Shown here: piece by piece, positions 1 to 64,000 of the stretch
Position numbering within the stretch: the stretch's first letter is position 1
Layout of the letters: the number at the start of each line of letters is the position of its first letter
IMG/VR virus record: IMGVR_UViG_3300037067_006949
Span: 61,427 to 125,426 of that record
Origin: a virus
Taxonomy: Duplodnaviria; Caudoviricetes
Length of the DNA stretch: 64,000 bases
Direction: 5' to 3' (one strand)
Notes under the pieces: generated by a model
Seen by the model: the letters and a program-made list of their open reading frames with translations, nothing else
What the model was told of the DNA's origin: nothing
Databases searched by the model: none
Position numbers and translations under genes: made by a program

Positions 1-2
1 GG

Positions 3-1220
3 ATCGAAACAAATTGGGAATGGCTCGAACTGTTCGACAGGATCATTGTATGGTCTGATTCGGATGAAGCCGGACTTAAAATGCGTAAAGAAGCTTGCTC
101 CAGATTGGGGGTTTGGAGAACTCTTTATGTTGATCCCCCCACAAAAATAACGCTGGATGATGGAGTCGAAAAGAAAGTCAAGGACATCAATGAGGTCTTA
201 TTTTATTGCGGAAAACAAAAGGTTCTTGATCTGATAAATGAAGCCAAAGAGTTGCCAATTGAAGGCGTAAAGGATTTGGCTTCTGTTGAAGATTTTGATA
301 TAGAAAAAGCGCCAGGCTTATATTCTGGACTCAAACCTATTGACGATGTTGTCTATAAATTTCTATTTGGAAATACTATTGTGGTTACTGGCAAAAGAGG
401 TGCGGGAAAATCAACCTTATTGAACCAGTGTTTTATATGTGAACCATTGCAACAAAATTATGACGTATTTATTTTCAGTGGTGAAATGGGTGCTCCAGTT
501 TTAAAAAGTTGGGTAGAGCTTACCATGGCTGGATGCGAAAAAGTTAAGATGAAAGGTGAGTTTATTCATATTATAGACCCAATCGCCAAAAGTCAAATAA
601 AAGAATGGTACACAGGAAGAACGTGGATTTATGATCATCCAAGCAATAAAATAGAAGATGTACTAGAAAAGGCAATAAGCGTAACCAGAAAATATGGCGC
701 AAAAGTGTGGTTGTTAGACAACCTATCAACAATTGATCTCGGAGCCAACGACAACAATATGTTGGAAAAACAAAGAGGGCTTATCGTAGAAGTCAACAGA
801 CTTGCCAAGTTATATGACGTTCTTGTGGTGCTGGTTGTACACCCAAGAAAGCTACCTGCTGGTCAGGAGATAGAAGGAGACGACGTTGCTGGCAGCGGTT
901 CTCTTGGAAACTTGGCGCAATATATGATGTCCGTAAAAAGATTTTCTGACAAAGAAAAGGCTGGAGAAAGAGATGGCAGGGGAAACTTAAAAAAAGGTAA
1001 AGAGCCATTTCAAGAGGATGTTGAGGTAAATATTCTTAAGAATAGATTTACTGGAAGAATAAAGGCAGTTAAATTATTCTTCAACTATAAATCATATAGG
1101 TTCTTTTCGAATGGCGCAGAATTGTTTAAGAGATATAAATGGAATAAAGATACGTCCCCTATGCCAAAAATAGAAGATGAGGACGAAAGGTTTGCAATGC
1201 CGGAAGCTTTTAATGAATAG
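3..1220 (+). CDS. T7-type DNA primase-helicase, 5' end truncated by the window
   Basis: Frame is open from position 3 (IETNWEWLELFDRIIVWSDSDEAG, a TOPRIM DxD segment). Walker A GKRGAGKS; SF4 helicase motifs LLDNL, VVHPRK, ILKNRFTG. Confidence 0.9.
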   Translation: METNWEWLELFDRIIVWSDSDEAGLKMRKEACSRLGVWRTLYVDPPTKITLDDGVEKKVKDINEVLFYCGKQKVLDLINEAKELPIEGVKDLASVEDFDIEKAPGLYSGLKPIDDVVYKFLFGNTIVVTGKRGAGKSTLLNQCFICEPLQQNYDVFIFSGEMGAPVLKSWVELTMAGCEKVKMKGEFIHIIDPIAKSQIKEWYTGRTWIYDHPSNKIEDVLEKAISVTRKYGAKVWLLDNLSTIDLGANDNNMLEKQRGLIVEVNRLAKLYDVLVVLVVHPRKLPAGQEIEGDDVAGSGSLGNLAQYMMSVKRFSDKEKAGERDGRGNLKKGKEPFQEDVEVNILKNRFTGRIKAVKLFFNYKSYRFFSNGAELFKRYKWNKDTSPMPKIEDEDERFAMPEAFNE

Positions 1221-1228
1221 GAGTAAAT

Positions 1229-2011
1229 ATGGACGAATTTTATAAGATGGTTACTGACAACATGGTGTACTCTTTTTCGTCCGTAAGCAGCTTCAAAACA
1301 TGTCCTCTCATGTTCAAGTTTACGTACATTGATTCTGAAGATCGTAGTAAAAATTGGTATGCGGATTTTGGATTGTTGATGCATGAAGTCCTTGAAAGAT
1401 ATTTCAAAGGAGAATTGGACATTATGGAATTGTCTACCTTCTATGAAGAGAACTATTCTAAATTTGTCACTTCTCCTCCTCCGCCCTATCCGGCAGGAAT
1501 TGCTGTAAGATATTATGAGGACGGTCTGGAATTTTTAAACAACTTTGATTTCAATAAAGACAACTATGATATCATAAGCATAGAAGATAAGATAGAAACA
1601 ACATTTAATGACATAAAACTTGTAGTCAAGCCAGACTTGGTTATGCGAGAAAAATCTACGGGAAATGTGATACTGTTTGATTACAAAACATCTAATCCGT
1701 TCAAAGATAATAGACCCGACAAAAAGAAAATAAAAGACTACGTTAATCAAACATACTTATATTCTTATTTTATAAATCATACCAAGGATATAAAGATAAG
1801 CAAAATAAAACTATGGTTTGTAAGGATCAATAAGTGGTATGAATTCGATTACAATGAAGAAGAAGCCGGAAACGTTGTAAACTGGTTCTATGATGGAATC
1901 TTAAATATAAGATTTGAAGAAAACTTTGATCATTGTGATGTAGAAAAAAACAAGTTCTTTTGTAGTCAATTATGTTCGTGTAAAAACTATTGTGATTATT
2001 GGATAAAATAA
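1229..2011 (+). CDS. Cas4/AddB-like PD-(D/E)XK exonuclease
   Basis: YSFSSVSSFKTCP N-terminus, KPDLV...FDYKT nuclease motif, C-terminal Cys cluster CSQLCSCKNYC (probable Fe-S). Confidence 0.8.
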   Translation: MDEFYKMVTDNMVYSFSSVSSFKTCPLMFKFTYIDSEDRSKNWYADFGLLMHEVLERYFKGELDIMELSTFYEENYSKFVTSPPPPYPAGIAVRYYEDGLEFLNNFDFNKDNYDIISIEDKIETTFNDIKLVVKPDLVMREKSTGNVILFDYKTSNPFKDNRPDKKKIKDYVNQTYLYSYFINHTKDIKISKIKLWFVRINKWYEFDYNEEEAGNVVNWFYDGILNIRFEENFDHCDVEKNKFFCSQLCSCKNYCDYWIK

Positions 2012-2676
2012 TGTATTACTTTAATGATTTGACTGGTCAACGCTTTGGAAAATTATTGGTCATAGAAAGATGTGAGAATAAGCAATATAAAAATGAAAGA
2101 AGCGCCACTCAATGGACTTGCATTTGTGACTGCAATATTGAAAAATTTATTAAAATTACATCCAATGAATTCAGAAGAGGAAGGACAGATTGTGGATGCG
2201 AAAAGAAAATGCAAAGGAAGTGCTATTATGTTCATGGAATGTATAAATCTAGATTGTATAGAATTTTTTATTTGATGCTTCAAAGATGTAACAATAAAAA
2301 AACAAAATCTTATAAAGATTATGGAGAAAGAGGAATTAAGGTATGCGATGAATGGTCTAAAAAAGATGGCTTTATGGAGTTTTATAATTGGTCTATAGGT
2401 AATGGATATTCAGAAAATTTAACGATTGACAGAGTTGACAATGACATGGGATATTCTCCAAATAATTGTAGATGGATTACGAAAGGAGAACAACAGCTAA
2501 ACAAAAGAAACTCAATCACTATTGAATATAAAGGTATGAAAAAAACCATAAAAGAATGGGCAAAAATATACGACCTAAATGTAAATGCTCTATATAGAAG
2601 ATACGTATACATTGGATTAATGGGAAGCGATTTATTTTTACCATCTAGAAATAAAACTAATAAATCGTGCCCTTGA
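2011..2676 (+). CDS. HNH-type free-standing homing endonuclease
   Basis: DLTGQRFGKLLVI..WTCICDC N-terminus and YKDYGERGIKVCDEW...LTIDRVDNDMGYSPNNCRW. ATG at 2011 overlaps the upstream TAA. Confidence 0.8.
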   Translation: MYYFNDLTGQRFGKLLVIERCENKQYKNERSATQWTCICDCNIEKFIKITSNEFRRGRTDCGCEKKMQRKCYYVHGMYKSRLYRIFYLMLQRCNNKKTKSYKDYGERGIKVCDEWSKKDGFMEFYNWSIGNGYSENLTIDRVDNDMGYSPNNCRWITKGEQQLNKRNSITIEYKGMKKTIKEWAKIYDLNVNALYRRYVYIGLMGSDLFLPSRNKTNKSCP

Positions 2677-2730
2677 CAAAGTAAACAAATTGTGGTAAAA
2701 TTGTGCTATCCAAAGTTAGATAGCACAATT
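2673..2730 (+). promoter_or_regulatory. Sigma70-type promoter with overlapping 12-bp inverted repeat upstream of dnaE
   Basis: TTGACA (2673-2678), 17 nt spacer ending TGTGG, TAAAAT (2696-2701). Inverted repeat AATTGTGCTATC/GATAGCACAATT (2699-2730) covers the expected start site. Confidence 0.75.
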
Positions 2731-2749
2731 TAATATTAGGAGAAATTAG

Positions 2750-5700
2750 ATGAATAATTATACAATATATCACCTGCATTCAGACTTTTCATTATTAGAC
2801 TCGGCTACAAAATATGACGATTATATTTACAAGGCTAAAGAATCTGGAATGCTTTCTATTGGATTCTCTGAACATTCTTCGGTTTTTAATTGGATCAAAA
2901 AGAAACAAAAATGTGACGAAAATGAAATCAAATATATCCATGGTCAAGAATTTTATATAACCCTTAGCCTAGAAGAAAGGGTAAGGGATAATTGGCATTG
3001 TATCCTTATTGCAAAAAATTTAGATGGCATTAAGGAACTCAACAGGTTATCCAGCATCGGGTATAATCGAGACGGTCATTACTATTATGATCCTAGAATA
3101 TCGCTACAAGAACTCATAACAACGAGTAATAACATCATAGTTACCTCTGCCTGTTTGGGAGGAATCTTAAACTCTGGCAACGAAAATGTCGAAAAGGTAT
3201 TTTTGGATTTCATGATCGACAATAAGGATAGATGCTTCTTAGAGGTTCAACATCACAATAATGAAGAACAATTCGCCTATAATAAAAAGCTGTTAGATTT
3301 AAGCAATCATTATGGTCTGAGACTTATTGCCGGAACTGATACACACAGCCTTGATAAAAAGCATGAAAAGCTTCGCACAATTCTACAAAAATCCAAGAAC
3401 ATAAATTTCCCCAACGAAGAAAGTTGGGATTTGGTATTCAAAACATATGACGAGCTTGTAGAATCTTACGCCGTTCAAAATTCATTACCAAAAAATGTTT
3501 ATATGGAAGCCATCGAAAATACTAATGTAATGGCAGATATGGTAGAACATTTTGATCTAAGTCTTGAATATAAGTATCCAAAAATATATGAGAATTCAGA
3601 TGAGATATTTAAAGAAAAAGTTTATGAAGGATTGAAGAACAAGGGTCTTGGCGATAATAAAGATTACATAAAGAGAATTGAATACGAAACAAAAGCAATT
3701 GCAAAAAATGGTGCAATTGATTATTTGCTACTTCAAGAAAAAATTACGTCGTGGTGTAGAAATAACGATATTATGCCAGGATATTCTAGAGGTTCTGTTT
3801 CTGGATGTTTATGCGCATATCTTCTCGGAATCACGGATATTGATTCTCTCAAGTTTAACATGAACTTTGAAAGATTTATGAATGCAGAAAGAGTCAGTCT
3901 TAGCGATATTGATATTGACTATCCGCCCGACAAAAGAGAACAAGTAAAAGAATATATTTTCAACAATCTAGGATTAAATTGCTGTGATATTGTTGCATTT
4001 AATACGGTTGCAGAAAAAGGTTCAATTAGAGATGTTGGAAGAGCATTAGAAATTCCCCTTTCAGAGATCAATGAAATTTCAAAGAATGTAGGATCGTGGG
4101 GCGGAGAAGAAGATAAGAGAAAATATCCAGAACTTTTTGAGCTTTCCGGTCAATTAGAGGGAGTGATTACTTCATCTGGAGTTCATCCGTGTGGCGTGGT
4201 AACATCAACGCTTGATCTTGAAGAAGAGCTTGGTACATTTACAACGTCTACCGACATTAGAAGAATATCACAAGTTGATATGAAAGGTATCGACAGCGTG
4301 AATTTTGTCAAGCTCGACATTCTCGGACTAGACAACATTCAGATTATAAATGACACATGTAGGCTTGCTGGAATTGAAAGATTAAATCCAGACAATGTTA
4401 ACTTTGAAGATGAAAAGGTATGGGATGACATTATGGGCAACAGCATTGGCGTTTTCCAATGGGAATCTGATTTCGCCCACCAGACTTATAAGAAACTGTT
4501 CAGTAAAGAAACGTTAAAAAAGATAGAAGAGAAGACAGGCAAGATTGATCGTTTGGCTCTTCTATCCATGGCAAATGGCGCAATCCGTCCTGCTGGAGAG
4601 TCCTACAGAGATGCCATGTGCGAAGGAGAGTTCAAAGATAATGGGCACGAAGCATTGAACGAAATGCTTAAATCAACCATGGGTTACTTAGTATATCAGG
4701 AAGACATCTTAAGATTTCTTCATGAATTCTGCGGTTATTCCATGGGAAAGGCGGACGTTGTTCGCCGTGGTTTCGCCAAAAAAGTAGGAACAGAAAAGTT
4801 TATTCCACATATTAAGTCCGGCTTTATTAAGACGATGAAGGAAAAATACGGTACACCAGAGGAAGAATCTGAAGAAATCGTTGAATCATTCCTTACGGTT
4901 ATTGAAGACGCAAGCCTATATTTGTTCAGCCTAAACCACTCTTATCCGTATAGCATGATTGGATATGTATGCGCATACTTGAGATATTATTATAAGCTAG
5001 AATTTGTTACAACTATGTTGAATATCAATAAAGACAACATAGAGAAGAGCGCAACGATAATTGATTATGCGAAAGAGAACAAAATATTAATCAAGTCTCC
5101 TAAGTTCAGATTTTCTAGGTCTTCTTACTTTTTTGATAGAGAAACCAATTCAATATACAAGGATTTGTCGTCCATAAAATATCTGAATAGCGAATGCGGA
5201 GAACAGCTTTATGAAGCAGGGAAATTAAAATTCGAAAGCTTTGTTGACCTTCTTGTGTATATAGAAGAGAATTTGAAGGTAAATTCAAGGCAATTGGAAA
5301 CGTTAATCAAAATAAAATTCTTTGACGAATTCGGTGGGAATAAAAAACTTCTAGATGTTTACAAGGAATTCTCATCTGGAAAAAATAAATATACGAATAA
5401 GTTAAAGGAAGAGACCAAAGCTAAAAGACTAGAGCACATCAAAGAGTTTGAAAAAGAAACGCCAAATGAATTCATGAATGTTCTGGATCAAATATACTTT
5501 GAACAAGACTCCCTTGGTTACATACAAGCAACTTATGATGGCATAGATAAAAGATTGATTTTCGTAGGGTCTCTGGACACAAAATATGCCCCAAGAATAG
5601 AGGCATACTGTTTGGCTAATGGCAAAATATCATCTTTGAAACTGTACAGGAAAACATATGATTCCAATCCATTTGGCGGAGGCGAAATACTTTTTTGCAA

Positions 5701-5842
5701 ATCTTTTGAGAAAAAGAGACCAATAAAATTTGTAGATGGGAAATATGTAGAAGATGCAAATGGAGAATTCCAATGGTGGCTTACCAACTATGACATAATT
5801 TCTCCAGAAAAATTTAACAAGATATTGAAGGGAGAGAAATGA
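2750..5842 (+). CDS. dnaE: DNA polymerase III alpha subunit (phage C-family)
   Basis: PHP domain HLHSDFSLLD; RGSVSG; FERFMNAERVSLSDIDID; KLDILGL; AGGAG RBS. Confidence 0.95.
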   Translation: MNNYTIYHLHSDFSLLDSATKYDDYIYKAKESGMLSIGFSEHSSVFNWIKKKQKCDENEIKYIHGQEFYITLSLEERVRDNWHCILIAKNLDGIKELNRLSSIGYNRDGHYYYDPRISLQELITTSNNIIVTSACLGGILNSGNENVEKVFLDFMIDNKDRCFLEVQHHNNEEQFAYNKKLLDLSNHYGLRLIAGTDTHSLDKKHEKLRTILQKSKNINFPNEESWDLVFKTYDELVESYAVQNSLPKNVYMEAIENTNVMADMVEHFDLSLEYKYPKIYENSDEIFKEKVYEGLKNKGLGDNKDYIKRIEYETKAIAKNGAIDYLLLQEKITSWCRNNDIMPGYSRGSVSGCLCAYLLGITDIDSLKFNMNFERFMNAERVSLSDIDIDYPPDKREQVKEYIFNNLGLNCCDIVAFNTVAEKGSIRDVGRALEIPLSEINEISKNVGSWGGEEDKRKYPELFELSGQLEGVITSSGVHPCGVVTSTLDLEEELGTFTTSTDIRRISQVDMKGIDSVNFVKLDILGLDNIQIINDTCRLAGIERLNPDNVNFEDEKVWDDIMGNSIGVFQWESDFAHQTYKKLFSKETLKKIEEKTGKIDRLALLSMANGAIRPAGESYRDAMCEGEFKDNGHEALNEMLKSTMGYLVYQEDILRFLHEFCGYSMGKADVVRRGFAKKVGTEKFIPHIKSGFIKTMKEKYGTPEEESEEIVESFLTVIEDASLYLFSLNHSYPYSMIGYVCAYLRYYYKLEFVTTMLNINKDNIEKSATIIDYAKENKILIKSPKFRFSRSSYFFDRETNSIYKDLSSIKYLNSECGEQLYEAGKLKFESFVDLLVYIEENLKVNSRQLETLIKIKFFDEFGGNKKLLDVYKEFSSGKNKYTNKLKEETKAKRLEHIKEFEKETPNEFMNVLDQIYFEQDSLGYIQATYDGIDKRLIFVGSLDTKYAPRIEAYCLANGKISSLKLYRKTYDSNPFGGGEILFCKSFEKKRPIKFVDGKYVEDANGEFQWWLTNYDIISPEKFNKILKGEK

Positions 5843-6387
5843 AGGTTATTGACACAGAATTGCCAGAGGTAAAAATCCTTGAGCCAGAACCATTTATTGA
5901 TCACAGAGGATTTTTTATGAAAATTTTCAACGAAAAGTTTTTTGAAGAATATATCGCTCCGCTCAAATTTGTTGAAGAAGATCATTCTGGTTCATATCAC
6001 AATGTTCTTCGTGGATTGCATTATCAGATAAACAATCCACAAGGAAAATTGATAACCATTACAAGCGGAGAAATATTTGATGTTGCAGTAGACCTCCGAA
6101 AATCGTCTCCAAATTTTAAAAAATGGGTAAGTGTAGTTCTGTCTGATAAAAACAAAAGAGAAATTTGGATTCCACCTGGTTTTGCTCATGGATTTTATAC
6201 ATTAACACCATGGGCAGAGATTGTATATAGAACAACGGAATTTTATACGCCACAAAACGATAGAACGTTGTTGTGGAATGATCCAGAGGTAAACGTAAAG
6301 TGGCCCTTAATAAAAGACATTTTACCAGTATTATCCACAAAAGATGGCAATGGGAAGTTACTCAAAGACGCAGATTGTTTTGATTAG
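5839..6387 (+). CDS. rmlC: RmlC-family NDP-4-keto-6-deoxyhexose epimerase
   Basis: DHRGFF, NVLRGLHYQ, QGKL, IFDVAVDLRKSSP, IPPGFAHGF. Confidence 0.92.
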   Translation: MKVIDTELPEVKILEPEPFIDHRGFFMKIFNEKFFEEYIAPLKFVEEDHSGSYHNVLRGLHYQINNPQGKLITITSGEIFDVAVDLRKSSPNFKKWVSVVLSDKNKREIWIPPGFAHGFYTLTPWAEIVYRTTEFYTPQNDRTLLWNDPEVNVKWPLIKDILPVLSTKDGNGKLLKDADCFD

Positions 6388-6399
6388 GAGACATAACAT

Positions 6400-7113
6400 A
6401 TGACAAAAGTAATTCTATTGGCTGGAGGGAAAGGTTCTAGATTGAATGATCCAGCCCCGAAGCCATTAGTAAAAATTGGCGGAATACCACTGATCCAACA
6501 CGTAATGAACACCTATAATTACTTTGGATATAATGAATTTATTTTACTTACGGGTTATAGACATGAAGAATTTGAAAAATATTTCTACAATATCAATTTG
6601 CAATATTCCGTAAAACTTTTAGACACAGGCGAAAACACTGACACCGGAGAAAGAATTAGAAAGGCAAGAAGGTTTGTTGATGGCGAAATTTTTTGTTTGA
6701 GCTATGGAGATGGGTTAAGTGATGTTCATTTATCAGAAGTAGAACATGCATTTCGTTTGAATCGTATTAACGCAGATTTATTGATTACAACAGTTCATCC
6801 TCCAGAAAGATATGGTCTTATATCCCTTGAGAATAAGAATGATAGAGTTTCTAGGGTAATAGAATTTGACGAAAAACCAAAAAGAACAGATTGGATAAAT
6901 GGCGGATTTATGGTTTGTGGTAGCAATATATTTAATTATATTGAAGAGGGCGACGTTTTTGAACAACATAGTATACCTAGAATTGTCAAGGCACAAAGAC
7001 TTTTTGCATATAAACATGACGGAAGTTGGGGAAGCGTGGACACACAAAAAGATTTGAACACCCTTACAAGTTTATGGAATGAAGGTAAAGCATTTTGGAG
7101 GTCGAATGAGTAG
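6400..7113 (+). CDS. rfbF: Glucose-1-phosphate cytidylyltransferase
   Basis: LAGGKGSRL, PKPLVKIGG, DTGENTDTGER, YGDGLSDV, WINGGF; C-terminal LWNEGKAFW typical of RfbF. Confidence 0.88.
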   Translation: MTKVILLAGGKGSRLNDPAPKPLVKIGGIPLIQHVMNTYNYFGYNEFILLTGYRHEEFEKYFYNINLQYSVKLLDTGENTDTGERIRKARRFVDGEIFCLSYGDGLSDVHLSEVEHAFRLNRINADLLITTVHPPERYGLISLENKNDRVSRVIEFDEKPKRTDWINGGFMVCGSNIFNYIEEGDVFEQHSIPRIVKAQRLFAYKHDGSWGSVDTQKDLNTLTSLWNEGKAFWRSNE

Positions 7114-8035
7114 AGTTCTGGTTACAGGTGCATTCGGATTCGTTGGTCAATGGTTGGTAAAAGAATTACTAAAACAAGGAAACGAAGTAACTGTTGTGGC
7201 TCACGAAAACACGATGCCATTTCATGGTTGGGTTTCAAGAGATGTCAATGTGGAAAAAGGAGACATTAGGAGCTATAGCTTCTTGAAGAGAACCTTCGAC
7301 CAGAGCAAGCCCGATCTTGTTTTTCATTTGGCAGCACAAGCACTCGTAGAAGAAGCCCTAAAATCTCCATACGTTACAATGAAAACAAATGTAGGAGGAA
7401 CAACTAATCTTTTGGAATGTGCAAGAAATTATGGAAAATCAGATAGAATTGTAGTAGCCTCCAGCGATAAGGCATATGGAAATGAAAAATCTCCATATGA
7501 TGAAAATACATCGTTGAACGGAAGATTCCCGTATGATTGCTCAAAATCTTGCACCGATTTGATATCTCAATCTTACAGAGATACCTATGGTATGCCAATT
7601 TCAATCATGCGTTGTGGGAATATCTTTGGTGGAGGGGATTTCAATTGGAGCAGAGTTTTTCCAGAATCAATAAAATCGTGTTATGATCATAGGGCAATGA
7701 TTATCCGTAGTGATGGAAAATCTATGTTAAGAGACTACATCTATATAGAAGATGTTATTTCTGCATATCTATTTATATCTGGTCTTGATCATAATGAGGT
7801 TGCCAATGTTTCATACGGCAAAGCAAGAAGTGTGCTAGACATTTTACATACTGTTCAAGAAGAAACTGGTGTTTATTATGATCCACAAATAAAGAATACC
7901 GCAAAATGCGAAATCAACGTTCAATGTCTCAACGGAGACCACATCAAATCTTTGGGATGGAGTCCACAATATAATTTCGATGGAGGAGTAAAAGAAACCG
8001 TAGAGTGGTATTACGGTTACTTCGAGTCAATATGA
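7106..8035 (+). CDS. rfbG: CDP-glucose 4,6-dehydratase (extended SDR)
   Basis: VLVTGAFGFVG, FHLAAQALV, SSDKAYG, PYDCSK, RCGNIFGGGD; lies between rfbF and rfbH. Confidence 0.82.
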   Translation: MSRVLVTGAFGFVGQWLVKELLKQGNEVTVVAHENTMPFHGWVSRDVNVEKGDIRSYSFLKRTFDQSKPDLVFHLAAQALVEEALKSPYVTMKTNVGGTTNLLECARNYGKSDRIVVASSDKAYGNEKSPYDENTSLNGRFPYDCSKSCTDLISQSYRDTYGMPISIMRCGNIFGGGDFNWSRVFPESIKSCYDHRAMIIRSDGKSMLRDYIYIEDVISAYLFISGLDHNEVANVSYGKARSVLDILHTVQEETGVYYDPQIKNTAKCEINVQCLNGDHIKSLGWSPQYNFDGGVKETVEWYYGYFESI

Positions 8036-9303
8036 TAAAAAATACTTTACCAGATTTAATACCAGGTCGAGATTATTTGCCAGCGTCTAAAAAGTTAATT
8101 ACTAGAGAAGATATGTTGACCGTGATGGATTCCGTTATGGATATGAATTTTACAGAAGGAAGGTACAATTCATATTTTCAAGAATTATTGGCGAAAGTTT
8201 GCAACAGGAAATATGCGGTTACTTGCAATTCAGGTTCTTCTGCAAACTGGTTAGCAATTACGTCACTAAGAAAAGTTTATAGTTATATAAAAGACGGAGA
8301 TGAGATTATAACTGTTGCGTGTGCATTTCCCACAACAGTAAATCCTATTTTGCAGAATAATTTAGTTCCCGTTTTTGTAGATATGGATTATGAATCCCTT
8401 AATATTGACGTTGATTTGATTGAAAGCGCAATAACCAATAAAACAAGGGCAATAATGATTGCGCATACGCTTGGCAATCCAGTTGATATTCGCGTAATTG
8501 AGTCTATTTGCGCGAAATACAATTTACATCTTATATTTGATTGCTGTGATTCCTTGGGTGGATTTTATGATGGTAAACCCATCGGAAGCTTCGGAGAAAT
8601 GGCAACATTCAGTTTTTATCCTGCCCACCAAATAACGGCAGGGGAGGCTGGAGCGGTAGTCACAAATGATCCTAAGCTGAACTTAATGCTCAATAGCCTA
8701 AAGTCATGGGGAAAAAATTGCTTTTGCCAAACCGGAGAAGATAATGCATGTGGTCATAGATTTGATAAACAATATGGCGATCTTCCATTAGGATACGATC
8801 ACAAATATGTTTATTCAGAAATTGGCATGAACCTAAAGATAACCGACATGCAAGCTGCTCTTGGATTTAGTCAATTAAAAAAACTTGAAGATTTCAAAGT
8901 TGCCAGACAAAGTAATTATAATGTTCTCGCAGAAAAAATGAAAGAATTAGATTTATTTTTTGTTCAAACTAAAACACTTGAGAAGTCAGACCCGTCATGG
9001 TTTGGCTATCCTTTGATTTTCAGATCAGACAATAATGCGACAAATAAGTTAATAAATTATCTAGAGAAATATTGTAGAATCGGTACAAGAAGATTGTTTG
9101 CTGGAAATCTATTGAGGCATCCGGCTTATAAAAAACTTCCACAAGACGCTTATCGAGTTGTTGGCGAACTTAAAAATACAGATAGAATTATGAACAACGT
9201 ATTTTGGGTCGGAGTTCATCCAAGCTTGAACAAAGACTGTATGGATTATATATTTACCTCTATTTACAATTTCTATATCTTAGGATACAATGGGCGAGAA
9301 TAA
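8032..9303 (+). CDS. rfbH: CDP-4-keto-6-deoxyglucose 3-dehydrase E1 (RfbH/DdhC)
   Basis: NSGSSAN; SFYPAHQIT with His instead of the aminotransferase Lys; Fe-S motif CFCQTGEDNAC; LPLGYDHKY; TRRLFAGN. Confidence 0.92.
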   Translation: MIKNTLPDLIPGRDYLPASKKLITREDMLTVMDSVMDMNFTEGRYNSYFQELLAKVCNRKYAVTCNSGSSANWLAITSLRKVYSYIKDGDEIITVACAFPTTVNPILQNNLVPVFVDMDYESLNIDVDLIESAITNKTRAIMIAHTLGNPVDIRVIESICAKYNLHLIFDCCDSLGGFYDGKPIGSFGEMATFSFYPAHQITAGEAGAVVTNDPKLNLMLNSLKSWGKNCFCQTGEDNACGHRFDKQYGDLPLGYDHKYVYSEIGMNLKITDMQAALGFSQLKKLEDFKVARQSNYNVLAEKMKELDLFFVQTKTLEKSDPSWFGYPLIFRSDNNATNKLINYLEKYCRIGTRRLFAGNLLRHPAYKKLPQDAYRVVGELKNTDRIMNNVFWVGVHPSLNKDCMDYIFTSIYNFYILGYNGRE

Positions 9304-9988
9304 CGTACTGGTATTGGGCGATGGTCTTTTAGGCTCTGAACTAATCAGACAAACGGGTTGGAATTATTTGAGCAGAAGAAAGGACGGGATAAATTTTAAC
9401 AATCTGGAAACATACTTCAAGTTTACGTATGGATATGATACAATTATAAATTGCATAGCCTATACGGAAGTAAATTCGAATGAGAAAAAAGAACACATTC
9501 TTACCAATTTCAAATCTGTAGTAACCCTAGCGAATTATTGTAATCAAGTAGACAAAAAATTAGTTCATATAAGTACAGATTACGTCTATTCAAATTCAAA
9601 ACCTGATGCGTCTGAAGAAGATATTCCATCAAATTGTACTAACTGGTATACATATAGCAAAATCCTAAGTGATGGTTATATAGAGGCATTCTCGCAAAAA
9701 TACCTACTGATCAGAACGTCTTTCAAGCCACGCCCATACCCACATCCAAAAGCAACAATTCAAGTTGGTAACTTCGGGTATGTGGATGAAATAGCATCTC
9801 TTATCATAAAGCTTGTGAGAGGAAACGCCAATGGAGTATTCAATGTAGGTCTTGAAAAATCGACTATGTTTGACTTTGCATCCAGAACAAGAGAAGTAAC
9901 GATGCATGAAAAAAATCCTGTAGAATCTATGCCAGTAGATATTAGCATGAACATTACAAAGATGAAGGAGTTTTTAGATGAAGATTAG
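9290..9988 (+). CDS. RmlD-like NDP-4-keto-sugar reductase
   Basis: VLGDGLLG, INCIAYT, HISTDYVY, YTYSK (YxxxK), LIRTSF. Confidence 0.82.
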   Translation: MGENNVLVLGDGLLGSELIRQTGWNYLSRRKDGINFNNLETYFKFTYGYDTIINCIAYTEVNSNEKKEHILTNFKSVVTLANYCNQVDKKLVHISTDYVYSNSKPDASEEDIPSNCTNWYTYSKILSDGYIEAFSQKYLLIRTSFKPRPYPHPKATIQVGNFGYVDEIASLIIKLVRGNANGVFNVGLEKSTMFDFASRTREVTMHEKNPVESMPVDISMNITKMKEFLDED

Positions 9989-10673
9989 TATCGCAATCCC
10001 TTGTTATGAAATGCATGGAGTTGGGGCGGAATGTTTGGAATTTTCCTTTTCTAAAATAAAAGATCAGACATTCAAAGATTATCAGGTTGTGGTATCAGAC
10101 AGTTCAAATGACGATAAAATACAAATTTTATGTGGAAAATGGAAAGATGAATTTGATTTAAAGTATGTCAAAAGTACAGAATGTGCCGGAAGCCCCACGT
10201 CCAACTTCAACAAGGTCATAAAGAATTGTGATGGAGAATGGATAAAGCTATTATGTCTTGATGACTTTTTTCTTTATAAAAGTTCATTGCAACGCATTGC
10301 AGATGCAATAGACGAAAATTATAGTTGGATTGTAACCGGATATGATCATACTTATGACAGGGTAAACTTTGAAAGATTTCATTTTCCTCAAATAAATCCT
10401 CAGATTTATATCACGAATACGATTGGAAGTCCTAGTTGCGCAGTCATAAAGAACATAGAAGGACTGCCTGAATTTGATAACAATCTCATCTATGCTTTCG
10501 ATTGCGAATTCTATTATAATATGATAAAAAAATATGGTAATCCAAAACTTTTATTTGATCCAACCGTAGCAACATTACTTAGTAAAGACAGCTTAACTTC
10601 AACAGATGCAACACAAGAATTGATAAACAAAGAAAATGAGTATATTCTCAGGAAGCATGGATTTGCCACATGA
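9978..10673 (+). CDS. Glycosyltransferase family 2
   Basis: KISIAIPCYE, VVVSDSS, LCLDD, IGSPS. Confidence 0.85.
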   Translation: MKISIAIPCYEMHGVGAECLEFSFSKIKDQTFKDYQVVVSDSSNDDKIQILCGKWKDEFDLKYVKSTECAGSPTSNFNKVIKNCDGEWIKLLCLDDFFLYKSSLQRIADAIDENYSWIVTGYDHTYDRVNFERFHFPQINPQIYITNTIGSPSCAVIKNIEGLPEFDNNLIYAFDCEFYYNMIKKYGNPKLLFDPTVATLLSKDSLTSTDATQELINKENEYILRKHGFAT

Positions 10674-11326
10674 AAAAACAATTGCCAGACGTTACACTCA
10701 TTGCCTATACATCAAGTGACTTAGAATCGACCATTTTATCTCTATCTTATTGCGCAAGGGACTTTGATTTTGGGGCAATAAAAATTATATCCCACGAAGA
10801 GCCAGCCCATACATACAAGGGGATCACTTATGAAAAGGGGGATAAAATAAATGGCATAAACGATTTCAACAGATATATGTTTTTAGAACTTGGAAAGCAT
10901 GTAGAAACTAGTCATTGCTTATACATACAACACCATGCATTTATCATAAACCCCGAATTGTGGAATGACAATTGGTTGCAATATGATTATATCGGCGCTC
11001 CGTGGGAAGTCATTCCGAATATATATATTGCAAACAATGGAGAAACGGTAAGAGTTGGCAATGGTGGATTTTCTCTTCGTAGCAAAAAATTGTTAGACCT
11101 ACCAAAGAAAATGGGATGGGATTTACGTCAAGAGCAAGGTTGGTACAATGAAGATGGCAATATATGTTGCTATTATAGAAAAGAAATGCTTGAAAATGGA
11201 ATAAAATACGCACCCATTGAAATAGCATCCGTATTTTCGTTTGAAAATTTTGTTCCAGAAAACATTGGGCTAGATTATTTTGGATTTCATAGGAACTTTC
11301 CTCCATCACAAAGGGCACATGAATAA
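10670..11326 (+). CDS. DUF5672-like putative glycosyltransferase
   Basis: YDYIGAPW...VGNGGFSLRS...NED...FGFH signature. Confidence 0.75.
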   Translation: MKKQLPDVTLIAYTSSDLESTILSLSYCARDFDFGAIKIISHEEPAHTYKGITYEKGDKINGINDFNRYMFLELGKHVETSHCLYIQHHAFIINPELWNDNWLQYDYIGAPWEVIPNIYIANNGETVRVGNGGFSLRSKKLLDLPKKMGWDLRQEQGWYNEDGNICCYYRKEMLENGIKYAPIEIASVFSFENFVPENIGLDYFGFHRNFPPSQRAHE

Positions 11327-12122
11327 AACTTTTGGATGGGCGACACCACCCAATGATGTCATGCAACAATATATCAACAAATGTAAATTGTTTTGTATTG
11401 ATGACAACGAATTCAATAAATTTCGCAGAGACAAAGATTATACAAAAATATTAGAGGGAGGAGAATTTGAAACAGGAAGAATTAGCCTAGAATATATAAA
11501 AATAAATCATAGCGACAAACTAAAATTGATCTCAGAAAAATTGATAGAATTTAAAGAAAACGATGTTTACGGCTCTCCCATTATACATAACTTTGAAATT
11601 TTTGGAAATATTTGCCCAAGTACAATAAAATATGTAAACAACGCCTTAGACATTGATGCATTGATAGGCGATAATAATGTAAGGAACATATTAGAAGTCG
11701 GAGGCGGATATGGTGGTCTATGTAAGGTTTTGAGTTCCCTGATTGACTTTGAGAAATATATTATGATTGACCTTCCAGACGCAGTAAGTTTATGCAAAAA
11801 ATATTTAGATCATTTTGATAATATAAAAAATAAAATTGAATATATATCTTGTGACGATCTGGATAAAATAGGTAATATTATAGATGTAGACTTATTTATT
11901 AGTGACTCATCATTGGCTGAATGCGATATAGAAACACAAAATTTTTACGTTGATAACTTATTAAAGAAATCAAAATTAGCCTATTTGGTGTACAATACTA
12001 TGCATTGCGGATTTACAAACCAATATTGCAATATAATAGATTCAATAAACAAAGATTTTAAAATATCAGAATATAGAATCAATGGAAACATAATGCTATC
12101 AATGGAAAAAATATATGAATAA
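11319..12122 (+). CDS. Putative sugar O-methyltransferase (SAM-dependent)
   Basis: ILEVGGGYGGLC SAM-binding motif, IDLP, DLFIS..SLAEC. Confidence 0.75.
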   Translation: MNKTFGWATPPNDVMQQYINKCKLFCIDDNEFNKFRRDKDYTKILEGGEFETGRISLEYIKINHSDKLKLISEKLIEFKENDVYGSPIIHNFEIFGNICPSTIKYVNNALDIDALIGDNNVRNILEVGGGYGGLCKVLSSLIDFEKYIMIDLPDAVSLCKKYLDHFDNIKNKIEYISCDDLDKIGNIIDVDLFISDSSLAECDIETQNFYVDNLLKKSKLAYLVYNTMHCGFTNQYCNIIDSINKDFKISEYRINGNIMLSMEKIYE

Positions 12123-12777
12123 ATTGAAAACGTTTTTTGTGGTATCAGAATATTGGAATAACATATCATGGATATATGATTACACAGACAACTATATAAT
12201 TTATGATAAGAGTAATAGTATACAAAATGACGATAAGGTTATAAAACTTGAAGACGTTGGATACAACATATATGATTACTGTCACTTTATCGTAAATAAC
12301 TATGATAGTCTTCCCGATTTAACGGCTTTTCTTGAGGGCAATCCATTCGATCATTGCAAGAAAGAGGAGTTTGATAAACTGATTCGAAGTAATTCTTTCG
12401 CCCCAATAGAATATTATGGAAAATATCCTGCCAATGTTTTTGAGCAAAGAGACGAAAACGGCGGATTTATGGAGATAAATAATAGTTGGTATATTCAGGC
12501 TCACATAAAATCTTTCGGATCAAGAGTAAACAGGTTCTTTTCCGATTACAATGATTTCCTTGATGAAATGTTTGATAATCCAGAGCATCCAAGATGGATA
12601 AGATTTGCGCCTGGCGGTCAATATGTAGTTCCCAAAAATAACATTCTTTATTATAGCAAAGATTTTTATAGCAAGATAATGAAGTTCGTTGACTATTGTG
12701 ATTTGCCATCAGAAGCCCATATAATTGAAAGAGCATTATATTATATATTCACAAACAAATGGAGGGAAAGAAAATGA
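12115..12777 (+). CDS. DUF3431-like protein (glycosyltransferase-associated)
   Basis: HFIVNNYDSLPD..FLEGNPFDH, FAPGGQYVV, AHIIER. Confidence 0.7.
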   Translation: MNKLKTFFVVSEYWNNISWIYDYTDNYIIYDKSNSIQNDDKVIKLEDVGYNIYDYCHFIVNNYDSLPDLTAFLEGNPFDHCKKEEFDKLIRSNSFAPIEYYGKYPANVFEQRDENGGFMEINNSWYIQAHIKSFGSRVNRFFSDYNDFLDEMFDNPEHPRWIRFAPGGQYVVPKNNILYYSKDFYSKIMKFVDYCDLPSEAHIIERALYYIFTNKWRERK

Positions 12778-13619
12778 TATCTATTGACCTTACGGGCAAT
12801 ATGGGAGATCACTTAATTCGTTATACAATTTGCCGTAGCGTTGCTGAAAAAAATGGTTACAAATTTGGCATAAATCCTATCTCCAGCCACGATTATTATG
12901 GTGGTAAACCGCAAATGACATTCTTCAAAGGAATTGATTACGGAGAACCAAATAATACTCCATATGGTCAGTTGCCTCCAGAAACAGATAATGTATGGAC
13001 AGAAAAAAGAGAACTATATCCAGATCACACTTATCATCCATTTCAACCAGACATATTCGACGTCAGCCCAAATACAAAACTAGTAATTTTTTGTGGTCAA
13101 GATGCGCATTATCTTGAAAAAGAAAGGGTAAAAAAGTGGCTTGAAGTTAAAGATGATGTAGCTCTTGAGTCGCAACAAATACTAAATGACAACAATGTCG
13201 AATTAGATGATAATCTGTGCATCATTAGTTGTAGAGGCGGAGAATATAAGGGAATCCCAGGTTTGTTTCTGACAAAAAATTATTGGGATAATGCCATAAA
13301 TTTTATGTTGAAAAGAAATCCAAAAATGAAATTTATGGCTCTTACTGAAGACCCCGAATTCTACAAAACATATTTTGATTTTCCGGTGAATCATTTCAGT
13401 ACGAGTTGTGACTATTATGCTATTCACAATTGCAAGAACATAATCATAGCGAACAGTGGATTTAACATATTTCCATTGTGGACAAGCAACCAGAATCCTT
13501 ATATAATTGCCCCCAAATATTGGTCAATTCACAATTATGGTAATACATGGGCAAACAGCGACATGGAATCTTGGGGATTTAACTTTATGGATAGAGAGGG
13601 CAATGTAAATGAAGCGTAA
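12774..13619 (+). CDS. GT11-like (alpha-1,2-fucosyltransferase family) glycosyltransferase
   Basis: GNMGD (cf. GxLGNQ), SCRGGEY (cf. HxRRGDY), YWDNAI, IIANSGF, IIAPKYW. Confidence 0.75.
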   Translation: MISIDLTGNMGDHLIRYTICRSVAEKNGYKFGINPISSHDYYGGKPQMTFFKGIDYGEPNNTPYGQLPPETDNVWTEKRELYPDHTYHPFQPDIFDVSPNTKLVIFCGQDAHYLEKERVKKWLEVKDDVALESQQILNDNNVELDDNLCIISCRGGEYKGIPGLFLTKNYWDNAINFMLKRNPKMKFMALTEDPEFYKTYFDFPVNHFSTSCDYYAIHNCKNIIIANSGFNIFPLWTSNQNPYIIAPKYWSIHNYGNTWANSDMESWGFNFMDREGNVNEA

Positions 13620-14490
13620 GATTTATTGTTGTTTCTGCTTCTTCAATGAACTAGAATTATTGAAATTAAAGTTGGAAGAACTATGGGATACAGTTGATTA
13701 TTTTGTAATTTCTGAATCAGACGTTACGCATAGTGGAATCTCAAAACCACCACACTTTTTTGAAAACAAAGATAAGTTTGATAAATTCAAAGATAAAATT
13801 ATTTATCAAGCAGTCAGAGACACACCAAATGATTTTATCAATCTAAAAACCGATCCTAAAAAAGACGACGCAACCAATCTTGTAATACAAAGGGTCATTG
13901 ATGGAGACTGGTGGGATCACTCAGTTCAAAGTTACGGAAGAGATACCTTCCAAAAGGAAAGCCTGATCAGACCTCTAATATCATCAAATTGCCAAGACGA
14001 TGATTTGGTTATATTGGGCGATTTGGACGAGATACCGAAAGCCAGTGTTATCAAACAAATTGCAGAAGATTACGACGATGATGAAGTATTTCATCTTCAA
14101 CATAAGTTTTGCTGGTATTACCTAAACATTGAAAAAACCAATGAAGTGTGGTATGGAAGCATTGTAACATCTTTCAAGAGGTTCAAAGAGCAAAGCTTTT
14201 GCGAAATGCGAACACGCAAGGCTGGAAATTTTGTAGATAACGCTGGTTGGCATTTTACCTATATGAATGGGGCGGATGCAATAAAAACAAAAATAGAAAG
14301 CTTCGGAGAGCAATCTCTAAACCTTCCACAAGTAAAAGATGGAATTACTGAGAACGTCGAAAACTGCCTGATAAATGGGCACGACCTATATAATAGACCA
14401 GCAAGATTCAAGGTTGTTCCAATTGAATACGATACCATGCCAAAGTATTTGGTCGATCATCAAGACGAATTTAGACATATGATTTGGTGA
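13609..14490 (+). CDS. GT17-like glycosyltransferase
   Basis: FFNELELLKLKLEEL, VDYFVISES, GDLDEIP, GWHFTY. Confidence 0.85.
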   Translation: MKRKIYCCFCFFNELELLKLKLEELWDTVDYFVISESDVTHSGISKPPHFFENKDKFDKFKDKIIYQAVRDTPNDFINLKTDPKKDDATNLVIQRVIDGDWWDHSVQSYGRDTFQKESLIRPLISSNCQDDDLVILGDLDEIPKASVIKQIAEDYDDDEVFHLQHKFCWYYLNIEKTNEVWYGSIVTSFKRFKEQSFCEMRTRKAGNFVDNAGWHFTYMNGADAIKTKIESFGEQSLNLPQVKDGITENVENCLINGHDLYNRPARFKVVPIEYDTMPKYLVDHQDEFRHMIW

Positions 14491-14493
14491 GAT

Positions 14494-15138
14494 ATGAAAT
14501 TAGACAACATTTTTGAGATGAGTTATTGTATAAACCTTGACAAAAGGAAAGATCGTTGGGAAGCATGTGATAAAGAATTCTATAAGTTGAACTTCTATCC
14601 AGAAAGATTCAGCGCAATAGAAAATACCAACCCAGTTCTAGGATGTTATCTGTCTCATTTAGAAATATTAAAAAGAGCCAGAGACGCAAACAAAAGCGTA
14701 TTGATATTCGAAGACGACGTTGAGATAATCAATTTTGAAGAAAAGCTAATTGAAAAGGCTCTGGACGAATTATATTATATGGATTGGTGGATGCTTTACC
14801 TAGGCGCAAATTTGATGCGACCATGTTATGAAGTGACAGATCACTTGGCACAACTTACTCATGCACAAAGCACACACGCATATGGAGTTAATAAAAAGTA
14901 TTTGCCACAAATTATAAATTTCATCGAAAACAACCACACATTCATCGACGTTATTTATGCCGAAGGGATCGTGCCTCAAACTCCATGTTTCATTACAATT
15001 CCTATGATGGCAATACAAAGAACTGATTTCTCAGATATAGAAAATCGAGAAATGAATTATGATCTTCCAATCCAGAGATACAAACGGCAACTAGTCAGAA
15101 AAAAGAAGGAATTTAAATATGATAACAATTCTGTTTAG
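14494..15138 (+). CDS. GT25-like glycosyltransferase
   Basis: YCINLDKRKDRW, GCYLSHL, VLIFEDD, MLYLG, THAY. Confidence 0.85.
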   Translation: MKLDNIFEMSYCINLDKRKDRWEACDKEFYKLNFYPERFSAIENTNPVLGCYLSHLEILKRARDANKSVLIFEDDVEIINFEEKLIEKALDELYYMDWWMLYLGANLMRPCYEVTDHLAQLTHAQSTHAYGVNKKYLPQIINFIENNHTFIDVIYAEGIVPQTPCFITIPMMAIQRTDFSDIENREMNYDLPIQRYKRQLVRKKKEFKYDNNSV

Positions 15139-15934
15139 CAAAGATCGCGCTATGCAATGCGATTTGGCTATAAACTCATTGAAAGAAAATTGCATTGGAG
15201 AACATAAGGTTCACGTCCTCTATGCTTGTTCTAATAAAAGACATGAAGAATCTTATAAAACTTTGATGAACGAGCATCCGCAAATATTCTTTCATAAAGA
15301 AAATAACTTCAAGTTGGATTTGTTAGAATTGGTAAAAGATCAAGATTATGTAATGTTTTTAGTCGATGACAATATATTTACCAATAACTTTAATGTATAC
15401 CACATCTTACGTTTGCTAAACGCTCATCCAGAGTCAATCGGATTCAGCCTAAGACTAGGGGTAAATACCACATATTGCTACTCGTTAGATCAGGAACAAG
15501 AAATCCCTCCGTGTGTGAAGTTGGCTGACAATATTTTGATGTTCGGATGGGGCGAAGCAAAAGCTGATTTCAATTATCCCTTGGAGTTGTCAAGCAGCAT
15601 CTACAAAGTCAAAAATATATTACCAATATTAAATAATACAGATTATAGTAATCCTAATGGCTTGGAATGGAATATGGCGTGTAGTTCTCCAATGTTCAAA
15701 TCTACTAAACCCATGCTTATGTGCTACGAACAAAGTGTAGCCTTTTGCAACCCAATTAACAAAACACAAAGAGTCAACAACAATAGAAGCGGAACCAATA
15801 TTCAATATTCAATAGATTCACTCTTGACAAATTTTGAAAAGCGTGGTAAGATTATATATTCCCCATTCAAAGGTTTTATTTCTAATGCTTGTCATCAAGA
15901 AGTTGATATTATCATAAATTATAAGGAGAGATAA
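15119..15934 (+). CDS. Putative GT-A fold glycosyltransferase
   Basis: ILFSKDRAMQ N-terminus, FLVDD acidic motif, position within the GT cluster. Confidence 0.55.
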   Translation: MITILFSKDRAMQCDLAINSLKENCIGEHKVHVLYACSNKRHEESYKTLMNEHPQIFFHKENNFKLDLLELVKDQDYVMFLVDDNIFTNNFNVYHILRLLNAHPESIGFSLRLGVNTTYCYSLDQEQEIPPCVKLADNILMFGWGEAKADFNYPLELSSSIYKVKNILPILNNTDYSNPNGLEWNMACSSPMFKSTKPMLMCYEQSVAFCNPINKTQRVNNNRSGTNIQYSIDSLLTNFEKRGKIIYSPFKGFISNACHQEVDIIINYKER

Positions 15935-16278
15935 TGGAAGACGATAATAAAGCTAGTTTTATTGTGGTGGTTCAAAACGATGAATTGACTATTGATACCG
16001 TAATGAAAGATATTCTTGAAGATTTCATGCCTGATGACGAATTGATTGTTGTACTAAATAATAGCACAGATTCAAGCGAGTCAAAAATTGATAAATATTT
16101 GCCAAAACTTCCTAATACTTATACAAAAATTATTCATGCAGATTCAAGAGAAGATAGGGCGTTCGATATTAAAGAGGCTTTGGATGTTGGCAAAGAAAAT
16201 TCAAGTAATGATTTGAATTTCATTATTTATGGAACGGAATATAACCCCGTAGAGTGGACAAAGGATGACAATAATTGA
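15934..16278 (+). CDS. Short GT2-like protein (N-terminal Rossmann half only)
   Basis: SFIVVVQNDE...ELIVVLNNSTDSS resembles the GT2 N-terminus; only 114 aa; no downstream DxD motif seen. Confidence 0.5.
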   Translation: MEDDNKASFIVVVQNDELTIDTVMKDILEDFMPDDELIVVLNNSTDSSESKIDKYLPKLPNTYTKIIHADSREDRAFDIKEALDVGKENSSNDLNFIIYGTEYNPVEWTKDDNN

Positions 16279-17041
16279 ACAATTAACGGATAAAGATTTA
16301 AAAAGATTTTGGTCTAAAGTTGATAAAAGAGGAGAAAACGATTGTTGGGAATGGAGGGGGTGCAAAACAGCAAAAGGAGCTGGAATATTTTGTGCATCAA
16401 TTAATAATATCAATAAAAGCATTACTGCTCATCATGTTTCCTATTATATTGTAAGTGGAATAGATGCATTTGATAAGCCAATGGAAAAATATTGCAACAC
16501 AATAGGATGTTGCAACCCGAATCATTATGGGATAAAAATTAAAAAAACCATAAAAGATTTTAAAATAGATGAAAAATTTATGCAAAGGTTTTGGAAAAAA
16601 GTAAGAGTCGGCAACCACAATGGTTGCTGGGAGTGGATGGCATCAAAGGACTATAAGGGCTACGGACAATTTAGTGTAAATGGGAAAAGTATTCGATCTC
16701 ATAGAATTTCATATATGATAAAAAATGGAATTGGTAGCATTCCATCTGGAATGTCTGTTTGTCATAGTTGTGATAATAGATTATGTTGTAATCCAAAGCA
16801 TTTGTTTCTAGGAACATATGAAGATAATAACCATGACAGACATAAAAAGGGAAGAGACGGTTCTGCAAAAGGGGAAGCTCATGGTGCTGCAAAGTTAAAT
16901 AATGAAAAAGTTTTGGAAATAAGGTATTTATTACAATTGTCTTCTTTATCAAGAACAGAAATTGCAAAATTATATAGTGTAAGTAAATCTACGATAAATA
17001 GAATATCAACTGGAGAAGGATGGAAAAATATAACCATATGA
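16265..17041 (+). CDS. HNH homing endonuclease with duplicated HNH module and C-terminal HTH
   Basis: Two RFWxKV...CWEW units, VCHSCDNRLCCNPKHLFLGT..DN; HGAAKL...VSKSTINRI. Confidence 0.88.
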   Translation: MTIIEQLTDKDLKRFWSKVDKRGENDCWEWRGCKTAKGAGIFCASINNINKSITAHHVSYYIVSGIDAFDKPMEKYCNTIGCCNPNHYGIKIKKTIKDFKIDEKFMQRFWKKVRVGNHNGCWEWMASKDYKGYGQFSVNGKSIRSHRISYMIKNGIGSIPSGMSVCHSCDNRLCCNPKHLFLGTYEDNNHDRHKKGRDGSAKGEAHGAAKLNNEKVLEIRYLLQLSSLSRTEIAKLYSVSKSTINRISTGEGWKNITI

Positions 17042-17874
17042 GTAGAAATAATAATAAAAGATATGCAAAAAATTCTAATCCTCTTATTTCCGTCCTAATT
17101 CCTTGTTACGGAAGAAAAGAATGGATTCCCCTTACAATTGAATCTTTGCTAAACCAGACTTATGCTAATTGGGAGGGAATATTCGTACAAGACGGAGGCG
17201 AAGATATTGATGATGTTCTCGCCAAATATCCAGATAAAAGATTCAAATTGATCAAACACGAAAAAAACAAAGGGCTTCCGGCGGCAAGAAATACCGCATT
17301 AAGAAACTGCAATGGTGAATATATTTCCCTTCTCGATAGTGACGACATTTATATGCCATTAGCATTAGAATTTAGATTGTCTATGCTAAAAAAATATAAT
17401 GTTGAATGCGTTTATACCAGAGCGTTACAAAACATATTTGAAACTAAATTTAATGAATCTGGTCAAAAATATTATCAACTAGTTCATCAACAATTATACT
17501 GGAACCAAGAATTTGATAGAGATAGGTTGTTGGCCGTTAATTTATGCCCTTGCAATTGTACTCTTATCTCTCGCAAAGCATGGGAAGATTCTGAATATTG
17601 GTTCGATGAAGAATTAAAGACGGGAGAAGATTTTGATTTTTGGATAGCAATATCTAGAAAATATGATTTTAAAAGTTTAAGATTACTAGATTGTGAAGAT
17701 TCATATCGCACCGAATCTGGTGGTCAAATGACAAGTAATAGAAATTTTTCAGCAGACTTGCCAAGAATTTTTAAACGATGGAGGAATACGGCAACTAATT
17801 TGCCTCTCGTCATTGAAATGCAAAATAGTATCTTGAAACAGTCGGGAATCAATCCAGAAGATTACGACCTATGA
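17038..17874 (+). CDS. Glycosyltransferase family 2
   Basis: ISVLIPCY, VQDGG, NKGLPAARN, LLDSDD, FDEEL..GEDFDFW. Confidence 0.9.
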   Translation: MSRNNNKRYAKNSNPLISVLIPCYGRKEWIPLTIESLLNQTYANWEGIFVQDGGEDIDDVLAKYPDKRFKLIKHEKNKGLPAARNTALRNCNGEYISLLDSDDIYMPLALEFRLSMLKKYNVECVYTRALQNIFETKFNESGQKYYQLVHQQLYWNQEFDRDRLLAVNLCPCNCTLISRKAWEDSEYWFDEELKTGEDFDFWIAISRKYDFKSLRLLDCEDSYRTESGGQMTSNRNFSADLPRIFKRWRNTATNLPLVIEMQNSILKQSGINPEDYDL

Positions 17875-17954
17875 CGCCCCTTATATGGTTTTATGGAGGA
17901 GTATTGTCTTTAATAATTAGCGCAATCATTGCATCAAAACATCAAAGAAAGTGA
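17871..17954 (+). CDS. Putative 27-aa single-pass membrane microprotein
   Basis: MTPLIWFYGGVLSLIISAIIASKHQRK; ATGA overlap with the GT2 stop; fills the gap up to the RBS of the next gene. Confidence 0.45.
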   Translation: MTPLIWFYGGVLSLIISAIIASKHQRK

Positions 17955-17965
17955 GGTAGGATTTA

Positions 17966-19066
17966 TTGAAAGTTTTATACGTATATGCGGATCAACCCCA
18001 TGAGCTTAATTGTTCGGTTTTCAACTGTTTCAACCCAACAGATGCAATAAATAAAACGGGAGTTCACACAGCAAGTTATATACACGTAGATCAGTTCGTT
18101 AAAAATGAACCAGAAACACAAAAACTTTGTTCTGAAGCCGACATTATTATTATAGAAAGAAATTTTTTCCAAGATGTTTCAACTATGGAGGTTTTTTGGT
18201 GGGTTAGAGGAAAAATTTTAGCTGGTATTTGGGATGACGGATATAGCGTAATGCATCAAAGAAATCCGGCATATCCATTTTGGAATAATGGCGAAATAAA
18301 ATATGTTTTAAAAGACGATCCAAAGGTAGAGCACGTTGGTTATATGTCTCCAAAGCCATTGACCCAAATGAAATATTCTCTCCATTTTTTAAAGGGTGCT
18401 CAAGTGGTTTCGGACGCTCTAGTAGAAGACTGGTCGCCTTTTGTAGATTGTTACAAGATCAACAATCACATTGTTATTGACCGTTATACCAACGTAACAG
18501 AGCCATTATATCCTCATGATGGAATTTGGATAGGCTGGACGGGTTCTTTGTCACATAGAGATTCATTTGAATCGTCCGGTTTGCTTCGTGCTTATCGTAA
18601 AATTTGCAAGAATTTTCCCAATGTAAAAGTTTTGATTACTGGCGACAAAAGAATATATGATGAATTGGATGTTCCTAACACAAGAAAAATGTTTAGCGGA
18701 TATGTACCAGCAGAGCAATATCCATCATTGATTAAAAGTCTCGATATTTGTACAATTCCATTAGCCGGAGAATATGATAAGAGGCGTAGCCAAATCAAAC
18801 CATTAGAATGCCTAGCACTCAAAGTTCCATTTGTAGCAACCAACTTTCCGAACTACAATCATCTTGCTCCATATGGAGTATTCACAGAAAATGGTTGGGA
18901 AAATTGGGAAAACGCTATTGCAGAATCGTTAGAAAAACTTCCAGACCTTCGAGAAAAAGCAGTTGAAGTTGGGTATCCATTCGCACTAACGCAAGATATT
19001 GATCTACACGTGCAAGAAAGAATTGACCTGTATCAGATGTTGATAGACAAACCGTATAGATATTAG
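17966..19066 (+). CDS. GT-B (GT4-like) glycosyltransferase
   Basis: IGWTGSLSH, LDICTIPL...RSQIKPLECLALKVPFVAT (C-terminal GT-B motif); TTG start with GAGG RBS. Confidence 0.8.
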   Translation: MKVLYVYADQPHELNCSVFNCFNPTDAINKTGVHTASYIHVDQFVKNEPETQKLCSEADIIIIERNFFQDVSTMEVFWWVRGKILAGIWDDGYSVMHQRNPAYPFWNNGEIKYVLKDDPKVEHVGYMSPKPLTQMKYSLHFLKGAQVVSDALVEDWSPFVDCYKINNHIVIDRYTNVTEPLYPHDGIWIGWTGSLSHRDSFESSGLLRAYRKICKNFPNVKVLITGDKRIYDELDVPNTRKMFSGYVPAEQYPSLIKSLDICTIPLAGEYDKRRSQIKPLECLALKVPFVATNFPNYNHLAPYGVFTENGWENWENAIAESLEKLPDLREKAVEVGYPFALTQDIDLHVQERIDLYQMLIDKPYRY

Positions 19067-19073
19067 GAAAAAT

Positions 19074-19601
19074 ATGAAAAATATTATTATAGCCGTAGAT
19101 TGCGATGACGTGTGCATTAACTTGATAGACCGTTGGCTGTACGAATACAATAGTGACTTTGAAGACAACCTAACGAGAAATGACATAACCGATTGGGATG
19201 TACAAAAATTTGTCAAACCCGAATGTGGCACAAAAATATACAGATATATCGAAGATAAAACGATGTATGATTATTGCCAACCAGTTGCGGATTCATTAGA
19301 AGGCGTAAATCTTTTACGAACCATGGGTAGAGTTATTTTTGTTACTCACCCCACAATTGGAACTGCCGGAAGAAAATATGTCTGGCTGAAAGAAAACGGA
19401 TATATTGATTCAATGGAAGATTATGTAGAAGCAAAAGATAAAAGTCTAATCAATTTTGACTTCCTGATTGACGACAATTATCACAACATTTGCCGTTACA
19501 AAAATAGTTTCTTATTCAACCAACCATGGAATGAAAAATATTTCTATGCGCAACGCATAAAAAACTGGAGAGAATACATCGACGCAAGGAAGTCCAAATG
19601 A
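19074..19601 (+). CDS. 5'(3')-deoxyribonucleotidase (HAD, NT5C-like)
   Basis: IAVDCDDV, DKSL...LIDD, FNQPWN. Confidence 0.88.
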   Translation: MKNIIIAVDCDDVCINLIDRWLYEYNSDFEDNLTRNDITDWDVQKFVKPECGTKIYRYIEDKTMYDYCQPVADSLEGVNLLRTMGRVIFVTHPTIGTAGRKYVWLKENGYIDSMEDYVEAKDKSLINFDFLIDDNYHNICRYKNSFLFNQPWNEKYFYAQRIKNWREYIDARKSK

Positions 19602-20134
19602 AGATAGTTACCATTTCGGGTGAAGCAAGGCATGGCAAGGATTCTACCGCAAATATTCTGAAATCCATGTTAGAATCTTTAGATAGAAAAGTATTGATTA
19701 TTCATATGGCAGACTATTTAAAATATATATGCCAAAAATATTATGAATGGGATGGAAAAAAAGATGAGTCGGGAAGAAAATTGCTTCAATATGTTGGAAC
19801 TGATAAAATAAGAAAAAAGATTCCTGATTTTTGGGTGGACACAGTTATAAGACTTCTAGAAGCTTTTGGAAATGATTTTGATTATGTCCTAATACCAGAC
19901 ACAAGATTTAAAAACGAGATAAACAAGCTTAGAGATTTTGGATTTGCAACATTAGCGGTCAAAGTAGTAAGGTTAAATTTTGAAAACGATCTTACTCTAG
20001 AGCAACGCAATCATCCAAGCGAAAGAGCATTAGACGATTTTAAGTTTGATTACACCATTGAGTCTGAATCTGGAATGGCAAATCTAGCGGTTGAAGTAAA
20101 TAAATTTTTCAGCAAATACATAAACGTGTGGTAA
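19598..20134 (+). CDS. Deoxynucleoside monophosphate kinase
   Basis: ISGEARHGKD P-loop, ADYLK, RKLLQYVGT, PDTRFKNE, HPSE. Confidence 0.88.
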   Translation: MKIVTISGEARHGKDSTANILKSMLESLDRKVLIIHMADYLKYICQKYYEWDGKKDESGRKLLQYVGTDKIRKKIPDFWVDTVIRLLEAFGNDFDYVLIPDTRFKNEINKLRDFGFATLAVKVVRLNFENDLTLEQRNHPSERALDDFKFDYTIESESGMANLAVEVNKFFSKYINVW

Positions 20135-20148
20135 AGAAAGGAAAAATA

Positions 20149-22122
20149 ATGGTAAAAGGTTTAACTGACTTTAAGCTAAGTGAAAATTTTATAGAAAAAT
20201 ATAAAACCAAACAACCGCCATTTGGTTACAATGGTTTAGGCGAACTAGTATATATGCGCACTTATTCGAGAATTAAGGATGATGGCAAAAACGAACTATG
20301 GTGGGAAACTATTCGTCGCGTAGTAGAAGGTATTTATAATATTCAAAAAGAACATATTGATCATGGAAATCTGGGCTGGAATGCTATGAAAGCTCAAAAA
20401 AGCGCTCAAGAGATGTATGATCTCATTTTTAACATCAAGTTTCTTCCTAGCGGAAGGGCTTTATGGGCATTAGGAAGTAAGGTAATTACAGAAAAAAGAC
20501 TGGCAGAAGCATTATATAACTGTTCGTTCATTTCAACTGAAAGCATAAAAGATGATCCGTCCTTATCCTTTAGGTATGCAATGGACATGTTAATGTGCGG
20601 TGTTGGAGTTGGATTTGATGTAAGAGGCGCGGGGACAATTACAATCAAAAAACGATCTGAAAAAATGGAAGAATATCTTATTCCAGATAGCAGAGAAGGA
20701 TGGGTAGAATCTGTTGGAAAAGTAATTCTATCATTTTTTGGTCATCCTACCCCAATTTTAGATTATTCTCTTATAAGACCAGAAGGTTCTCCAATTAAAA
20801 CTTTTGGTGGAATTTCTGCCGGAGAAAAACCATTAAAAGAATTGCATAATTCTATTATTAATATTTTATCTTTATGCGAAAATAAAGAAATAACACAAAG
20901 AAACATTGCCGATATCTTCAATTTAATAGGCAAGGCTGTTGTAGCCGGAAATGTTCGTAGAAGCGCAGAAGTTGCTCTTGGGTTTGAGAATGATGAATTT
21001 TTAAATCTGAAAAATTATACCATAAATCCAGAAAGAGAATCTTTTGGTTGGTCGTCTAATAATTCTGTTATGGCGGAAATTGGTTCTGATTATAGTAAAA
21101 TTGCAGAAAGAATTAGAGATAACGCGGAACCAGGAATCGTCTGGATTGAAAATTTACGTCAATTTGGTCGTATGCGAGAATTAGAAGCAGATAATAAAGA
21201 TTTTAGAATTATGGGAGGAAATCCATGTTTAGAAATTGGATTGGAATCATCTGAATTATGCAATCTAACTGAGGTGTTTCCAAATAGGAACAATACCAAA
21301 GAAGAATTTTTAAGAACATTAAAATATGCATATTTATTTGCAAAATCCGTCACACTAATTGAAACGTCTTGGGTCGAGACAAATCGAGTTATGATGCGCA
21401 ATCGCAGATTGGGGGTTTCTGTTACTGGAATATCACAATTTATCGCAGACCATGGAATAAGCGAACTAAAAGATTGGCTAAAAACAGGATATGACACACT
21501 CAAAAATTACGACAATATTTACAGTGAATGGTTTGCCATTCCTAGGTCTATAAAATTAAGTACTGTAAAACCATCTGGAACTCTTAGTCTTCTTGGTGGT
21601 GCAACTCCAGGAGTACATTACCCAGAAAGCAAATATTATATTCGTAGAGTAAGACTTGCAAACAATTCATCTTTATTATCAGTTTTAGAGAAATCGGGAT
21701 ATAAAACAGAACCAGCGTTTGGACAAGAAGATTCAACTATTGTTGTAGAGTTCCCAATTTTTGTAGGAGAAAAAGTTCGAACGCAAGAAGATGTTTCTAT
21801 GTGGGAACAATTAGCACAGGCTGCATTTATGCAAAAATATTGGTCTGATAATGCAGTTTCTATTACAGTTACTTTTGATCCAGAAACAGAAGGAAAAGAC
21901 TTAGAACGAGCGTTAGATTTTTACCAATATCAGTTAAAGGGCGTAAGTTTTTTGCCAAGAATAAAAGAGGGAGCATATAAACAAATGCCTTATGAAAAAA
22001 TTGATAAAGAAACCTATGAAAATATGATAAGTAAATTAACGCCATTAGATTTTGGCTCTATGACCAACTCATCCGAAGCAGAAATAGAAAAATATTGCAC
22101 CAATGATACGTGTTCATTATGA
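20149..22122 (+). CDS. nrdJ: Class II (adenosylcobalamin-dependent) ribonucleotide reductase, monomeric RTPR type
   Basis: RTYSR, PSGRALW, VVAGNVRRSA, GGNPCLEI, TVKPSGT, C-terminal CTNDTC. Confidence 0.93.
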   Translation: MVKGLTDFKLSENFIEKYKTKQPPFGYNGLGELVYMRTYSRIKDDGKNELWWETIRRVVEGIYNIQKEHIDHGNLGWNAMKAQKSAQEMYDLIFNIKFLPSGRALWALGSKVITEKRLAEALYNCSFISTESIKDDPSLSFRYAMDMLMCGVGVGFDVRGAGTITIKKRSEKMEEYLIPDSREGWVESVGKVILSFFGHPTPILDYSLIRPEGSPIKTFGGISAGEKPLKELHNSIINILSLCENKEITQRNIADIFNLIGKAVVAGNVRRSAEVALGFENDEFLNLKNYTINPERESFGWSSNNSVMAEIGSDYSKIAERIRDNAEPGIVWIENLRQFGRMRELEADNKDFRIMGGNPCLEIGLESSELCNLTEVFPNRNNTKEEFLRTLKYAYLFAKSVTLIETSWVETNRVMMRNRRLGVSVTGISQFIADHGISELKDWLKTGYDTLKNYDNIYSEWFAIPRSIKLSTVKPSGTLSLLGGATPGVHYPESKYYIRRVRLANNSSLLSVLEKSGYKTEPAFGQEDSTIVVEFPIFVGEKVRTQEDVSMWEQLAQAAFMQKYWSDNAVSITVTFDPETEGKDLERALDFYQYQLKGVSFLPRIKEGAYKQMPYEKIDKETYENMISKLTPLDFGSMTNSSEAEIEKYCTNDTCSL

Positions 22123-22955
22123 AAAATAATAAAATTTCAGACAATGAATTAATTGATTTTTATATAAATAAAAACTATTCTATTTTAAAAATATCTAAAA
22201 TAACAAAAATTTATACAGAATGGATTTCTAAAAGGTTAAAAATACTTGATATAAAAATAAGAAACGGAAATGATACAAGTTATTATGAAAATAGAAAAAA
22301 AATATTTTACCCATGCGTTATATGTGGAAACCCAAAAACTATAGAATATCACAAATCTGGAAATTTTTATTGTTCAAGACACATTTCACAACTGGATGAA
22401 TATGGAAAAATATTACCTAGAACAAAATTTGATAAAAATGAAATACATATTCTTGGAAAATATGTTTCAATGGATTTATATAATTCTAAAAATAATAAAG
22501 TTGGAGAAAGTTTATTTGATCTAGAGGACTTAGAAGTTTTAATAAAATATAAATGGCAAAAAGATAAACAAGGCTATGTTGTTACATTAATAAAAGATGA
22601 CGAAACGGGAGATAAGCACAGATTGACAATGCATAGATTTTTATTAAATCCACAAAAATATGAGATTATTGATCATATAAATTGTGACAAATCAGACAAC
22701 AGAAAAGAAAATCTTAGAATTGTTGACAAAAGTAAAAATGAAATGAATAAACCTTTGAGGAATGATAATTCTTGTGGTTATAGAGGAGTTTATTGGAATA
22801 AAAACAAAAATTTATGGATTGCAGAAATGAACTTGAATGGTAAAAAGATTTTAAATAAAGGATTCAAAAATAAAGAGGATGCGATTTTATGCAGAGAAGA
22901 ATCTGAGGTAAAATATTTTGGAGAATATAGATACAATGATGCAAATAAAAATTAA
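22119..22955 (+). CDS. HNH homing endonuclease with C-terminal AP2-like domain
   Basis: MHRFLL...IDHINCDKSDNRKENLR; GYRGVYW...W.AE; markedly AT-rich. Confidence 0.88.
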   Translation: MKNNKISDNELIDFYINKNYSILKISKITKIYTEWISKRLKILDIKIRNGNDTSYYENRKKIFYPCVICGNPKTIEYHKSGNFYCSRHISQLDEYGKILPRTKFDKNEIHILGKYVSMDLYNSKNNKVGESLFDLEDLEVLIKYKWQKDKQGYVVTLIKDDETGDKHRLTMHRFLLNPQKYEIIDHINCDKSDNRKENLRIVDKSKNEMNKPLRNDNSCGYRGVYWNKNKNLWIAEMNLNGKKILNKGFKNKEDAILCREESEVKYFGEYRYNDANKN

Positions 22956-23367
22956 ATATTTATCAGATAAAATTGAAAAAATTAAAAAATCTGACATTGG
23001 AGACTGGATTGACCTTCGTGCTTCTGAAAATATAGAAATGAAATCAGGAGAATATAAATTGATCCCATTGGGATTGGCAATGAAATTGCCAGATGGTTAT
23101 GAGGGGTATATTGTTCCTAGAAGTTCAACCTTAAAGAATTTTGGTATTATTCAAGGAAATCATTTTGGCATAGTTGATAATTCTTATTGCGGAAATGATG
23201 ACGAATGGAAAATGTCAGCATACGCCGTTAGAGATACTAAAATAAACATAAATGATCGCATTTGCCAATTTAGAATACAAAAGAAGCAACCAGAAATAGA
23301 ATTCTTAGAAGTAGACGACTTAGATAATAAATCTCGCGGAGGCTTTGGTTCTACTGGTATATCCTAA
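22936..23367 (+). CDS. dut: Trimeric dUTPase
   Basis: DWIDL, PRSST, GIVDNSYCG, DRICQ, RGGFGSTG. Confidence 0.93.
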   Translation: MMQIKIKYLSDKIEKIKKSDIGDWIDLRASENIEMKSGEYKLIPLGLAMKLPDGYEGYIVPRSSTLKNFGIIQGNHFGIVDNSYCGNDDEWKMSAYAVRDTKININDRICQFRIQKKQPEIEFLEVDDLDNKSRGGFGSTGIS

Positions 23368-23374
23368 AAATGGT

Positions 23375-23409
23375 AAAAAAAAGACTATACCGTTGGGTAT
23401 AGTCTTTTT
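23375..23409. terminator. Bidirectional intrinsic terminator between the two arms
   Basis: A8-GACTATACC-GTTG-GGTATAGTC-T5 located between convergent stop codons. Confidence 0.88.
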
Positions 23410-23418
23410 ATTTTCGTT

Positions 23419-24696
23419 CTATTTTATATCCAACTCTGGATGGGCATCACGGATAGCACGTAACGAAGCTTTCTCCGCATCAGAAAAAATAGGTTTTTGT
23501 TCTGGAGGTGCAAGCTTCAACATATAATTCGTAGAATTTACCACCCACCTCTGAATATTTGGATCAATTCTCCACATCTTATTGACCAAATCTACAGCAT
23601 AAACACTTACTATATTTTCAACCGATAAATCCATTTTAATATCAATGCCAAGTTCATTTCTAGTGTCAACTGGTTTAATGCAAACAGCTCTAAACATCTC
23701 TGGAAGTGCAGGAACTACAGGAGGAGGCGGTGGGGGCGGAACAATCTTTTCCATATAACTAGGCGAACTTACGACCCATCTCTGGATATCAAGCGGAGCA
23801 ATCCTCCACATTCCATCCGATCTTTCCTCATATACGTTTACATAGTCTCCAACCCTTAAATCCATTTTAATGTCAACGCCAATTTCGTTTCTGGTATCGA
23901 CTGGCTGAATACATTTTGCCAAGAATAGAGCATCAGGGTCTTTTTCTGGAACAACATTTGTAACTTCTCCACCGCTATACAAATCCCACTCATCAACAGT
24001 CCCCAAGAACACATTTAGATCAAGTCCTTTTGTTTCAAATCCAAGAATCAATCCTTCGGGAATACCGTCATTATTTATATCGCCATCACTAGCATATTGC
24101 CAAATAATAACCTTTCCCCTCCATCCAGCAGCTTTTACAGCGTCTACAATGTTCTGGTAAGTAATTAATTTGTTATACCATGCAATCCATAAAGTCCTGT
24201 CTTTTGCCCAATCATCAAATGAACTGAGTAAACTTGGAGAAGTATATATTTCAGTATATTTACCAGAAAGAACATCATACGTTTCACAATATGATTTCAT
24301 AATTGTATTAAAGCTTGCCCTATGTGAAGAAATCAAACCTCCATAAGTGCTGGCTTCGCAATCTAGGGCGATAGGCATTGAGCTTGGATCAGATTTCAAC
24401 AAATTCCAGCATGTTTCTGCTTGAATTTCTCCCCATTCGGCATCAGTCGTTGTCGTATATCGGTTAGAATAATAATCCCCATACCAATACGTCTTGCGTT
24501 TGAATTTTCCTTTTGATTCATTCCAGAACCATTTGAATGCCCGATCTTCGACCAGACCATATCCAACACGTACTATAAAACCTTGTATGCCTATCGCTTG
24601 CAGCATATCTAATTCTGGTTTATATGCCGTATCTGGATTGTCTTGGTATTGCGAAACATCCACCAATCGTACCGGATAATCTCTAAACGTTGTCAT
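23419..24696 (-). CDS. Endolysin, GH25 muramidase with two C-terminal SH3b-like repeats
   Basis: DVSQYQ, ALDCE, LWIAWY, IWQY, LDLNVF; two copies of PVDTRNE.G.DIKMDL...MWRI...QRWV separated by a PPPPPPP linker. Confidence 0.88.
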   Translation of the reverse strand: MTTFRDYPVRLVDVSQYQDNPDTAYKPELDMLQAIGIQGFIVRVGYGLVEDRAFKWFWNESKGKFKRKTYWYGDYYSNRYTTTTDAEWGEIQAETCWNLLKSDPSSMPIALDCEASTYGGLISSHRASFNTIMKSYCETYDVLSGKYTEIYTSPSLLSSFDDWAKDRTLWIAWYNKLITYQNIVDAVKAAGWRGKVIIWQYASDGDINNDGIPEGLILGFETKGLDLNVFLGTVDEWDLYSGGEVTNVVPEKDPDALFLAKCIQPVDTRNEIGVDIKMDLRVGDYVNVYEERSDGMWRIAPLDIQRWVVSSPSYMEKIVPPPPPPPVVPALPEMFRAVCIKPVDTRNELGIDIKMDLSVENIVSVYAVDLVNKMWRIDPNIQRWVVNSTNYMLKLAPPEQKPIFSDAEKASLRAIRDAHPELDIK

Positions 24697-25210
24697 TGCC
24701 TCTCCTATTATTTTTTTGTTTTGATATCTTATCGCAATCCACCATACCCATATTTACAGATGACATCGGCGTTAGATTTTCTCTTCGCATTTGTTCAATA
24801 AGGGTCTTATTATATTGTTCCGAATTGTTCAATTTGCATTCGAGAATTGAAATCGTTCTGCTCTGTTCCTCTATTTTTATGTCTTGCAAATCCAATCTCT
24901 CACTTTGAGTTGTGATTGTATTTGCTTGTTTACGAATTATTTCTTCCTGGACATCTACTTTATCTTCTAATGCGTTCAACCTTTTATTTACCTCTATGGT
25001 TTCTAACGCGGTTTCAGTAGCGAGGCCTTTATATAACTTGGCAATATCCGCCTCTTTACTTTCATTGCTCAAGTCTGCACCTTTCAATTCTTTAGGAAAC
25101 ATTTTTTTGGAGCGAATAATCGCATATACAGATGCAACAAGCGATACTAAACCTACTCCAAAAATGCCAACTACCCAATATATTAAACCTTGAATTTGCG
25201 TAATGTCCAT
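24683..25210 (-). CDS. Membrane-anchored coiled-coil protein (lysis accessory, holin-like)
   Basis: One N-terminal hydrophobic helix then a coiled coil; overlaps the endolysin start. Confidence 0.55.
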   Translation of the reverse strand: MDITQIQGLIYWVVGIFGVGLVSLVASVYAIIRSKKMFPKELKGADLSNESKEADIAKLYKGLATETALETIEVNKRLNALEDKVDVQEEIIRKQANTITTQSERLDLQDIKIEEQSRTISILECKLNNSEQYNKTLIEQMRRENLTPMSSVNMGMVDCDKISKQKNNRRGNDNV

Positions 25211-25551
25211 TTTTCATTGCCTCCATCTTTTAACGAAGTTAATCTTGCTCTGGCGCTAGAGGCAAAAGCCCCGCCCATTAGGATCATTAATGGTCTCATA
25301 ATAAGCAATCCATAAGGGCTTACATCGACAGGATTGCCAATAATATGTTCTACGATTAAGAAAATGTACGATATTGTAGCTAATCCACAAACAATTGCAG
25401 AAAAGGCTTTTATCCAAGAGTACATTTGTCTTTTAGATAATAACAAAAATTCAATATTCCAATATGTGGCAAAACTAAAAATAATAGCCCCACATATCAT
25501 CATTATGAATCCAAATATAGTAAGAAAGTCATTCAAAGCGTCAAAACTCAT
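25183..25551 (-). CDS. Three-TM membrane protein, putative holin
   Basis: Three hydrophobic segments; lies in the lysis cassette. Confidence 0.55.
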   Translation of the reverse strand: MSFDALNDFLTIFGFIMMICGAIIFSFATYWNIEFLLLSKRQMYSWIKAFSAIVCGLATISYIFLIVEHIIGNPVDVSPYGLLIMRPLMILMGGAFASSARARLTSLKDGGNEKWTLRKFKV

Positions 25552-25705
25552 ATAATATCCTCCTACCGATAATAAATATATGTTTTAGAAAATTTTTTCA
25601 CGGTTCCTCCATTTTACAAAATTGCATAATACATATAGGTGGTACAATTTTTTATACCACCATATATACTGTTAAAATCTGCTTAAAAGTATAATTTTAT
25701 GTAAA

Positions 25706-26893
25706 TTATATTTTCCACCAATTTGAGTTGTCAGAAATCACTCTTACACTTTGCAATCCAGTCAAATCAACTTGAGAAGCGCTATCTATCAAACCAGCAG
25801 CAGTTATGACGCTTACGGTCATACTTCCACTATTTTTAACGATATATGGCAGCCCAAGTTTTCCTACCGGAGTTGGCAACGTGATTAAAGAACTTCCCGT
25901 TACTAGGCAAACATAATCGGTGTTCAATAATGAATAATCACTTGTTTTTGAAACAATAGGAACTGGAGCCGCAACATACGATGCACTTCCAGAAGTTACA
26001 TGCCCATATACATCTACGTTCACCTTGACATATGAACCAGCAGTAACACCAGATGCATTATGTTTTATTTGTGATCCAGTTGTGGTAGACATTATTCCAG
26101 AACCAGCGATTCCAGCAAGAATAGTCGTGTTCGTATAGCTTCCGGTTGTTGAATCATAGGAATATAATGCTTTTCCAACTACACCAGTTGCGGTTATCGG
26201 CATAGCAACTATGCTTCCAGATATTGCATGTCCATAAACGTCAAATAATATTTTGTTATATGAGCCAGTTGTTATACCAGATACATTATGCTTTACACTA
26301 GAACCCGTTGTATCTGACATGACTCCAGAACCAGAAATCTCAAATAATACGCTGCTTCCAGATATGCCACTATCTTGAAGTGTTCCGCTACCACTAATTG
26401 ATATCCAATTTCCAGATATTCCAGAAATGCTTATCTGATCTGCGGTAGTAGTTCCCATCAAGACATAATATGTTCCATTATAAACAAATAGAGCATATCT
26501 TCCAGATTTCAAATCCCCCGATTCCATATCTACCAAATTTCCAAGAAAATCTATTTTCTTTAAAGTTATTATGCCAAGACTATTTATGTTCAAAGTAACT
26601 GCACCCGTATTGACCGCATTTAACTTTAAAGTTATCATAGAATTTGTTAAATATGAACTTATTCCAGATACGGTAGCTTCATAATAATTTTCAGTAATTA
26701 CACTAGCATTTACATTGACAAGCAAATTGCTTTGTATGCTAAGTATTGATCCGCTAACTGTTCCGGCAAAATTATCAATGAGAACCATGTTTGAAGAATT
26801 TCCTGCCACTGCTAATCTGAAAGTTTGAAAAGTTGTAGCAGAACCAGACGCGGTATCATAAGTAGTTAGACCTAAATTTGTTGTTGTGGTCAC
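25706..26893 (-). CDS. Tail fibre-like protein
   Basis: NTGAVTLNINSLG tail-fibre motif; two copies of a ~43-aa repeat with GSY.K...DVYGH..SGS; Ser/Gly/Thr-rich. Confidence 0.75.
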   Translation of the reverse strand: MTTTTNLGLTTYDTASGSATTFQTFRLAVAGNSSNMVLIDNFAGTVSGSILSIQSNLLVNVNASVITENYYEATVSGISSYLTNSMITLKLNAVNTGAVTLNINSLGIITLKKIDFLGNLVDMESGDLKSGRYALFVYNGTYYVLMGTTTADQISISGISGNWISISGSGTLQDSGISGSSVLFEISGSGVMSDTTGSSVKHNVSGITTGSYNKILFDVYGHAISGSIVAMPITATGVVGKALYSYDSTTGSYTNTTILAGIAGSGIMSTTTGSQIKHNASGVTAGSYVKVNVDVYGHVTSGSASYVAAPVPIVSKTSDYSLLNTDYVCLVTGSSLITLPTPVGKLGLPYIVKNSGSMTVSVITAAGLIDSASQVDLTGLQSVRVISDNSNWWKI

Positions 26894-26915
26894 ACTAATT
26901 TTCTCCTTTCAGAAT

Positions 26916-27473
26916 TTATACAGTAACGGTATCCATTTCGGATAGTAATATGCCGTCTAAATCGCTTAATAAACTTCCGTCAAAATAGCTTACCATATAA
27001 TATTGTTCGCAAGTAATTGTAGGAACTAAAGATATGCTTGGAAGTGTAACGTTCGAATTTCCCAATGTCAAATTTTGATTCATCGTTGCCATCATTGCAT
27101 TAGGAAGGGCAACATCAACCGCGCCCATTCCTTGCAACATTTTAATTACAATATTCATCACGGGTGCTTTTATTGAAACCGGAATAGCCAGTGATTGTAT
27201 CAATTTTATCAAAGATGACGTAAACCCTAAAGATACCTTTTTTATATCTATATTTGATACTAAATTGAATCTTAATACGGCTTGACTAAACCCAATCTCA
27301 AATTTATTGTGAATATTGATAAACCATGATATAGCGGGTTCAATTTCGCCAGAAATCACGCCAAAACTATGAGAATTTCTAATATAAGAATTAAAGGAAT
27401 GGGAATTGTTGATAAACGAAGTAAACATTCTACTATTTCGAATATAAGAATTGAACGAATGTTTAGCTGGCAT
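26916..27473 (-). CDS. Putative tail structural protein with N-terminal 10-aa repeats
   Basis: HSFNSYIRNS present twice plus a degenerate copy; lies in the tail operon. Confidence 0.5.
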   Translation of the reverse strand: MPAKHSFNSYIRNSRMFTSFINNSHSFNSYIRNSHSFGVISGEIEPAISWFINIHNKFEIGFSQAVLRFNLVSNIDIKKVSLGFTSSLIKLIQSLAIPVSIKAPVMNIVIKMLQGMGAVDVALPNAMMATMNQNLTLGNSNVTLPSISLVPTITCEQYYMVSYFDGSLLSDLDGILLSEMDTVTV

Positions 27474-27485
27474 AATTACCTCCCA

Positions 27486-27899
27486 TTAATTTGTCATTGA
27501 AAACGATATTGCGCTTGCAGAAAATGAAACAGTTGTGGCATCCTGTACGATTTTTGGAGATAACAATGTTTGATAGAACCAAACATTTCCAGTAGCAGAT
27601 GCGGAAGTATCCGCCAAAAATACATCGGAAATGGTTCCCCAAGATGCTGTGCTTACCGGAAACGTAATATCAACATTATTATAAAGAGAACCACTAGAAG
27701 AATAGGTAAAGTTAGATTTGTTATTTGCCAATCCAACTCTAGCATATCCTTTACCTCCCGTTGGTTCTGTTGCATTAGAACCGCTACTAGAAATAGTTGT
27801 TGTACTTAAACCAATATAATAATTGGCTGGAGGCGAAAATGACACACCTCCAAACATATTATTAAGTACTGATCCAGATGCATAATAAGTTATGGACAT
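27486..27899 (-). CDS. Putative tail structural protein
   Basis: YIGLST...EPTGGKGYARV...ITFP...WGTI motif typical of phage tail proteins. Confidence 0.7.
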   Translation of the reverse strand: MSITYYASGSVLNNMFGGVSFSPPANYYIGLSTTTISSSGSNATEPTGGKGYARVGLANNKSNFTYSSSGSLYNNVDITFPVSTASWGTISDVFLADTSASATGNVWFYQTLLSPKIVQDATTVSFSASAISFSMTN

Positions 27900-27911
27900 C
27901 GGTTTGCCTCC

Positions 27912-28256
27912 TTATGAAATTTGAGAAAATATTTGAATAATCCCTTGTGATGGCCTGGCAACACTAGAGCCAGTTGTTATCACGGGTTGATGTATGAACT
28001 TTCCAGATAGAGTTGCCGTATCAGTAGGCGCAAGTATCACTTGCATTCTGTTATTTGGAACGCCAGGAACAGTTGCGTTTTTTGTTAATATGGCACTTCC
28101 ACTTCCATATCTCGCCATCTCCCAAGTACAAGTACTGCCACCCAAGTCCATCGCCGTACTTCCGCTAGTATATATATCAAACGTAAATTCTTGTTCTGTT
28201 CCGGCAATAAATGAGACTTGTTCCAAGTCACAAGCCGTAACCAAAGAAAAGGACAT
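27912..28256 (-). CDS. BppU-like baseplate/Ig-like protein
   Basis: V.L.PTDT..LSGKF.HQ pattern; tail operon context. Confidence 0.55.
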   Translation of the reverse strand: MSFSLVTACDLEQVSFIAGTEQEFTFDIYTSGSTAMDLGGSTCTWEMARYGSGSAILTKNATVPGVPNNRMQVILAPTDTATLSGKFIHQPVITTGSSVARPSQGIIQIFSQIS

Positions 28257-28258
28257 TG

Positions 28259-28447
28259 TTACCCTCCTTCCTTGACAGGCGTTTCTTGAGCCTGTTTTTG
28301 TTCGTTTAATTGTTGAATGACCTGTTGCAACGTATATATTGAGTTATAAAGCAACTGAAGATTTGGCATCCCCTTCACTTCTAATTGATTCAACGTATTG
28401 TAGGTGTCAACAAGTTTTTTAAATGTTTCAAAATCTAAATTGTACAT
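28259..28447 (-). CDS. Small coiled-coil protein, possible tail chaperone
   Basis: 62 aa, Q-rich helix, GGAG RBS. Confidence 0.5.
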   Translation of the reverse strand: MYNLDFETFKKLVDTYNTLNQLEVKGMPNLQLLYNSIYTLQQVIQQLNEQKQAQETPVKEGG

Positions 28448-28458
28448 AATTCTCCATT

Positions 28459-30513
28459 TTAATTTTCTTCACCAGAAATTTTTTTAAGATCGGCAATAGG
28501 AACGCCACTTACTTTCTTGATATTTTCGAAAAGAACTCCACCAATAGATTTTATTCTACCAGCAACACCAGAAATTATCCCCATATATACATATCCATTT
28601 TTTTGTCCTGCAATTGCTATGTTTCCAGTATTATTTATGCCAATAGATTGCCATGTGCCAGAAGTTTCTAAACTCCAAGATGCTCCAGAATTAAAGGAAG
28701 AATATATGCCATCCGCATATTCTATTGATAGCGCAATTGCTCCAGCGCCAGAGCACGAAACGCCTTCCCAATCATTATATTCTGTTCCAACACTCCAAGA
28801 CGAACAAGAATCGTGAGAATAGTATACATATCCCCCTTCTTTTGAGGCATATACCTTTGTTCCGGTTGTATCGCAACCAACTCCAGTCCAACTATAATTA
28901 TCTTCTAAATCTCCACCAGGAGCAGTCTGCGTCCATGAAATGCCATAGTTAATGGAAAAATACAACCCTCCCCACCCTCCTCCTATCATAAAACGTCCAT
29001 CTGCACTACATGCTAAATTATCAGTAAATCCCAATCCTTCGCTTGCCAAAGACCAACTTATGCCATAATCAGACGATAAGTACAAATTATCGTAACTATA
29101 TTCCCCTACTATTATATATCTTCCGTCTGAACTCATAGCCGATCCGTACCAATCACCATCATAAGGAGAACCAGTGGGAAATATTTCATTCCAAGTAGAA
29201 CCCGAAGTATGCGATAAATATATTCTTCCACCATTTTCTCCCGCCAACATGTAACTTCCATCGCTACTGACACATACCGTAGACCATCCTTGAATGCTTG
29301 GGTTTGTGCTTGGTGAAATTTCCGCCCACGGGCTTCCGCTAATGGGATTATTTACATAAACGTATCCGTTATTATAATCTCCGGCTAATTTAATTGTTCC
29401 AGAAGAATCAATTGCAACTTCATACTTTGATTTTTTTTGAAATCCAATATATGGATAAATATTGCCCCAAGTTTCTCCTTGATCTAAAGATTTGAATATT
29501 GGATTACTTCCTCCAACCACCGCATAGACAATAGATGATGAGCTTCCGCTAAAAAATGGCGGATATGTTAAATTTCCTATCGTAAATGTTTTGGAACTCC
29601 ATGAGTCGCCTGAATTTAAAGATTTATAAGTTCCCTTCGTCCCACATGCAACAAATGCACAACTTGCATCCATACTCATACTTCCAAAACCAAGAACGTT
29701 ACCTCCTGGGCTTGCTATTATGATTATTTTGCTCCAGTTGGCTCCGCCATCATGCGTTGTAAAACATCCAAAAGCGTAAGAAGGGGCTCCAGATAAACTT
29801 CCAAAAACAACCATGTTGGAAAAGGTATCATCATTCGCCATCGTATATGCCAAATAAAAATTAGTATATGGTTCATCCAATACAAGATTCCATGTATAAC
29901 CATAATCAATTGAAACTTGTATTTGCTGGTAAGTAACTCCAGACACATAAACGTTCCTTGTAAGTACGGACATCTTGCTTCCATCCGAGCTTATAGATGT
30001 TACCATTATTATGCACGTGCTATAACTTGCGTGCTGAACATAGGCATTCCAAGTTAATCCATAATCCCTAGATACAAATACACATCTCTCATTTCCTCCG
30101 CCACTTGCTGCGTCTGCCCTAACTATAATATACCTTCCATCAGAGCTACAATGAATTTGATTATAAGATTCATAAAGACCTAAGTTATGTCCTGCTGGTT
30201 GCACAGCAGTATATTCTTTGGTGTCTCTATCATAAATCATAACCCAATTTAGATAGACTCCATTACCAGAACACAGATATATGTTTCCACTATTAGATGG
30301 GGCTGCTACTTGTGGAGTGCCATATTCGGGAGGTGTCGTAAGCTGTTCCCAAGTTAATCCGGCATCGTAACTTGCATAAATAAGGCTTTCAGCAGAAGAA
30401 GCCACACAAATTGTCAGACCGTCTTGGCTTATCGAAACTACTCCCCAACCATCACCATAATTTGAATCAATATCATATTTCGCCAAATCTTGCTTTGTCC
30501 ATGTAATTGCCAT
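28459..30513 (-). CDS. BNR/Asp-box beta-propeller protein, putative receptor-binding protein
   Basis: About 11 SxDxGxxW-like repeats (SYDAGLTW, SRDYGLTW, SLDQGETW, SSDYGISW and others). Confidence 0.75.
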   Translation of the reverse strand: MAITWTKQDLAKYDIDSNYGDGWGVVSISQDGLTICVASSAESLIYASYDAGLTWEQLTTPPEYGTPQVAAPSNSGNIYLCSGNGVYLNWVMIYDRDTKEYTAVQPAGHNLGLYESYNQIHCSSDGRYIIVRADAASGGGNERCVFVSRDYGLTWNAYVQHASYSTCIIMVTSISSDGSKMSVLTRNVYVSGVTYQQIQVSIDYGYTWNLVLDEPYTNFYLAYTMANDDTFSNMVVFGSLSGAPSYAFGCFTTHDGGANWSKIIIIASPGGNVLGFGSMSMDASCAFVACGTKGTYKSLNSGDSWSSKTFTIGNLTYPPFFSGSSSSIVYAVVGGSNPIFKSLDQGETWGNIYPYIGFQKKSKYEVAIDSSGTIKLAGDYNNGYVYVNNPISGSPWAEISPSTNPSIQGWSTVCVSSDGSYMLAGENGGRIYLSHTSGSTWNEIFPTGSPYDGDWYGSAMSSDGRYIIVGEYSYDNLYLSSDYGISWSLASEGLGFTDNLACSADGRFMIGGGWGGLYFSINYGISWTQTAPGGDLEDNYSWTGVGCDTTGTKVYASKEGGYVYYSHDSCSSWSVGTEYNDWEGVSCSGAGAIALSIEYADGIYSSFNSGASWSLETSGTWQSIGINNTGNIAIAGQKNGYVYMGIISGVAGRIKSIGGVLFENIKKVSGVPIADLKKISGEEN

Positions 30514-33500
30514 TATAGCATCTCCACCTGTACCAAACTAGGATTAAAGAAAATTTTATTGCTTGCAATTGCAACTCCTAAAATTTGAGCCACAACATTA
30601 GTTCCAGTTGGAACACTTTGTGTCATGCTTCCTCCAGTTCCTAGATATATAAGTCCGCCAACCGCCCAAGACCACGAACTACTTGTGGCAATTCCGTATA
30701 ATAAGAAGTGATTATTTCCCGCATACATGACAAGGCAATTAGAGGATGCTATTGCCGTATTGCTGGCAGGATAAACCACTCCAGACGAAGCCACTCTTCC
30801 AACCGCTCCGAAGGAAAACGCTCCCGATGAGGAAAAATTATATTCAACTCCGCTTACATCCCCAGCAGCCGGATTAGATAAAATCCACGCATTTCCAAGC
30901 ATTCCGGCAGAAGAGCCTGACACAGTAGTACCCGTTAAAATGCCATTGGTAAATTTCAACGCTCCAGAACCAATTGGGAATGTTCCACTCGCACCCTTTT
31001 CTCCAGCAGAATAAACATAACCATTAAGATTGATCTTTGTAGAACCATAGGTTGCCGTATTGCCAATGGTTACTTGATTTTGGTGATAAAGAAGAGCAGA
31101 ATTTCTACTAATGGTAAGGGTACCAGACATTCCAGCTACAGATAGGCTAAATGCGCTATCTACACCAATCGTTGAAACTCCAGTTGCACTTTCGTACATT
31201 CTCGAATGCGCCCAATAAATATTGCTTCCAACTAGATTGATCCCCCTGATTGTTCCAGCATTTATAGTGTCTGCATTGATATTTTTTAAGTGGCTTCCAT
31301 CAAGCAAGCCGAGAAGATTGTCCGCATAGAAGTTTCCACTAAAAACAGCAGTATCGCCATCTATCCACAATCTCCCCAATTGAACTTTTCCATCGCTTCT
31401 GATGTAATTGCCATGGTCGTCAAATAATCCATTTGGATTTATATGCCATCCACCAATGTCTCCAGAAGAAGCGTTGATCTGACCAGAAAATGTTCCAGAT
31501 GCACCAGATATGTTTCCGGCAAAAATCAAATTACCGTTCGTATCAATGTAAAGCTGATTGGCAAAACTTCCAGAAGAAGCTCTTTTTTGGATGACTATAC
31601 CCACATTTGGGTCTAAAATTATCTTGCTATTCCCGTCGCTCTTCGTCAAAGTAAAGCTTGCATCATACAGCGTTGCACCAGCACCATCAACAATAAAAGT
31701 ATTGTTTTGGTTGCTGATAAGAAGTTGATTGCTGGCAATCAAGTTACCAACGATTACTTCTGCAACCAGTCCATAATATGATCCGCTACTCGTACTGATC
31801 TGACCAAGAGCCAGTCTAGATGTTTCAAATCCATCATCAGAAAACGCCAGAACACCATTGTTCATCCATAGTTGGTTAGGGCTGAATGAATTTGTTCCGG
31901 TGGACTGTCTTACTCGAATGCCGTTCTGGTTGATCAAAATATTTTGTCCAGAGCCACTAACAATATTGTTAGTAGCGGCGTCCAATGCAGAAGTGATAAA
32001 AGATGAAACAACATCTTTGTAGTTATTTCCCCAACTCGACCATTGCTCAGAATTGAAGCTGGTAGAAATAGCTGATTGAGCCATCTGATCAAACAAATCA
32101 GAAAGTATATAACTGCTATTATCTAACCGCAATCTGTTTCCAAATATCAATGAAAAATCCGTTGGATCGTCATAGTTTAGGTCAAATCCTAACAAAACCG
32201 GATAGGATAACGTGCCATCTCCTAGTTCAAGCGTAACCACAGCCCCAAGAACAAGTTGATCAATAAACGGCTTGAAAACTTCGGTAAATATAAAGTTAGC
32301 AGATTCAACCGTAAATTCATATCTCGGTTGTGATATTTTTGCAAGAACATCTACAGCTTGATCATAAAGAGATTGCGCCTGAGCCTGTATTTCTACTACG
32401 CTCATGATGTCTGTTTGGATAAAGTTTTCATTATTGTAAGTTGATCCTATAACAAACGGAGACAACTCAATTAATTGAACTTGCGTAAAATTCGTAGTAA
32501 ATGATAAATCCGTATTTATCGCGGTCAATTGCGCGGTTACTGAAACAATTGTTGCTTCTAATGCTGTAATTTCAACATTTTTTGCATCAATCAATCCTTG
32601 CTGTGCCTCCAATTGAATATTTATATCTGAGAAACTCAATCCCTGTTGGATACGTACCGACTTCACACCCTCCAAAGAATCAAAAGTCGTTTGCAGTTCA
32701 ACGAGTTCAGCTTCTTTCGTAATCAAATATGCATTATCATTTTGTAAATCTGTAAGTAAAGAAGCGTAAGAAGCTTGGCTTGCAACCACCTTATTTTCCC
32801 AAATTGTAATTGCATCTACAAGACCTTGAGACATCCAATTGGTGGATTTAAAATGTGAAAAATTATATATTGTATTCGTGCCCAAAGGATTGACTTGATT
32901 TATGCTTAAATTTCCGCCACCATATACCGTCAAAGCGGTGATAAGCTCGTCCGTTTTTTCCTTGATCTTGATGTTCTCAATAAGGTTATCGTAGCTCAAA
33001 TAGATATCGGTGTTTGTCGTAGCGCCTTCTGTCGTATAAGCCGATATTGTTTTATTTATAGTGTCAAAATCGAAAACACATTGGTAGGTCGTTTCAACTG
33101 TCTGCATCAAGAAATTGTAGATAGTAGAGTCGCTCTCATCAAAAGTTCTATATAACATCAATAAGGGCGCATCTATATGACCAACAGACCACCCAGGCAA
33201 ATATGTTAATATCGTTCCTATTAGCGTTGTCGAAGGGTTGAATAAATCATAAAACTTATAAGTACCTTTAAATCCAGTTATCTTCTTTGTTACCAATTCT
33301 ACTTCTAATGATTCCGCAGTAATTGTCTTTGTTTCGGCAATTCCGTTACCTTCTCTTTCAGGTTCGGTTATCATGAAGTATCCCAAACCTTCCAAATAAA
33401 TTAGGCGTCGATATTCTAGGTAGTCATAATATTCTACTTTTTCACCATCTATATATGCGTCTGCAACGAAAGAAATTGATCCCAAACTGTTATATCTTGG

Positions 33501-33614
33501 CATAAACTTTCTATCACGTATACGCCCAAGCGAATACAGTTGTGTCTTGTCTGGATTACAAAGAATAAAGCTAGGAGGTTCATATAACCCAAAACTATCA
33601 AAATCTTGATTCAT
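30513..33614 (-). CDS. Tail tip/baseplate hub (Tal-like) protein with coiled coil and fibre-like C-terminus
   Basis: Follows Dit; N-terminal prophage-tail domain (T.L.VYGGG.LSI..VNP.G), central coiled coil, beta-rich C-terminus. Confidence 0.78.
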   Translation of the reverse strand: MNQDFDSFGLYEPPSFILCNPDKTQLYSLGRIRDRKFMPRYNSLGSISFVADAYIDGEKVEYYDYLEYRRLIYLEGLGYFMITEPEREGNGIAETKTITAESLEVELVTKKITGFKGTYKFYDLFNPSTTLIGTILTYLPGWSVGHIDAPLLMLYRTFDESDSTIYNFLMQTVETTYQCVFDFDTINKTISAYTTEGATTNTDIYLSYDNLIENIKIKEKTDELITALTVYGGGNLSINQVNPLGTNTIYNFSHFKSTNWMSQGLVDAITIWENKVVASQASYASLLTDLQNDNAYLITKEAELVELQTTFDSLEGVKSVRIQQGLSFSDINIQLEAQQGLIDAKNVEITALEATIVSVTAQLTAINTDLSFTTNFTQVQLIELSPFVIGSTYNNENFIQTDIMSVVEIQAQAQSLYDQAVDVLAKISQPRYEFTVESANFIFTEVFKPFIDQLVLGAVVTLELGDGTLSYPVLLGFDLNYDDPTDFSLIFGNRLRLDNSSYILSDLFDQMAQSAISTSFNSEQWSSWGNNYKDVVSSFITSALDAATNNIVSGSGQNILINQNGIRVRQSTGTNSFSPNQLWMNNGVLAFSDDGFETSRLALGQISTSSGSYYGLVAEVIVGNLIASNQLLISNQNNTFIVDGAGATLYDASFTLTKSDGNSKIILDPNVGIVIQKRASSGSFANQLYIDTNGNLIFAGNISGASGTFSGQINASSGDIGGWHINPNGLFDDHGNYIRSDGKVQLGRLWIDGDTAVFSGNFYADNLLGLLDGSHLKNINADTINAGTIRGINLVGSNIYWAHSRMYESATGVSTIGVDSAFSLSVAGMSGTLTISRNSALLYHQNQVTIGNTATYGSTKINLNGYVYSAGEKGASGTFPIGSGALKFTNGILTGTTVSGSSAGMLGNAWILSNPAAGDVSGVEYNFSSSGAFSFGAVGRVASSGVVYPASNTAIASSNCLVMYAGNNHFLLYGIATSSSWSWAVGGLIYLGTGGSMTQSVPTGTNVVAQILGVAIASNKIFFNPSLVQVEML

Positions 33615-33625
33615 AAAACCTCCTT

Positions 33626-34435
33626 TTATCCGCCTATTTTTCTAGCAAATTGATATGTCATCTTAAATGAATATAATCCACCAGCCAAAGTTAGCGAATT
33701 CAAACCAGGCAAAAGCCTGAACCATTTTTTATTAAATGCTCCCAATCGGTTTCCTCCATCAGAAACAATTGATTGAGTATAGTTGTTTACAGTTACCGTC
33801 TCACCAGAAGTAAGAGGCGTGGTTGCAGAGCCAGAAAATATGAAGGCTCGTTCACCATCTGTATGATTTGTCAATGAAATGCTGTTGCCTATATTATTTG
33901 TCTTAAATTCTATTGTAGGATACAGATAATCAGAATCGTCCGAGTTGTTATCAAAAGTAAAGTTTAAATTTTGAATTACGCCATCTGAAAATGTGTAAGA
34001 CAACGATTTTTCTTCTGTAAATCCATAAGGAGCGTCACATTGAGCATGTAACGTCACCCCTCTTTGTATGTTGCCCACATATTTGTTTTCAGCAGAAATG
34101 AACATAACATTGAAATATACATCTCCAATATCATCTTGGCATATTCTTAATGGCAAATATGTATTTCTTCCCAATAACCATTTTGATATAAACGATCTAT
34201 CAACACCAGTAATGGAGTCGATACCTCCTATAGTTAAATCAAAAGTCAAGGGGGTATTCATGCTTTTGCCATAAAAATATGGTTTTTGCTTTCGATACAA
34301 CCATGTTTGGTAAACAGTCGATTCACTTCCAGCAGGAGAATCTTCTGCTCCTCCAGTTTGTTCAAAGTTTAATATTCTAAGGTTATAAGATTCACTTGTA
34401 ACATTATCGAATATAAAATAATCTCCATAAAACAT
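33626..34435 (-). CDS. Distal tail protein (Dit-like)
   Basis: Directly downstream of the tape measure gene; CDAPYG, YPTIEF, WFRLLPGLNSL. Confidence 0.8.
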   Translation of the reverse strand: MFYGDYFIFDNVTSESYNLRILNFEQTGGAEDSPAGSESTVYQTWLYRKQKPYFYGKSMNTPLTFDLTIGGIDSITGVDRSFISKWLLGRNTYLPLRICQDDIGDVYFNVMFISAENKYVGNIQRGVTLHAQCDAPYGFTEEKSLSYTFSDGVIQNLNFTFDNNSDDSDYLYPTIEFKTNNIGNSISLTNHTDGERAFIFSGSATTPLTSGETVTVNNYTQSIVSDGGNRLGAFNKKWFRLLPGLNSLTLAGGLYSFKMTYQFARKIGG

Positions 34436-34466
34436 GTATTTACCTCCTTTCAGATTGCATTACAAC

Positions 34467-34498
34467 ATCGTGGCGAGAAAAGTTTCTCTCGCCACGAT
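34467..34498. terminator. Intergenic hairpin (terminator or processing stem)
   Basis: 12-bp stem ATCGTGGCGAGA/TCTCGCCACGAT between the tape measure and Dit genes; no clear U-tract. Confidence 0.45.
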
Positions 34499-34509
34499 AT
34501 CCAAAGTTA

Positions 34510-37500
34510 TTATAAACTATACGAATTCGCATTCTTCTGATTTCCCCTCAACTTCATCGCCTTGTAAACCGTTGTCAATATTACCTCTTTCAATTCTGGC
34601 AATACTGTTTTATCAAGGTTTCCAGCAACATTGAAGTTCATCTCTACGTTAGGAATGCTGTTGCTTCCTGCAAAGTTGGCAATCAAATTTGGCAAAGTTG
34701 TGTTTACAAACATTTTCATTTGTCCTTCATTTGCGACAACTTCTCCCTTTAGCAATTTCGCATATTGCTCAGCCTCTTTTATTTTTGGCAATCCACCAAC
34801 AATACCGCCAGAATGATGAGTCTGAACGGCATTCATCAGATCGTATCTGTCAATCTTTGAAGTGGTTGCGGCAGTAGACGATATCCCAGAAGATAGCGCA
34901 TCCATCTTGTCATATTTTGATGCAGGTGCATCCACTCCACCATAATTAGAAGGAAGAGGCGAAGAAACTGCTTTTGGAACATAGCTACCCCCACCACCAC
35001 CATATGAAGAGGCAACCGCATTTTGTGCGTCTCTCATCTTCCATAGTTTGGCTATGGTTGCGTCTACACCATCCCCATATTGACGATTCCATTCCAATAA
35101 AGCCTGATAGAAACTTTCGCTTCCAGCAGACAATAAAGCCATGGCATCTTGTGTAACTTGACCAGTATGAGCAAGATATTCATCAATTGCTTTTGTCTTG
35201 GCGTCTATCATTTCTTTGTATCTATTGTATTCTTCATCCAAGGCATCAGTTTGGGTTTCTAACGAATGATCAGCTTGAGTTTTGTCAATATCTTCAACCG
35301 CTTTTGCACGATCAGCCTCAAGTTCCAGTCTGCGACGTTTACCCTCTTCGCTATTATCGAATTGAAGTTGAAGTAATTCATTTTCGATATCGCTCAGAGT
35401 TTTATTCTTACTTGCAAGTTCATCCTGATAATCGGCTTCATCATGCGCGAGTTGTAATGATTTCTTACGTGCATCTATTATTTTCTTATAACCGTCAAGT
35501 TGATCTTTAAGAGAATCTTTCTCATCTTCTTTTTGTTGTCTAATCATTTTTATGGTTAGCTCAAGAAGATCATTGTACGCCTGTTGAGCATCACTAAGTT
35601 TATTGGTTGAACCAGCAGCACTAGACGTGGCACTTGCCATGGCGTTAGTCCAATATGTGCCATCTTTCATTTGACCCAAATAGGTCTGCATTACTTTTAT
35701 TCCGGCATCATTGGTTTTTAACTGAGCTTGCGAATTGGTCAATATTGCTTTTGACGCTGCTATTTGATTATTAGCGCTATTTATCGCGGCAATTGCAGCC
35801 TGACCATAAGCACCTTCTAGAAATCTTAAGGCCTGAATTTTAGCATTGGTTGTGCTGATAACCGTATTTGCAGAAGAAATATTTGCTTGAGCTTCTTGAA
35901 TAGTTGCGTTCAACGTAGTCGAAACTTGTTGTGCCTTAGCAATAGCCTCTTCCATTCTTGCTATTGTAAGCTGTTTCAATACATCTGTATTTAATCTTAT
36001 CTGACCATTTTCAATGGATAATGCTTCCGTATATTTATCTGGAAACATTGCTTTAAGTTGTTCAACCTGTTGCATTGATACTTCGCCAGATTTTTCATAA
36101 GCCGTCATCAAACCGACTACTTCATCAGCAAGAGATGAAATTTCCGCTTTAGCATCATTTGCTGCTTTTGATAATGCTTCTAAATCTCCAATAGCCGCTT
36201 TGTCACCAGCTTTTGGAGCAGGAATATCAGACATCGCTTGTAGTATGTGTTGTTGACCCTCATATTCAATTTTCAAGTTCTGAGCAGCAGCGACCTGATC
36301 AGCCATTTTGTTGTACTCTTCCGTAAGAGTCTCAACCATTTGCTTTGCGCCAGCGCCAGTTTTAGTCTGGTATTCAGATATCTTCTCTGCCAGATCAACC
36401 ATACGTTCTTGTGGAGTCAAATCCTCTTTTCCGGCATATCCGCCAGTAGAAGACATCGTAGCATAACCCGTCTTTTGTGACAAATATCCAGACGCTTGTT
36501 GATATCTTATTTTATTTTGTTCTATAAAGATGGTGGCTTGAGCTTCCGCTTGTTTCTTTATCCATTCTACATTTGTAGCAATGGCATCACTGTTACCAGA
36601 TATAGCATCAGTATAAAGATTTATTCCATCTTTAGATGCACCATATTTTGTTACCAAAATAGATTGTATATCAAGCAATCTTAAAGTATCTTCTGCCGAT
36701 TTTTCTTGCTTGGACGCCAATGTTTCATATTCGTCCGCAAGACTCTTTAATTCTGATTGATTGGAAGCTGTTATTTCTTGACTTTTCTTAAAAGAATCAT
36801 ATAAGTCCATCATTGATTCTTTAAATTTTCCAATCTTAATAATTCCAATTATAAGCGTGGCTATAATAATACTTATTCCAGCCGTTGCTACTCCCATAGC
36901 TAATGACATTCCGGCGGCGGCTGTTCCAGCCGTTACCTCGGCAGCAGTAACAAGACCCAAAGATGTAGAAAGACCAAACAGAGAGGATGCGTAGGATGCT
37001 ATATTTGCGATTAATACCGGAATAGAATTTATAAGTCCTTGAATCGAGATTGCTAATGATTGAGCATTAATAGTAATCATAAGTCCAATAATAACTTCAA
37101 GGACAGGAACTAAACCACCCATTTTGTTTATTAAATCTAAAATACTTGTTCCAAAATTTACAATGCCCTTAAGATCTCCAGACATTATAGTTTTAGTCCA
37201 CATTTCTTGCCATGTCGCTTTAAATTCATTTACAGCAGATTCAATACTCTGCATGTAAATTTTATATCTATCTGATGCTAAACCAGCGCTATTTGTTGCA
37301 ATATCTTGAGCCTTACCAACTTGCTCCCACCCATCAAAAAGCGCCGACAGCATATTAATTTGGCGAACCCAAAAACTGTTGCTTTCATTTATCTTAAAGA
37401 TAAATTACTGACCACATTAAAAATGTGGCGATTAGGGATTTCTTCCTAATTCTACGATTTGTTTTACTTCCGCTAGTAGTCGTAGAGCAGACTGTATATT

Positions 37501-40500
37501 AATCTTAATATTATATTAAGACTTGCAACTTAAGAATTATAGTTACCTATAAATCCTGGCAGTCGTTAGAGATACTTATTAATAAAATATTCGAAAACAT
37601 CTGGAAGTTTTCTCATATCCTTTCTTACTAATTCTATCATTTTTAAATTATTATCTTGACATATACTTTGCTTAATTTTAACATTTCCAACATATTCTCT
37701 CACATCTGGATATCCCCAATATTCGACGACATATTCATTATCCAAAAACCAATCCATTCTCTTTAAGCCGCATCTAGTATCATCACACACTTTTTTGTAA
37801 TGTTTTTCTTTATTATATGGTATATTATGTTCTATAAAAAAATTAGTAATCACTAATTCGGAATGAGAATAACAAACATCATTATTTTTAGAATAATATA
37901 ATTTAGCACTTCCAAAAAGAGAAATATTGATTTCTAAACCAGCAAGATCACATGCCTTTCTATATCCTCCAAAATACCTTTCATAAGATTTATCAGAAGG
38001 AAGTCCATAAAAAACAAGTTCATCTATAGAAGGCGTTCTATTGAGTCTTTGTCCCAGGTTAGATAAATCTTGTATCATTTTATCTGGAACAAAAGTTTTA
38101 TTATTTTGCAAATCGTTTTTCTTTAAATTAAGCTTTGACCCCATTAAATTGATAGAGGCGGTATTTCTATTGGGAAAAAATACGTCGCTCAAATATTTAT
38201 TGGGATAATATGGATATTTTTCTTTCAATATCCTTAACTCTTCTTCCGACCAATAATGATCTGTACATTCTAATCCTAGCTTAGTCGCCCTATGTTGTAA
38301 GGAATACTTTGTCAAATTAGGAATTCTAAAAAATATTTCTTCCCAATTAGAATTGGAATAGTATTTTTTAACAATTTCATCATATTCATCTGTCCATATA
38401 ACCCTTTTATGCAATCCTAAACCAGATGCTTTTCCTTGAATACTAGATTTATTTGTAGTCCCCAATACATTAAATAAAAAATCAAAATCTTTTTCCACAT
38501 AATATTTTTTTAATATTTCTATTTTTTCATCTGTCCATTTAAAATTTCCTATTCCTAAAGATTTGGCAACTTCATAAACAGTCCAGACAGACTTGTTTAT
38601 ATGTATGGCAATTTCTTTTGTAGGAATTTTTAAATAATTATTTTTTACAAATTCAACATCTTCTTCTGATATCACTTATTTATTCCTCAACCTTTTTTTA
38701 TTTCCAGATTTTTATTGCTTTTTTATTAATAAGTCTTTCTTCGGTCTCACCCTTGCGATGGGCTTTAACCGATATAGTTGCATTCTAGTAATATTTTAGT
38801 ATACCACAATATTGCAATTTCGTCAAGTGGTAAAACCTGTGCGTTACCCGTATGTTACCATACGTTCTGGCATTCTTTGTTTACCAGCAATCGCACCAAC
38901 AATTTGTTGCTGAGCCACCGTATTTCCGGCAGCCCCAAGTTCTTTATATTTTACGGCAACATCTTGTAATACCGCAGACATATCTCTGAAAGTATCGTTG
39001 TCTTCTCTTAATTTTATTCCATTTGATAATAATACCTTCTCAACATTATTGAGCGACTCACCTTCGGCATCAATGTCGCTGCCCGCTTTGACCTGTTCCA
39101 TTCTGGCAAAAATTGTTTTTCATATTTGTTACTCTTATTTGTGGATTAATACAAATAAGGAGGTCACTTCTTCTCTAAGGTGTCTTTACACCTGAGCAAC
39201 CTTCACGCATTTTATTTTAGGCTATAGTGCGTGATCAGACTGTTCCACATCCATCATAAATGGATTTCTCTTGTTCCAGTCGTTAACGGTGAAATATAAT
39301 TATAATTCTGCATGAGGAATTAAAATATTGTCATTTAATTTTAATTCTCCATTATTTATTTCATAATTCATAGAATGATAATTATCAAGAATCCCATTAT
39401 TCTTAATATATTCTAGAATTAATTTTTTGCATATTTCAAAACTATTATTAATATCATATTCCCACAAATATAATATCTTATAATTTTTGCTTAATATGTA
39501 TTCCCTCTTTCTTTTTTCTTTCAAAACGCCGTCACATCTATCTTTTCCTTTGGGAGAAGAATAAAAGCGAATATCAGAATGCCAATATGTACCATTAATT
39601 TCTATAACTAAATTTGTATTTTTAAAATGAATATCCGCCCAATATCTTCCTATTCTGTGTTCATTTTCAACTAAAAATTTTTCATTTTCTGAAAAATCAA
39701 ATACTTTTCTGTGAGGCGAAGTCATTGATGTCATGACATCTCTCATCATACATTTTCTGCAACAATACTTAACGGAATTTGATTTTATTTCATATGGTTT
39801 TCTAATTATTTCTTTTCCGCAAACTTTACAATTTATAATTCTTTCAATGTCCGAAATATTGTGATTATAACTAGGAGAATTCTTTCCCGATCTTGTTTCA
39901 CTTTGCCATAAACTTTGACATGCCATCGAACAAAATCTTAAAGTTTCGCCCTTTTTACAAACAAATTCTTCTCCACAATGTTCACAATTCCTAATATCGT
40001 TTGCTTGATTTTCTCTAAAAGAAGATTCGCATTCGACACAACAAAAATATGTTTCTTGCTTTAAATGTCTCAATCTGTCAATTTCTTCTCCACAATTTGA
40101 ACATAATACTTTTTTGGTGGGAGAATGTTCTGTGTTATACTTTACCTTGCATTCCTTGCAACAAAAGAAATTTCTCTTATGAATTTGCTCAAATTCTTTA
40201 CCGCATTTTTTGCAATTATACTTTATTCCTATACCAACCTTATTCTTATAAAAACCCATACATTCTAAACTACAAAAATGGTTTTCATTTTTGCTAGGCT
40301 TATCAGAAGAAATTCTGATAAATTCTTTTCCACAATTATTACATGTAAGATTATATTCGTGTTTTATTGGATTTTTTATAAAATAATTTTTTCTACAATC
40401 ATTACAACAAAAAATTTTAAGTTGATTGTTAGTTATAAATTCTTTTTCACAATTTTTACAATTCTTTGTATATTCTGTCTTTTTATTTTCTAGAAAATAA

Positions 40501-41758
40501 TACGACTTACAATTTGAAGAGCAATATATTTTATTTTTATTAGTCGTCTTGAATTCTTTTTTGCAATATTTACATTTTTTTATAATTTCTTCCATTATAA
40601 TTCCTTTTTGTTTTTTATAATTATATTTCTTCCGCTTCGTTGCCCCGCCTATGGGGTTTTCGAAACATCCTCCTTATGGGAAAGAGGAATCATTAAAGAG
40701 AATTTACATTGTGGATTATTGATTATACCACAATGCCCCAAATTTGTCAATATTAAATGAAATATTCATTATTATAGACAAATGTAATTTAATAGGGCTT
40801 GTCCAATAGTTTCACCAGATTGCCTAGTAGTGGCTGAAATCACCGTAATATACGATGCCAAATCTTTGTAACTTACACCAGCAAGTTTTGCCATACTAGC
40901 AGATTTCTGCATTGCGGAGGCGATTTCAGACGTGCTGGTGGCGAAAGAATTATCGAGGCCGATCAACGTATCCACAACTTGAATCGAATCTTTTGCACTA
41001 ATATTATAAGCATTTGTTACCGCGATTAATTTATCCGTAGCATCTGCCGCTTCCAAGTTACCTAATTTACTCATCATGGTACTTGATCTTAGAAGTTCCA
41101 TGGTGTCAGCCGCATTCTTGCCCTGCCGAATCCATTCTCCAGCCCCCTCAGCTACGGCGAGCGTATCGACTCCCAATTCACGCGCCATAGAATTAAATTC
41201 AGTTACCATTCCATTCAATTGTTCGGCGGTTTGACCAGTCACCATACCAATATTAGTCATAGCCTTATTTAAATCTTCAACGTACTGTATGCCTTCTCTT
41301 ACTTGTTGCAATGTACCAATGATAAGAGATGTAGCAATCATCCACTCTAAAACTTTTTTAGCGTCTTTCATTAAGGTCGTGCTAAAATTATCTACACTAG
41401 TGGTTGTGCTCCTAAAAGATTCGTTCACCGCAGAAACTTGATTTTTAAGTTGCCCTATGGCAACTCTAGCTTCTCCCGTAGCTTTTCTACTTCCATCAAG
41501 GTTGGTTATAAGTCCTTGAACATGTTCGCCCATCTTAACTATTTCTGGATTTTTGAATGCATCAGCATTCTTTATTTTTATTCCATCCAGTTGATTTTGT
41601 AGCGTTCCCATAGTGGTTTTTAATTGATCTCCACCACTAATGGTTGCTCTTATATTAACAGTTTTGTTTTTTACCGCATTGTTAATTTGCGCTTGTACGC
41701 CGGACGTATCTATAAGCGCTTTAATAATTACACTATAACTGCTTGAACCATCAGTCAT
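34510..41758 (-). CDS. Tape measure protein in three exons (41758-40794, 39120-38883, 37368-34510), 1353 aa after splicing
   Basis: TP901-type core; the joins restore GETIGQAL/KTIFARME and GAIAG/VRQINMLSAL in frame; exon lengths sum to 4062 nt = 1354 codons. Confidence 0.9.
37566..38675 (-). CDS. Intron-encoded putative homing endonuclease
   Basis: Repeated W[TS]xE helical units, an endonuclease-associated repeat (RTPS...YERYFGG), C-terminal PD-(D/E)XK-like SELVI...RMDW...VEYWG; its stop codon abuts P7. Confidence 0.75.
   Translation of the reverse strand: MISEEDVEFVKNNYLKIPTKEIAIHINKSVWTVYEVAKSLGIGNFKWTDEKIEILKKYYVEKDFDFLFNVLGTTNKSSIQGKASGLGLHKRVIWTDEYDEIVKKYYSNSNWEEIFFRIPNLTKYSLQHRATKLGLECTDHYWSEEELRILKEKYPYYPNKYLSDVFFPNRNTASINLMGSKLNLKKNDLQNNKTFVPDKMIQDLSNLGQRLNRTPSIDELVFYGLPSDKSYERYFGGYRKACDLAGLEINISLFGSAKLYYSKNNDVCYSHSELVITNFFIEHNIPYNKEKHYKKVCDDTRCGLKRMDWFLDNEYVVEYWGYPDVREYVGNVKIKQSICQDNNLKMIELVRKDMRKLPDVFEYFINKYL
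38798..38826 (-). promoter_or_regulatory. Sigma70-type promoter inside intron 2
   Basis: TTGACG, 17 nt spacer ending TGTGG, TATACT. Confidence 0.7.
39300..40595 (-). CDS. Intron-encoded endonuclease with seven Cys4 zinc-finger repeats and a Vsr/DUF559-like nuclease domain
   Basis: Seven CxxC...[FY]CxxxC units; EHRIGRYWADI...VIEINGTYWHSD...LYLWEYD. Confidence 0.8.
   Translation of the reverse strand: MEEIIKKCKYCKKEFKTTNKNKIYCSSNCKSYYFLENKKTEYTKNCKNCEKEFITNNQLKIFCCNDCRKNYFIKNPIKHEYNLTCNNCGKEFIRISSDKPSKNENHFCSLECMGFYKNKVGIGIKYNCKKCGKEFEQIHKRNFFCCKECKVKYNTEHSPTKKVLCSNCGEEIDRLRHLKQETYFCCVECESSFRENQANDIRNCEHCGEEFVCKKGETLRFCSMACQSLWQSETRSGKNSPSYNHNISDIERIINCKVCGKEIIRKPYEIKSNSVKYCCRKCMMRDVMTSMTSPHRKVFDFSENEKFLVENEHRIGRYWADIHFKNTNLVIEINGTYWHSDIRFYSSPKGKDRCDGVLKEKRKREYILSKNYKILYLWEYDINNSFEICKKLILEYIKNNGILDNYHSMNYEINNGELKLNDNILIPHAEL
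40722..40750 (-). promoter_or_regulatory. Perfect-consensus sigma70 promoter inside intron 1
   Basis: TTGACA, 17 nt spacer (contains the IGS GGGGC, ends TGTGG), TATAAT. Confidence 0.8.
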
Positions 41759-41784
41759 ATTACGTTACCTCCTATTCATAGGAA

Positions 41785-42285
41785 TTATCCTCTTATTACT
41801 CGTATTCCAATTTTGCCAAATTCTTCAGACATATATTTGTCAAACAGTTTTTCCATTCCACCATCATCAAACATTTGTTTAATAAATATGTCCCAATATG
41901 GCTTTCTGGCTTTTGTCATCCATCCCGACTCGCCATCTATGTTCAAAATATCGGCAAGTTGTTCTCTCGCATCTCCACTATATGGATTCCCATGGAGATA
42001 AGTCGTAGGATCGTAATCCATCCCCATCCAATCATAATAAATCCTTGTAACCACTTGGTTCATGTTATTTTCTATGTCCGTAAGTTTGAATGCTTCTAAA
42101 AATTGAAATGTTGGCATGCCACTACCGTTATAATAGTATGCGTTAGGCAAACCGCCGAACTGATAAGTATATTCCATAATATCGTTTGCCAATATTTCTA
42201 TCATATCCAAACTTGCCTTTTTTATAACATTGGAGGCAATTGGCAAAAGCATCGCTCTAAGTTGAGCGTCATTTCTTGCTGGCAT
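41785..42285 (-). CDS. Putative tail completion/neck protein
   Basis: Immediately upstream of the tape measure gene; ARKPYW motif; AGGAGG RBS. Confidence 0.5.
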   Translation of the reverse strand: MPARNDAQLRAMLLPIASNVIKKASLDMIEILANDIMEYTYQFGGLPNAYYYNGSGMPTFQFLEAFKLTDIENNMNQVVTRIYYDWMGMDYDPTTYLHGNPYSGDAREQLADILNIDGESGWMTKARKPYWDIFIKQMFDDGGMEKLFDKYMSEEFGKIGIRVIRG

Positions 42286-42297
42286 ACATTACCTCCT

Positions 42298-42732
42298 TTA
42301 ATAAATAAATAAAATTTCTGTTCTAGGATTTTCTTTGGAATAATTACCTTTTATAGTCAAAGATTCCACATGATTAAAATCATCATCAATCAGAAGTCCA
42401 GAAACAGTAAACGAATCGAATAAATTTTTTGGGGTATAATTGTCAGCGTCGTGTCTTCTTTTACTGTCAAAAAAATATTCAATTACAATTTTACACTTGG
42501 ATAATTTTCTATTCTCGAATCCATAATATTTCACAAGCCAATTTCCAAAATCTTTCCACGCCTGTTTTTGTGTGTTCATTTTAAATCTAGGCATGATCAT
42601 CCATGTATTTAGGCTAGGAGGAATGGGTTTATTAATATTCCTTATTCTTCTTCTTGGATATTCTTTAAAATACCAATCATAATATTTATCTATAACGTCA
42701 TTATCAATTATAATTTTTATCTTATTTTTCAC
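42298..42732 (-). CDS. RusA-like Holliday junction resolvase
   Basis: PPSLN, RRHDADN..K...D...G.L.DD, PRTEI. Confidence 0.8.
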   Translation of the reverse strand: MKNKIKIIIDNDVIDKYYDWYFKEYPRRRIRNINKPIPPSLNTWMIMPRFKMNTQKQAWKDFGNWLVKYYGFENRKLSKCKIVIEYFFDSKRRHDADNYTPKNLFDSFTVSGLLIDDDFNHVESLTIKGNYSKENPRTEILFIY

Positions 42733-42752
42733 TTAAAATTCCTCTTTTATGT

Positions 42753-42789
42753 AAAAAAAAAGAGACACGCCATTTAGACGTGTCTCTTT
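42753..42789 (-). terminator. Intrinsic terminator
   Basis: GAGACACG...CGTGTCTC stem followed by a long U-tract on the minus strand. Confidence 0.7.
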
Positions 42790-42807
42790 CAATTGCTTCA
42801 TTACAAA

Positions 42808-43044
42808 TTAATCCCTTTTAAGAGATTGCAAGCTTTTACCAGCTTTGAGTGCCGCTACATTAGTAACGGTATCATCCACAGTGTAAGCTGCAATTAAAAA
42901 TCCGGCAAGTCCTTCAATCGTAGAAATTACAAGAGTCTGAACGCCAGGGTCAATAGGCACGTAATGTCCAAAGACGAGGGTCATAGATGCAACCAGTTGG
43001 GCAACTACAAAAGTCCAGAACCGACGAGATTTCAAGATACTCAT
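42808..43044 (-). CDS. Small two-TM holin-like protein
   Basis: ILKSRRFW followed by two hydrophobic helices and a basic tail. Confidence 0.6.
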   Translation of the reverse strand: MSILKSRRFWTFVVAQLVASMTLVFGHYVPIDPGVQTLVISTIEGLAGFLIAAYTVDDTVTNVAALKAGKSLQSLKRD

Positions 43045-43077
43045 TTTTTATTACTCCTTTTTATATAATTATGATTA

Positions 43078-43278
43078 TTATAATCCAGATTCGAATTTAT
43101 CTGGTCTATCGTGCTTATTGGCTATTTTTTTCTGATAGCCACAATCCTCACACTCTTCATATATGGCAGAATAACTCACTCCATCATCTTTCTGAATCCT
43201 GTTTACTAATTCCAGCAAACCATAACAATCAGGACACTTGCGTCTCAATTTTTTTATAATCTTCTTCTTGTTATCCAT
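43078..43278 (-). CDS. Small zinc-ribbon protein
   Basis: CPDC...CEDC. Confidence 0.6.
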   Translation of the reverse strand: MDNKKKIIKKLRRKCPDCYGLLELVNRIQKDDGVSYSAIYEECEDCGYQKKIANKHDRPDKFESGL

Positions 43279-43282
43279 AATT

Positions 43283-43858
43283 CTATTCTGTACTTTTGGA
43301 TGCCCTTTTTTTTCTAGGTTTTTTTACGATGGAAGTGGAACCAGGAAATTTTTCTTCTGTTTCTTTAACTACAGAACTAAGTTTTCCAACGAGATTATTA
43401 ATCCCATCCTGAGATAAATCAAGTTCTCCTATTTTATTAAGAAACCCTAAAACACCATTGGTAATTTCGTCCAGCGATTTTCCTAAACCGCTTTCTAATG
43501 TCCGAATCTCAATTTCTCTTTGCAATATTTTATCTAAACCAATCATAAATTCTTCATAGTTTTTTATTCTGGCTCTTATCTCATCCCAAAGACCGCTAGA
43601 GATAATCGAATCAAAATTTTTCTCATTGACATTAACGTTGGTACATTCTTGAAGAATTCCCATAATTACCGACCAATACGCACTATAATAACCTTCGACG
43701 ACTCCTTCAGAATCTATAAGAGAAAGATTAACAAAATCCTTCCCAATCTCCAACATAGACGCCTGTGGAATATATTGCATTACCTCTATATCATTTTTTT
43801 GAAATCCAAACTTTATTATCTCTGCATTATTAATGACAAAATCTAATTTGTCCATCAT
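43283..43858 (-). CDS. Hypothetical protein, possible tail assembly chaperone
   Basis: Between the tail tube and tape measure genes; CTNVNV...FD.IISSGLW. Confidence 0.5.
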   Translation of the reverse strand: MMDKLDFVINNAEIIKFGFQKNDIEVMQYIPQASMLEIGKDFVNLSLIDSEGVVEGYYSAYWSVIMGILQECTNVNVNEKNFDSIISSGLWDEIRARIKNYEEFMIGLDKILQREIEIRTLESGLGKSLDEITNGVLGFLNKIGELDLSQDGINNLVGKLSSVVKETEEKFPGSTSIVKKPRKKRASKSTE

Positions 43859-43883
43859 TTATCAATAATCCTTTTTATATTTG

Positions 43884-43908
43884 TTGGAGGGGTTGTTACA
43901 CCCCTCCA
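43884..43908 (-). terminator. Hairpin downstream of the tail tube genes
   Basis: TGGAGGGGT...ACCCCTCCA stem. Confidence 0.5.
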
Positions 43909-43912
43909 TAAG

Positions 43913-44113
43913 TTATTTTATTTCATCAACTATGTTTGGATAAAAATGAGGACAAGTTTCCCCATTCTTATTTGTGCTGGCTTCATATTTATGCAATTGA
44001 CTACACCATTTTACAAATCGGCAAACATTTCCTTTATTTCCATCTAAGTTGCAAAAGAAATATATTCCCGTCTCACCCAACGGCGTTCTTTGCTCACCGT
44101 TTGCACATATCAT
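43913..44113 (-). CDS. Small Cys-rich hypothetical protein
   Basis: 66 aa with 5 Cys; begins immediately after the tail tube stop. Confidence 0.55.
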   Translation of the reverse strand: MICANGEQRTPLGETGIYFFCNLDGNKGNVCRFVKWCSQLHKYEASTNKNGETCPHFYPNIVDEIK

Positions 44114-44115
44114 AA

Positions 44116-45141
44116 TTAGGTGATATTGATCATAACATAGTCAGTCAAAGAGCCACTCGGATAAGTGACATTGATTCTGACAGATTCCGCAATTGTAGTT
44201 GAAGATGCACTAGTTGTAATCAAACCAGTAGATGCGCCAACCGTAATACCAGAGCCAGAACTGCCAGACCGTACATAAGTACAATCACTTGTAATGTTTG
44301 TATTCGCATATACGCCACCACGAATACCTAAAACTGAAAGTTGGCTAGATTGTGCTGTTGATTTTGCCCAAGCAATAGTAGAAGGAATTGCAGCGATACT
44401 CGAATATTCTGTTGAACCAGTCACAGGGATATAAGATACTTTGGCATAATAATCACCAGTCGTGCAATCATTTGCCGAAGAAACAAGCGCCTTACCTTCA
44501 AGAGCCTGATTGCTAACGCCATTCGCAGCTAAGTTCAGGGTGTAATTACCGGCAACCTGAAAACGTGGAATATTTATTTGCAAATATTTCTTCACAGTCG
44601 CCAAGTTACTTGCTCGAATTTCAGCGATAAGAGTTAAATCCACAAGGCTAGGAGGAGTCGTAGATTCAACAGTCACCAAGTTTGCCGATTTTGATGTAAC
44701 ATAAATTGCAGTAACCAAGGCGTTTGCGCCACCAGAAACAGTAATGCTTTTCACAGCCGGAGTTACAACTTCGATTGCGCCACTGGGCAAAAGAACACTA
44801 ACGTCGCCAACTGGAGTTAAAGTAATTGTTCCAGAACCACTAGACGACAAGGTAAGGCAATCCGTTTGCAAAACATTTACATTACCAACAAGAATCGAAG
44901 TACCAGCGTTCAAAGACAGAATGGTCTCATCAAACGTAGCCTGTTCAACCTTAACAGAAAGCTCTCTGGTGTGATAGTACGAATAGATCAATGGGTTGTT
45001 GATACCAGCGCGAACATCGGCACTCTGCATACTTAATGTAAAAGCACTAGAGATGTTGGCTTTGCCATAAGCAATCGCAGCACCAGTTGTTGCATTGCGC
45101 AGAATTACATCTGCAACAGAAACAAGAAATTCATTTGTCAT
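44116..45141 (-). CDS. Major tail tube protein with C-terminal Ig-like domain
   Basis: DVRAGINNPL..YYH...V...A.F; QINIPRFQ; beta-rich Ser/Thr C-terminus; strong RBS. Confidence 0.75.
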   Translation of the reverse strand: MTNEFLVSVADVILRNATTGAAIAYGKANISSAFTLSMQSADVRAGINNPLIYSYYHTRELSVKVEQATFDETILSLNAGTSILVGNVNVLQTDCLTLSSSGSGTITLTPVGDVSVLLPSGAIEVVTPAVKSITVSGGANALVTAIYVTSKSANLVTVESTTPPSLVDLTLIAEIRASNLATVKKYLQINIPRFQVAGNYTLNLAANGVSNQALEGKALVSSANDCTTGDYYAKVSYIPVTGSTEYSSIAAIPSTIAWAKSTAQSSQLSVLGIRGGVYANTNITSDCTYVRSGSSGSGITVGASTGLITTSASSTTIAESVRINVTYPSGSLTDYVMINIT

Positions 45142-45160
45142 ATTTTATTTTCTCCTTTTG

Positions 45161-45994
45161 TTAACTGATATTTCCATCAGCATCAGCATTTCCTAGACCA
45201 CTATCATTCATGAACTTTTTCTCATCAACTAGTATAGTGCCATATCTGCTTTGCTTAGGAATATGAGATAGATAATGCTTGAATAATTCTTCACCAGATT
45301 TTGACGATATTTGTCCGGTAATTTCTTTTGGCTTAAAAAGATTGTAATCCTTCATAAGAACTTCTCTTTCCATCCTAGCCTTGAATTGAAACAATGTTTT
45401 TTCGCCAACTTCAATTTCAGACAAATTTGTCAATGAACAAAACGAATAAATCTCATCTTTAAAATCCGTATCGAGCGTATTTCTATTCAAAAATTCTAAT
45501 TTCTTTTCAAGATCAGGATTGTATCCCTCAACCCAATCAATAGATGAACCGTTTTGTTCAAGGACGATCTCTCTGATGTTATCAAACTCTTGTTCACTAA
45601 ATTCAATTCCATCTATAAACAAATGCAATGATATTTTTTCAAATGGATCGTCACTTTCTGGATGTTCAAAATATCTTAAATCAACTTCCTTTTCATGTGT
45701 TATTGATGATAAAAAGTCAATCAATTCCGTTACAATATCTATATTTGGGTCGGAAACTTTCATACTTTCTTGAACCACAAACATAAGGAACTTTATATAA
45801 CTCATTCTTAATATCGCTCTATCAGGGATATGATTTTTTGGATGAAAGAATAAATTATAAAGTTTTCCTTTCATTTCTACTTCTTTTACTTTTATTGGAT
45901 AGAACTTTATTCCCTTATATTCTTGTGGAAGCCCAAATACGTCATTTGATGGAATATAAATTTGAGAAACAATTGAGTTCATTATGTTGTCCAA
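45161..45994 (-). CDS. Conserved tail-region hypothetical protein
   Basis: FDNIREIVLEQN motif; neck/tail operon. Confidence 0.55.
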   Translation of the reverse strand: MDNIMNSIVSQIYIPSNDVFGLPQEYKGIKFYPIKVKEVEMKGKLYNLFFHPKNHIPDRAILRMSYIKFLMFVVQESMKVSDPNIDIVTELIDFLSSITHEKEVDLRYFEHPESDDPFEKISLHLFIDGIEFSEQEFDNIREIVLEQNGSSIDWVEGYNPDLEKKLEFLNRNTLDTDFKDEIYSFCSLTNLSEIEVGEKTLFQFKARMEREVLMKDYNLFKPKEITGQISSKSGEELFKHYLSHIPKQSRYGTILVDEKKFMNDSGLGNADADGNIS

Positions 45995-46539
45995 TTTGTC
46001 ATAATTAATGCATTTCCTCTCATCGGAGTTCTTCCATTAATTGTCATACGATTTTCAGGAGATGCCCTAACATCAAAAAATAATCTTCCAAGTCCTCCTA
46101 TTTCAGCACCATTAAAAACTTCTATAAGTTGTTGAGATATAGTGGATAATCTTGTTGAATAATTTGACATCGTATTTACTTTATAATGAGCATACACTTC
46201 AAAGAGCATACTTACCTGACCATATATATAATTTGTTGGCATTAGCTTGACGGGTGTTATCCTGATCACACACGCTTGTTCCGTCCATGGGTCATCCATA
46301 CCTACATCCATAAAAACCCTAAATTCAGTCTCTACCGGAGAACCATCATAAACCAAAGCTCCCTTTTGTGTTTTTGTAAGATTTGGATGATCTGTATCAT
46401 CTTTCCAAGCATCTTTATCATTATATTTCAACAACTTCCACACCAAATCATTATTATCCATCAAATATTTTATACAATTATAAGATAGACTTGGTATATC
46501 ATAAAATTTATTGTATTCTTCTTTTCTAGAATCTGTCAT
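45982..46539 (-). CDS. Putative tail terminator/neck protein
   Basis: Position and size; LWKLLKY-like motif and FNG.EIGGLG.L.F. Confidence 0.5.
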   Translation of the reverse strand: MTDSRKEEYNKFYDIPSLSYNCIKYLMDNNDLVWKLLKYNDKDAWKDDTDHPNLTKTQKGALVYDGSPVETEFRVFMDVGMDDPWTEQACVIRITPVKLMPTNYIYGQVSMLFEVYAHYKVNTMSNYSTRLSTISQQLIEVFNGAEIGGLGRLFFDVRASPENRMTINGRTPMRGNALIMTNWTT

Positions 46540-46543
46540 ATTA

Positions 46544-47572
46544 TCACCATGCGCCCATTAAAGAAATATCAAACGTTCTACTTCCAGAACTTCCACTACA
46601 ATTTATTGTTAGCGGGTAGTCTAAGAATATTTCATTGTTAATTATGGAGAATGTATTATTGTCTATTGTTGCAAACGTATAATGATCTGTCGGAACACTT
46701 GAACCAGAAACGGTAAATACAAACGAGCCACTTAATACGGTTGAACCGCTATACCCATGCACATCAAATACTTGCGATCCGCTTTCCAAAATTGCACCAT
46801 CATTGGGTGTTACTACAATGTTTGAAACAGAAGATGCGCTTGTAGAATATTTATGGTAGTCCGCAATCCCCAAAATAAGATTGTCAGTGTCATTGTTCAC
46901 ATATTCAACTTGCATCTCTAATGTAAGTAATTGAGCGGATGTGTTATCGGAAGTTTTTATGTTATTATAATTCCTATTTCCAGAGCCAAGAACCTTGAAG
47001 CATGTCCAATTATCTGTTCTTCCAAACAAAAATCTTTGTCCGCTTTTTATATTTGCAGTCGTTGAATTGAGTTGCGTAAAAACTTGCATATATCCGCCAG
47101 GATTTACGGGGTCAACTTGAGGAATTAGATCACGTGGATTATTAACTTTATAATCAATAACGCAAGGTTCGCTTGCATATGTGCCATCGCTCAACATCCA
47201 TCTCAAAACGTTATTACAGCGACGAACTGTTGCGCTCGCCGTAAGACTCTTGATTAACTCTGAGTTTATAGTTATCCATGTGTTTTCACTAAAATAAAAT
47301 TTTCGTCCTACCCCAGTTGTATGATTTATATCTTTAAATAGGATGCGTTTCCAGTCATCCCCCAAACGAACGTTTGTGTCAGGATCAACAGCCGACGTAA
47401 TTCTTACTTGTATGTCCACATAAGAACCACTTGCAAACACATATTCTTCGCTCACAGTAAAGACGTCTGTAGCAACCGCAAATTGATCTACAAGTAGCGC
47501 TTGAAACTGATCAATTAAAGTTGAACTTGCAGATGCCGGAGGAGAAGGAACGGGATAATATTTAAATGACAT
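46544..47572 (-). CDS. Putative head-closure/neck protein with C-terminal Ig-like domain
   Basis: RRCNNVLRW...PC motif; C-terminal beta domain rich in SGS. Confidence 0.55.
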   Translation of the reverse strand: MSFKYYPVPSPPASASSTLIDQFQALLVDQFAVATDVFTVSEEYVFASGSYVDIQVRITSAVDPDTNVRLGDDWKRILFKDINHTTGVGRKFYFSENTWITINSELIKSLTASATVRRCNNVLRWMLSDGTYASEPCVIDYKVNNPRDLIPQVDPVNPGGYMQVFTQLNSTTANIKSGQRFLFGRTDNWTCFKVLGSGNRNYNNIKTSDNTSAQLLTLEMQVEYVNNDTDNLILGIADYHKYSTSASSVSNIVVTPNDGAILESGSQVFDVHGYSGSTVLSGSFVFTVSGSSVPTDHYTFATIDNNTFSIINNEIFLDYPLTINCSGSSGSRTFDISLMGAW

Positions 47573-47580
47573 CTTCCCTC

Positions 47581-48051
47581 CTATACATCGTAATTCTGAT
47601 TTTTCCAGTTAGACCAATCATTTCTGTGATAGGCATAGTCCATGATCGCCTGACTCAGTTCTTCTTTAACTGAATTCAAATAATCCATTTTTGCCTTCAA
47701 ATTTTGAGATGCGCTAAACGTCTTGAAATCCCTATCAGTCACATGCAAATTCATTTGCAAGATATCGTTTACGGATTTTTGTAACCAATATTTAACCATA
47801 AAACGTGCGAGCATCAACTTATTAGTCATGTTCAGCGTTTCCGTAAACTGACCTTCAACTATACTTCCAGAAACGGTATACGTCAATGACTGGTCACAAA
47901 AATCTTCAAAATCTGCAATCGAATCTAATAGCCATCCTTCGACATATGTATTTAAAACAAACGATCCAGAAGCGGTATAAATAGTGTCCAAACGATAATC
48001 GCTAATTTTTGTGAGAAATAAATCTGTGATTTCACTGCTAGGAGTTGTCAT
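47581..48051 (-). CDS. Putative head-tail adaptor
   Basis: T..SEI.DLFL.KISDY, LARFMV.YW, DFK.FS; position after the capsid genes. Confidence 0.55.
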   Translation of the reverse strand: MTTPSSEITDLFLTKISDYRLDTIYTASGSFVLNTYVEGWLLDSIADFEDFCDQSLTYTVSGSIVEGQFTETLNMTNKLMLARFMVKYWLQKSVNDILQMNLHVTDRDFKTFSASQNLKAKMDYLNSVKEELSQAIMDYAYHRNDWSNWKNQNYDV

Positions 48052-48146
48052 ATATCATAGGCCTCCCTTCTCTAATTTTTAATATCAGAATAATAGCCAT
48101 AACATTGAATTATGGCTACCATAAGAATTCACTTAAAACGAATGTT

Positions 48147-48803
48147 TTAAGCTGATTTAAGATTTTGATTTTCTTTCATTTCTTCGCCAATACTGGCGAT
48201 ACTATATTTTCCGGTTGGATCAACTACGCGAGAAAAGCGATCCAAAACATTTAAATCAACGGGTTCGTCTTTCAACATTTTATCATGAATCATATTGATA
48301 ATAAATCGTCTCTGAACGTTACCACAAGACTTAAATAAATTAACCGCATCCGAATCATTTCCAATAAGAATTTTATCCATTTTTTCTTTCGTAAGAATTT
48401 TTGAATAAACATCATCTAATCCGTTCTTTCTAACAACGTTTCTATCTAGGACAACAAAATAACCATCATTGAGAAAGTTTGCATGTTGTTCCATAATATC
48501 AACCAAATCTTTATACATTATTCTTTTAACTTCACCAAAAGCGGTAAAGTTGAATTTTTTACCACGACCATATTCTTGAGTCGTTAAAGTCAGCAAATAT
48601 GGAGTCAAAGACATAACCTTTATATATTTATCTCCAGAGATAACAATTTCTTCATTGTCTTCGTCCATGTCATCTTCTTGTTTTAATCCTATCATTCCGT
48701 TTTCACTAAGCGATTTCTGTAAGTTATCAAATCTTTTTTTAAGTTCATCATATTCAGCCTTAGAAACGGTTTCTTTTATTTCTTTTTGTCTTGATTGTAC
48801 CAT
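48147..48803 (-). CDS. Hypothetical protein downstream of the major capsid gene
   Basis: Intact 218-aa ORF with GAGGA RBS. Confidence 0.6.
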   Translation of the reverse strand: MVQSRQKEIKETVSKAEYDELKKRFDNLQKSLSENGMIGLKQEDDMDEDNEEIVISGDKYIKVMSLTPYLLTLTTQEYGRGKKFNFTAFGEVKRIMYKDLVDIMEQHANFLNDGYFVVLDRNVVRKNGLDDVYSKILTKEKMDKILIGNDSDAVNLFKSCGNVQRRFIINMIHDKMLKDEPVDLNVLDRFSRVVDPTGKYSIASIGEEMKENQNLKSA

Positions 48804-48837
48804 TTTATCCTCTTTTCTCCTCTAATATAAAACATAT

Positions 48838-48863
48838 GGTGGGGTATATTTCAACCCCACCAT
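48838..48863 (-). terminator. Hairpin after the major capsid gene
   Basis: TGGTGGGGT...ACCCCACCA stem. Confidence 0.55.
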
Positions 48864-48907
48864 TTTCCTTTAAAATTTTATCATATACTAGATATGATAA
48901 ATGTTGA

Positions 48908-49996
48908 TTACAGGGTTATTACTGCCGCAATCGCATTAGTTGCAATGCCCGAACCCCATTTCTTAATAAGGGTTGTGGTTTGGGTAAGATCAGCATTCTC
49001 CCAAACACCAGAGGTATTGCTAAGGGTGCTACCTTCCAAGCAAAGTTTTACAATTTTCTGTGAAGAAGGAGCGATGATCCAAAGATAACTATCGGAAATT
49101 TTCAAAGCGCCAAACGTATCCAAATCTGCAACCTGTGGCATCCGCATCACATCATAACCACTGATGGTTGGAATGTAACCAAGGGTTACAAATGGGTCTG
49201 AAAGAGTATAGCGATAATTGGCATCATCGGGCAGAACATTTAACAAAGCCGAAGCAGTACCAACAACCAACGGTTTTGCACCCATAGACCAAGCACCAAC
49301 CTGTTGGCAGAGGCGAATCAAATTGGCTTGGCTATATCCAGCAACTCTTAATCCAGTTGTGGCAGTATCATCAAGGGCAGCCATACCCGCAGCAAACACA
49401 GCATAAACATCAAGCGCCATAGCTGTTTCAATGCTGCGAATGCATTTTGAAACCAAATTAGCAAGAGATTCTTTGCCAGCCAAAACAGAATACATAGAAA
49501 CGCCAACTGTAATCTGATGTGATTCTGGCACAATAGTAACCTGACCACGATATTGTTTTTTAACTTCGGTTGAACGTTGAGCGTTACCATGTTTAGAAAC
49601 TGCAAATAAATCACGTGGTTCGATATCGAACGCAAAGCTATCACCAAAAGCGCCTTGGCGCACATCAGTATACAGCCCAACGGTATCAATAACGGAATCT
49701 GGCAGAACCATATCCACTAAAGCATTGACCACAGCAAACATTTCGTGGGCAATCAGAGGGTGAGTAAACCATTGATCAAGATTGTCTTCGGTGGCATAAT
49801 TAACGCCACTACGTTTGACAATTTCTTTAACAAGAGCTTTGTTCAATTTCGATTCTTTCTCTTCGAAAGAAATGGAATGATCATACTCTTTGTTTTTCTT
49901 CTCATCAACGGCAAGGTGATGATTCCAATAATCCAAGAACTGTTCTTGCAGTTTACCATCGGCGGCAAATGTTAGAGCATTGGTAGGGATTTTCAT
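48908..49996 (-). CDS. Major capsid protein
   Basis: 362 aa; follows protease/scaffold and decoration genes; AGGAGG RBS; followed by a hairpin. Confidence 0.8.
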   Translation of the reverse strand: MKIPTNALTFAADGKLQEQFLDYWNHHLAVDEKKNKEYDHSISFEEKESKLNKALVKEIVKRSGVNYATEDNLDQWFTHPLIAHEMFAVVNALVDMVLPDSVIDTVGLYTDVRQGAFGDSFAFDIEPRDLFAVSKHGNAQRSTEVKKQYRGQVTIVPESHQITVGVSMYSVLAGKESLANLVSKCIRSIETAMALDVYAVFAAGMAALDDTATTGLRVAGYSQANLIRLCQQVGAWSMGAKPLVVGTASALLNVLPDDANYRYTLSDPFVTLGYIPTISGYDVMRMPQVADLDTFGALKISDSYLWIIAPSSQKIVKLCLEGSTLSNTSGVWENADLTQTTTLIKKWGSGIATNAIAAVITL

Positions 49997-50026
49997 ATTT
50001 ATATATTCCTCCTTTTATGATTAAAA

Positions 50027-50575
50027 CTAATTGTACAGAACTTCGAACTTGAAGGCATCTACACGTTGGCTATCAATAGCACCACTACCAATAGAAATGT
50101 AATCATGTGCCAAGAAACGAAGACAGAAAGTGCCAGTACCAGCAGGCGCAGCAGCCCAAGATAATTTGAAGCTTCCGGCTGTTGCAACGGCAAAAGCTAC
50201 ATGTGTGCTGGAATCTAATGCATCAGCACTCAAAGTGATGACATCACCAGGCTGTGGTTTGAAGGCATCAAACACTTTTCCACCAAGATTATAGAAATTG
50301 CGTGGATCAGAATTTAAACCCTTGTAGACAAGAGTTCCGTCAACAGTGATGGGAACTTCTGGACTTGCGGCCATCCACAGACTTGAAATAGAGCCAGATG
50401 AAGCCATGGTTGTGAGCCAAACTTCTTTGGCAGAACCAGAAGTGCCTTGGCTTACCAGATTAAATACATTTCCATTATCAATATCGGTAAGAACCGACCC
50501 TGAAAATACCGAGCGATTCAGTGCACGATTATCGGCAGCAGCTACTTGATTCTTTATTAAAATCGCATGTGACAT
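50027..50575 (-). CDS. Capsid decoration/stabilising protein
   Basis: DIDNG...FYN...AFKP..GD motif; lies between scaffold and capsid; RBS region nearly identical to that of the capsid gene. Confidence 0.65.
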   Translation of the reverse strand: MSHAILIKNQVAAADNRALNRSVFSGSVLTDIDNGNVFNLVSQGTSGSAKEVWLTTMASSGSISSLWMAASPEVPITVDGTLVYKGLNSDPRNFYNLGGKVFDAFKPQPGDVITLSADALDSSTHVAFAVATAGSFKLSWAAAPAGTGTFCLRFLAHDYISIGSGAIDSQRVDAFKFEVLYN

Positions 50576-50605
50576 ATTATATATTCCTCCTTAAATTTTT
50601 GTTAT

Positions 50606-60085: not shown

Positions 60086-61165
60086 TTAAGAATTTATCAT
60101 AACGCTATTATATTCTTCTTCTGTAATTATATTTAATTTTGCTTTATATCCATAAAGATATATGGCGGCTTCATTATATGCTATGGCAGCCAATATCTCA
60201 TTATCAAAAAGTCCAAGATATAATCTTCCATCGTCAGACATAATTCTGGCTTGAAATTTTTTAGAAGCCTTATGAAAATTTACTCCAATAAAATTACTAC
60301 TAGGATTCAATTTAATTTTTTTTGTTCCTCTACCAGAATCAGAGAGATTTTTTCTATATTCATCAGTCAATGGTCTTTCCTTCATAATGGCAGACCATTT
60401 CTCTTTTCTCTCTTTTGTCCAAGAATCTGAAATTTTCTTGTTTCTATCTTCCGAATAAATTATACCCTTCCTAGAATCAGACATTTTCTTTTTGGTTTCT
60501 TCGGATGCTCTTTTTCCTTTTTTTATATCTGACATCTTTTTTAAAGATTCGGGAGTATGCTTTTTGCCTTTCATAGGAGATGGATTACCCATCTTTGCTT
60601 CTGACATTTTCTTTTTAGATTCATCAGAAACTTCATGCCCCATATTAGATAAAGATATTTTTAACCTAGTTTCTTCGCTATTTTTTCTAAGTTTTCCCGC
60701 ATCAGATTGCTTCTTTCTAGTCTCTTCTGTTGGGATATATCCCATATGACCCTCAGAAAGATGTTTTCGATATTCTTCAGACCTTGGAGGTTGAGCCTTT
60801 GCAGATTCAGACATTTTTTGTTTTGTTTCTTCAGTATGCTTTCTTCCACTCATAGGTGGCTCTCCTATGGGGGCAATATTATATCCATTTTTATTATCCA
60901 TTGAACCAAATTTATCAACCCAAAATAATTCTCTTTCAGTTAAAATATTTTTATCACATTCTTCAACAACGTAAATAATAAAATTTTCTTCTCCATATTT
61001 TGACCAAGACCTTTGTAATACAATACATTGGTCAATACCCAAATTTAATTGTCTCTTATGTTGATTTATTCTAACTCTTATATTTTTGGATTGACCAATA
61101 TATTTTTTGCCATCTAAAATATTTTCAAAACAATAAATTCCGCCATTCTTAGTAAATTTTTCCAT
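60086..61165 (-). CDS. GIY-YIG homing endonuclease with NUMOD3-like repeats and AP2-like C-terminus
   Basis: GIYCFENILDGKKYIGQS..R...H; GYN; many [ST]EE[TS]xxKMS repeats; FIGV...YLGLF...AA.AYN. Confidence 0.92.
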   Translation of the reverse strand: MEKFTKNGGIYCFENILDGKKYIGQSKNIRVRINQHKRQLNLGIDQCIVLQRSWSKYGEENFIIYVVEECDKNILTERELFWVDKFGSMDNKNGYNIAPIGEPPMSGRKHTEETKQKMSESAKAQPPRSEEYRKHLSEGHMGYIPTEETRKKQSDAGKLRKNSEETRLKISLSNMGHEVSDESKKKMSEAKMGNPSPMKGKKHTPESLKKMSDIKKGKRASEETKKKMSDSRKGIIYSEDRNKKISDSWTKERKEKWSAIMKERPLTDEYRKNLSDSGRGTKKIKLNPSSNFIGVNFHKASKKFQARIMSDDGRLYLGLFDNEILAAIAYNEAAIYLYGYKAKLNIITEEEYNSVMINS

Positions 61166-61250
61166 TTTATACCCTCAAGCCCTTAAAATAAAAATGGGAA
61201 GAGGGGCTTCTCTTGTCAGCAAGCTCATGACTTCCTGCCTATCCCATCTT
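61166..61250 (-). promoter_or_regulatory. Structured 5' leader (three stems plus pseudoknot), copy 1
   Basis: AGAUGGG-AUAG-GCAGG[aagUCAUGAg]CUUGC-UGAC-AAGAG[AAGCCC]CUCUU-CCCAUUU; the loop is complementary to GGGCUU next to the RBS. Confidence 0.7.
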
Positions 61251-61281
61251 TCACTACCTAAATTTACTTAAAAACAATATT

Positions 61282-62601
61282 TTATGCGACCACTACGTTC
61301 ATAACGTCAACGACACCAAATTCTTCATCGAAAATAAAGCATTGAGTTCTCTTTTCAGATTGTTGATAACCTCTTTCATTAGTCCATCTAGACCAACCCG
61401 AAATTGTAGGCAAGCGGTATATCTCAAGAAAACCTTGCTTTTCGTAAGCCATGGCGGTATGCAAGTGAGCCAAAATCCAATACATGTGCAATGAATCGCT
61501 CCACTCATCTTTTGCTTCTGTGGTAATAATTTCCAAAGCACGTTTAATAGGAACATCATGAGACATAGCAATCAAATTCTTACCAAACTTATAATATTTT
61601 CGTGGAACAGGAGAATTTTCAAAAGTTACATTTCTATCGCCCCTAAAATAAAATTCAACGGCTTTTGATATTCCATAATAAGAATGTGTGTCGTGATTTG
61701 AATTTACAGAATAAACTTCAACTGGTGCAATCGGAAGGAACGATTCGATCATCTTAATAACCAACTCTGTTGCACTATCCACCATATCAAACCATGAAGT
61801 GTCATTGTCCTGTGGAGTTCCGGCAGTTGTCGTTCCAAAAATATTATCGCAATTCAAGAAGTCATTTCCGAGCAAAAGCACAACTTTTTCGAACTTTTGT
61901 CCTTTTATTCTTTGCAATATTTGAGAAATTGCCTTCTGAACTAAATCTTCTGCAATGGTCATATTATATTCATTGCCAGTTGATTTTTGCGTCGCCATCA
62001 TACCATAATGTAAATCTGCAAATGGAACAAACAACATTTTGCCATTTGATACATAATCTGCTTTATATTTTAATTTATTGAAATTTTTGCTTGCGAGATT
62101 ATCAAAAAGTTGATCTACATTTTTCTCAGTCCATTCATTTTTCTTTTTTACTAAACGAACTTCGATGTGGTAAAGCGGAACAATAAGCATTTTTCCGGTG
62201 TCATCTACATCGCCTTTTATTACTTTGCCATTTTCTACTTGCCACTGTACTTTACGATCTTTGCGATATCCTTCACTGGTCTTTACTTTGAATCGTTCAA
62301 CTTCCCACTTATCTGTGTCAATATTAAATTGTTTAATAATATCTTCTTGCGTGAGCATACGTTTTGAGGCGCAAACTACATTAATAAACCCGTCACCCTC
62401 TTCATAGGACGAACCAGTTTCAAAATCCTCTTGTTCATTTTTTGCAGGAATACCCTGTCTCTTTCTTGCGCTTTTAAATGCCCACCGTAGATTTTCGCCG
62501 CTCTGGTAGCCCCATTTTACTGCTAATGTTTTTAAAGTTTCTCCTAGTGTATAATTTGATAAATAATGCTTATATACGTCATCAAAAACTTCTTTTCTCA
62601 A
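61282..62601 (-). CDS. Calcineurin-like metallophosphoesterase
   Basis: ADLHYG, GNDF, SNHD, SHD, AHLH; TTG start at 62601 after AGGAG. Confidence 0.82.
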   Translation of the reverse strand: MRKEVFDDVYKHYLSNYTLGETLKTLAVKWGYQSGENLRWAFKSARKRQGIPAKNEQEDFETGSSYEEGDGFINVVCASKRMLTQEDIIKQFNIDTDKWEVERFKVKTSEGYRKDRKVQWQVENGKVIKGDVDDTGKMLIVPLYHIEVRLVKKKNEWTEKNVDQLFDNLASKNFNKLKYKADYVSNGKMLFVPFADLHYGMMATQKSTGNEYNMTIAEDLVQKAISQILQRIKGQKFEKVVLLLGNDFLNCDNIFGTTTAGTPQDNDTSWFDMVDSATELVIKMIESFLPIAPVEVYSVNSNHDTHSYYGISKAVEFYFRGDRNVTFENSPVPRKYYKFGKNLIAMSHDVPIKRALEIITTEAKDEWSDSLHMYWILAHLHTAMAYEKQGFLEIYRLPTISGWSRWTNERGYQQSEKRTQCFIFDEEFGVVDVMNVVVA

Positions 62602-62662
62602 AGTTATCTCCTTGATAAATTCTTTGTTAAATAAAATATGAAGGCACAAATATGCCCTCTAG

Positions 62663-62739
62663 AGCCTTAAGGGGGAATCGAACCCGAACCAACCTAGCGA
62701 TTACAGATCGCTCGCTCTGCCAATATGAGCTATTAAGGC
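62663..62739 (-). tRNA. tRNA-Thr(UGU)-like gene, atypical
   Basis: Acceptor GCCTTAA/TTAAGGC; D arm GCTC/GAGC; anticodon stem AGCGA/TCGCT with loop TC-TGT-AA; TTCGATT T loop. C at position 33, 3-nt bulge in the T stem, no encoded CCA. Confidence 0.7.
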
Positions 62740-62759
62740 CTAATGGCATTTAGCCATTT

Positions 62760-63365
62760 TTACTTCCTATTTATTCTCGAACTTTTTCTGTTTTTTCCAA
62801 CCCTCTTATAGGTATCTGTTAATGAATGACAGTTTGGGCATAAAATCTCCACGTTAGACAAAACATTATTGTTAGCATTGCCATCAGCATGATGCATATC
62901 CAAGCAGACAGTACCCGACGTCGGATTCTGAACTCCCCAACCACATTTTTGGCATTTAGAATCGTATTTTAACATCAAATATTTTCTAAGAGAACTAGAA
63001 GAAACGTTTTCTCCGCATTCTATCTTTTTGGCAACTTCTTTCAATCGAAACAACGATTGACACTTAAAAGAGCAATATTTAAAACTATGTCTATCAATTT
63101 TTTTTCCACAAAAAATACAAAAATGTTTTTTCGGTTTATGATTTTTATTAAATTTAAAACTCATAGCTAACCCCACACAACTTTGCGAACAATATTTATT
63201 TTTTCTTCTATCATAAAAAATAGGTTTTCCACATTGAATGCATAAATTAGGATTTTTATAATATTCATCTTCTTTTATTTTGTTATTTGCCCTTTTGTTT
63301 ATCCATCCCCTTTGTATGGCATCTATTGATCTCTGCCTGCTCTCTTCTGATTTATAATAAGACAT
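62760..63365 (-). CDS. HNH endonuclease with zinc-finger repeats, adjacent to the tRNA
   Basis: CQKC...LDMHHADGNANNNVLSNVEILCPNCHS; two CxxC..YCS..C units. Confidence 0.88.
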   Translation of the reverse strand: MSYYKSEESRQRSIDAIQRGWINKRANNKIKEDEYYKNPNLCIQCGKPIFYDRRKNKYCSQSCVGLAMSFKFNKNHKPKKHFCIFCGKKIDRHSFKYCSFKCQSLFRLKEVAKKIECGENVSSSSLRKYLMLKYDSKCQKCGWGVQNPTSGTVCLDMHHADGNANNNVLSNVEILCPNCHSLTDTYKRVGKNRKSSRINRK

Positions 63366-63467
63366 TTATTTCCTTTCCTGAGAATAAATCTTCCTGATAA
63401 ATTAATAAAAAGAGAAGAACTCAGGAATTCTTATCAAAGCGTTCATGATGCGCTTCTATCTCTTTTT
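63366..63467 (-). promoter_or_regulatory. Structured 5' leader (three stems plus pseudoknot), copy 2
   Basis: AAAAAGAG-AUAG-AAGCG[caUCAUGAa]CGCUU-UGAU-AAGAAUU[CCUG]AGUUCUU-CUCUUUUU; UUCCUGAG is complementary to CUCAGGAA next to the RBS. Confidence 0.7.
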
Positions 63468-63472
63468 ATGTG

Positions 63473-63755
63473 TCTTGGGGCTGACGAATAATCTGCAACA
63501 ATAAAAATGTCAGCCCCAAGATAAGAAAAATTCTTCCCTTTCGGGCATCCATAAAAACGCTTCCCATAATTATATGGGCATCTTTACAGTCACACAGGCG
63601 CGACCCGTGAGGCCACATTTCTGTGGACTTAAAATTCTGATGCTTTCGCAGAGCAGAGACGTTACAGCATCCCATTTATTTGGTAGAGAAACACCTGATG
63701 TTACATTTGAACTCGACCTCTTATTAGTCGCATGTCGAGTAGCGACTCACATTTG
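63473..63755 (-). ncRNA. Candidate structured non-coding RNA
   Basis: Downstream of a promoter; 5' H-type pseudoknot, GAAA-capped stems, 13-bp terminal stem; no convincing ORF. Confidence 0.55.
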
Positions 63756-63762
63756 TTATATT

Positions 63763-63791
63763 ATATTACCATACTATTACAAATTTGTCAA
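63763..63791 (-). promoter_or_regulatory. Sigma70-type promoter
   Basis: TTGACA, 17 nt spacer ending TGG, TAATAT. Confidence 0.7.
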
Positions 63792-63818
63792 GGTTAAAAC
63801 TTGCTTAAAATATTACTT

Positions 63819-63998
63819 TTATGGAAGGGGCAGATTTTTATATACCTGAAAACTAGTAGGAGTTGAATATCCCGTAAAGTCAGGCATTTCAAGATATGCT
63901 TGAACATTATATACGCCCACCTGATCCAAATCTCCTGATAAGGTCTTATAGTAAAGTATGCCATCTGTGCCATCAGTTAGAAAACTTCCGCTAGAAGT
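63819..63998 (-). CDS. C-terminal part of a BppU/Ig-like structural protein, truncated by the window
   Basis: TSSGSFLTDGTDGILYYKTLSGDLDQVGVYNVQAYL...FQVYKNLPLP*. Confidence 0.6.
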   Translation of the reverse strand, partial: TSSGSFLTDGTDGILYYKTLSGDLDQVGVYNVQAYLEMPDFTGYSTPTSFQVYKNLPLP

Positions 63999-64000
63999 TA

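Follow-up and report, generated by a model that had tools for sequence, protein, structure and literature searches.

A 13-kb gene island in an uncultured phage probably encodes a fully cytoplasmic protein O-glycosylation system, whose acceptors would be tail, fibre and decoration proteins of the phage itself, modified at S-G/A-S; we put the probability of this reading at about 0.6. The phage record is 125-kb long (CheckV completeness 91%), and the 64,000-nucleotide stretch of it that was analysed (the window, to which all coordinates refer) holds the island at positions 5839-19066. Decoration of the virion at Ser-Gly-Ser is probable because a strong excess of this motif is seen only in phages with the core enzymes of the island. 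An earlier, sequence-only reading had favoured virion proteins as the acceptor, and the comparison of genomes lent support to that choice, the presence of the island core matching without exception that of an S-G-S excess in tail, fibre and decoration proteins.

The island is an unbroken run of + strand genes fused to dnaE. The features at its upstream end are as follows:
2673-2701, + strand: sigma-70-like promoter candidate upstream of dnaE (TTGACA-17-TAAAAT with TG, 11/12 matches; a consensus match only)
2750-5842, + strand: DNA polymerase III alpha, dnaE (Pfam PHP, DNA_pol3_alpha, finger and HHH_6 domains)
From the distances between ORFs, it was observed that 14 of the 17 junctions from dnaE through the GT4 gene overlap, dnaE and the RmlC-type gene by 4 nt; the overlapping start and stop codons and the coupling to dnaE described earlier were thus confirmed. 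No terminator-like site was found on the + strand between 3719 and 16737. A transcript spanning the island is likely to start at the candidate promoter, judging from the sequence, and the island would be transcribed with dnaE, ahead of the late genes. In the present phage the island lies between dnaE and genes for a nucleotidase, a dNMP kinase, RNR and dUTPase. Placement in a replication operon holds for this phage and at least one relative, but does not characterise the island as such, which occupies other genome positions in other related uncultured phages.

Searches with Pfam and NCBIfam recovered all the families previously named, at their coordinates (NDP-sugar enzymes, methyltransferase, glycosyltransferases and DUFs). 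The genes of the island specify a pathway of the CDP-3,6-dideoxyhexose type, an O-methyltransferase and some nine intact proteins of glycosyltransferase fold. The sugar-nucleotide and tailoring genes are:
5839-6387, + strand: RmlC-type 3,5-epimerase (TIGR01221, 237 bits, cutoff 156; PF00908, E 6.7e-62)
6400-7113, + strand: sugar-1-phosphate nucleotidyltransferase (best model glucose-1-P cytidylyltransferase TIGR02623, 184 bits, below the cutoff of 300)
7079-8035, + strand: NDP-hexose 4,6-dehydratase (best model CDP-glucose type TIGR02622, 181 bits, below the cutoff of 278)
8005-9303, + strand: E1/RfbH, CDP-6-deoxy-4-hexulose 3-dehydrase of the PMP, 2Fe-2S type (NF011936, 548 bits, cutoff 423)
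9290-9988, + strand: short RmlD-like 4-ketoreductase, 232 aa (PF04321, E 6e-22)
11280-12122, + strand: sugar O-methyltransferase, NanM type (TIGR04371, 79.6 bits, cutoff 44)
The RmlC-type gene was given the epimerase step of the dideoxyhexose pathway. The nucleotidyltransferase has 60-64% identical homologues in syntenic contigs, and the dehydratase also matched PF01370 and PF16363. RfbH matched PDB 3BCX (E 2.9e-127) and carries the hallmarks of E1, with the PLP lysine replaced by His and the Fe-S cysteines (C-x-C-x7-C and CC) retained; its true start is probably near 8032, the catalogued protein having 423 aa. The short length of the reductase is conserved in relatives (235-239 aa). The five enzymes would convert a hexose-1-phosphate to an NDP-3,6-dideoxy-L-hexose of the ascarylose type, probably CDP-linked, by nucleotidyl transfer, 4,6-dehydration, 3-deoxygenation by E1, RmlC-type epimerisation and RmlD-type reduction. 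No E3 electron donor is encoded by the phage, and therefore a host reductase would have to serve the E1 step, supplying the electrons in place of E3.

The glycosyltransferase-type genes, with an endonuclease gene among them, are:
9978-10673, + strand: GT2a glycosyltransferase, of the variable outer set (PF00535)
10670-11326, + strand: DUF5672 protein (AF2 model, pLDDT 94.4; VIA-align Z 12.2 with LgtC, 11.9 with glycogenin, 11.2 with PBCV-1 A64R)
12115-12777, + strand: DUF3431 protein (PF11913, 39 bits, cutoff 25)
12759-13619, + strand: GT11-like glycosyltransferase, a weak family match (PF01531, E 0.004; phrog_2644 glycosyltransferase, E 5.5e-12)
13609-14490, + strand: GT17-family glycosyltransferase (PF04724, E 3.3e-27)
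14494-15138, + strand: GT25-family glycosyltransferase (PF01755, E 5.7e-11)
15119-15934, + strand: GT-A-like 271-aa protein of the core trio, without a Pfam family (likeness of its atlas model)
15934-16278, + strand: GT2 remnant, 114 aa (similarity confined to residues 7-95 of the 262-aa GT2 in contig L091)
16265-17041, + strand: HNH homing-endonuclease gene (PF13392, E 1.2e-8; HTH tail)
17020-17874, + strand: GT2b glycosyltransferase of the core trio (PF00535, E 1.1e-29)
17966-19066, + strand: GT4 glycosyltransferase of the core trio, GT-B fold, retaining type (PF13692; AF2 model, pLDDT 95.5)
The model of the DUF5672 protein showed a predicted GT-A glycosyltransferase fold. This family has more than 5000 homologues, its atlas clusters are 89-100% viral, and it almost always adjoins dideoxyhexose genes. 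GT2a is 31% identical to a cyanophage homologue, while homologues in relatives are 58-65% identical to the GT11-like protein. DUF3431 is conserved in the island, with homologues in the sequences labelled L045, G013, G015, G016 and G023. The atlas model of the 271-aa protein resembled a viral 'glycosyltransferase' cluster (TM 0.97) and a segment of Bacillota proteins that contain GT-D (TM 0.89). For GT4, 76 metagenome homologues were found and none in 50,697 GenBank phage records.

An HNH insertion has cut one GT2 down to the 114-aa remnant, which holds the first ~95 GT2 residues and ends before the DxD motif; no C-terminal part was found downstream. The glycosyltransferase families counted earlier stand, but one of the counted genes is this dead remnant, and the HNH gene had been overlooked. 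The remnant/HNH junction is unchanged in landfill and groundwater contigs, and relatives carry HNH or GIY-YIG genes at similar spots of the island. Such a truncation would suit passive cargo, that is, a captured and decaying bacterial polysaccharide locus without a role in the phage. This is scarcely credible, since the remaining ORFs are all intact and tightly coupled, at least nine phage genomes from many samples share the core and many of the outer genes (33-70% identity), and landfill, groundwater and aquatic metagenomes of several studies contain near-identical copies of the island. The closest homologues are phage-borne: they lie on phage-like contigs at 70-76% identity, as against ~50% for bacterial RfbH, and therefore the island was not copied recently from a host locus. 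The sequence-only reading had taken near-identity to a bacterial O-antigen locus, with signs of decay, as the mark of passive cargo, and the sign of decay seen was the one truncated GT2.

S-G-S is the top over-represented tripeptide of the present phage, with 54 sites observed genome-wide against 14.6 expected (z 10.4). About 47 of the 54 lie in virion-module proteins, in mixed codons and without tandem repeats, and 20 virion proteins together hold 38 sites, compared with 6.7 +/- 2.5 in within-protein shuffles. The candidate acceptors and other virion regions that carry the motif are:
25706-26893, - strand: fibre-like 395-aa protein, candidate acceptor (8 S-G-S by motif count)
27486-34435, - strand: distal tail genes (PHROG tail annotations), with 3 S-G-S in a 137-aa protein, 2 in a 114-aa protein, 3 in a 684-aa protein, 4 in the 1033-aa minor tail protein and 1 in Dit
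44116-45141, - strand: tail-tube-like virion protein, candidate acceptor (4 S-G-S; phrog_2729 virion structural protein)
46544-47572, - strand: 342-aa virion-module protein, candidate acceptor (7 S-G-S by motif count)
47581-53874, - strand: head-proximal small proteins of 156 aa (2 S-G-S), 182 aa (3) and 124 aa (3, at 53500-53874), and the 362-aa main capsid-like protein (zero)

When eight further GT4-positive viral contigs were scored, the z values for S-G-S were 11.6, 9.2, 7.0, 5.9, 4.5, 11.3, 9.2 and 14.9. In contrast, the values were 0 to 2.8, marginal at most, in eight GT4-negative relatives, among them the phage with the closest DnaE (56%) and four whose tail tubes are homologous. The difference was significant with phylogeny ignored (Mann-Whitney p = 3e-4); the genomes were chosen by the presence of GT4, and the positives share a structural module, so that the independent events are few (at least two). 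S-G-S was the top tripeptide in 9/9 core-positive genomes (z 4.5-14.9), mostly within tail, fibre and decoration proteins, and their pooled count was 386 against 106 expected (z 27.5). S-A-S ranked second in the pooled data (z 11.2), and SGT, TGS and TGT were not enriched. The sites favour T/S at -1 and V/T/I at +4, and charged residues are depleted around them.

The motif was also followed in individual proteins. Orthologues of the tail tube have 1-4 S-G-S each in core-positive phages and none in core-negative ones (31-46% identity), and those of the 342-aa protein have 2-8 as against 0, 0, 0 and 1; for the capsid-like protein, the portal and the terminase the count is about zero in all phages compared. 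Some S-G-S columns are simply inherited. On the tube tree the island must have been gained or lost at least twice, and the motif tracks each event, as in the sister pair G013 (z 9.2) and G028 (z 1.4). In contig L091, which combines the core with a heptose cassette, fibre genes without detectable homology to the virion proteins of the present phage contain 13 S-G-S against 2.5 expected, a count reached in 0/1000 shuffles. It may be noted that a cyanophage with DUF5672 and RfbH showed no clear excess (z 2.7).

The 271-aa protein, GT2b and GT4 form the core trio, being the only enzyme-type genes present in 8/8 other positives and 0/8 negatives; GT2a, for comparison, occurs in 6/8 and 0/8. The trio is constant among relatives whose sugar cassettes differ (heptose instead of dideoxyhexose), and G017, which has essentially the trio alone, still gave a z of 11.3. 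S-G-S could nevertheless be a structural turn motif typical of the lineage, or another co-varying gene could target it; a 263-aa protein of unknown function and NT5C (each in 7/8 positives and 0/8 negatives) are candidates for such a gene. If the excess were such an unrelated lineage trait, the enzymes might modify host proteins or a small molecule, for takeover or evasion of defence. Soluble enzymes and a predicted early expression would agree with this, as would the glycogenin-like fold of DUF5672 and the GT4 relatives MshA and BshA, which glycosylate small molecules. We regard it as quite unlikely: chance would have to explain the motif association in at least two independent gain or loss events, and the swapping of outer cassettes better suits an exposed, selected surface. 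Moreover, about ten transferases and a rare-sugar pathway exceed any takeover modification known to us.

A hydropathy scan found no TM segment in any protein of the locus and, apart from the tape measure, no large multi-TM protein in the 125-kb record, and a gene search of the record found no flippase, polymerase, ligase, priming transferase or Gtr protein. The earlier description of an all-soluble locus was thus upheld and extended to the whole record. The soluble acceptor deduced from it fared differently. The motif comparison argues for virion proteins, but such an acceptor does not follow from missing TM segments alone, since most O-antigen and teichoic-acid glycosyltransferases are peripheral enzymes without TM segments whose acceptors are undecaprenyl-linked. 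The transferases could accordingly remodel the host envelope, working at the inner membrane face on an undecaprenyl-phosphate-linked precursor of O-antigen, teichoic acid or a secondary cell-wall polymer; host enzymes would carry out priming, flipping and ligation, and the product would block superinfection or keep progeny off debris. Among the best solved relatives are PimA, PglA and MshA for GT4 and TarS, TarP and PglI for GT2, 3,6-dideoxyhexoses are classic O-antigen sugars, and the island may be expressed with early or middle genes. Similar cyanophage clusters have been read as cell-surface modification (PMC12801897). This explanation is unlikely, as it leaves unaccounted for the S-G/A-S motif that tracks the core in virion proteins across 9 + 1 phages, and the missing membrane-pathway genes and the phage-like contigs that carry the closest homologues of the island also speak against it.

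A further possible target, phage DNA, would carry the oligosaccharide on a hydroxylated base as protection against restriction, as in T-even phages, RB69 and 5hmC glycan clusters. The neighbouring dnaE and nucleotide genes and the co-variation of NT5C are in keeping with this, as is a divergent ThyX-like gene, which scored 23 bits, under the cutoff. There is also a precedent: LPS- or teichoic-like transferases are known to build glycans of up to three sugars on phage DNA (bioRxiv 10.1101/2023.12.21.572611; PMC13326640). However, the known routes of base glycosylation all need a ThyA homologue, or a C5-methylase together with a TET/JBP dioxygenase (bioRxiv 10.1101/2023.12.21.572611; PMC13326640). 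The sequence-only reading had seen no base hydroxymethylase or TET/JBP gene in the window, and the rest of the record likewise yielded no ThyA-like, TET/JBP or C5-methyltransferase gene at its rated completeness. The phage already has a Mom-family gene and three N6/N4 methylases, the islands of relatives lie away from nucleotide genes, a GmrSD-type gene adjoins the island in one relative, and the protein motif association would remain unexplained. DNA, previously the less-favoured alternative, has therefore lost further ground and is a very improbable target.

For glycosylation of virion proteins, we envisage that the trio, using ordinary host NDP-sugars, initiates and elongates a short inner chain on the serine of S-G/A-S in virion proteins that are folded or in assembly. 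The variable set (GT2a, DUF5672, DUF3431, GT11-like, GT17, GT25 and the O-methyltransferase) would then supply the outer residues, among them the dideoxyhexose and methyl groups. Retention of the trio with a swapped sugar cassette would give relatives different outer glycans on a common base. GT4 is the proposed initiating enzyme, which would attach the first sugar to the protein serine. Its model matched PimA, MshA, PglA and BshA in Foldseek; the fold is generic, and these nearest solved relatives differ from the proposed enzyme in using lipids or small molecules, and not proteins, as acceptors.

The window forms the right half of a 125,426-bp IMG/VR virus record, estimated by CheckV to be 91% complete, and positions 5839-19066 hold 17 tightly packed ORFs on the + strand. 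From dnaE to the GT4 gene, neighbouring genes overlapped at 14 of 17 junctions, and the overlap between dnaE and the first island gene was 4 nt. The best promoter-like site on that strand lay immediately 5′ of dnaE and was followed by 13 kb without a terminator-like site. The island genes were assigned using Pfam and NCBIfam, as given below.

Genes of the glycan island
+ strand, RmlC-type epimerase, above the equivalog cutoff
+ strand, sugar-1-phosphate nucleotidyltransferase; best model glucose-1-phosphate cytidylyltransferase, 184 against a cutoff of 300 (below)
+ strand, 4,6-dehydratase; best model CDP-glucose 4,6-dehydratase, 181 against a cutoff of 278 (below)
8005-9303, + strand, RfbH (E1); NF011936, 548 bits against a cutoff of 423
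+ strand, short RmlD-like reductase; RmlD-like domain, E 6.6e-23, below its own cutoff
+ strand, sugar O-methyltransferase, NanM-type
+ strand, two GT2 (the second, GT2b, 17020-17874), GT17, GT25, GT4 (17966-19066), a weak GT11-like protein, DUF5672 and DUF3431
15119-15934, + strand, 271-aa protein without a family match
15934-16278, + strand, GT2 remnant, only the N-terminal ~95 residues, stopping before the DxD motif
16265-17041, + strand, HNH homing endonuclease, inside the island

In all, the island encodes nine intact proteins of glycosyltransferase family or fold, five enzymes of sugar-nucleotide synthesis, a methyltransferase and DUF3431, besides the dead GT2 remnant. No TM segment was detected in any island protein by a hydropathy scan. 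Gene content, overlapping junctions and TM-free products together confirm the observation, made from the sequence alone, of an all-soluble run of glycan enzymes coupled to dnaE. The families named in that sequence-only reading were also correct, but it had missed the HNH gene and the truncation of the GT2 preceding it. At the position equivalent to this remnant, the related viral contig L091 carries a full-length GT2 (262 aa); no C-terminal piece was found downstream of the remnant in our phage. The HNH/remnant junction was identical (0 differences) in landfill and groundwater assemblies, and was seen in contigs of three of the four sequencing runs. At 22110-22955, between the genes for class II ribonucleotide reductase and dUTPase, lies another HNH endonuclease gene, whose product has an AP2 domain. 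Two HNH genes in this region suggest heavy colonisation of the early operon by homing endonucleases.

Such enzymes could also remodel the host envelope by way of host lipid carriers. Transferases that act on undecaprenyl-linked sugars are themselves soluble; hence the absence of TM segments, from which a soluble acceptor had earlier been deduced, is no proof of one. The envelope route, however, lacks every membrane assembly part: no priming phosphoglycosyltransferase, flippase or ABC exporter, polymerase or ligase was found. The earlier remark that the locus has no such genes therefore held, and the hydropathy scan of the whole record gave no large multi-TM protein except the tape measure. The larger genes outside the window had functions other than surface-polysaccharide assembly. 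We consider envelope remodelling unlikely.

We searched for relatives of the island in several ways. Megablast of the whole island DNA against GenBank phages gave no match, and GT4 had no tblastn match in 50,697 GenBank phage records, of which only two, both from uncultured 735-kb phages, matched the 271-aa protein. Pattern scans of IMG/VR with one protein at a time, GT17 or RfbH, gave no relatives. Among 37 loci of DnaE relatives, none carried island genes near dnaE; their structural proteins were too diverged for orthologue comparison, and these genomes were used as distant negative controls only. In metagenomes, RfbH belonged to a tight homologue group at 70-76% identity, and GT4 had 76 homologues. 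Two related loci, L045 and L047, keep the order RmlC, transferase, dehydratase, RfbH, reductase, GT2, DUF5672 and DUF3431, and one contig with an RfbH homologue shows the dnaE junction found in this phage. The GT4 of L091 occupies the same genomic place as here, ahead of the genes for kinase and RNR and of the lysis cassette, but a heptose-type cassette (GHMP kinase, nucleotidyltransferase, SIS isomerase, HAD phosphatase, transaldolase) replaces the dideoxyhexose genes. Other contigs carry the island 5′ of the replication genes or among the early ones. All of eight further viral contigs contained the 271-aa protein, GT2b and GT4 (hereafter, the trio), while the remaining island genes varied. 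Near-identical copies of the island turned up in several studies, in metagenomes of groundwater, landfill and aquatic origin; no RNA run is listed among the sequencing runs that contain it.

Judged by the constant trio, the changing remainder and the differing contexts, the island is a modular element spread among phages, with a fixed trio and a variable sugar/transferase part, and not a decaying copy of a host locus. It had been suggested that near-identity to a bacterial O-antigen locus, with signs of decay, would mark the island as passive cargo. Ordinary bacterial RfbH is only ~50% identical, against the 70-76% of the metagenome group, and we regard the passive-cargo explanation as barely credible.

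Several other features of these loci may be recorded. The lysis cassette (23419-25551, - strand; a GH25 lysin and two small TM proteins) is shared with L091 at 35-43% identity. In one related contig (P0151) the RfbH homologue is 923 aa long and contains an intein bearing a LAGLIDADG endonuclease; inteins usually reside in conserved, important genes. In a related phage (contig P0147), a 553-aa gene of GmrSD type (type IV restriction) lies directly upstream of the glycan island. A transaldolase gene lies within the island in the cyanophages RN05-S (L006) and S-H68 (L007) and in L091, and heptose-pathway genes occur in the P0147 contig and again in L091. A possible role for the ‘auxiliary metabolic’ transaldolase of phages, hinted at by this arrangement, is to supply glycan synthesis with sedoheptulose-7-phosphate. 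A 917-aa protein outside the window (G000:C1:6170-8923, - strand, in whole-record coordinates) belongs to the eukaryote-type RNA-dependent RNA polymerase family PF05183 (E 1.1e-18); it is present in seven of eight island-positive and seven of eight island-negative relatives.

A likely acceptor was indicated by the tripeptide Ser-Gly-Ser (SGS). In this phage, 20 virion proteins contained 38 SGS, compared with 6.7 ± 2.5 in within-protein shuffles. Genome-wide, 54 were observed against 14.6 expected (z 10.4), making SGS the top tripeptide; the runner-up had a z of 4.9. At least 13 proteins carry these sites, whose codons are mixed. None occurs in the capsid-like protein, the terminase or the tape measure, and one occurs in the portal. 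The fibre genes of L091, which have no detectable homology to the virion genes of this phage, contained 13 SGS against 2.5 expected.

When eight other GT4-positive contigs were compared with eight GT4-negative phages, the SGS z values were 11.6, 9.2, 7.0, 5.9, 4.5, 11.3, 9.2 and 14.9 for the positives and 0 to 2.8 for the negatives. Pooled, the positives had 386 SGS against 106 expected (z 27.5) and the negatives 100 against 69, in a set of genomes chosen by GT4 presence whose association rests on few independent evolutionary events. SAS was second in the pooled genomes (z 11.2), in which SGT, TGS and TGT showed no enrichment. The context of SGS favoured T/S at the preceding position and V/T/I at +4, and avoided charged residues. 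Four of the negatives have homologous tail tubes (31-46% identity, a divergence like that among the positives), and the nearest DnaE overall (56%) belongs to one of them; island genes were found in none of the four. Of the DnaE-related negatives screened, three of four had no GT2. The tail-tube-like virion protein of this phage is encoded at 44116-45141 (- strand), and at least 125 IMG/VR contigs have a homologue of it. Its orthologues contained one to four SGS in each positive phage and none in each negative. Since the site columns are only partly common to the orthologues, the sites turn over. On the tube tree, the island must have been gained or lost two or more times, and the motif changes with it every time.

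Of the enzymes that this phage encodes, only the trio occurred in every one of the eight other positives and in none of the negatives. One positive contig (G017) has little beyond the trio, and its SGS z is still 11.3. For cyanophage RN05-S, the z was only 2.7, with no clear excess; hence the motif does not go with the DUF5672/RfbH module. Two further genes were each present in seven of eight other positives and in no negative: an NT5C-type 5′-nucleotidase (19074-19601) adjoining GT4, with a possible link to the island, for example in the removal of nucleotide by-products, and a 263-aa protein without a Pfam family, encoded outside the window (G000:C1:5401-6192, - strand).

These results are most simply explained by a mechanism in which the trio would O-glycosylate, in the cytoplasm, the serines of S-G/A-S in tail, fibre and decoration proteins. 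The variable enzymes would then add the outer part of the glycan, including in this phage a methylated, dideoxyhexose-bearing portion. From the sequence evidence we give this reading a probability of about 0.6, a figure limited by the generic fold of GT4, the absence of the electron donor E3 (RfbI/AscD type) and the almost equal co-variation of the 263-aa and NT5C genes. Virion proteins, the acceptor favoured by the sequence-only reading, thus remain the preferred one, now on account of the motif that tracks the trio. That the glycan is built on some other soluble acceptor appears improbable.

Phage DNA had been named as the alternative acceptor. In two papers on the glycosylation of phage DNA (PMC13326640; bioRxiv 10.1101/2023.12.21.572611), the routes described begin with either a ThyA homologue or the pair of a C5-methylase and a TET/JBP dioxygenase. 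The search for thymidylate-synthase-like and TET/JBP genes was extended to the rest of the genome and found none, there being no match to PF00303, PF12851 or PF00145 in the 91%-complete record. DNA as the acceptor is therefore very unlikely. A divergent ThyX-like protein outside the window (G000:C1:58427-59002, locus L050) scored 23 bits, just under the Pfam cutoff, and its homologues hold the equivalent position in relatives. Also outside the window are a Mom-family protein (E 9e-28) and three N6/N4 DNA methyltransferases (G000:C1:43334-43966, 35187-36305, 42012-43043, 46939-48156). These genes suggest that the phage shields its DNA with methylated bases and Mom-type modification.

The sugar pathway was examined next to solved enzymes. 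E1 aligned over its full length with Yersinia E1 (PDB 3BCX; E 2.9e-127, 50% identity). In this alignment a His takes the place of the PLP lysine, and the iron-sulfur cysteines (CC and C-x-C-x7-C) are kept. These residues mark E1 as a true 3-dehydrase rather than an aminotransferase. No PF00175 or PF00111 match, expected of an E3 reductase (RfbI/AscD, flavin and 2Fe-2S), was obtained in the 125-kb record, and a host reductase would have to substitute. The terminal epimerase and 4-reductase of AscE/AscF type are both present, the former as an RmlC equivalog above cutoff and the latter as an RmlD-like domain below cutoff. These RmlC-type and RmlD-type enzymes acting after E1 are presumably the counterparts of AscE and AscF, giving an L-sugar. 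By analogy, the product should be an L-configured 3,6-dideoxyhexose, a stereochemistry deduced from the enzyme types.

The transferases were compared with known structures through models. The DUF5672 model (pLDDT 94.4) is a single Rossmann-like domain of predicted GT-A fold, with Z of 11-12 over ~190 of 218 residues to LgtC, glycogenin, BoGT6a and PBCV-1 A64R. This family has >5000 homologues, and viral members make up 89-100% of its atlas clusters. The 271-aa protein appears GT-A-like from its atlas model. GT4 shows the pair of Rossmann-like domains and the nucleotide-sugar binding signature at the C-terminus that define retaining GT-B enzymes of this family; it matched PF13692 and PF00534, and its residues R274, K278 and E281 were invariant across 44 homologues. 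According to its model (pLDDT 95.5; Foldseek probability 1.0 to PimA, MshA and BshA), it is a generic retaining GT-B enzyme, and since only generic GT4 enzymes were retrieved, the fold does not point to an acceptor class. PDB sequence searches with DUF5672, DUF3431, the 271-aa protein and GT4 returned nothing significant. PHROGs gave the transferases generic labels (‘glycosyltransferase’, ‘GtrB-like’) or no match. Nothing relevant was found in the literature on DUF5672, DUF3431, a Ser-Gly-Ser sequon or phage sequons.

More broadly, it is possible, at somewhat short of even odds, that an abundant uncultured lineage of groundwater, landfill and aquatic phages practises modular self-glycosylation at the sequon S-G/A-S, with the trio making the base and exchangeable cassettes (3,6-dideoxyhexose, heptose, methylations) making an outer glycan that varies. 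If so, these phages would be ‘glyco-serotypes’ under diversifying selection, and theirs would be the first phage protein-glycosylation sequon inferred from genomes alone. To our knowledge, mycobacteriophages are the only phages in which experiments have demonstrated virion glycosylation; their enzyme sets are small and they have no defined sequon. If the present reading is right, tailed phages can match giant viruses in the complexity of their glycosylation enzymes, with acceptor sites readable directly from sequence. Related phages would vary their coat sugars by cassette swaps, which bear on host recognition, on resistance to proteases and environmental damage, and on antibody shielding in phage therapy. 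DUF5672, with its mostly viral homologues, and an unannotated GT-A family would gain a function, and the unexplained ‘LPS gene’ clusters of marine cyanophages a testable explanation. The trio and its short motif could also become a cytoplasmic glyco-tagging tool.

Among known systems, Gtr and TarP serotype conversion by prophages has in common with the island a phage-borne transferase of the GT2 family. Gtr works in the periplasm and depends on two membrane proteins, GtrA and GtrC, TarP modifies wall teichoic acid as a lone enzyme, and both are lysogenic-conversion genes. Gtr-type membrane parts were absent from the phage record. The CDP-ascarylose and 3,6-dideoxyhexose pathways of Yersinia and Salmonella (AscA-F, RfbF/G/H/I) share with it E1, a cytidylyltransferase-like enzyme, a 4,6-dehydratase, and an RmlC-type epimerase and reductase. 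Unlike those O-antigen loci, the phage has neither E3 nor genes for O-antigen assembly or export, and its first two enzymes score below equivalog cutoffs.

In the glycosylation of serine-rich-repeat adhesins (GtfA/B, Gtf3, dGT1, GalT), a GT-B enzyme of the GT4 family starts Ser O-glycosylation in the cytoplasm and soluble GT-A enzymes extend the glycan. The island GT2s match GalT1 (PDB 5HEA), and the atlas model of the 271-aa protein matches part of GT-D-containing Bacillota proteins; GT4 had no sequence-level match to any solved chain, GtfA included. The adhesin acceptors are long Ser-rich repeats exported by accessory Sec, whereas here they would be dispersed tripeptides in folded virion proteins.

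The island also shares gene content with the 17-kb all-soluble ‘LPS/cell-wall’ clusters of the T4-like cyanophages P-SSM2, S-SCSM1 and S-SCSM2R (also S-B05, S-H68 and RN05-S). These share RfbH-like, RmlC, DUF5672 (42-46% identity), GT2 (GT2a), GT17, GT11-like, GT25 and methyltransferase genes, but have no homologue of the GT4 core, and belong to myoviruses of cyanobacteria. Their function is unresolved in the literature (PMC12801897), where host-surface or DNA targets are favoured.

Chloroviruses and mimiviruses, which are eukaryotic giant viruses, likewise encode their own soluble transferases (for example, PBCV-1 A64R), methyltransferases and rare-sugar nucleotide pathways, and build cytoplasmic glycans on structural proteins of the capsid or fibrils at non-canonical sites. 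The proposed virion glycosylation would operate in a similar manner to theirs and to that of mycobacteriophages. The match of the DUF5672 model to A64R (Z 11.2) was tied with generic GT-A enzymes (LgtC, glycogenin) and thus indicates no specific kinship. The sugars of these viruses are rhamnose, viosamine or bacillosamine, compared with the predicted 3,6-dideoxyhexose here.

Mycobacteriophage systems have two to four transferases and, as far as we know, no sugar-nucleotide pathway. Soluble phage transferases of Che8, Corndog and Myrna, sometimes with methyltransferases, are reported to O-glycosylate the phages' own structural proteins, including the tail tube, in the cytoplasm, with sugars on the C-terminal tails of capsid and tube subunits (Freeman et al. 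2023, Cell Host Microbe 31:1216). The island resembles this type in its soluble, phage-encoded transferases and in dispensing with membrane assembly or export parts. The core is not homologous to those systems, since GT4 has no homologue in the GenBank phage records, and the proposed sites here are internal S-G/A-S in many tail and fibre proteins, with none in the capsid-like protein. The island also far exceeds the mycobacteriophage sets in size and encodes a rare-sugar pathway, and its sequon would be an internal one.

What the first reader, a model, noticed from the sequence alone, without database searches (positions are those of the whole stretch)
34510..41758. Tape measure gene split by two endonuclease-bearing group I introns around a 238-nt middle exon
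Seen: three ORF-track fragments join in frame when 40793-39121 and 38882-37369 are removed (GCC CT|A AAA ACA = A-L-K-T; GCT GGT|GTT CGC = A-G-V-R). Both introns have a U-G pair in P1 at the 5' splice site, a terminal G, and P3/P4/P7/P8 pairings. Intron 2 has an insertion between P7 and P3' (IA-like) while intron 1 does not, and their ORFs are unrelated, so they look like independent invasions. Established: phage group I introns mostly interrupt DNA-metabolism genes, with fewer cases in late genes. Inference: tail assembly depends on two splicing events. Skipping exon 2 (238 nt) would shift the frame.
Basis: seen in the sequence. Interest (0 to 1): 0.8.

Follow-up and report, generated by a model that had tools for sequence, protein, structure and literature searches.

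The report
Tape measure gene with two introns
A phage tail-length ("tape measure") gene is interrupted by two self-splicing-type group I introns, each carrying its own homing endonuclease gene; the reading holds up well, but the arrangement is already known from other phages.

Summary
On the minus strand, 41758-40794, 39120-38883 and 37368-34510 join into one open 1353-codon frame. Uninterrupted tape measure (TMP) homologues align across both junctions without losing or gaining a residue.

- **Splice sites:** both inserts have U before the 5' splice site, a terminal G and a P1 guide pairing.
- **RNA fold:** each has a P1-P9 fold. I took each fold from the window sequence alone and tested it on three relatives at about the same TMP site. 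Intron 1 has 89.7% of cells paired and 29 of 94 pairs with compensatory changes. Intron 2 has 96.5% and 24 of 95. Slid controls give 35-48% and 1-7.
- **Guide sequence:** it covaries with the exon.
- **Reading frames:** each sits in the loop of a 14-bp P6 stem.
- **Missing evidence:** Rfam finds neither intron, and no RNA data exist, so splicing is inferred.

The two endonucleases share no sequence similarity, but both have a Vsr/I-Bth0305I-like nuclease domain. The two ribozymes also share core words.

TMP introns, including two per gene, are published for Bacillus cereus prophages (2008) and for vibriophage ICP1 (2023). This is a new member of a known kind.

The scan holds a sibling note on this same stretch, about promoters inside the introns.

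The parts
40794..41758 (-). TMP exon 1 (965 nt, residues 1-321 plus 2 nt of codon 322)
   Evidence: ORF from ATG 41758. Pfam PF10145 PhageMin_Tail model positions 6-137 of 201, cut off at the exon end. Homologue residues 2-313 of P0001 map here.
39121..40793 (-). Intron 1, group I, 1673 nt; U40794 precedes it and G39121 ends it
   Evidence: P1 GCCCU(40798-40794)/GGGGC(40739-40735); P1a 40783-40777/40748-40742; P2 40734-40728/40714-40708; P3 40702-40696/39272-39266; P4 40665-40661/40639-40635; P5 40656-40653/40646-40643; P6 40634-40632/39289-39287; P6a 40628-40615/39305-39292; P7 39281-39277/39242-39238; P8 39265-39260/39254-39249; P9 39233-39228/39209-39204; P9.1, P9.1a and P9.2 further 3'. 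Covariation.
40668..40688 (-). Extra hairpin between P3 and P4 of intron 1 ('P3a', UCCUC/GAGGA)
   Evidence: All 20 cells are paired and 4 of the 5 pairs show compensatory changes across the four family members (helix 5). Intron 2 has no counterpart.
39300..40595 (-). Intron 1 ORF, 431 aa: repeated CxxC zinc-ribbon modules plus a C-terminal Vsr/EDxHD-type nuclease domain
   Evidence: PDB 3r3p (I-Bth0305I) at E 0.0024 for the single sequence and E 8.3e-07 for the family profile. Cysteine pairs are invariant. AAGGA lies 7 nt before the ATG. The stop codon lies inside the 3' strand of P6a.
40722..40750 (-). Promoter-like site inside intron 1 (TTGACA, 17 nt, TATAAT, with TG)
   Evidence: 12 of 12 matches, the best site in 34300-42400. 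Conserved in L014 and L016, weaker in L015. The -35 box is the 3' strand of P1a; the -10 box lies in the P2 loop.
38883..39120 (-). TMP exon 2 (238 nt, residues 322-401)
   Evidence: P0001 residues 314-392 map to 39119..38883 at 68% identity. This is the C-terminal third of the PF10145 domain, which spans 182-391 in P0001.
37369..38882 (-). Intron 2, group I with P7.1, 1514 nt; U38883 precedes it and G37369 ends it
   Evidence: P1 38887-38883/38871-38867; P10 38875-38872/37368-37365; P2 38864-38859/38854-38849; P3 38782-38777/37529-37524; P4 38771-38767/38746-38742; P5 38763-38760/38752-38749; P6 38734-38721/37587-37574; P7 37564-37560/37494-37490; P7.1 37555-37547/37542-37534; P8 37521-37515/37509-37503; P9 37486-37480/37457-37451; P9.1-P9.3 down to 37387. 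Covariation.
37566..38675 (-). Intron 2 ORF, 369 aa (GTG start): Myb-like helix-turn-helix repeats, PF18780 repeat, C-terminal Vsr-fold nuclease domain
   Evidence: Pfam PF18780 at E 1.7e-08. Myb similarity. AlphaFold2 model with mean pLDDT 85.5. Residues 269-367 versus 3r3p: Z 9.5; TnsA Z 9.0; Vsr Z 7.7. The last codons form the 3' strand of P6, and the stop TAA overlaps J6/7.
38798..38826 (-). Promoter-like site inside intron 2 (TTGACG, 17 nt, TATACT, with TG)
   Evidence: 10 of 12 matches. It lies in the variable P2.1 arm. Present in L012; the whole arm is short and lacks it in L010 and L013.
34510..37368 (-). TMP exon 3 (2859 nt including the stop, residues 402-1353)
   Evidence: The ORF ends at 34510. 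Homologue residues 393 onward map from 37368.

Best explanation
The region is one tape measure protein gene of a roughly 125-kb uncultivated phage, interrupted by two mobile group I introns. Each intron RNA folds into a P1-P9 ribozyme. Its guide sequence pairs with the last exon bases, with a U-G wobble at the 5' splice site. Guanosine-initiated transesterification followed by attack at the terminal G then joins the exons (inferred from the family's known chemistry). Only the doubly spliced mRNA encodes the 1353-aa protein. Exon 2 supplies the last third of the conserved PF10145 domain. Each intron carries, in the loop of a 14-bp P6 stem, a gene for a site-specific Vsr-fold endonuclease with its own Shine-Dalgarno sequence and a promoter-like site. 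This enzyme would cut intron-less TMP alleles in co-infecting relatives, so that repair copies the intron in (homing; inferred). What is shown: exon contiguity, splice-site rules, covarying structure, endonuclease fold, and the same intron types at or near the same sites in other phages. What is inferred: splicing activity, endonuclease activity, and promoter use.
For: (1) The join gives an open 1353-codon frame, and intron-less homologues are collinear across both junctions.
(2) U at -1 and G at the intron end hold in all 8 family members. In L015 and L016 only this choice gives the Phe that L014 encodes uninterrupted.
(3) The structure was taken from the window sequence alone and counted on sequence-only MAFFT alignments. 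Intron 1 family: 89.7% of cells paired against 40-48% when slid, and 29 of 94 pairs changed on both sides against 2-6 when slid; for each of these two measures, 0 of 500 shuffles reached the observed value. Intron 2 family: 96.5% against 35-40%, and 24 of 95 against 1-7; for each of these two measures, 0 of 500 shuffles reached the observed value.
(4) The guide sequence covaries with the exon. Intron 1 family: GCCCU/GGGGC, GCCUU/GAGGC, CCUU/GAGG, and CUCU/GGAG at a shifted site. Intron 2 family: CUGGU/GCCAG against CCGGU/GCCGG.
(5) Core words match the Rfam group I consensus, with a compensatory P7 change from GACUA/UAGUC to GACUG/CAGUC. An ORF-less element with the same words elsewhere in this genome gets a full-length but sub-threshold Intron_gpI match, 27.1 bits, E 5.3e-05.
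(6) The relatives L003 and L004 carry an Rfam-positive group I intron (77.8 bits) at another site of the same gene.
(7) Metagenome contig variants from two studies change 37551/37538, 37549/37540 and 37548/37541 in step, which keeps P7.1 paired.
(8) Both ORFs are homing-endonuclease-like, and their relatives all lie inside TMP genes.
(9) The insertion sites fall at the 96th-99th percentile of local TMP conservation.
Against: Rfam RF00028 finds nothing in either intron. This holds at gathering score, at E up to 10 over 37200-41000, and on the four ORF-free halves given separately. No spliced RNA has been seen. Intron 1 has non-canonical traits: a 55-nt P1 extension, a hairpin in J3/4, and a P10 of at most 3 A-U pairs. 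Each comparative set holds only four sequences, and their relatedness inflates the shuffle control (the slid control does not suffer from this). P3 and P7 of intron 2 and P7 of intron 1 never vary, so they are untested by covariation.
Confidence: 0.92

Rival explanations
1. The inserts are free-standing or decayed endonuclease cassettes that are not spliced. The tape measure function would then be supplied by three separate polypeptides, or the gene would be dead in a defective phage.
For: Splicing has not been observed. Rfam finds no group I match. Each downstream fragment has an in-frame ATG near its start, at 39101 and 37353.
Against: Neither ATG is preceded by a Shine-Dalgarno-like word, whereas both endonuclease ORFs have one. 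Extensive compensatory change across about 95 pairs per intron, including pairing between the guide sequence and the exon, has no explanation without a functional RNA. The fragment boundaries fall inside a codon and inside the PF10145 domain. The interrupted arrangement recurs in contigs from four independent studies and in diverged phages.
Confidence: 0.04
2. They are group I introns by descent, but one or both ribozymes depend on a protein cofactor (a maturase-like role of the encoded protein, or a host factor) rather than self-splicing. Alternatively, they splice inefficiently and so throttle the supply of tape measure protein.
For: Intron 1 has an unusual insertion in J3/4 and a weak P10. 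Both cores are very A+U-rich, with a 5-bp P7 and P4.
Against: Nothing in the sequence requires a cofactor. The paired elements are complete and conserved. Phage group I introns with similar A+U content (T4 td, SPO1, Twort) self-splice in vitro (my knowledge, not tested here).
Confidence: 0.03
3. The inserts are inteins or group II introns.
For: Both kinds of element also carry homing endonucleases and interrupt conserved phage genes.
Against: The inserts are out of frame with the exons and full of stop codons. The endonuclease ORFs are not fused to the host frame. There is no reverse transcriptase and no domain V/VI. The pairings found are those of group I introns.
Confidence: 0.005

Closest known systems
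Group I introns TMP-IVS1/2/3 in tape measure genes of Bacillus cereus-group prophages (Tourasse & Kolsto 2008, PMC2504315)
   Same: Group I (IA-type) introns inside the conserved part of a TMP of more than 1200 aa. There are several insertion sites, and some TMP genes hold two introns. Related ribozymes sit at different sites with re-tuned P1/guide sequences, which is the pattern seen here between L014 and the window, L015 and L016.
   Different: Different phages (an uncultivated 125-kb phage from groundwater and landfill metagenomes, 34.5% G+C). No detectable nucleotide similarity to any record in the phage collection. Several of the B. cereus introns lack a complete endonuclease gene, whereas both introns here carry intact ones. 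I did not align insertion positions between the two TMP families.
HEG-bearing intron(s) in the tape measure gene of vibriophage ICP1 (Barth et al. 2023, PMC10448857)
   Same: The TMP gene is split by an intron-borne homing endonuclease gene. One isolate has two intronic HEGs. TMP is named there as a frequently interrupted gene. The HEG cargo varies while the intron context stays the same.
   Different: ICP1 splicing was shown by RNA-seq and RT-PCR; here it is inferred. The ICP1 HEGs are of HNH-3 type; here both are Vsr-fold nucleases.
I-Bth0305I, prototype of the EDxHD homing endonuclease family (Taylor et al. 2011, PMC3239194; PDB 3r3p)
   Same: Intron-encoded, with an N-terminal DNA-binding region and a C-terminal Vsr-like catalytic domain. 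In ORF1 the Asp and His that correspond to D196 and H213 align (D321, H339), as do N334 and an acidic residue at 360.
   Different: The ORF1 N-terminal part is a run of CxxC zinc ribbons, not NUMOD/HTH motifs. The first motif position (E170) is His in the ORF1 family. ORF2 shares only the fold (Z 9.5), has no invariant His, and has Myb-like repeats plus PF18780. The host gene is a TMP, not recA.
Phage T4 td/nrdB/nrdD and SPO1/Twort group IA introns
   Same: The ORF is looped out of a peripheral stem (P6 in td). The ORF has its own promoter-like site inside the intron. P7.1 is present in intron 2 (my knowledge of these introns, not tested here).
   Different: Those introns interrupt nucleotide-metabolism or polymerase genes. 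Intron 1 here lacks P7.1/P7.2 and has a hairpin in J3/4.

Membership tests
Group I intron | 5' splice site follows a U that forms a U-G wobble in P1 with an internal guide sequence | tested here: met
   U40794-G40739 and U38883-G38871. The P1 strands covary with the exon in relatives.
Group I intron | Intron ends in G (omega G) | tested here: met
   G39121 and G37369. The same holds in all six relatives, with in-frame joins.
Group I intron | Conserved core P3-P4-P5-P6 / P7-P3'-P8-P7' with the P3/P7 pseudoknot, supported by covariation | tested here: met
   P2, P5, P6/P6a, P8 and P9.x in both families, P3 in intron 1 and P7.1 in intron 2 show changes on both sides. P7 (both introns) and P3 of intron 2 are invariant, so they are compatible but untested.
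Group I intron | P10 pairing between the guide region and the 3' exon | tested here: inconclusive
   Intron 2: GAAU/GUUC, adjacent to P1, with 3 of 4 pairs kept through two changes in L013. Intron 1: at most UUU/AAA.
Group I intron | Match to the Rfam covariance model RF00028 at gathering score | tested here: not met
   No match for the whole introns or for the ORF-free halves. The model did find the ORF-downstream intron of L003/L004 at 77.8 bits. It gave 27.1 bits to the ORF-less relative in this genome. A 1.1-1.3-kb ORF inside P6 splits the core beyond what the model can bridge.
Group I intron | Guanosine-dependent self-splicing; ligated exons in RNA | not testable with these tools
   No RNA run holds this phage.
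TP901-type phage tape measure protein (PF10145 PhageMin_Tail) | PF10145 domain plus a long, largely helical C-terminal part, with the gene in the tail module | tested here: met
   Exon 1 matches PF10145 positions 6-137 of 201 at E 7e-21. In the collinear homologue P0001 the domain spans residues 182-391, that is exon 1 plus exon 2. Homologues of 1264-1282 aa. Baseplate and tail genes lie downstream.
EDxHD / Vsr-like homing endonucleases (ORF1) | C-terminal domain homologous to I-Bth0305I/Vsr with the catalytic Asp, His and second acidic residue | tested here: met
   Profile against 3r3p at E 8.3e-07; Vsr 1cw0 and 1vsr weaker. D321, N334, H339 and acidic 360 align with D196, N208, H213 and D222. 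The first motif residue is His, not Glu.
EDxHD / Vsr-like homing endonucleases (ORF2) | Same fold and the EDxHD residues | tested here: inconclusive
   Fold: best match 3r3p at Z 9.5, rmsd 2.9 A, 89 of 98 residues. Sequence: hhalign to the ORF1 family gives probability 5%. Invariant residues are E273, D308, E318 and K335, with no invariant His. The residues were not mapped onto the active site.

The most novel reading that the evidence does not exclude
In this clade of uncultivated phages, the conserved PF10145 core of the tape measure gene is a hotspot with at least five distinct intron sites within about 190 codons (residues 210, 268, 314, 321 and 401). One ribozyme lineage (shared J6/7-P7, P7' and 3'-terminal words) may have colonised several of these sites by re-tuning its guide sequence and swapping its endonuclease cargo. 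The intron 1 branch has also gained a structured, covarying hairpin inside J3/4, a joining segment that is normally 3-5 nt long and forms core base triples.
Probability: 0.35. Interest if true: 0.5.

Novelty: new member of a known kind. Interest (0 to 1): 0.4.

Why it matters
This is a clean, well-supported example of a late structural gene whose product depends on two RNA splicing events, in a phage known only from metagenomes. Gene callers split such a gene into three "hypothetical" fragments plus two endonuclease genes, so recognising the introns corrects the annotation of the TMP, and with it any estimate of tail length. The comparative set gathered here covers five intron sites, guide-sequence retargeting over 7-8 codons, two endonuclease types found in either order, and a Vsr-fold endonuclease with Myb-like repeats. 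That makes it useful raw material for studying how group I introns and their endonucleases move and recombine. It also shows a blind spot of Rfam RF00028 for introns with an ORF in P6. It does not change what is known about phage introns in principle.

Tried and rejected
- **Rfam.** There was no group I match in the window at gathering score, at E up to 10 on 37200-41000, or on the four ORF-free halves L006-L009 given as separate loci to allow truncated matches.
- **Nucleotide searches of the phage collection.** Megablast of the whole gene found nothing. blastn of both intron 3' parts gave only chance hits at E about 0.6. tblastn of exon 2 found nothing.
- **IMG/VR scans.** Scans with both endonuclease proteins found no relative. 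The exact word ACAGTCTGCTCTACGACTAC found nothing.
- **Sequencing runs.** No RNA holder is listed. I laid contigs from four DNA runs on 36800-41300. No intron-less joint (40794 to 39120, or 38883 to 37368) appeared. The joints that were listed have short sides of 20-33 nt and look like repeats or other organisms.
- **The look-up of encoding contigs.** P0046, P0052 and P0078 are not on record. P0077 returned a gene list but no DNA.
- **Similarity between the two intron families.** A local alignment of the ORF-free parts gave only short shared words, with z between -0.6 and 5.9 depending on the pair. I therefore do not claim that the ribozymes are close relatives.
- **Joint covariance model.** I considered a joint model of both 3' halves. 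I dropped it because MAFFT put P8 of the two families in different registers.
- **Foldseek.** Searching PDB with the whole ORF2 model gave no match at E 0.001 or better. The domain-level match came from the VIA second look.
- **Rejected readings.** I considered and rejected inteins, group II introns and translation as three separate polypeptides (see the rival explanations).


Full report
**Observation.** On the minus strand an ORF runs from ATG 41758 and stops at 40772. A 1296-nt ORF (40595-39300) and a 1110-nt ORF (38675-37566) follow, each flanked by non-coding sequence, and a 947-codon ORF ends at 34510. Removing 40793-39121 and 38882-37369 joins 965 + 238 + 2859 nt into one open frame of 1353 codons. 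The junctions read ..GETIGQA-L-KTIFARMEQ.. and ..QIVGAIAG-VRQINMLSAL...

**Exon joins.** Full-length tape measure proteins of 1264-1282 aa, encoded without interruption elsewhere, were found with exon 1 as the query. In tblastn against the window, their residues run without loss or gain from one exon to the next. P0001 residues 2-313, 314-392 and 393-527 map to 41743..40793, 39119..38883 and 37368..36970. P0002, P0007, P0008, P0009, P0013 and P0014 behave alike. The closest relatives in IMG/VR (L003 and L004, 78-86% identical around the sites) read straight through both positions. Pfam PF10145 matches exon 1 only up to model position 137 of 201. In P0001 the same domain spans residues 182-391, which is exon 1 plus exon 2. 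Intron 1 therefore sits inside the domain and intron 2 at its C-terminal edge. Neither downstream exon has a Shine-Dalgarno word before its first ATG.

**Are the inserts group I introns?** Rfam gives no match, whether searched whole or as ORF-free halves. The test therefore had to be comparative.

- **Collecting relatives.** I searched with the two intron ORFs and fetched the contigs of their relatives. Every fetched relative lies inside a TMP gene.
- **Sites.** Mapped onto the spliced TMP, ORF2-type inserts sit at residue 401/402 in L010 (identical to L011), L012 and L013. ORF1-type inserts sit at 321/322 in L015 and L016. In L014 the insert sits 7-8 codons upstream (..TRKSS|ESIGESF..).
- **Further sites.** L016 has a second intron at 268/269. 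L003 and L004 have an Rfam-positive group I intron (77.8 bits) at 210/211. That makes at least five sites within about 190 codons.
- **Conservation.** The sites at 210, 314, 321 and 401 lie at the 93rd-99th percentile of local TMP conservation. The 268 site lies at the 68th.
- **Splice-site rules.** All eight introns follow a U and end in G, with in-frame joins. In L015 and L016 only that choice yields Phe at the split codon, the residue that L014 encodes uninterrupted.

**RNA structure.** I wrote the pairings from the window sequence alone. I then counted them on sequence-only MAFFT alignments of each whole intron with its three relatives (A2 and A1).

| Measure | Intron 1 | Intron 2 |
|---|---|---|
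| Pairs tested | 94 | 95 |
| Cells forming standard pairs | 89.7% | 96.5% |
| Same, with 3' partners slid 1-3 columns | 40-48% | 35-40% |
| Pairs changed on both sides | 29 | 24 |
| Same, slid | 2-6 | 1-7 |
| Shuffles reaching either observed value | 0 of 500 | 0 of 500 |

- **Helices with compensatory changes, intron 1:** P2, P3 (UUCUCUU/AAGAGAA becomes UUUCCUU/AAGGAAA in L016), P5, P6a (6 of 14 pairs), P8 (5 of 6), P9.1 and P9.1a.
- **Helices with compensatory changes, intron 2:** P2, P5, P7.1 (7 of 9), P9, P9.2 and P9.3.
- **Misaligned helices.** The few weak helices of intron 1 (P1a, P9, P9.2) are cases where MAFFT misaligned hairpins. Each of these pairs in every sequence when read by eye.
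- **Untested helices.** P7 (GACUG/CAGUC) is invariant in both introns, as is P3 of intron 2.
- **Link to the Rfam consensus.** The Rfam consensus has GACUA/UAGUC at P7, so the change seen here is itself compensatory.
- **Guide sequence.** It tracks the exon. Intron 1 family: GCCCU/GGGGC (window), GCCUU/GAGGC (L016), CCUU/GAGG (L015) and CUCU/GGAG at the shifted L014 site. Intron 2 family: CUGGU/GCCAG against CCGGU/GCCGG in L013.
- **P10.** Intron 2 has a canonical P10 (GAAU/GUUC) next to P1. The P10 of intron 1 is weak.
- **Independent variants.** Contig variants in two metagenome studies change 37551/37538, 37549/37540 and 37548/37541 in step.
- **Third element.** An ORF-less element elsewhere in the same genome carries the same core words. 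It gets a full-length but sub-threshold Intron_gpI match (27.1 bits, E 5.3e-05), and the helix assignment matches the one used here.

**Anatomy.** In both introns the ORF lies in the loop of a 14-bp extension of P6, and the ORF's last codons and stop form the 3' strand. This explains why the covariance model fails. Intron 2 has a P7.1 hairpin with a GUAA loop between P7 and P3'. Intron 1 instead has a long P1 extension and a covarying hairpin between P3 and P4 (40688-40668), which is unusual. Both introns hold a promoter-like site upstream of the ORF. The intron 1 site scores 12 of 12 with an extended -10 and is the best in 8 kb. It is conserved in L014 and L016 and overlaps P1a and P2. The intron 2 site scores 10 of 12 and lies in a variable arm that L010 and L013 lack. 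The number of such sites in the region is not above chance, so promoter use is inferred.

**The endonucleases.**

- **ORF1 (431 aa).** It has repeated CxxC pairs, all invariant in 22 relatives. Its C-terminal domain matches the I-Bth0305I catalytic domain (E 0.0024 alone, 8.3e-07 as a profile). D321, N334, H339 and an acidic residue at 360 sit at the positions of D196, N208, H213 and D222 of that enzyme (PMC3239194).
- **ORF2 (369 aa).** It has Myb-like repeats and PF18780. Its AlphaFold2 model has a mean pLDDT of 85.5. The best structural match for residues 269-367 is again I-Bth0305I (Z 9.5, rmsd 2.9 A, 89 residues), ahead of TnsA and Vsr.
- **Relationship.** The two proteins are not alike in sequence, and ORF2 has no invariant His. 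They are two Vsr-fold nucleases with different DNA-binding heads, not wholly unrelated genes.
- **Ribozymes.** The two ribozymes share CUAACGACUG, ACAGUCUG and a 3'-terminal word. The last 20 nt are identical between L015 and L013. Little else is shared.

**What is known.** Tourasse and Kolsto (2008) described IA1/IA2 introns at three sites in TMP genes of B. cereus-group prophages. Some of those genes hold two introns, and related ribozymes are re-tuned to different sites (PMC2504315). Barth et al. (2023) named TMP as a frequently HEG-interrupted gene. They showed splicing of the ICP1 TMP intron by RNA-seq and RT-PCR and reported an isolate with two intronic HEGs (PMC10448857). The present case is a new member of that kind, in a 125,426-nt virus record that is 91% complete, has 34.5% G+C, and has near-identical DNA in groundwater and landfill metagenomes.

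**Verdict.** Splicing and homing are inferred, not shown. Confidence that these are functional group I introns needed for TMP expression is 0.92.

Noticed in passing
outside the window: genome G000:C1 2045-2260, minus strand (locus L017): An ORF-less element with the same core words as the two TMP introns (CUCUAACGACUA .. GUAUAGUCUG .. CUGCAA/UUGCAG). It gives a full-length but sub-threshold Rfam Intron_gpI match (27.1 bits against a gathering score of 50, E 5.3e-05). This is probably a third group I intron in this phage. Its host gene was not worked out; the flanking ORFs are 2240-2602 and 708-1715 (Laminin_G_3-like).
   Followed up: partly
window 40722-40750 and 38798-38826, minus strand: Sigma-70-like promoters lie inside both introns, upstream of the endonuclease ORFs. 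In intron 1 the -35 box is the 3' strand of the P1 extension and the -10 box lies in the P2 loop; the site is conserved in L014 and L016. A transcript begun there would lack the 5' exon and could not splice.
   Followed up: partly
window 40668-40688, minus strand: A covarying 5-9 bp hairpin lies between P3 and P4 of the intron 1 family, where J3/4 is normally a few nucleotides long. All four family members have it with different sequences.
   Followed up: partly
L016:1-3855 (Logan contig from ERR11003026), and the contig of P0077 (gene list only): The same two endonuclease types appear inside one TMP gene but in the opposite order. The PF18780-type comes first, at residue 268/269 in L016, and the Zn-ribbon/Vsr-type second, at 321/322 in L016. 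For the P0077 contig only the gene order is known, not the sites.
   Followed up: partly
L004:5131-6138, L012:1-991, L013:114-1121, L014:116-1150: In the relatives, a Phage_integrase (PF00589) gene lies directly upstream of the tape measure gene. That is an odd place for an integrase in a tail module. In the window's genome a PF00589 ORF is at genome 3133-4158.
   Followed up: no
window 40753-40872 (contig X1 record 7): One groundwater contig is nearly identical through the intron 1 ORF. It differs at about 19 listed substitution positions across the 5' end of intron 1 and the adjoining exon 1 (40760-40872), 13 of them in exon 1. This is what homing of the same intron into a diverged TMP allele would leave.
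   Followed up: no
window 62663-62739, minus strand: One tRNA gene (Rfam 43.3 bits) with an unusually long variable or T-arm region in the alignment.
   Followed up: no

What the first reader, a model, noticed from the sequence alone, without database searches (positions are those of the whole stretch)
61166..63467. Covarying RNA leader shared by two unrelated homing endonuclease genes
Seen: upstream of the GIY-YIG gene (61191-61250) and the HNH gene (63407-63467) is the same architecture: stem1-AUAG-stem2[loop UCAUGA]-UGAY-stem3-stem1'. Stem sequences differ but stay paired. In each copy the stem3 loop region is complementary to the bases immediately 5' of the Shine-Dalgarno (AAGCCC/GGGCUU; UUCCUGAG/CUCAGGAA). 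Inference: a cis-regulatory three-way junction with a pseudoknot controlling translation of toxic nucleases, or a small ribozyme or mobility element travelling with them. I cannot match it to a named family.
Basis: partly seen in the sequence, partly recalled or inferred. Interest (0 to 1): 0.72.

Follow-up and report, generated by a model that had tools for sequence, protein, structure and literature searches.

The report
Structured leader RNA of phage homing endonucleases
Both nuclease genes start with the same small three-armed RNA fold, a member of a widespread phage RNA family that is not in Rfam and that I did not find described. One loop pairs with the gene's ribosome-binding region and another loop is always self-complementary, so the fold most likely controls how much of the DNA-cutting enzyme is made.

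Summary
On the minus strand, window 61190-61251 (before the GIY-YIG gene) and 63406-63468 (before the HNH gene) fold into the same three-way junction. The genome holds two more copies.

- **Not catalogued.** Rfam 15 has no match.
- **Widespread.** A covariance model found 52 distinct copies in uncultured phage contigs. 95% of cells are paired and 17 of 19 pairs show compensatory changes.
- **Tied to homing endonucleases.** About 31 of 36 distinct downstream genes are homing endonucleases from unrelated families.
- **Loop 3 pairs downstream.** It is complementary to a site 5-10 nt after the fold (at least 6 nt in 68% of leaders, against 6% when loops are swapped between leaders). It usually matches a second site over the Shine-Dalgarno or start codon.
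- **Loop 2 is self-complementary.** It carries U-N-A-U-N'-A. All four complementary N/N' pairs occur in full leaders, and none of five non-complementary ones does (0 of 251 pattern matches). This points to loop-loop kissing between two copies.
- **Part of the mobile cassette.** A relative without the nuclease also lacks the leader.

The likely role is translational control. That is inferred, not shown. A ribozyme or riboswitch is unlikely, because divergent members change the junction bases. Earlier notes of this scan report the same family in eight other genomes. I found no paper describing it.

The parts
61190..61251 (-). Leader copy 1, three-way junction. Stem1 is 61251-61243 with 61198-61190. 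J12 AUAG is 61242-61239. Stem2 is 61238-61234 with 61223-61219. Loop2 is 61233-61224, with the palindrome UCAUGA at 61230-61225. J23 UGAC is 61218-61215. Stem3 is 61214-61210 with 61203-61199. Loop3 AAGCCC is 61209-61204.
   Evidence: Sequence. The MFE fold gives this structure. CM R1 scores it 62.7 bits, E=4e-14. Found by the architecture descriptor.
61177..61182 (-). Site A of copy 1: GGGCUU, the complement of loop3, 7 nt after stem1' and directly 5' of the SD.
   Evidence: The loop3:site duplex is -9.3 kcal/mol.
61163..61176 (-). SD GAGGG (61176-61172) and start codon (61165-61163) of the GIY-YIG gene.
60086..61165 (-). GIY-YIG / NUMOD3 / AP2 homing endonuclease gene, 359 aa.
   Evidence: Pfam: GIY-YIG 9e-12, NUMOD3 1.5e-25. 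phrog_314 4e-41.
63406..63468 (-). Leader copy 2, three-way junction. Stem1 is 63468-63460 with 63414-63406. AUAG is 63459-63456. Stem2 is 63455-63451 with 63441-63437. Loop2 is 63450-63442, with UCAUGA at 63448-63443. UGAU is 63436-63433. Stem3 is 63432-63428 with 63419-63415. Loop3 UUCCUGAG is 63427-63420.
   Evidence: Sequence. CM R1 scores it 40.8 bits, E=7e-8. Found by the descriptor.
63391..63397 (-). Site A of copy 2: UCAGGAA, a 7-nt complement of loop3, 8 nt after stem1'.
   Evidence: Duplex -9.7 kcal/mol.
63363..63382 (-). Site B of copy 2: CUCAGGAA (63382-63375), an 8-nt complement of loop3 that overlaps the SD AGGAAAGGA (63379-63371). The start codon is at 63365-63363.
   Evidence: Duplex -11.6 kcal/mol. 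The nested MFE fold of the whole leader pairs these two segments.
62760..63365 (-). HNH homing endonuclease gene, 201 aa.
   Evidence: phrog_1271 9e-21, phrog_10822 2e-14. Weak Pfam HNH match at 5e-4.
62662..62739 (-). tRNA-Thr(UGU), directly downstream of the HNH gene. In other phages the leader often sits directly after a tRNA gene.

Best explanation
The two elements are copies of a conserved, uncatalogued structured RNA that forms the 5' leader of free-standing homing-endonuclease gene cassettes in phages, probably phages of Bacillota.

Shown by comparison:
- It is a three-way junction of about 63 nt, with stem1 and stem3 directly abutting.
- After an A/U-only linker, a downstream segment (site A) pairs with the loop of stem3.
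- In most members the same loop can also pair with a second segment (site B), which is the Shine-Dalgarno or start-codon region itself.
- The loop of stem2 carries a six-base self-complementary word, U-N-A-U-N'-A, whose N and N' covary. The parsimonious partner is therefore the same loop on a second RNA, that is, a kissing dimer.

Inferred: the leader sets the translation rate of the nuclease. When loop3 holds site B, or the pseudoknot at site A abuts the SD, 30S binding is hindered. Site A competes as a decoy. Loop-loop dimerisation may shift this balance as the mRNA accumulates.

The leader moves with the nuclease gene as the 5' end of the mobile cassette, and different nuclease families are exchanged behind it.
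For: - **Structure.** 67 matches, 52 distinct. 95.2% of cells are paired, 17 of 19 pairs have double changes, and no shuffle in 500 reaches the observed values. An alignment-free check agrees: 58 of 96 pattern matches in phage contigs have at least 4 of 5 stem2 pairs (50 of them a perfect stem2), and all but two of the 58 show the full fold.
- **Gene association.** About 31 of 36 distinct downstream genes are GIY-YIG, HNH or T5orf172-type homing endonucleases from many PHROG families.
- **Loop3 pairing.** A site A complement of at least 6 nt occurs in 68% of leaders, against 6% for swapped loops. For site B the figures are 34% against 6%. Site A starts 5-10 nt after stem1', and site B ends 3-12 nt before the start codon.
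- **Loop2.** Full leaders with UAAUUA number 12 of 59 pattern matches, UUAUAA 5 of 53 and UGAUCA 1 of 26. Five non-complementary words give 0 of 251. Fisher p=2.8e-8 for the first six words.
- **5' end of the mRNA.** Some copies have a consensus TTGACA-N17-TGnTATAAT promoter ending about 7 nt before stem1. Others have a tRNA 3' end directly upstream.
- **Cassette.** Relative L011 joins the two flanking genes with no leader, HNH or recombinase. L081 has a 62/63-identical leader with a GIY-YIG gene in place of the HNH gene, and homology ends at the start codon.
- **Precedent.** T-even homing endonucleases are held down by RNA structures that sequester the RBS (PMC2988022).
Against: - No expression data exist, so the direction of the effect (brake, timer or enhancer) is unknown.
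- Site A is the stronger partner in 34 of 48 leaders. By default this would leave the SD free.
- Copy 1 has no clear site B.
- The AU-only palindromes give almost no predicted duplex energy: -0.4 to -0.6 kcal/mol, against -5.0 for UCAUGA.
- A few members have a short stem2 without a palindrome (L146, L147, L022:7593, L010:7197).
- Two other HNH genes in this genome (window 16265-17041 and 22110-22955) have no leader. So do ten loci with relatives of the GIY-YIG protein. The leader is therefore not obligatory.
Confidence: 0.6

Rival explanations
1. An mRNA 5'-end module for stability or processing. A compact fold at the very 5' end, formed after a promoter or after tRNA processing, would protect the nuclease mRNA from 5'-dependent decay (RNase J1 or RNase E type). 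It would not act on translation.
For: The fold begins about 7 nt after consensus -10 boxes, or a few nt after tRNA 3' ends. The nearest cultured relatives infect Bacillota, where 5' structures and SD-like sites are known stabilisers (my own knowledge, not checked here).
Against: This does not explain why loop3 covaries with the gene's own SD or start-codon region. It also does not explain why loop2 must be self-complementary.
Confidence: 0.14
2. An attenuator that yields a small trans-acting RNA. Transcription often stops in the A/U-rich tract after stem1'. The freed RNA of about 70 nt, whose loop3 is unpaired, would then dock on full-length mRNAs by loop2 kissing and mask site B in trans.
For: Stem1' is followed by an A/U-only stretch with a mean of 4.6 U in 8 nt. 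This model would account for two sites per single loop and for the kissing loop. Site A lies just beyond the putative stop point.
Against: The tract is mixed A/U rather than a U run. The terminator scan called nothing on the minus strand at either copy. Branched terminators are unusual. There are no transcript data.
Confidence: 0.1
3. A self-cleaving ribozyme or a ligand- or protein-binding aptamer (riboswitch) whose core is the junction.
For: GAUAG and UGAHAA are highly conserved in most members, and the fold is compact and includes a pseudoknot.
Against: No Rfam ribozyme or riboswitch model matches, even at E<=10. Members with the same architecture carry other junction bases (L010:3133-3209, L148). 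The variable parts that covary are the pairing loops, not a pocket.
Confidence: 0.05
4. A DNA-level element, such as a recombination or homing boundary or a protein operator made of inverted repeats.
For: The leader sits exactly at the 5' edge of the inserted cassette. It is 98% identical between two phages whose flanks are about 68% identical. TCATGA-type words are also DNA palindromes.
Against: G-U pairs occur on this strand only, and all copies are co-oriented with the gene. Covariation keeps pairing rather than sequence. A fixed DNA-binding protein would not tolerate changes to N/N'. The link between loop3 and the SD has no meaning at the DNA level.
Confidence: 0.05

Closest known systems
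RBS-sequestering RNA structures of T-even homing endonuclease genes (I-TevI, I-TevII, I-TevIII, segB, mobE of Aeh1)
   Same: These are cis RNA structures in the leader of phage homing-endonuclease genes that pair with the ribosome-binding site and limit translation (PMC2988022).
   Different: Those are simple, gene-specific hairpins with no shared fold. They are bypassed by a late promoter placed inside the structure. Here a single conserved three-way-junction family serves many nuclease families, and pairing is between a loop and a linear segment (a pseudoknot). There are usually two alternative sites and a self-complementary loop, and where a promoter is visible it lies upstream of the whole fold.
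Kissing-loop dimerisation hairpins such as the HIV-1 DIS (recalled from memory, not tested)
   Same: A hairpin loop of about 9 nt built as 2 + 6 + 1, with a six-base self-complementary word. Natural variants differ by paired changes at positions 2 and 5.
   Different: That element is in a retroviral genome and serves packaging. This one is in a phage mRNA leader, its word is AU-rich, and dimerisation has not been demonstrated.
SD-sequestering pseudoknot riboswitches (preQ1-II, SAM-II type; recalled from memory)
   Same: A loop and a 3' tail form a pseudoknot that includes or abuts the SD.
   Different: Those have ligand pockets with invariant cores and regulate metabolic genes. They have Rfam models, and none of them matches here.
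phi29 pRNA (recalled from memory)
   Same: A phage RNA built on a three-way junction that multimerises through loop-loop pairing.
   Different: pRNA is a stand-alone packaging RNA with two different complementary loops. The element here is an mRNA leader with one self-complementary loop.

Membership tests
Any Rfam 15 family | A covariance-model match at the family's gathering score | tested here: not met
   The only hit is the tRNA. Nothing overlaps either leader core (61190-61251, 63406-63468) at E<=10 in 60900-63800 except the 3' edge of a chance mir-320 match (61155-61218, 15.9 bits against a 55.5 gathering score).
T-even-type RBS-sequestering hairpin | The SD lies inside a stable simple hairpin stem | tested here: not met
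   The SD or its 5' neighbour pairs with a hairpin loop across the fold, forming a pseudoknot, not a local stem.
T-even-type RBS-sequestering hairpin | A promoter inside the structure gives late transcripts that lack the inhibitory arm | tested here: inconclusive
   No sigma-70-like site lies between stem1' and the SD. Promoters seen in other members lie upstream of the whole fold. Phage-specific promoter types cannot be scanned.
Known self-cleaving ribozyme classes | An invariant catalytic core that matches a class model | tested here: not met
   No Rfam match. The junction bases differ in divergent members.
Known self-cleaving ribozyme classes | Self-cleavage | not testable with these tools
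   This needs an in-vitro assay.
Kissing-loop dimerisation element | A self-complementary loop word kept by compensatory change | tested here: met
   C-G, A-U, U-A and G-C at positions 2/5 all occur in full leaders. Non-complementary words occur in 0 of 251 matches.
Kissing-loop dimerisation element | The RNA forms dimers through that loop | not testable with these tools
   This needs native gels or another biophysical assay. The predicted duplex is weak for the AU-only words.
Intrinsic terminator | A G+C-rich stem followed at once by a U run | tested here: inconclusive
   The tail is 95% A/U but mixed, with a mean of 4.6 U in 8 nt. The scan makes no call on this strand.
tRNA or tRNA-like element | A match from ARAGORN or the tRNA model | tested here: not met
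   Only the tRNA-Thr at 62662-62739 is found.

The most novel reading that the evidence does not exclude
The leader is an RNA-RNA dimerisation switch. Two nuclease mRNAs (or a short leader RNA and an mRNA) kiss through the U-N-A-U-N'-A loop, and this moves loop3 between a decoy site and the ribosome-binding site. Translation of a selfish nuclease would then be tuned by the concentration of its own transcript. Such a protein-free, ligand-free copy-number sensor has not been described for bacterial or phage mRNAs.
Probability: 0.25. Interest if true: 0.88.

Novelty: new variant of a known kind. Interest (0 to 1): 0.78.

Why it matters
Homing endonucleases are the commonest selfish genes in large phages, yet their control is understood only for a few T-even cases, each with its own ad hoc hairpin. 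Here one conserved, modular RNA leader serves many unrelated nuclease families across many uncultured phages.

- **For annotation.** It gives a ready marker for these cassettes and their boundaries.
- **For RNA biology.** It is a compact natural design with a covarying pseudoknot to the ribosome-binding site, a decoy site and a covarying self-complementary loop. It is small enough for structure determination and for simple compensatory-mutation tests.
- **For the field.** It is also a strong candidate for a new Rfam family.

Tried and rejected
- **Rfam.** Gathering and E<=10 searches gave nothing.
- **Phage database.** Megablast of the region against GenBank phages found no match.
- **MAFFT.** Alignment of the 40 cores left-justified the 3' half and was unusable for a model. 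I seeded a model from four equal-length copies instead and realigned.
- **Bacterial genomes.** None of the 80 fetched is a real leader. Prophage or host assignment by this route failed, and absence from bacteria is not proven.
- **Relatives of the GIY-YIG protein.** Ten loci carry no leader.
- **Descriptor without the palindrome requirement.** It produced too many false hits to be useful: 14 in 60 shuffled loci.
- **Palindrome positions 1/6 and 3/4.** No full leaders were found with any other bases, self-complementary or not. Only positions 2/5 give a covariation test.
- **Chance, a tRNA-like element and a plain terminator.** Considered and rejected; see the membership rows.
- **Literature.** Five searches found no description. 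The catalogue of more than 10,000 unnamed phage structured RNAs (PMC10690425) may contain it, but its main text does not mention such a motif and its tables are not held.
Full report
**What is there.** The genes in this part of the window run on the minus strand.
- A 359-aa GIY-YIG/NUMOD3/AP2 homing endonuclease lies at 60086-61165.
- A 201-aa HNH endonuclease lies at 62760-63365.
- A tRNA-Thr lies at 62662-62739.

The exact coordinates are in the parts list. The loop of stem3 is complementary to GGGCUU at 61182-61177, which abuts the SD, and to CUCAGGAA at 63382-63375, which overlaps the SD. The second copy has a further complement, UCAGGAA, at 63397-63391.

**Is it more than chance?** Single-sequence folding energies are ordinary, so the case rests on comparison.
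- The window is the second half of a 125,426-bp IMG/VR virus record.
- A pattern search and then an architecture-only descriptor, which needs no junction sequence and accepts any six-base palindrome, find exactly four copies in that genome. All are on the minus strand, and three shuffles give none.
- The two extra copies are at genome 4946-5008 and 1875-1939.
- The first precedes a third, unrelated HNH gene (phrog_374).
- The second is followed only by a ten-codon ORF whose sequence looks by eye like the N-terminus of that same HNH type. I read it as a relic of a deleted nuclease gene.

**A family.**
- The pattern GATAG-N7-8-TCATGA-N6-TGAHAA hit 96 places in the phage contig collection.
- 58 of those have at least 4 of 5 stem2 pairs (50 a perfect five-pair stem2), and all but two of the 58 show the whole fold. 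The rest score 0-3 pairs, as chance would give.
- A covariance model seeded from four copies found 67 matches, 52 of them distinct. Some lack the search pattern.
- On that alignment 95.2% of cells are paired and 17 of 19 pairs show double changes. The covariation score is 0.787, against 0.208 for shuffles and at most 0.143 for slid partners. The alignment is fitted to the model, which favours the structure, but the margin is very large and the alignment-free count agrees.
- Rfam 15 has nothing here, even at E<=10.

**What it sits in front of.** Of 36 distinct downstream ORFs, about 31 are homing endonucleases.
- The types include GIY-YIG/NUMOD3, at least six separate HNH PHROG groups and a T5orf172 type.
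- The exceptions are a DUF1376 primosomal protein, a small protein like the one upstream of the terminase in this window, and two or three proteins with no nuclease match (L016 and L021 with no match at all; L025 and L069 match only generic endonuclease/HNH PHROG families).
- The leader is not obligatory. Two overlapping-start HNH_3 genes in this window have none, and neither do ten loci encoding relatives of the GIY-YIG protein.

**Loop 3 and two downstream sites.**
- In 56 distinct leaders, a perfect complement of loop3 of at least 6 nt lies within 20 nt of stem1' in 68%. When loops are swapped among leaders the figure is 6%.
- This site A starts 5-10 nt after the fold, beyond a linker that is about 95% A/U.
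- A second complement of at least 6 nt (site B) follows in 34%, against 6% for swapped loops. It ends 3-12 nt before the start codon, so it lies on the SD. In two copies it covers the AUG itself.
- Duplex energies average -8.7 kcal/mol for site A and -7.4 for site B. Site A is stronger in 34 of 48 leaders. In copy 2 of this window site B is stronger.

One loop that can hold either a decoy or the initiation region is the anatomy of a switch. What flips it is unknown.

**Loop 2 is self-complementary.**
- Besides UCAUGA, model-only hits carried UAAUUA and UUAUAA.
- I tested this directly by repeating the pattern scan with positions 2 and 5 changed.
- Full leaders appeared with UAAUUA (12 of 59 matches), UUAUAA (5 of 53) and UGAUCA (1 of 26).
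- None appeared with UAAUGA, UCAUAA, UCAUUA, UUAUGA or UGAUGA (0 of 251). Fisher p=2.8e-8 on the first six words.
- Positions 1/6 and 3/4 never vary.

A Watson-Crick pair between positions 2 and 5 cannot close a two-base loop. A fixed outside partner would not allow the word to change. The simplest partner is therefore the same loop on a second RNA. One contig carries three different words on its four copies. That would keep its leaders from cross-pairing, whereas all four copies in this genome share UCAUGA.

Caveats:
- The AU-only words have almost no predicted duplex energy.
- A few members have a short stem2 with no palindrome.

**Transcript context and mobility.**
- Several members have a consensus TTGACA-N17-TGnTATAAT promoter ending about 7 nt before stem1. 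Others start a few bases after a tRNA 3' end. In both cases the fold is at or near the 5' end of the nuclease mRNA.
- In this genome no such promoter abuts the copies.
- Relative L011 has the HU-like gene followed 14 nt later by the ortholog of the gene at genome 2766-3116. It has no leader, HNH or tyrosine recombinase. The leader therefore belongs to a roughly 2.2-kb inserted cassette.
- Relative L081 is about 68% identical across the upstream genes, yet its leader is 62/63 identical. It drives a GIY-YIG gene instead of the HNH gene, and homology stops at the start codon.
- In L010, the ortholog of this window's GIY-YIG gene has a leader of the same design but with other junction bases and UAAUUA in loop 2. 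The model missed it.

**Mechanism and rivals.**
- I favour translational control, at about 0.6. The pairing partner is always the gene's own initiation region, and RNA sequestration of the RBS is the documented way T-even phages restrain these genes (PMC2988022).
- A pure stabiliser, a terminated trans-acting short RNA, a ribozyme or aptamer, and a DNA-level element are each less able to explain both covarying loops.
- The variable junction bases count against a catalytic or ligand-binding core.

**Host and novelty.**
- The large terminase is 32-40% identical to those of Thomasclavelia, Lysinibacillus, Mammaliicoccus and Clostridioides phages. This fits the promoter and SD types.
- None of 80 pattern matches fetched from bacterial genomes is a real leader.
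- Five literature searches found no description. A 2023 catalogue of more than 10,000 unnamed phage RNA candidates could include it, but I could not check its tables.
- Earlier notes of this scan report the same family in eight other genomes, with the same reading. I had reached mine before reading them.
- As far as I can tell from the few lines shown of those notes, the two-site statistics, the position 2/5 word test and the cassette comparisons are additions made here.

Noticed in passing
window 63470-63791 (minus strand): A strong extended -10 promoter (TTGACA-17-TGgTAATAT, 63791-63763) is followed by about 290 nt of G+C-richer non-coding RNA. That RNA folds far better than shuffles (z=-4.7). 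It includes a terminator-like hairpin at 63578-63563 and a 12-bp hairpin at 63519-63474, just before leader copy 2. There is no Rfam match. It may be an unknown small RNA.
   Followed up: partly
L004:1840-1939 (genome 1840-1939, minus strand): This third leader copy is followed only by a ten-codon ORF (MYKNDLTGKK) that resembles the N-terminus of the phrog_374-type HNH proteins. It looks like the stump of a deleted homing endonuclease, with the leader left behind.
   Followed up: partly
L004:3133-5008 (genome 3133-5008, minus strand): The fourth leader, an HNH gene (4136-4921) and an overlapping tyrosine recombinase gene (3133-4158, Phage_integrase 2.5e-22) form one insertion of about 2.2 kb that is absent from relative L011. 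A homing endonuclease paired with a recombinase is an unusual cassette.
   Followed up: partly
window 16265-17041 and 22110-22955 (plus strand): Two HNH_3 endonuclease genes whose starts overlap the end of the preceding gene. They have no leader, so this phage carries both leader-controlled and translationally coupled nuclease genes.
   Followed up: partly
window 64000 / genome ends: Synteny with L011 runs from genome 2836 across the record's ends to 124896. The record's ends therefore probably join (a circularly permuted or broken assembly), and the four leaders lie within about 10 kb of one another.
   Followed up: no
L010:3133-3252: A divergent leader before the ortholog of this window's GIY-YIG gene. 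It has J12 UAAG, loop2 UAAUUA and J23 UUAUG, with an 8-nt site A. The covariance model does not find it, so the family is wider than the model.
   Followed up: yes
window 61282-62649 (minus strand): A 455-aa ORF between the two nuclease cassettes has no Pfam match. By eye it carries metallophosphoesterase-like motifs (DLHYG, GNDF, SNHD).
   Followed up: no
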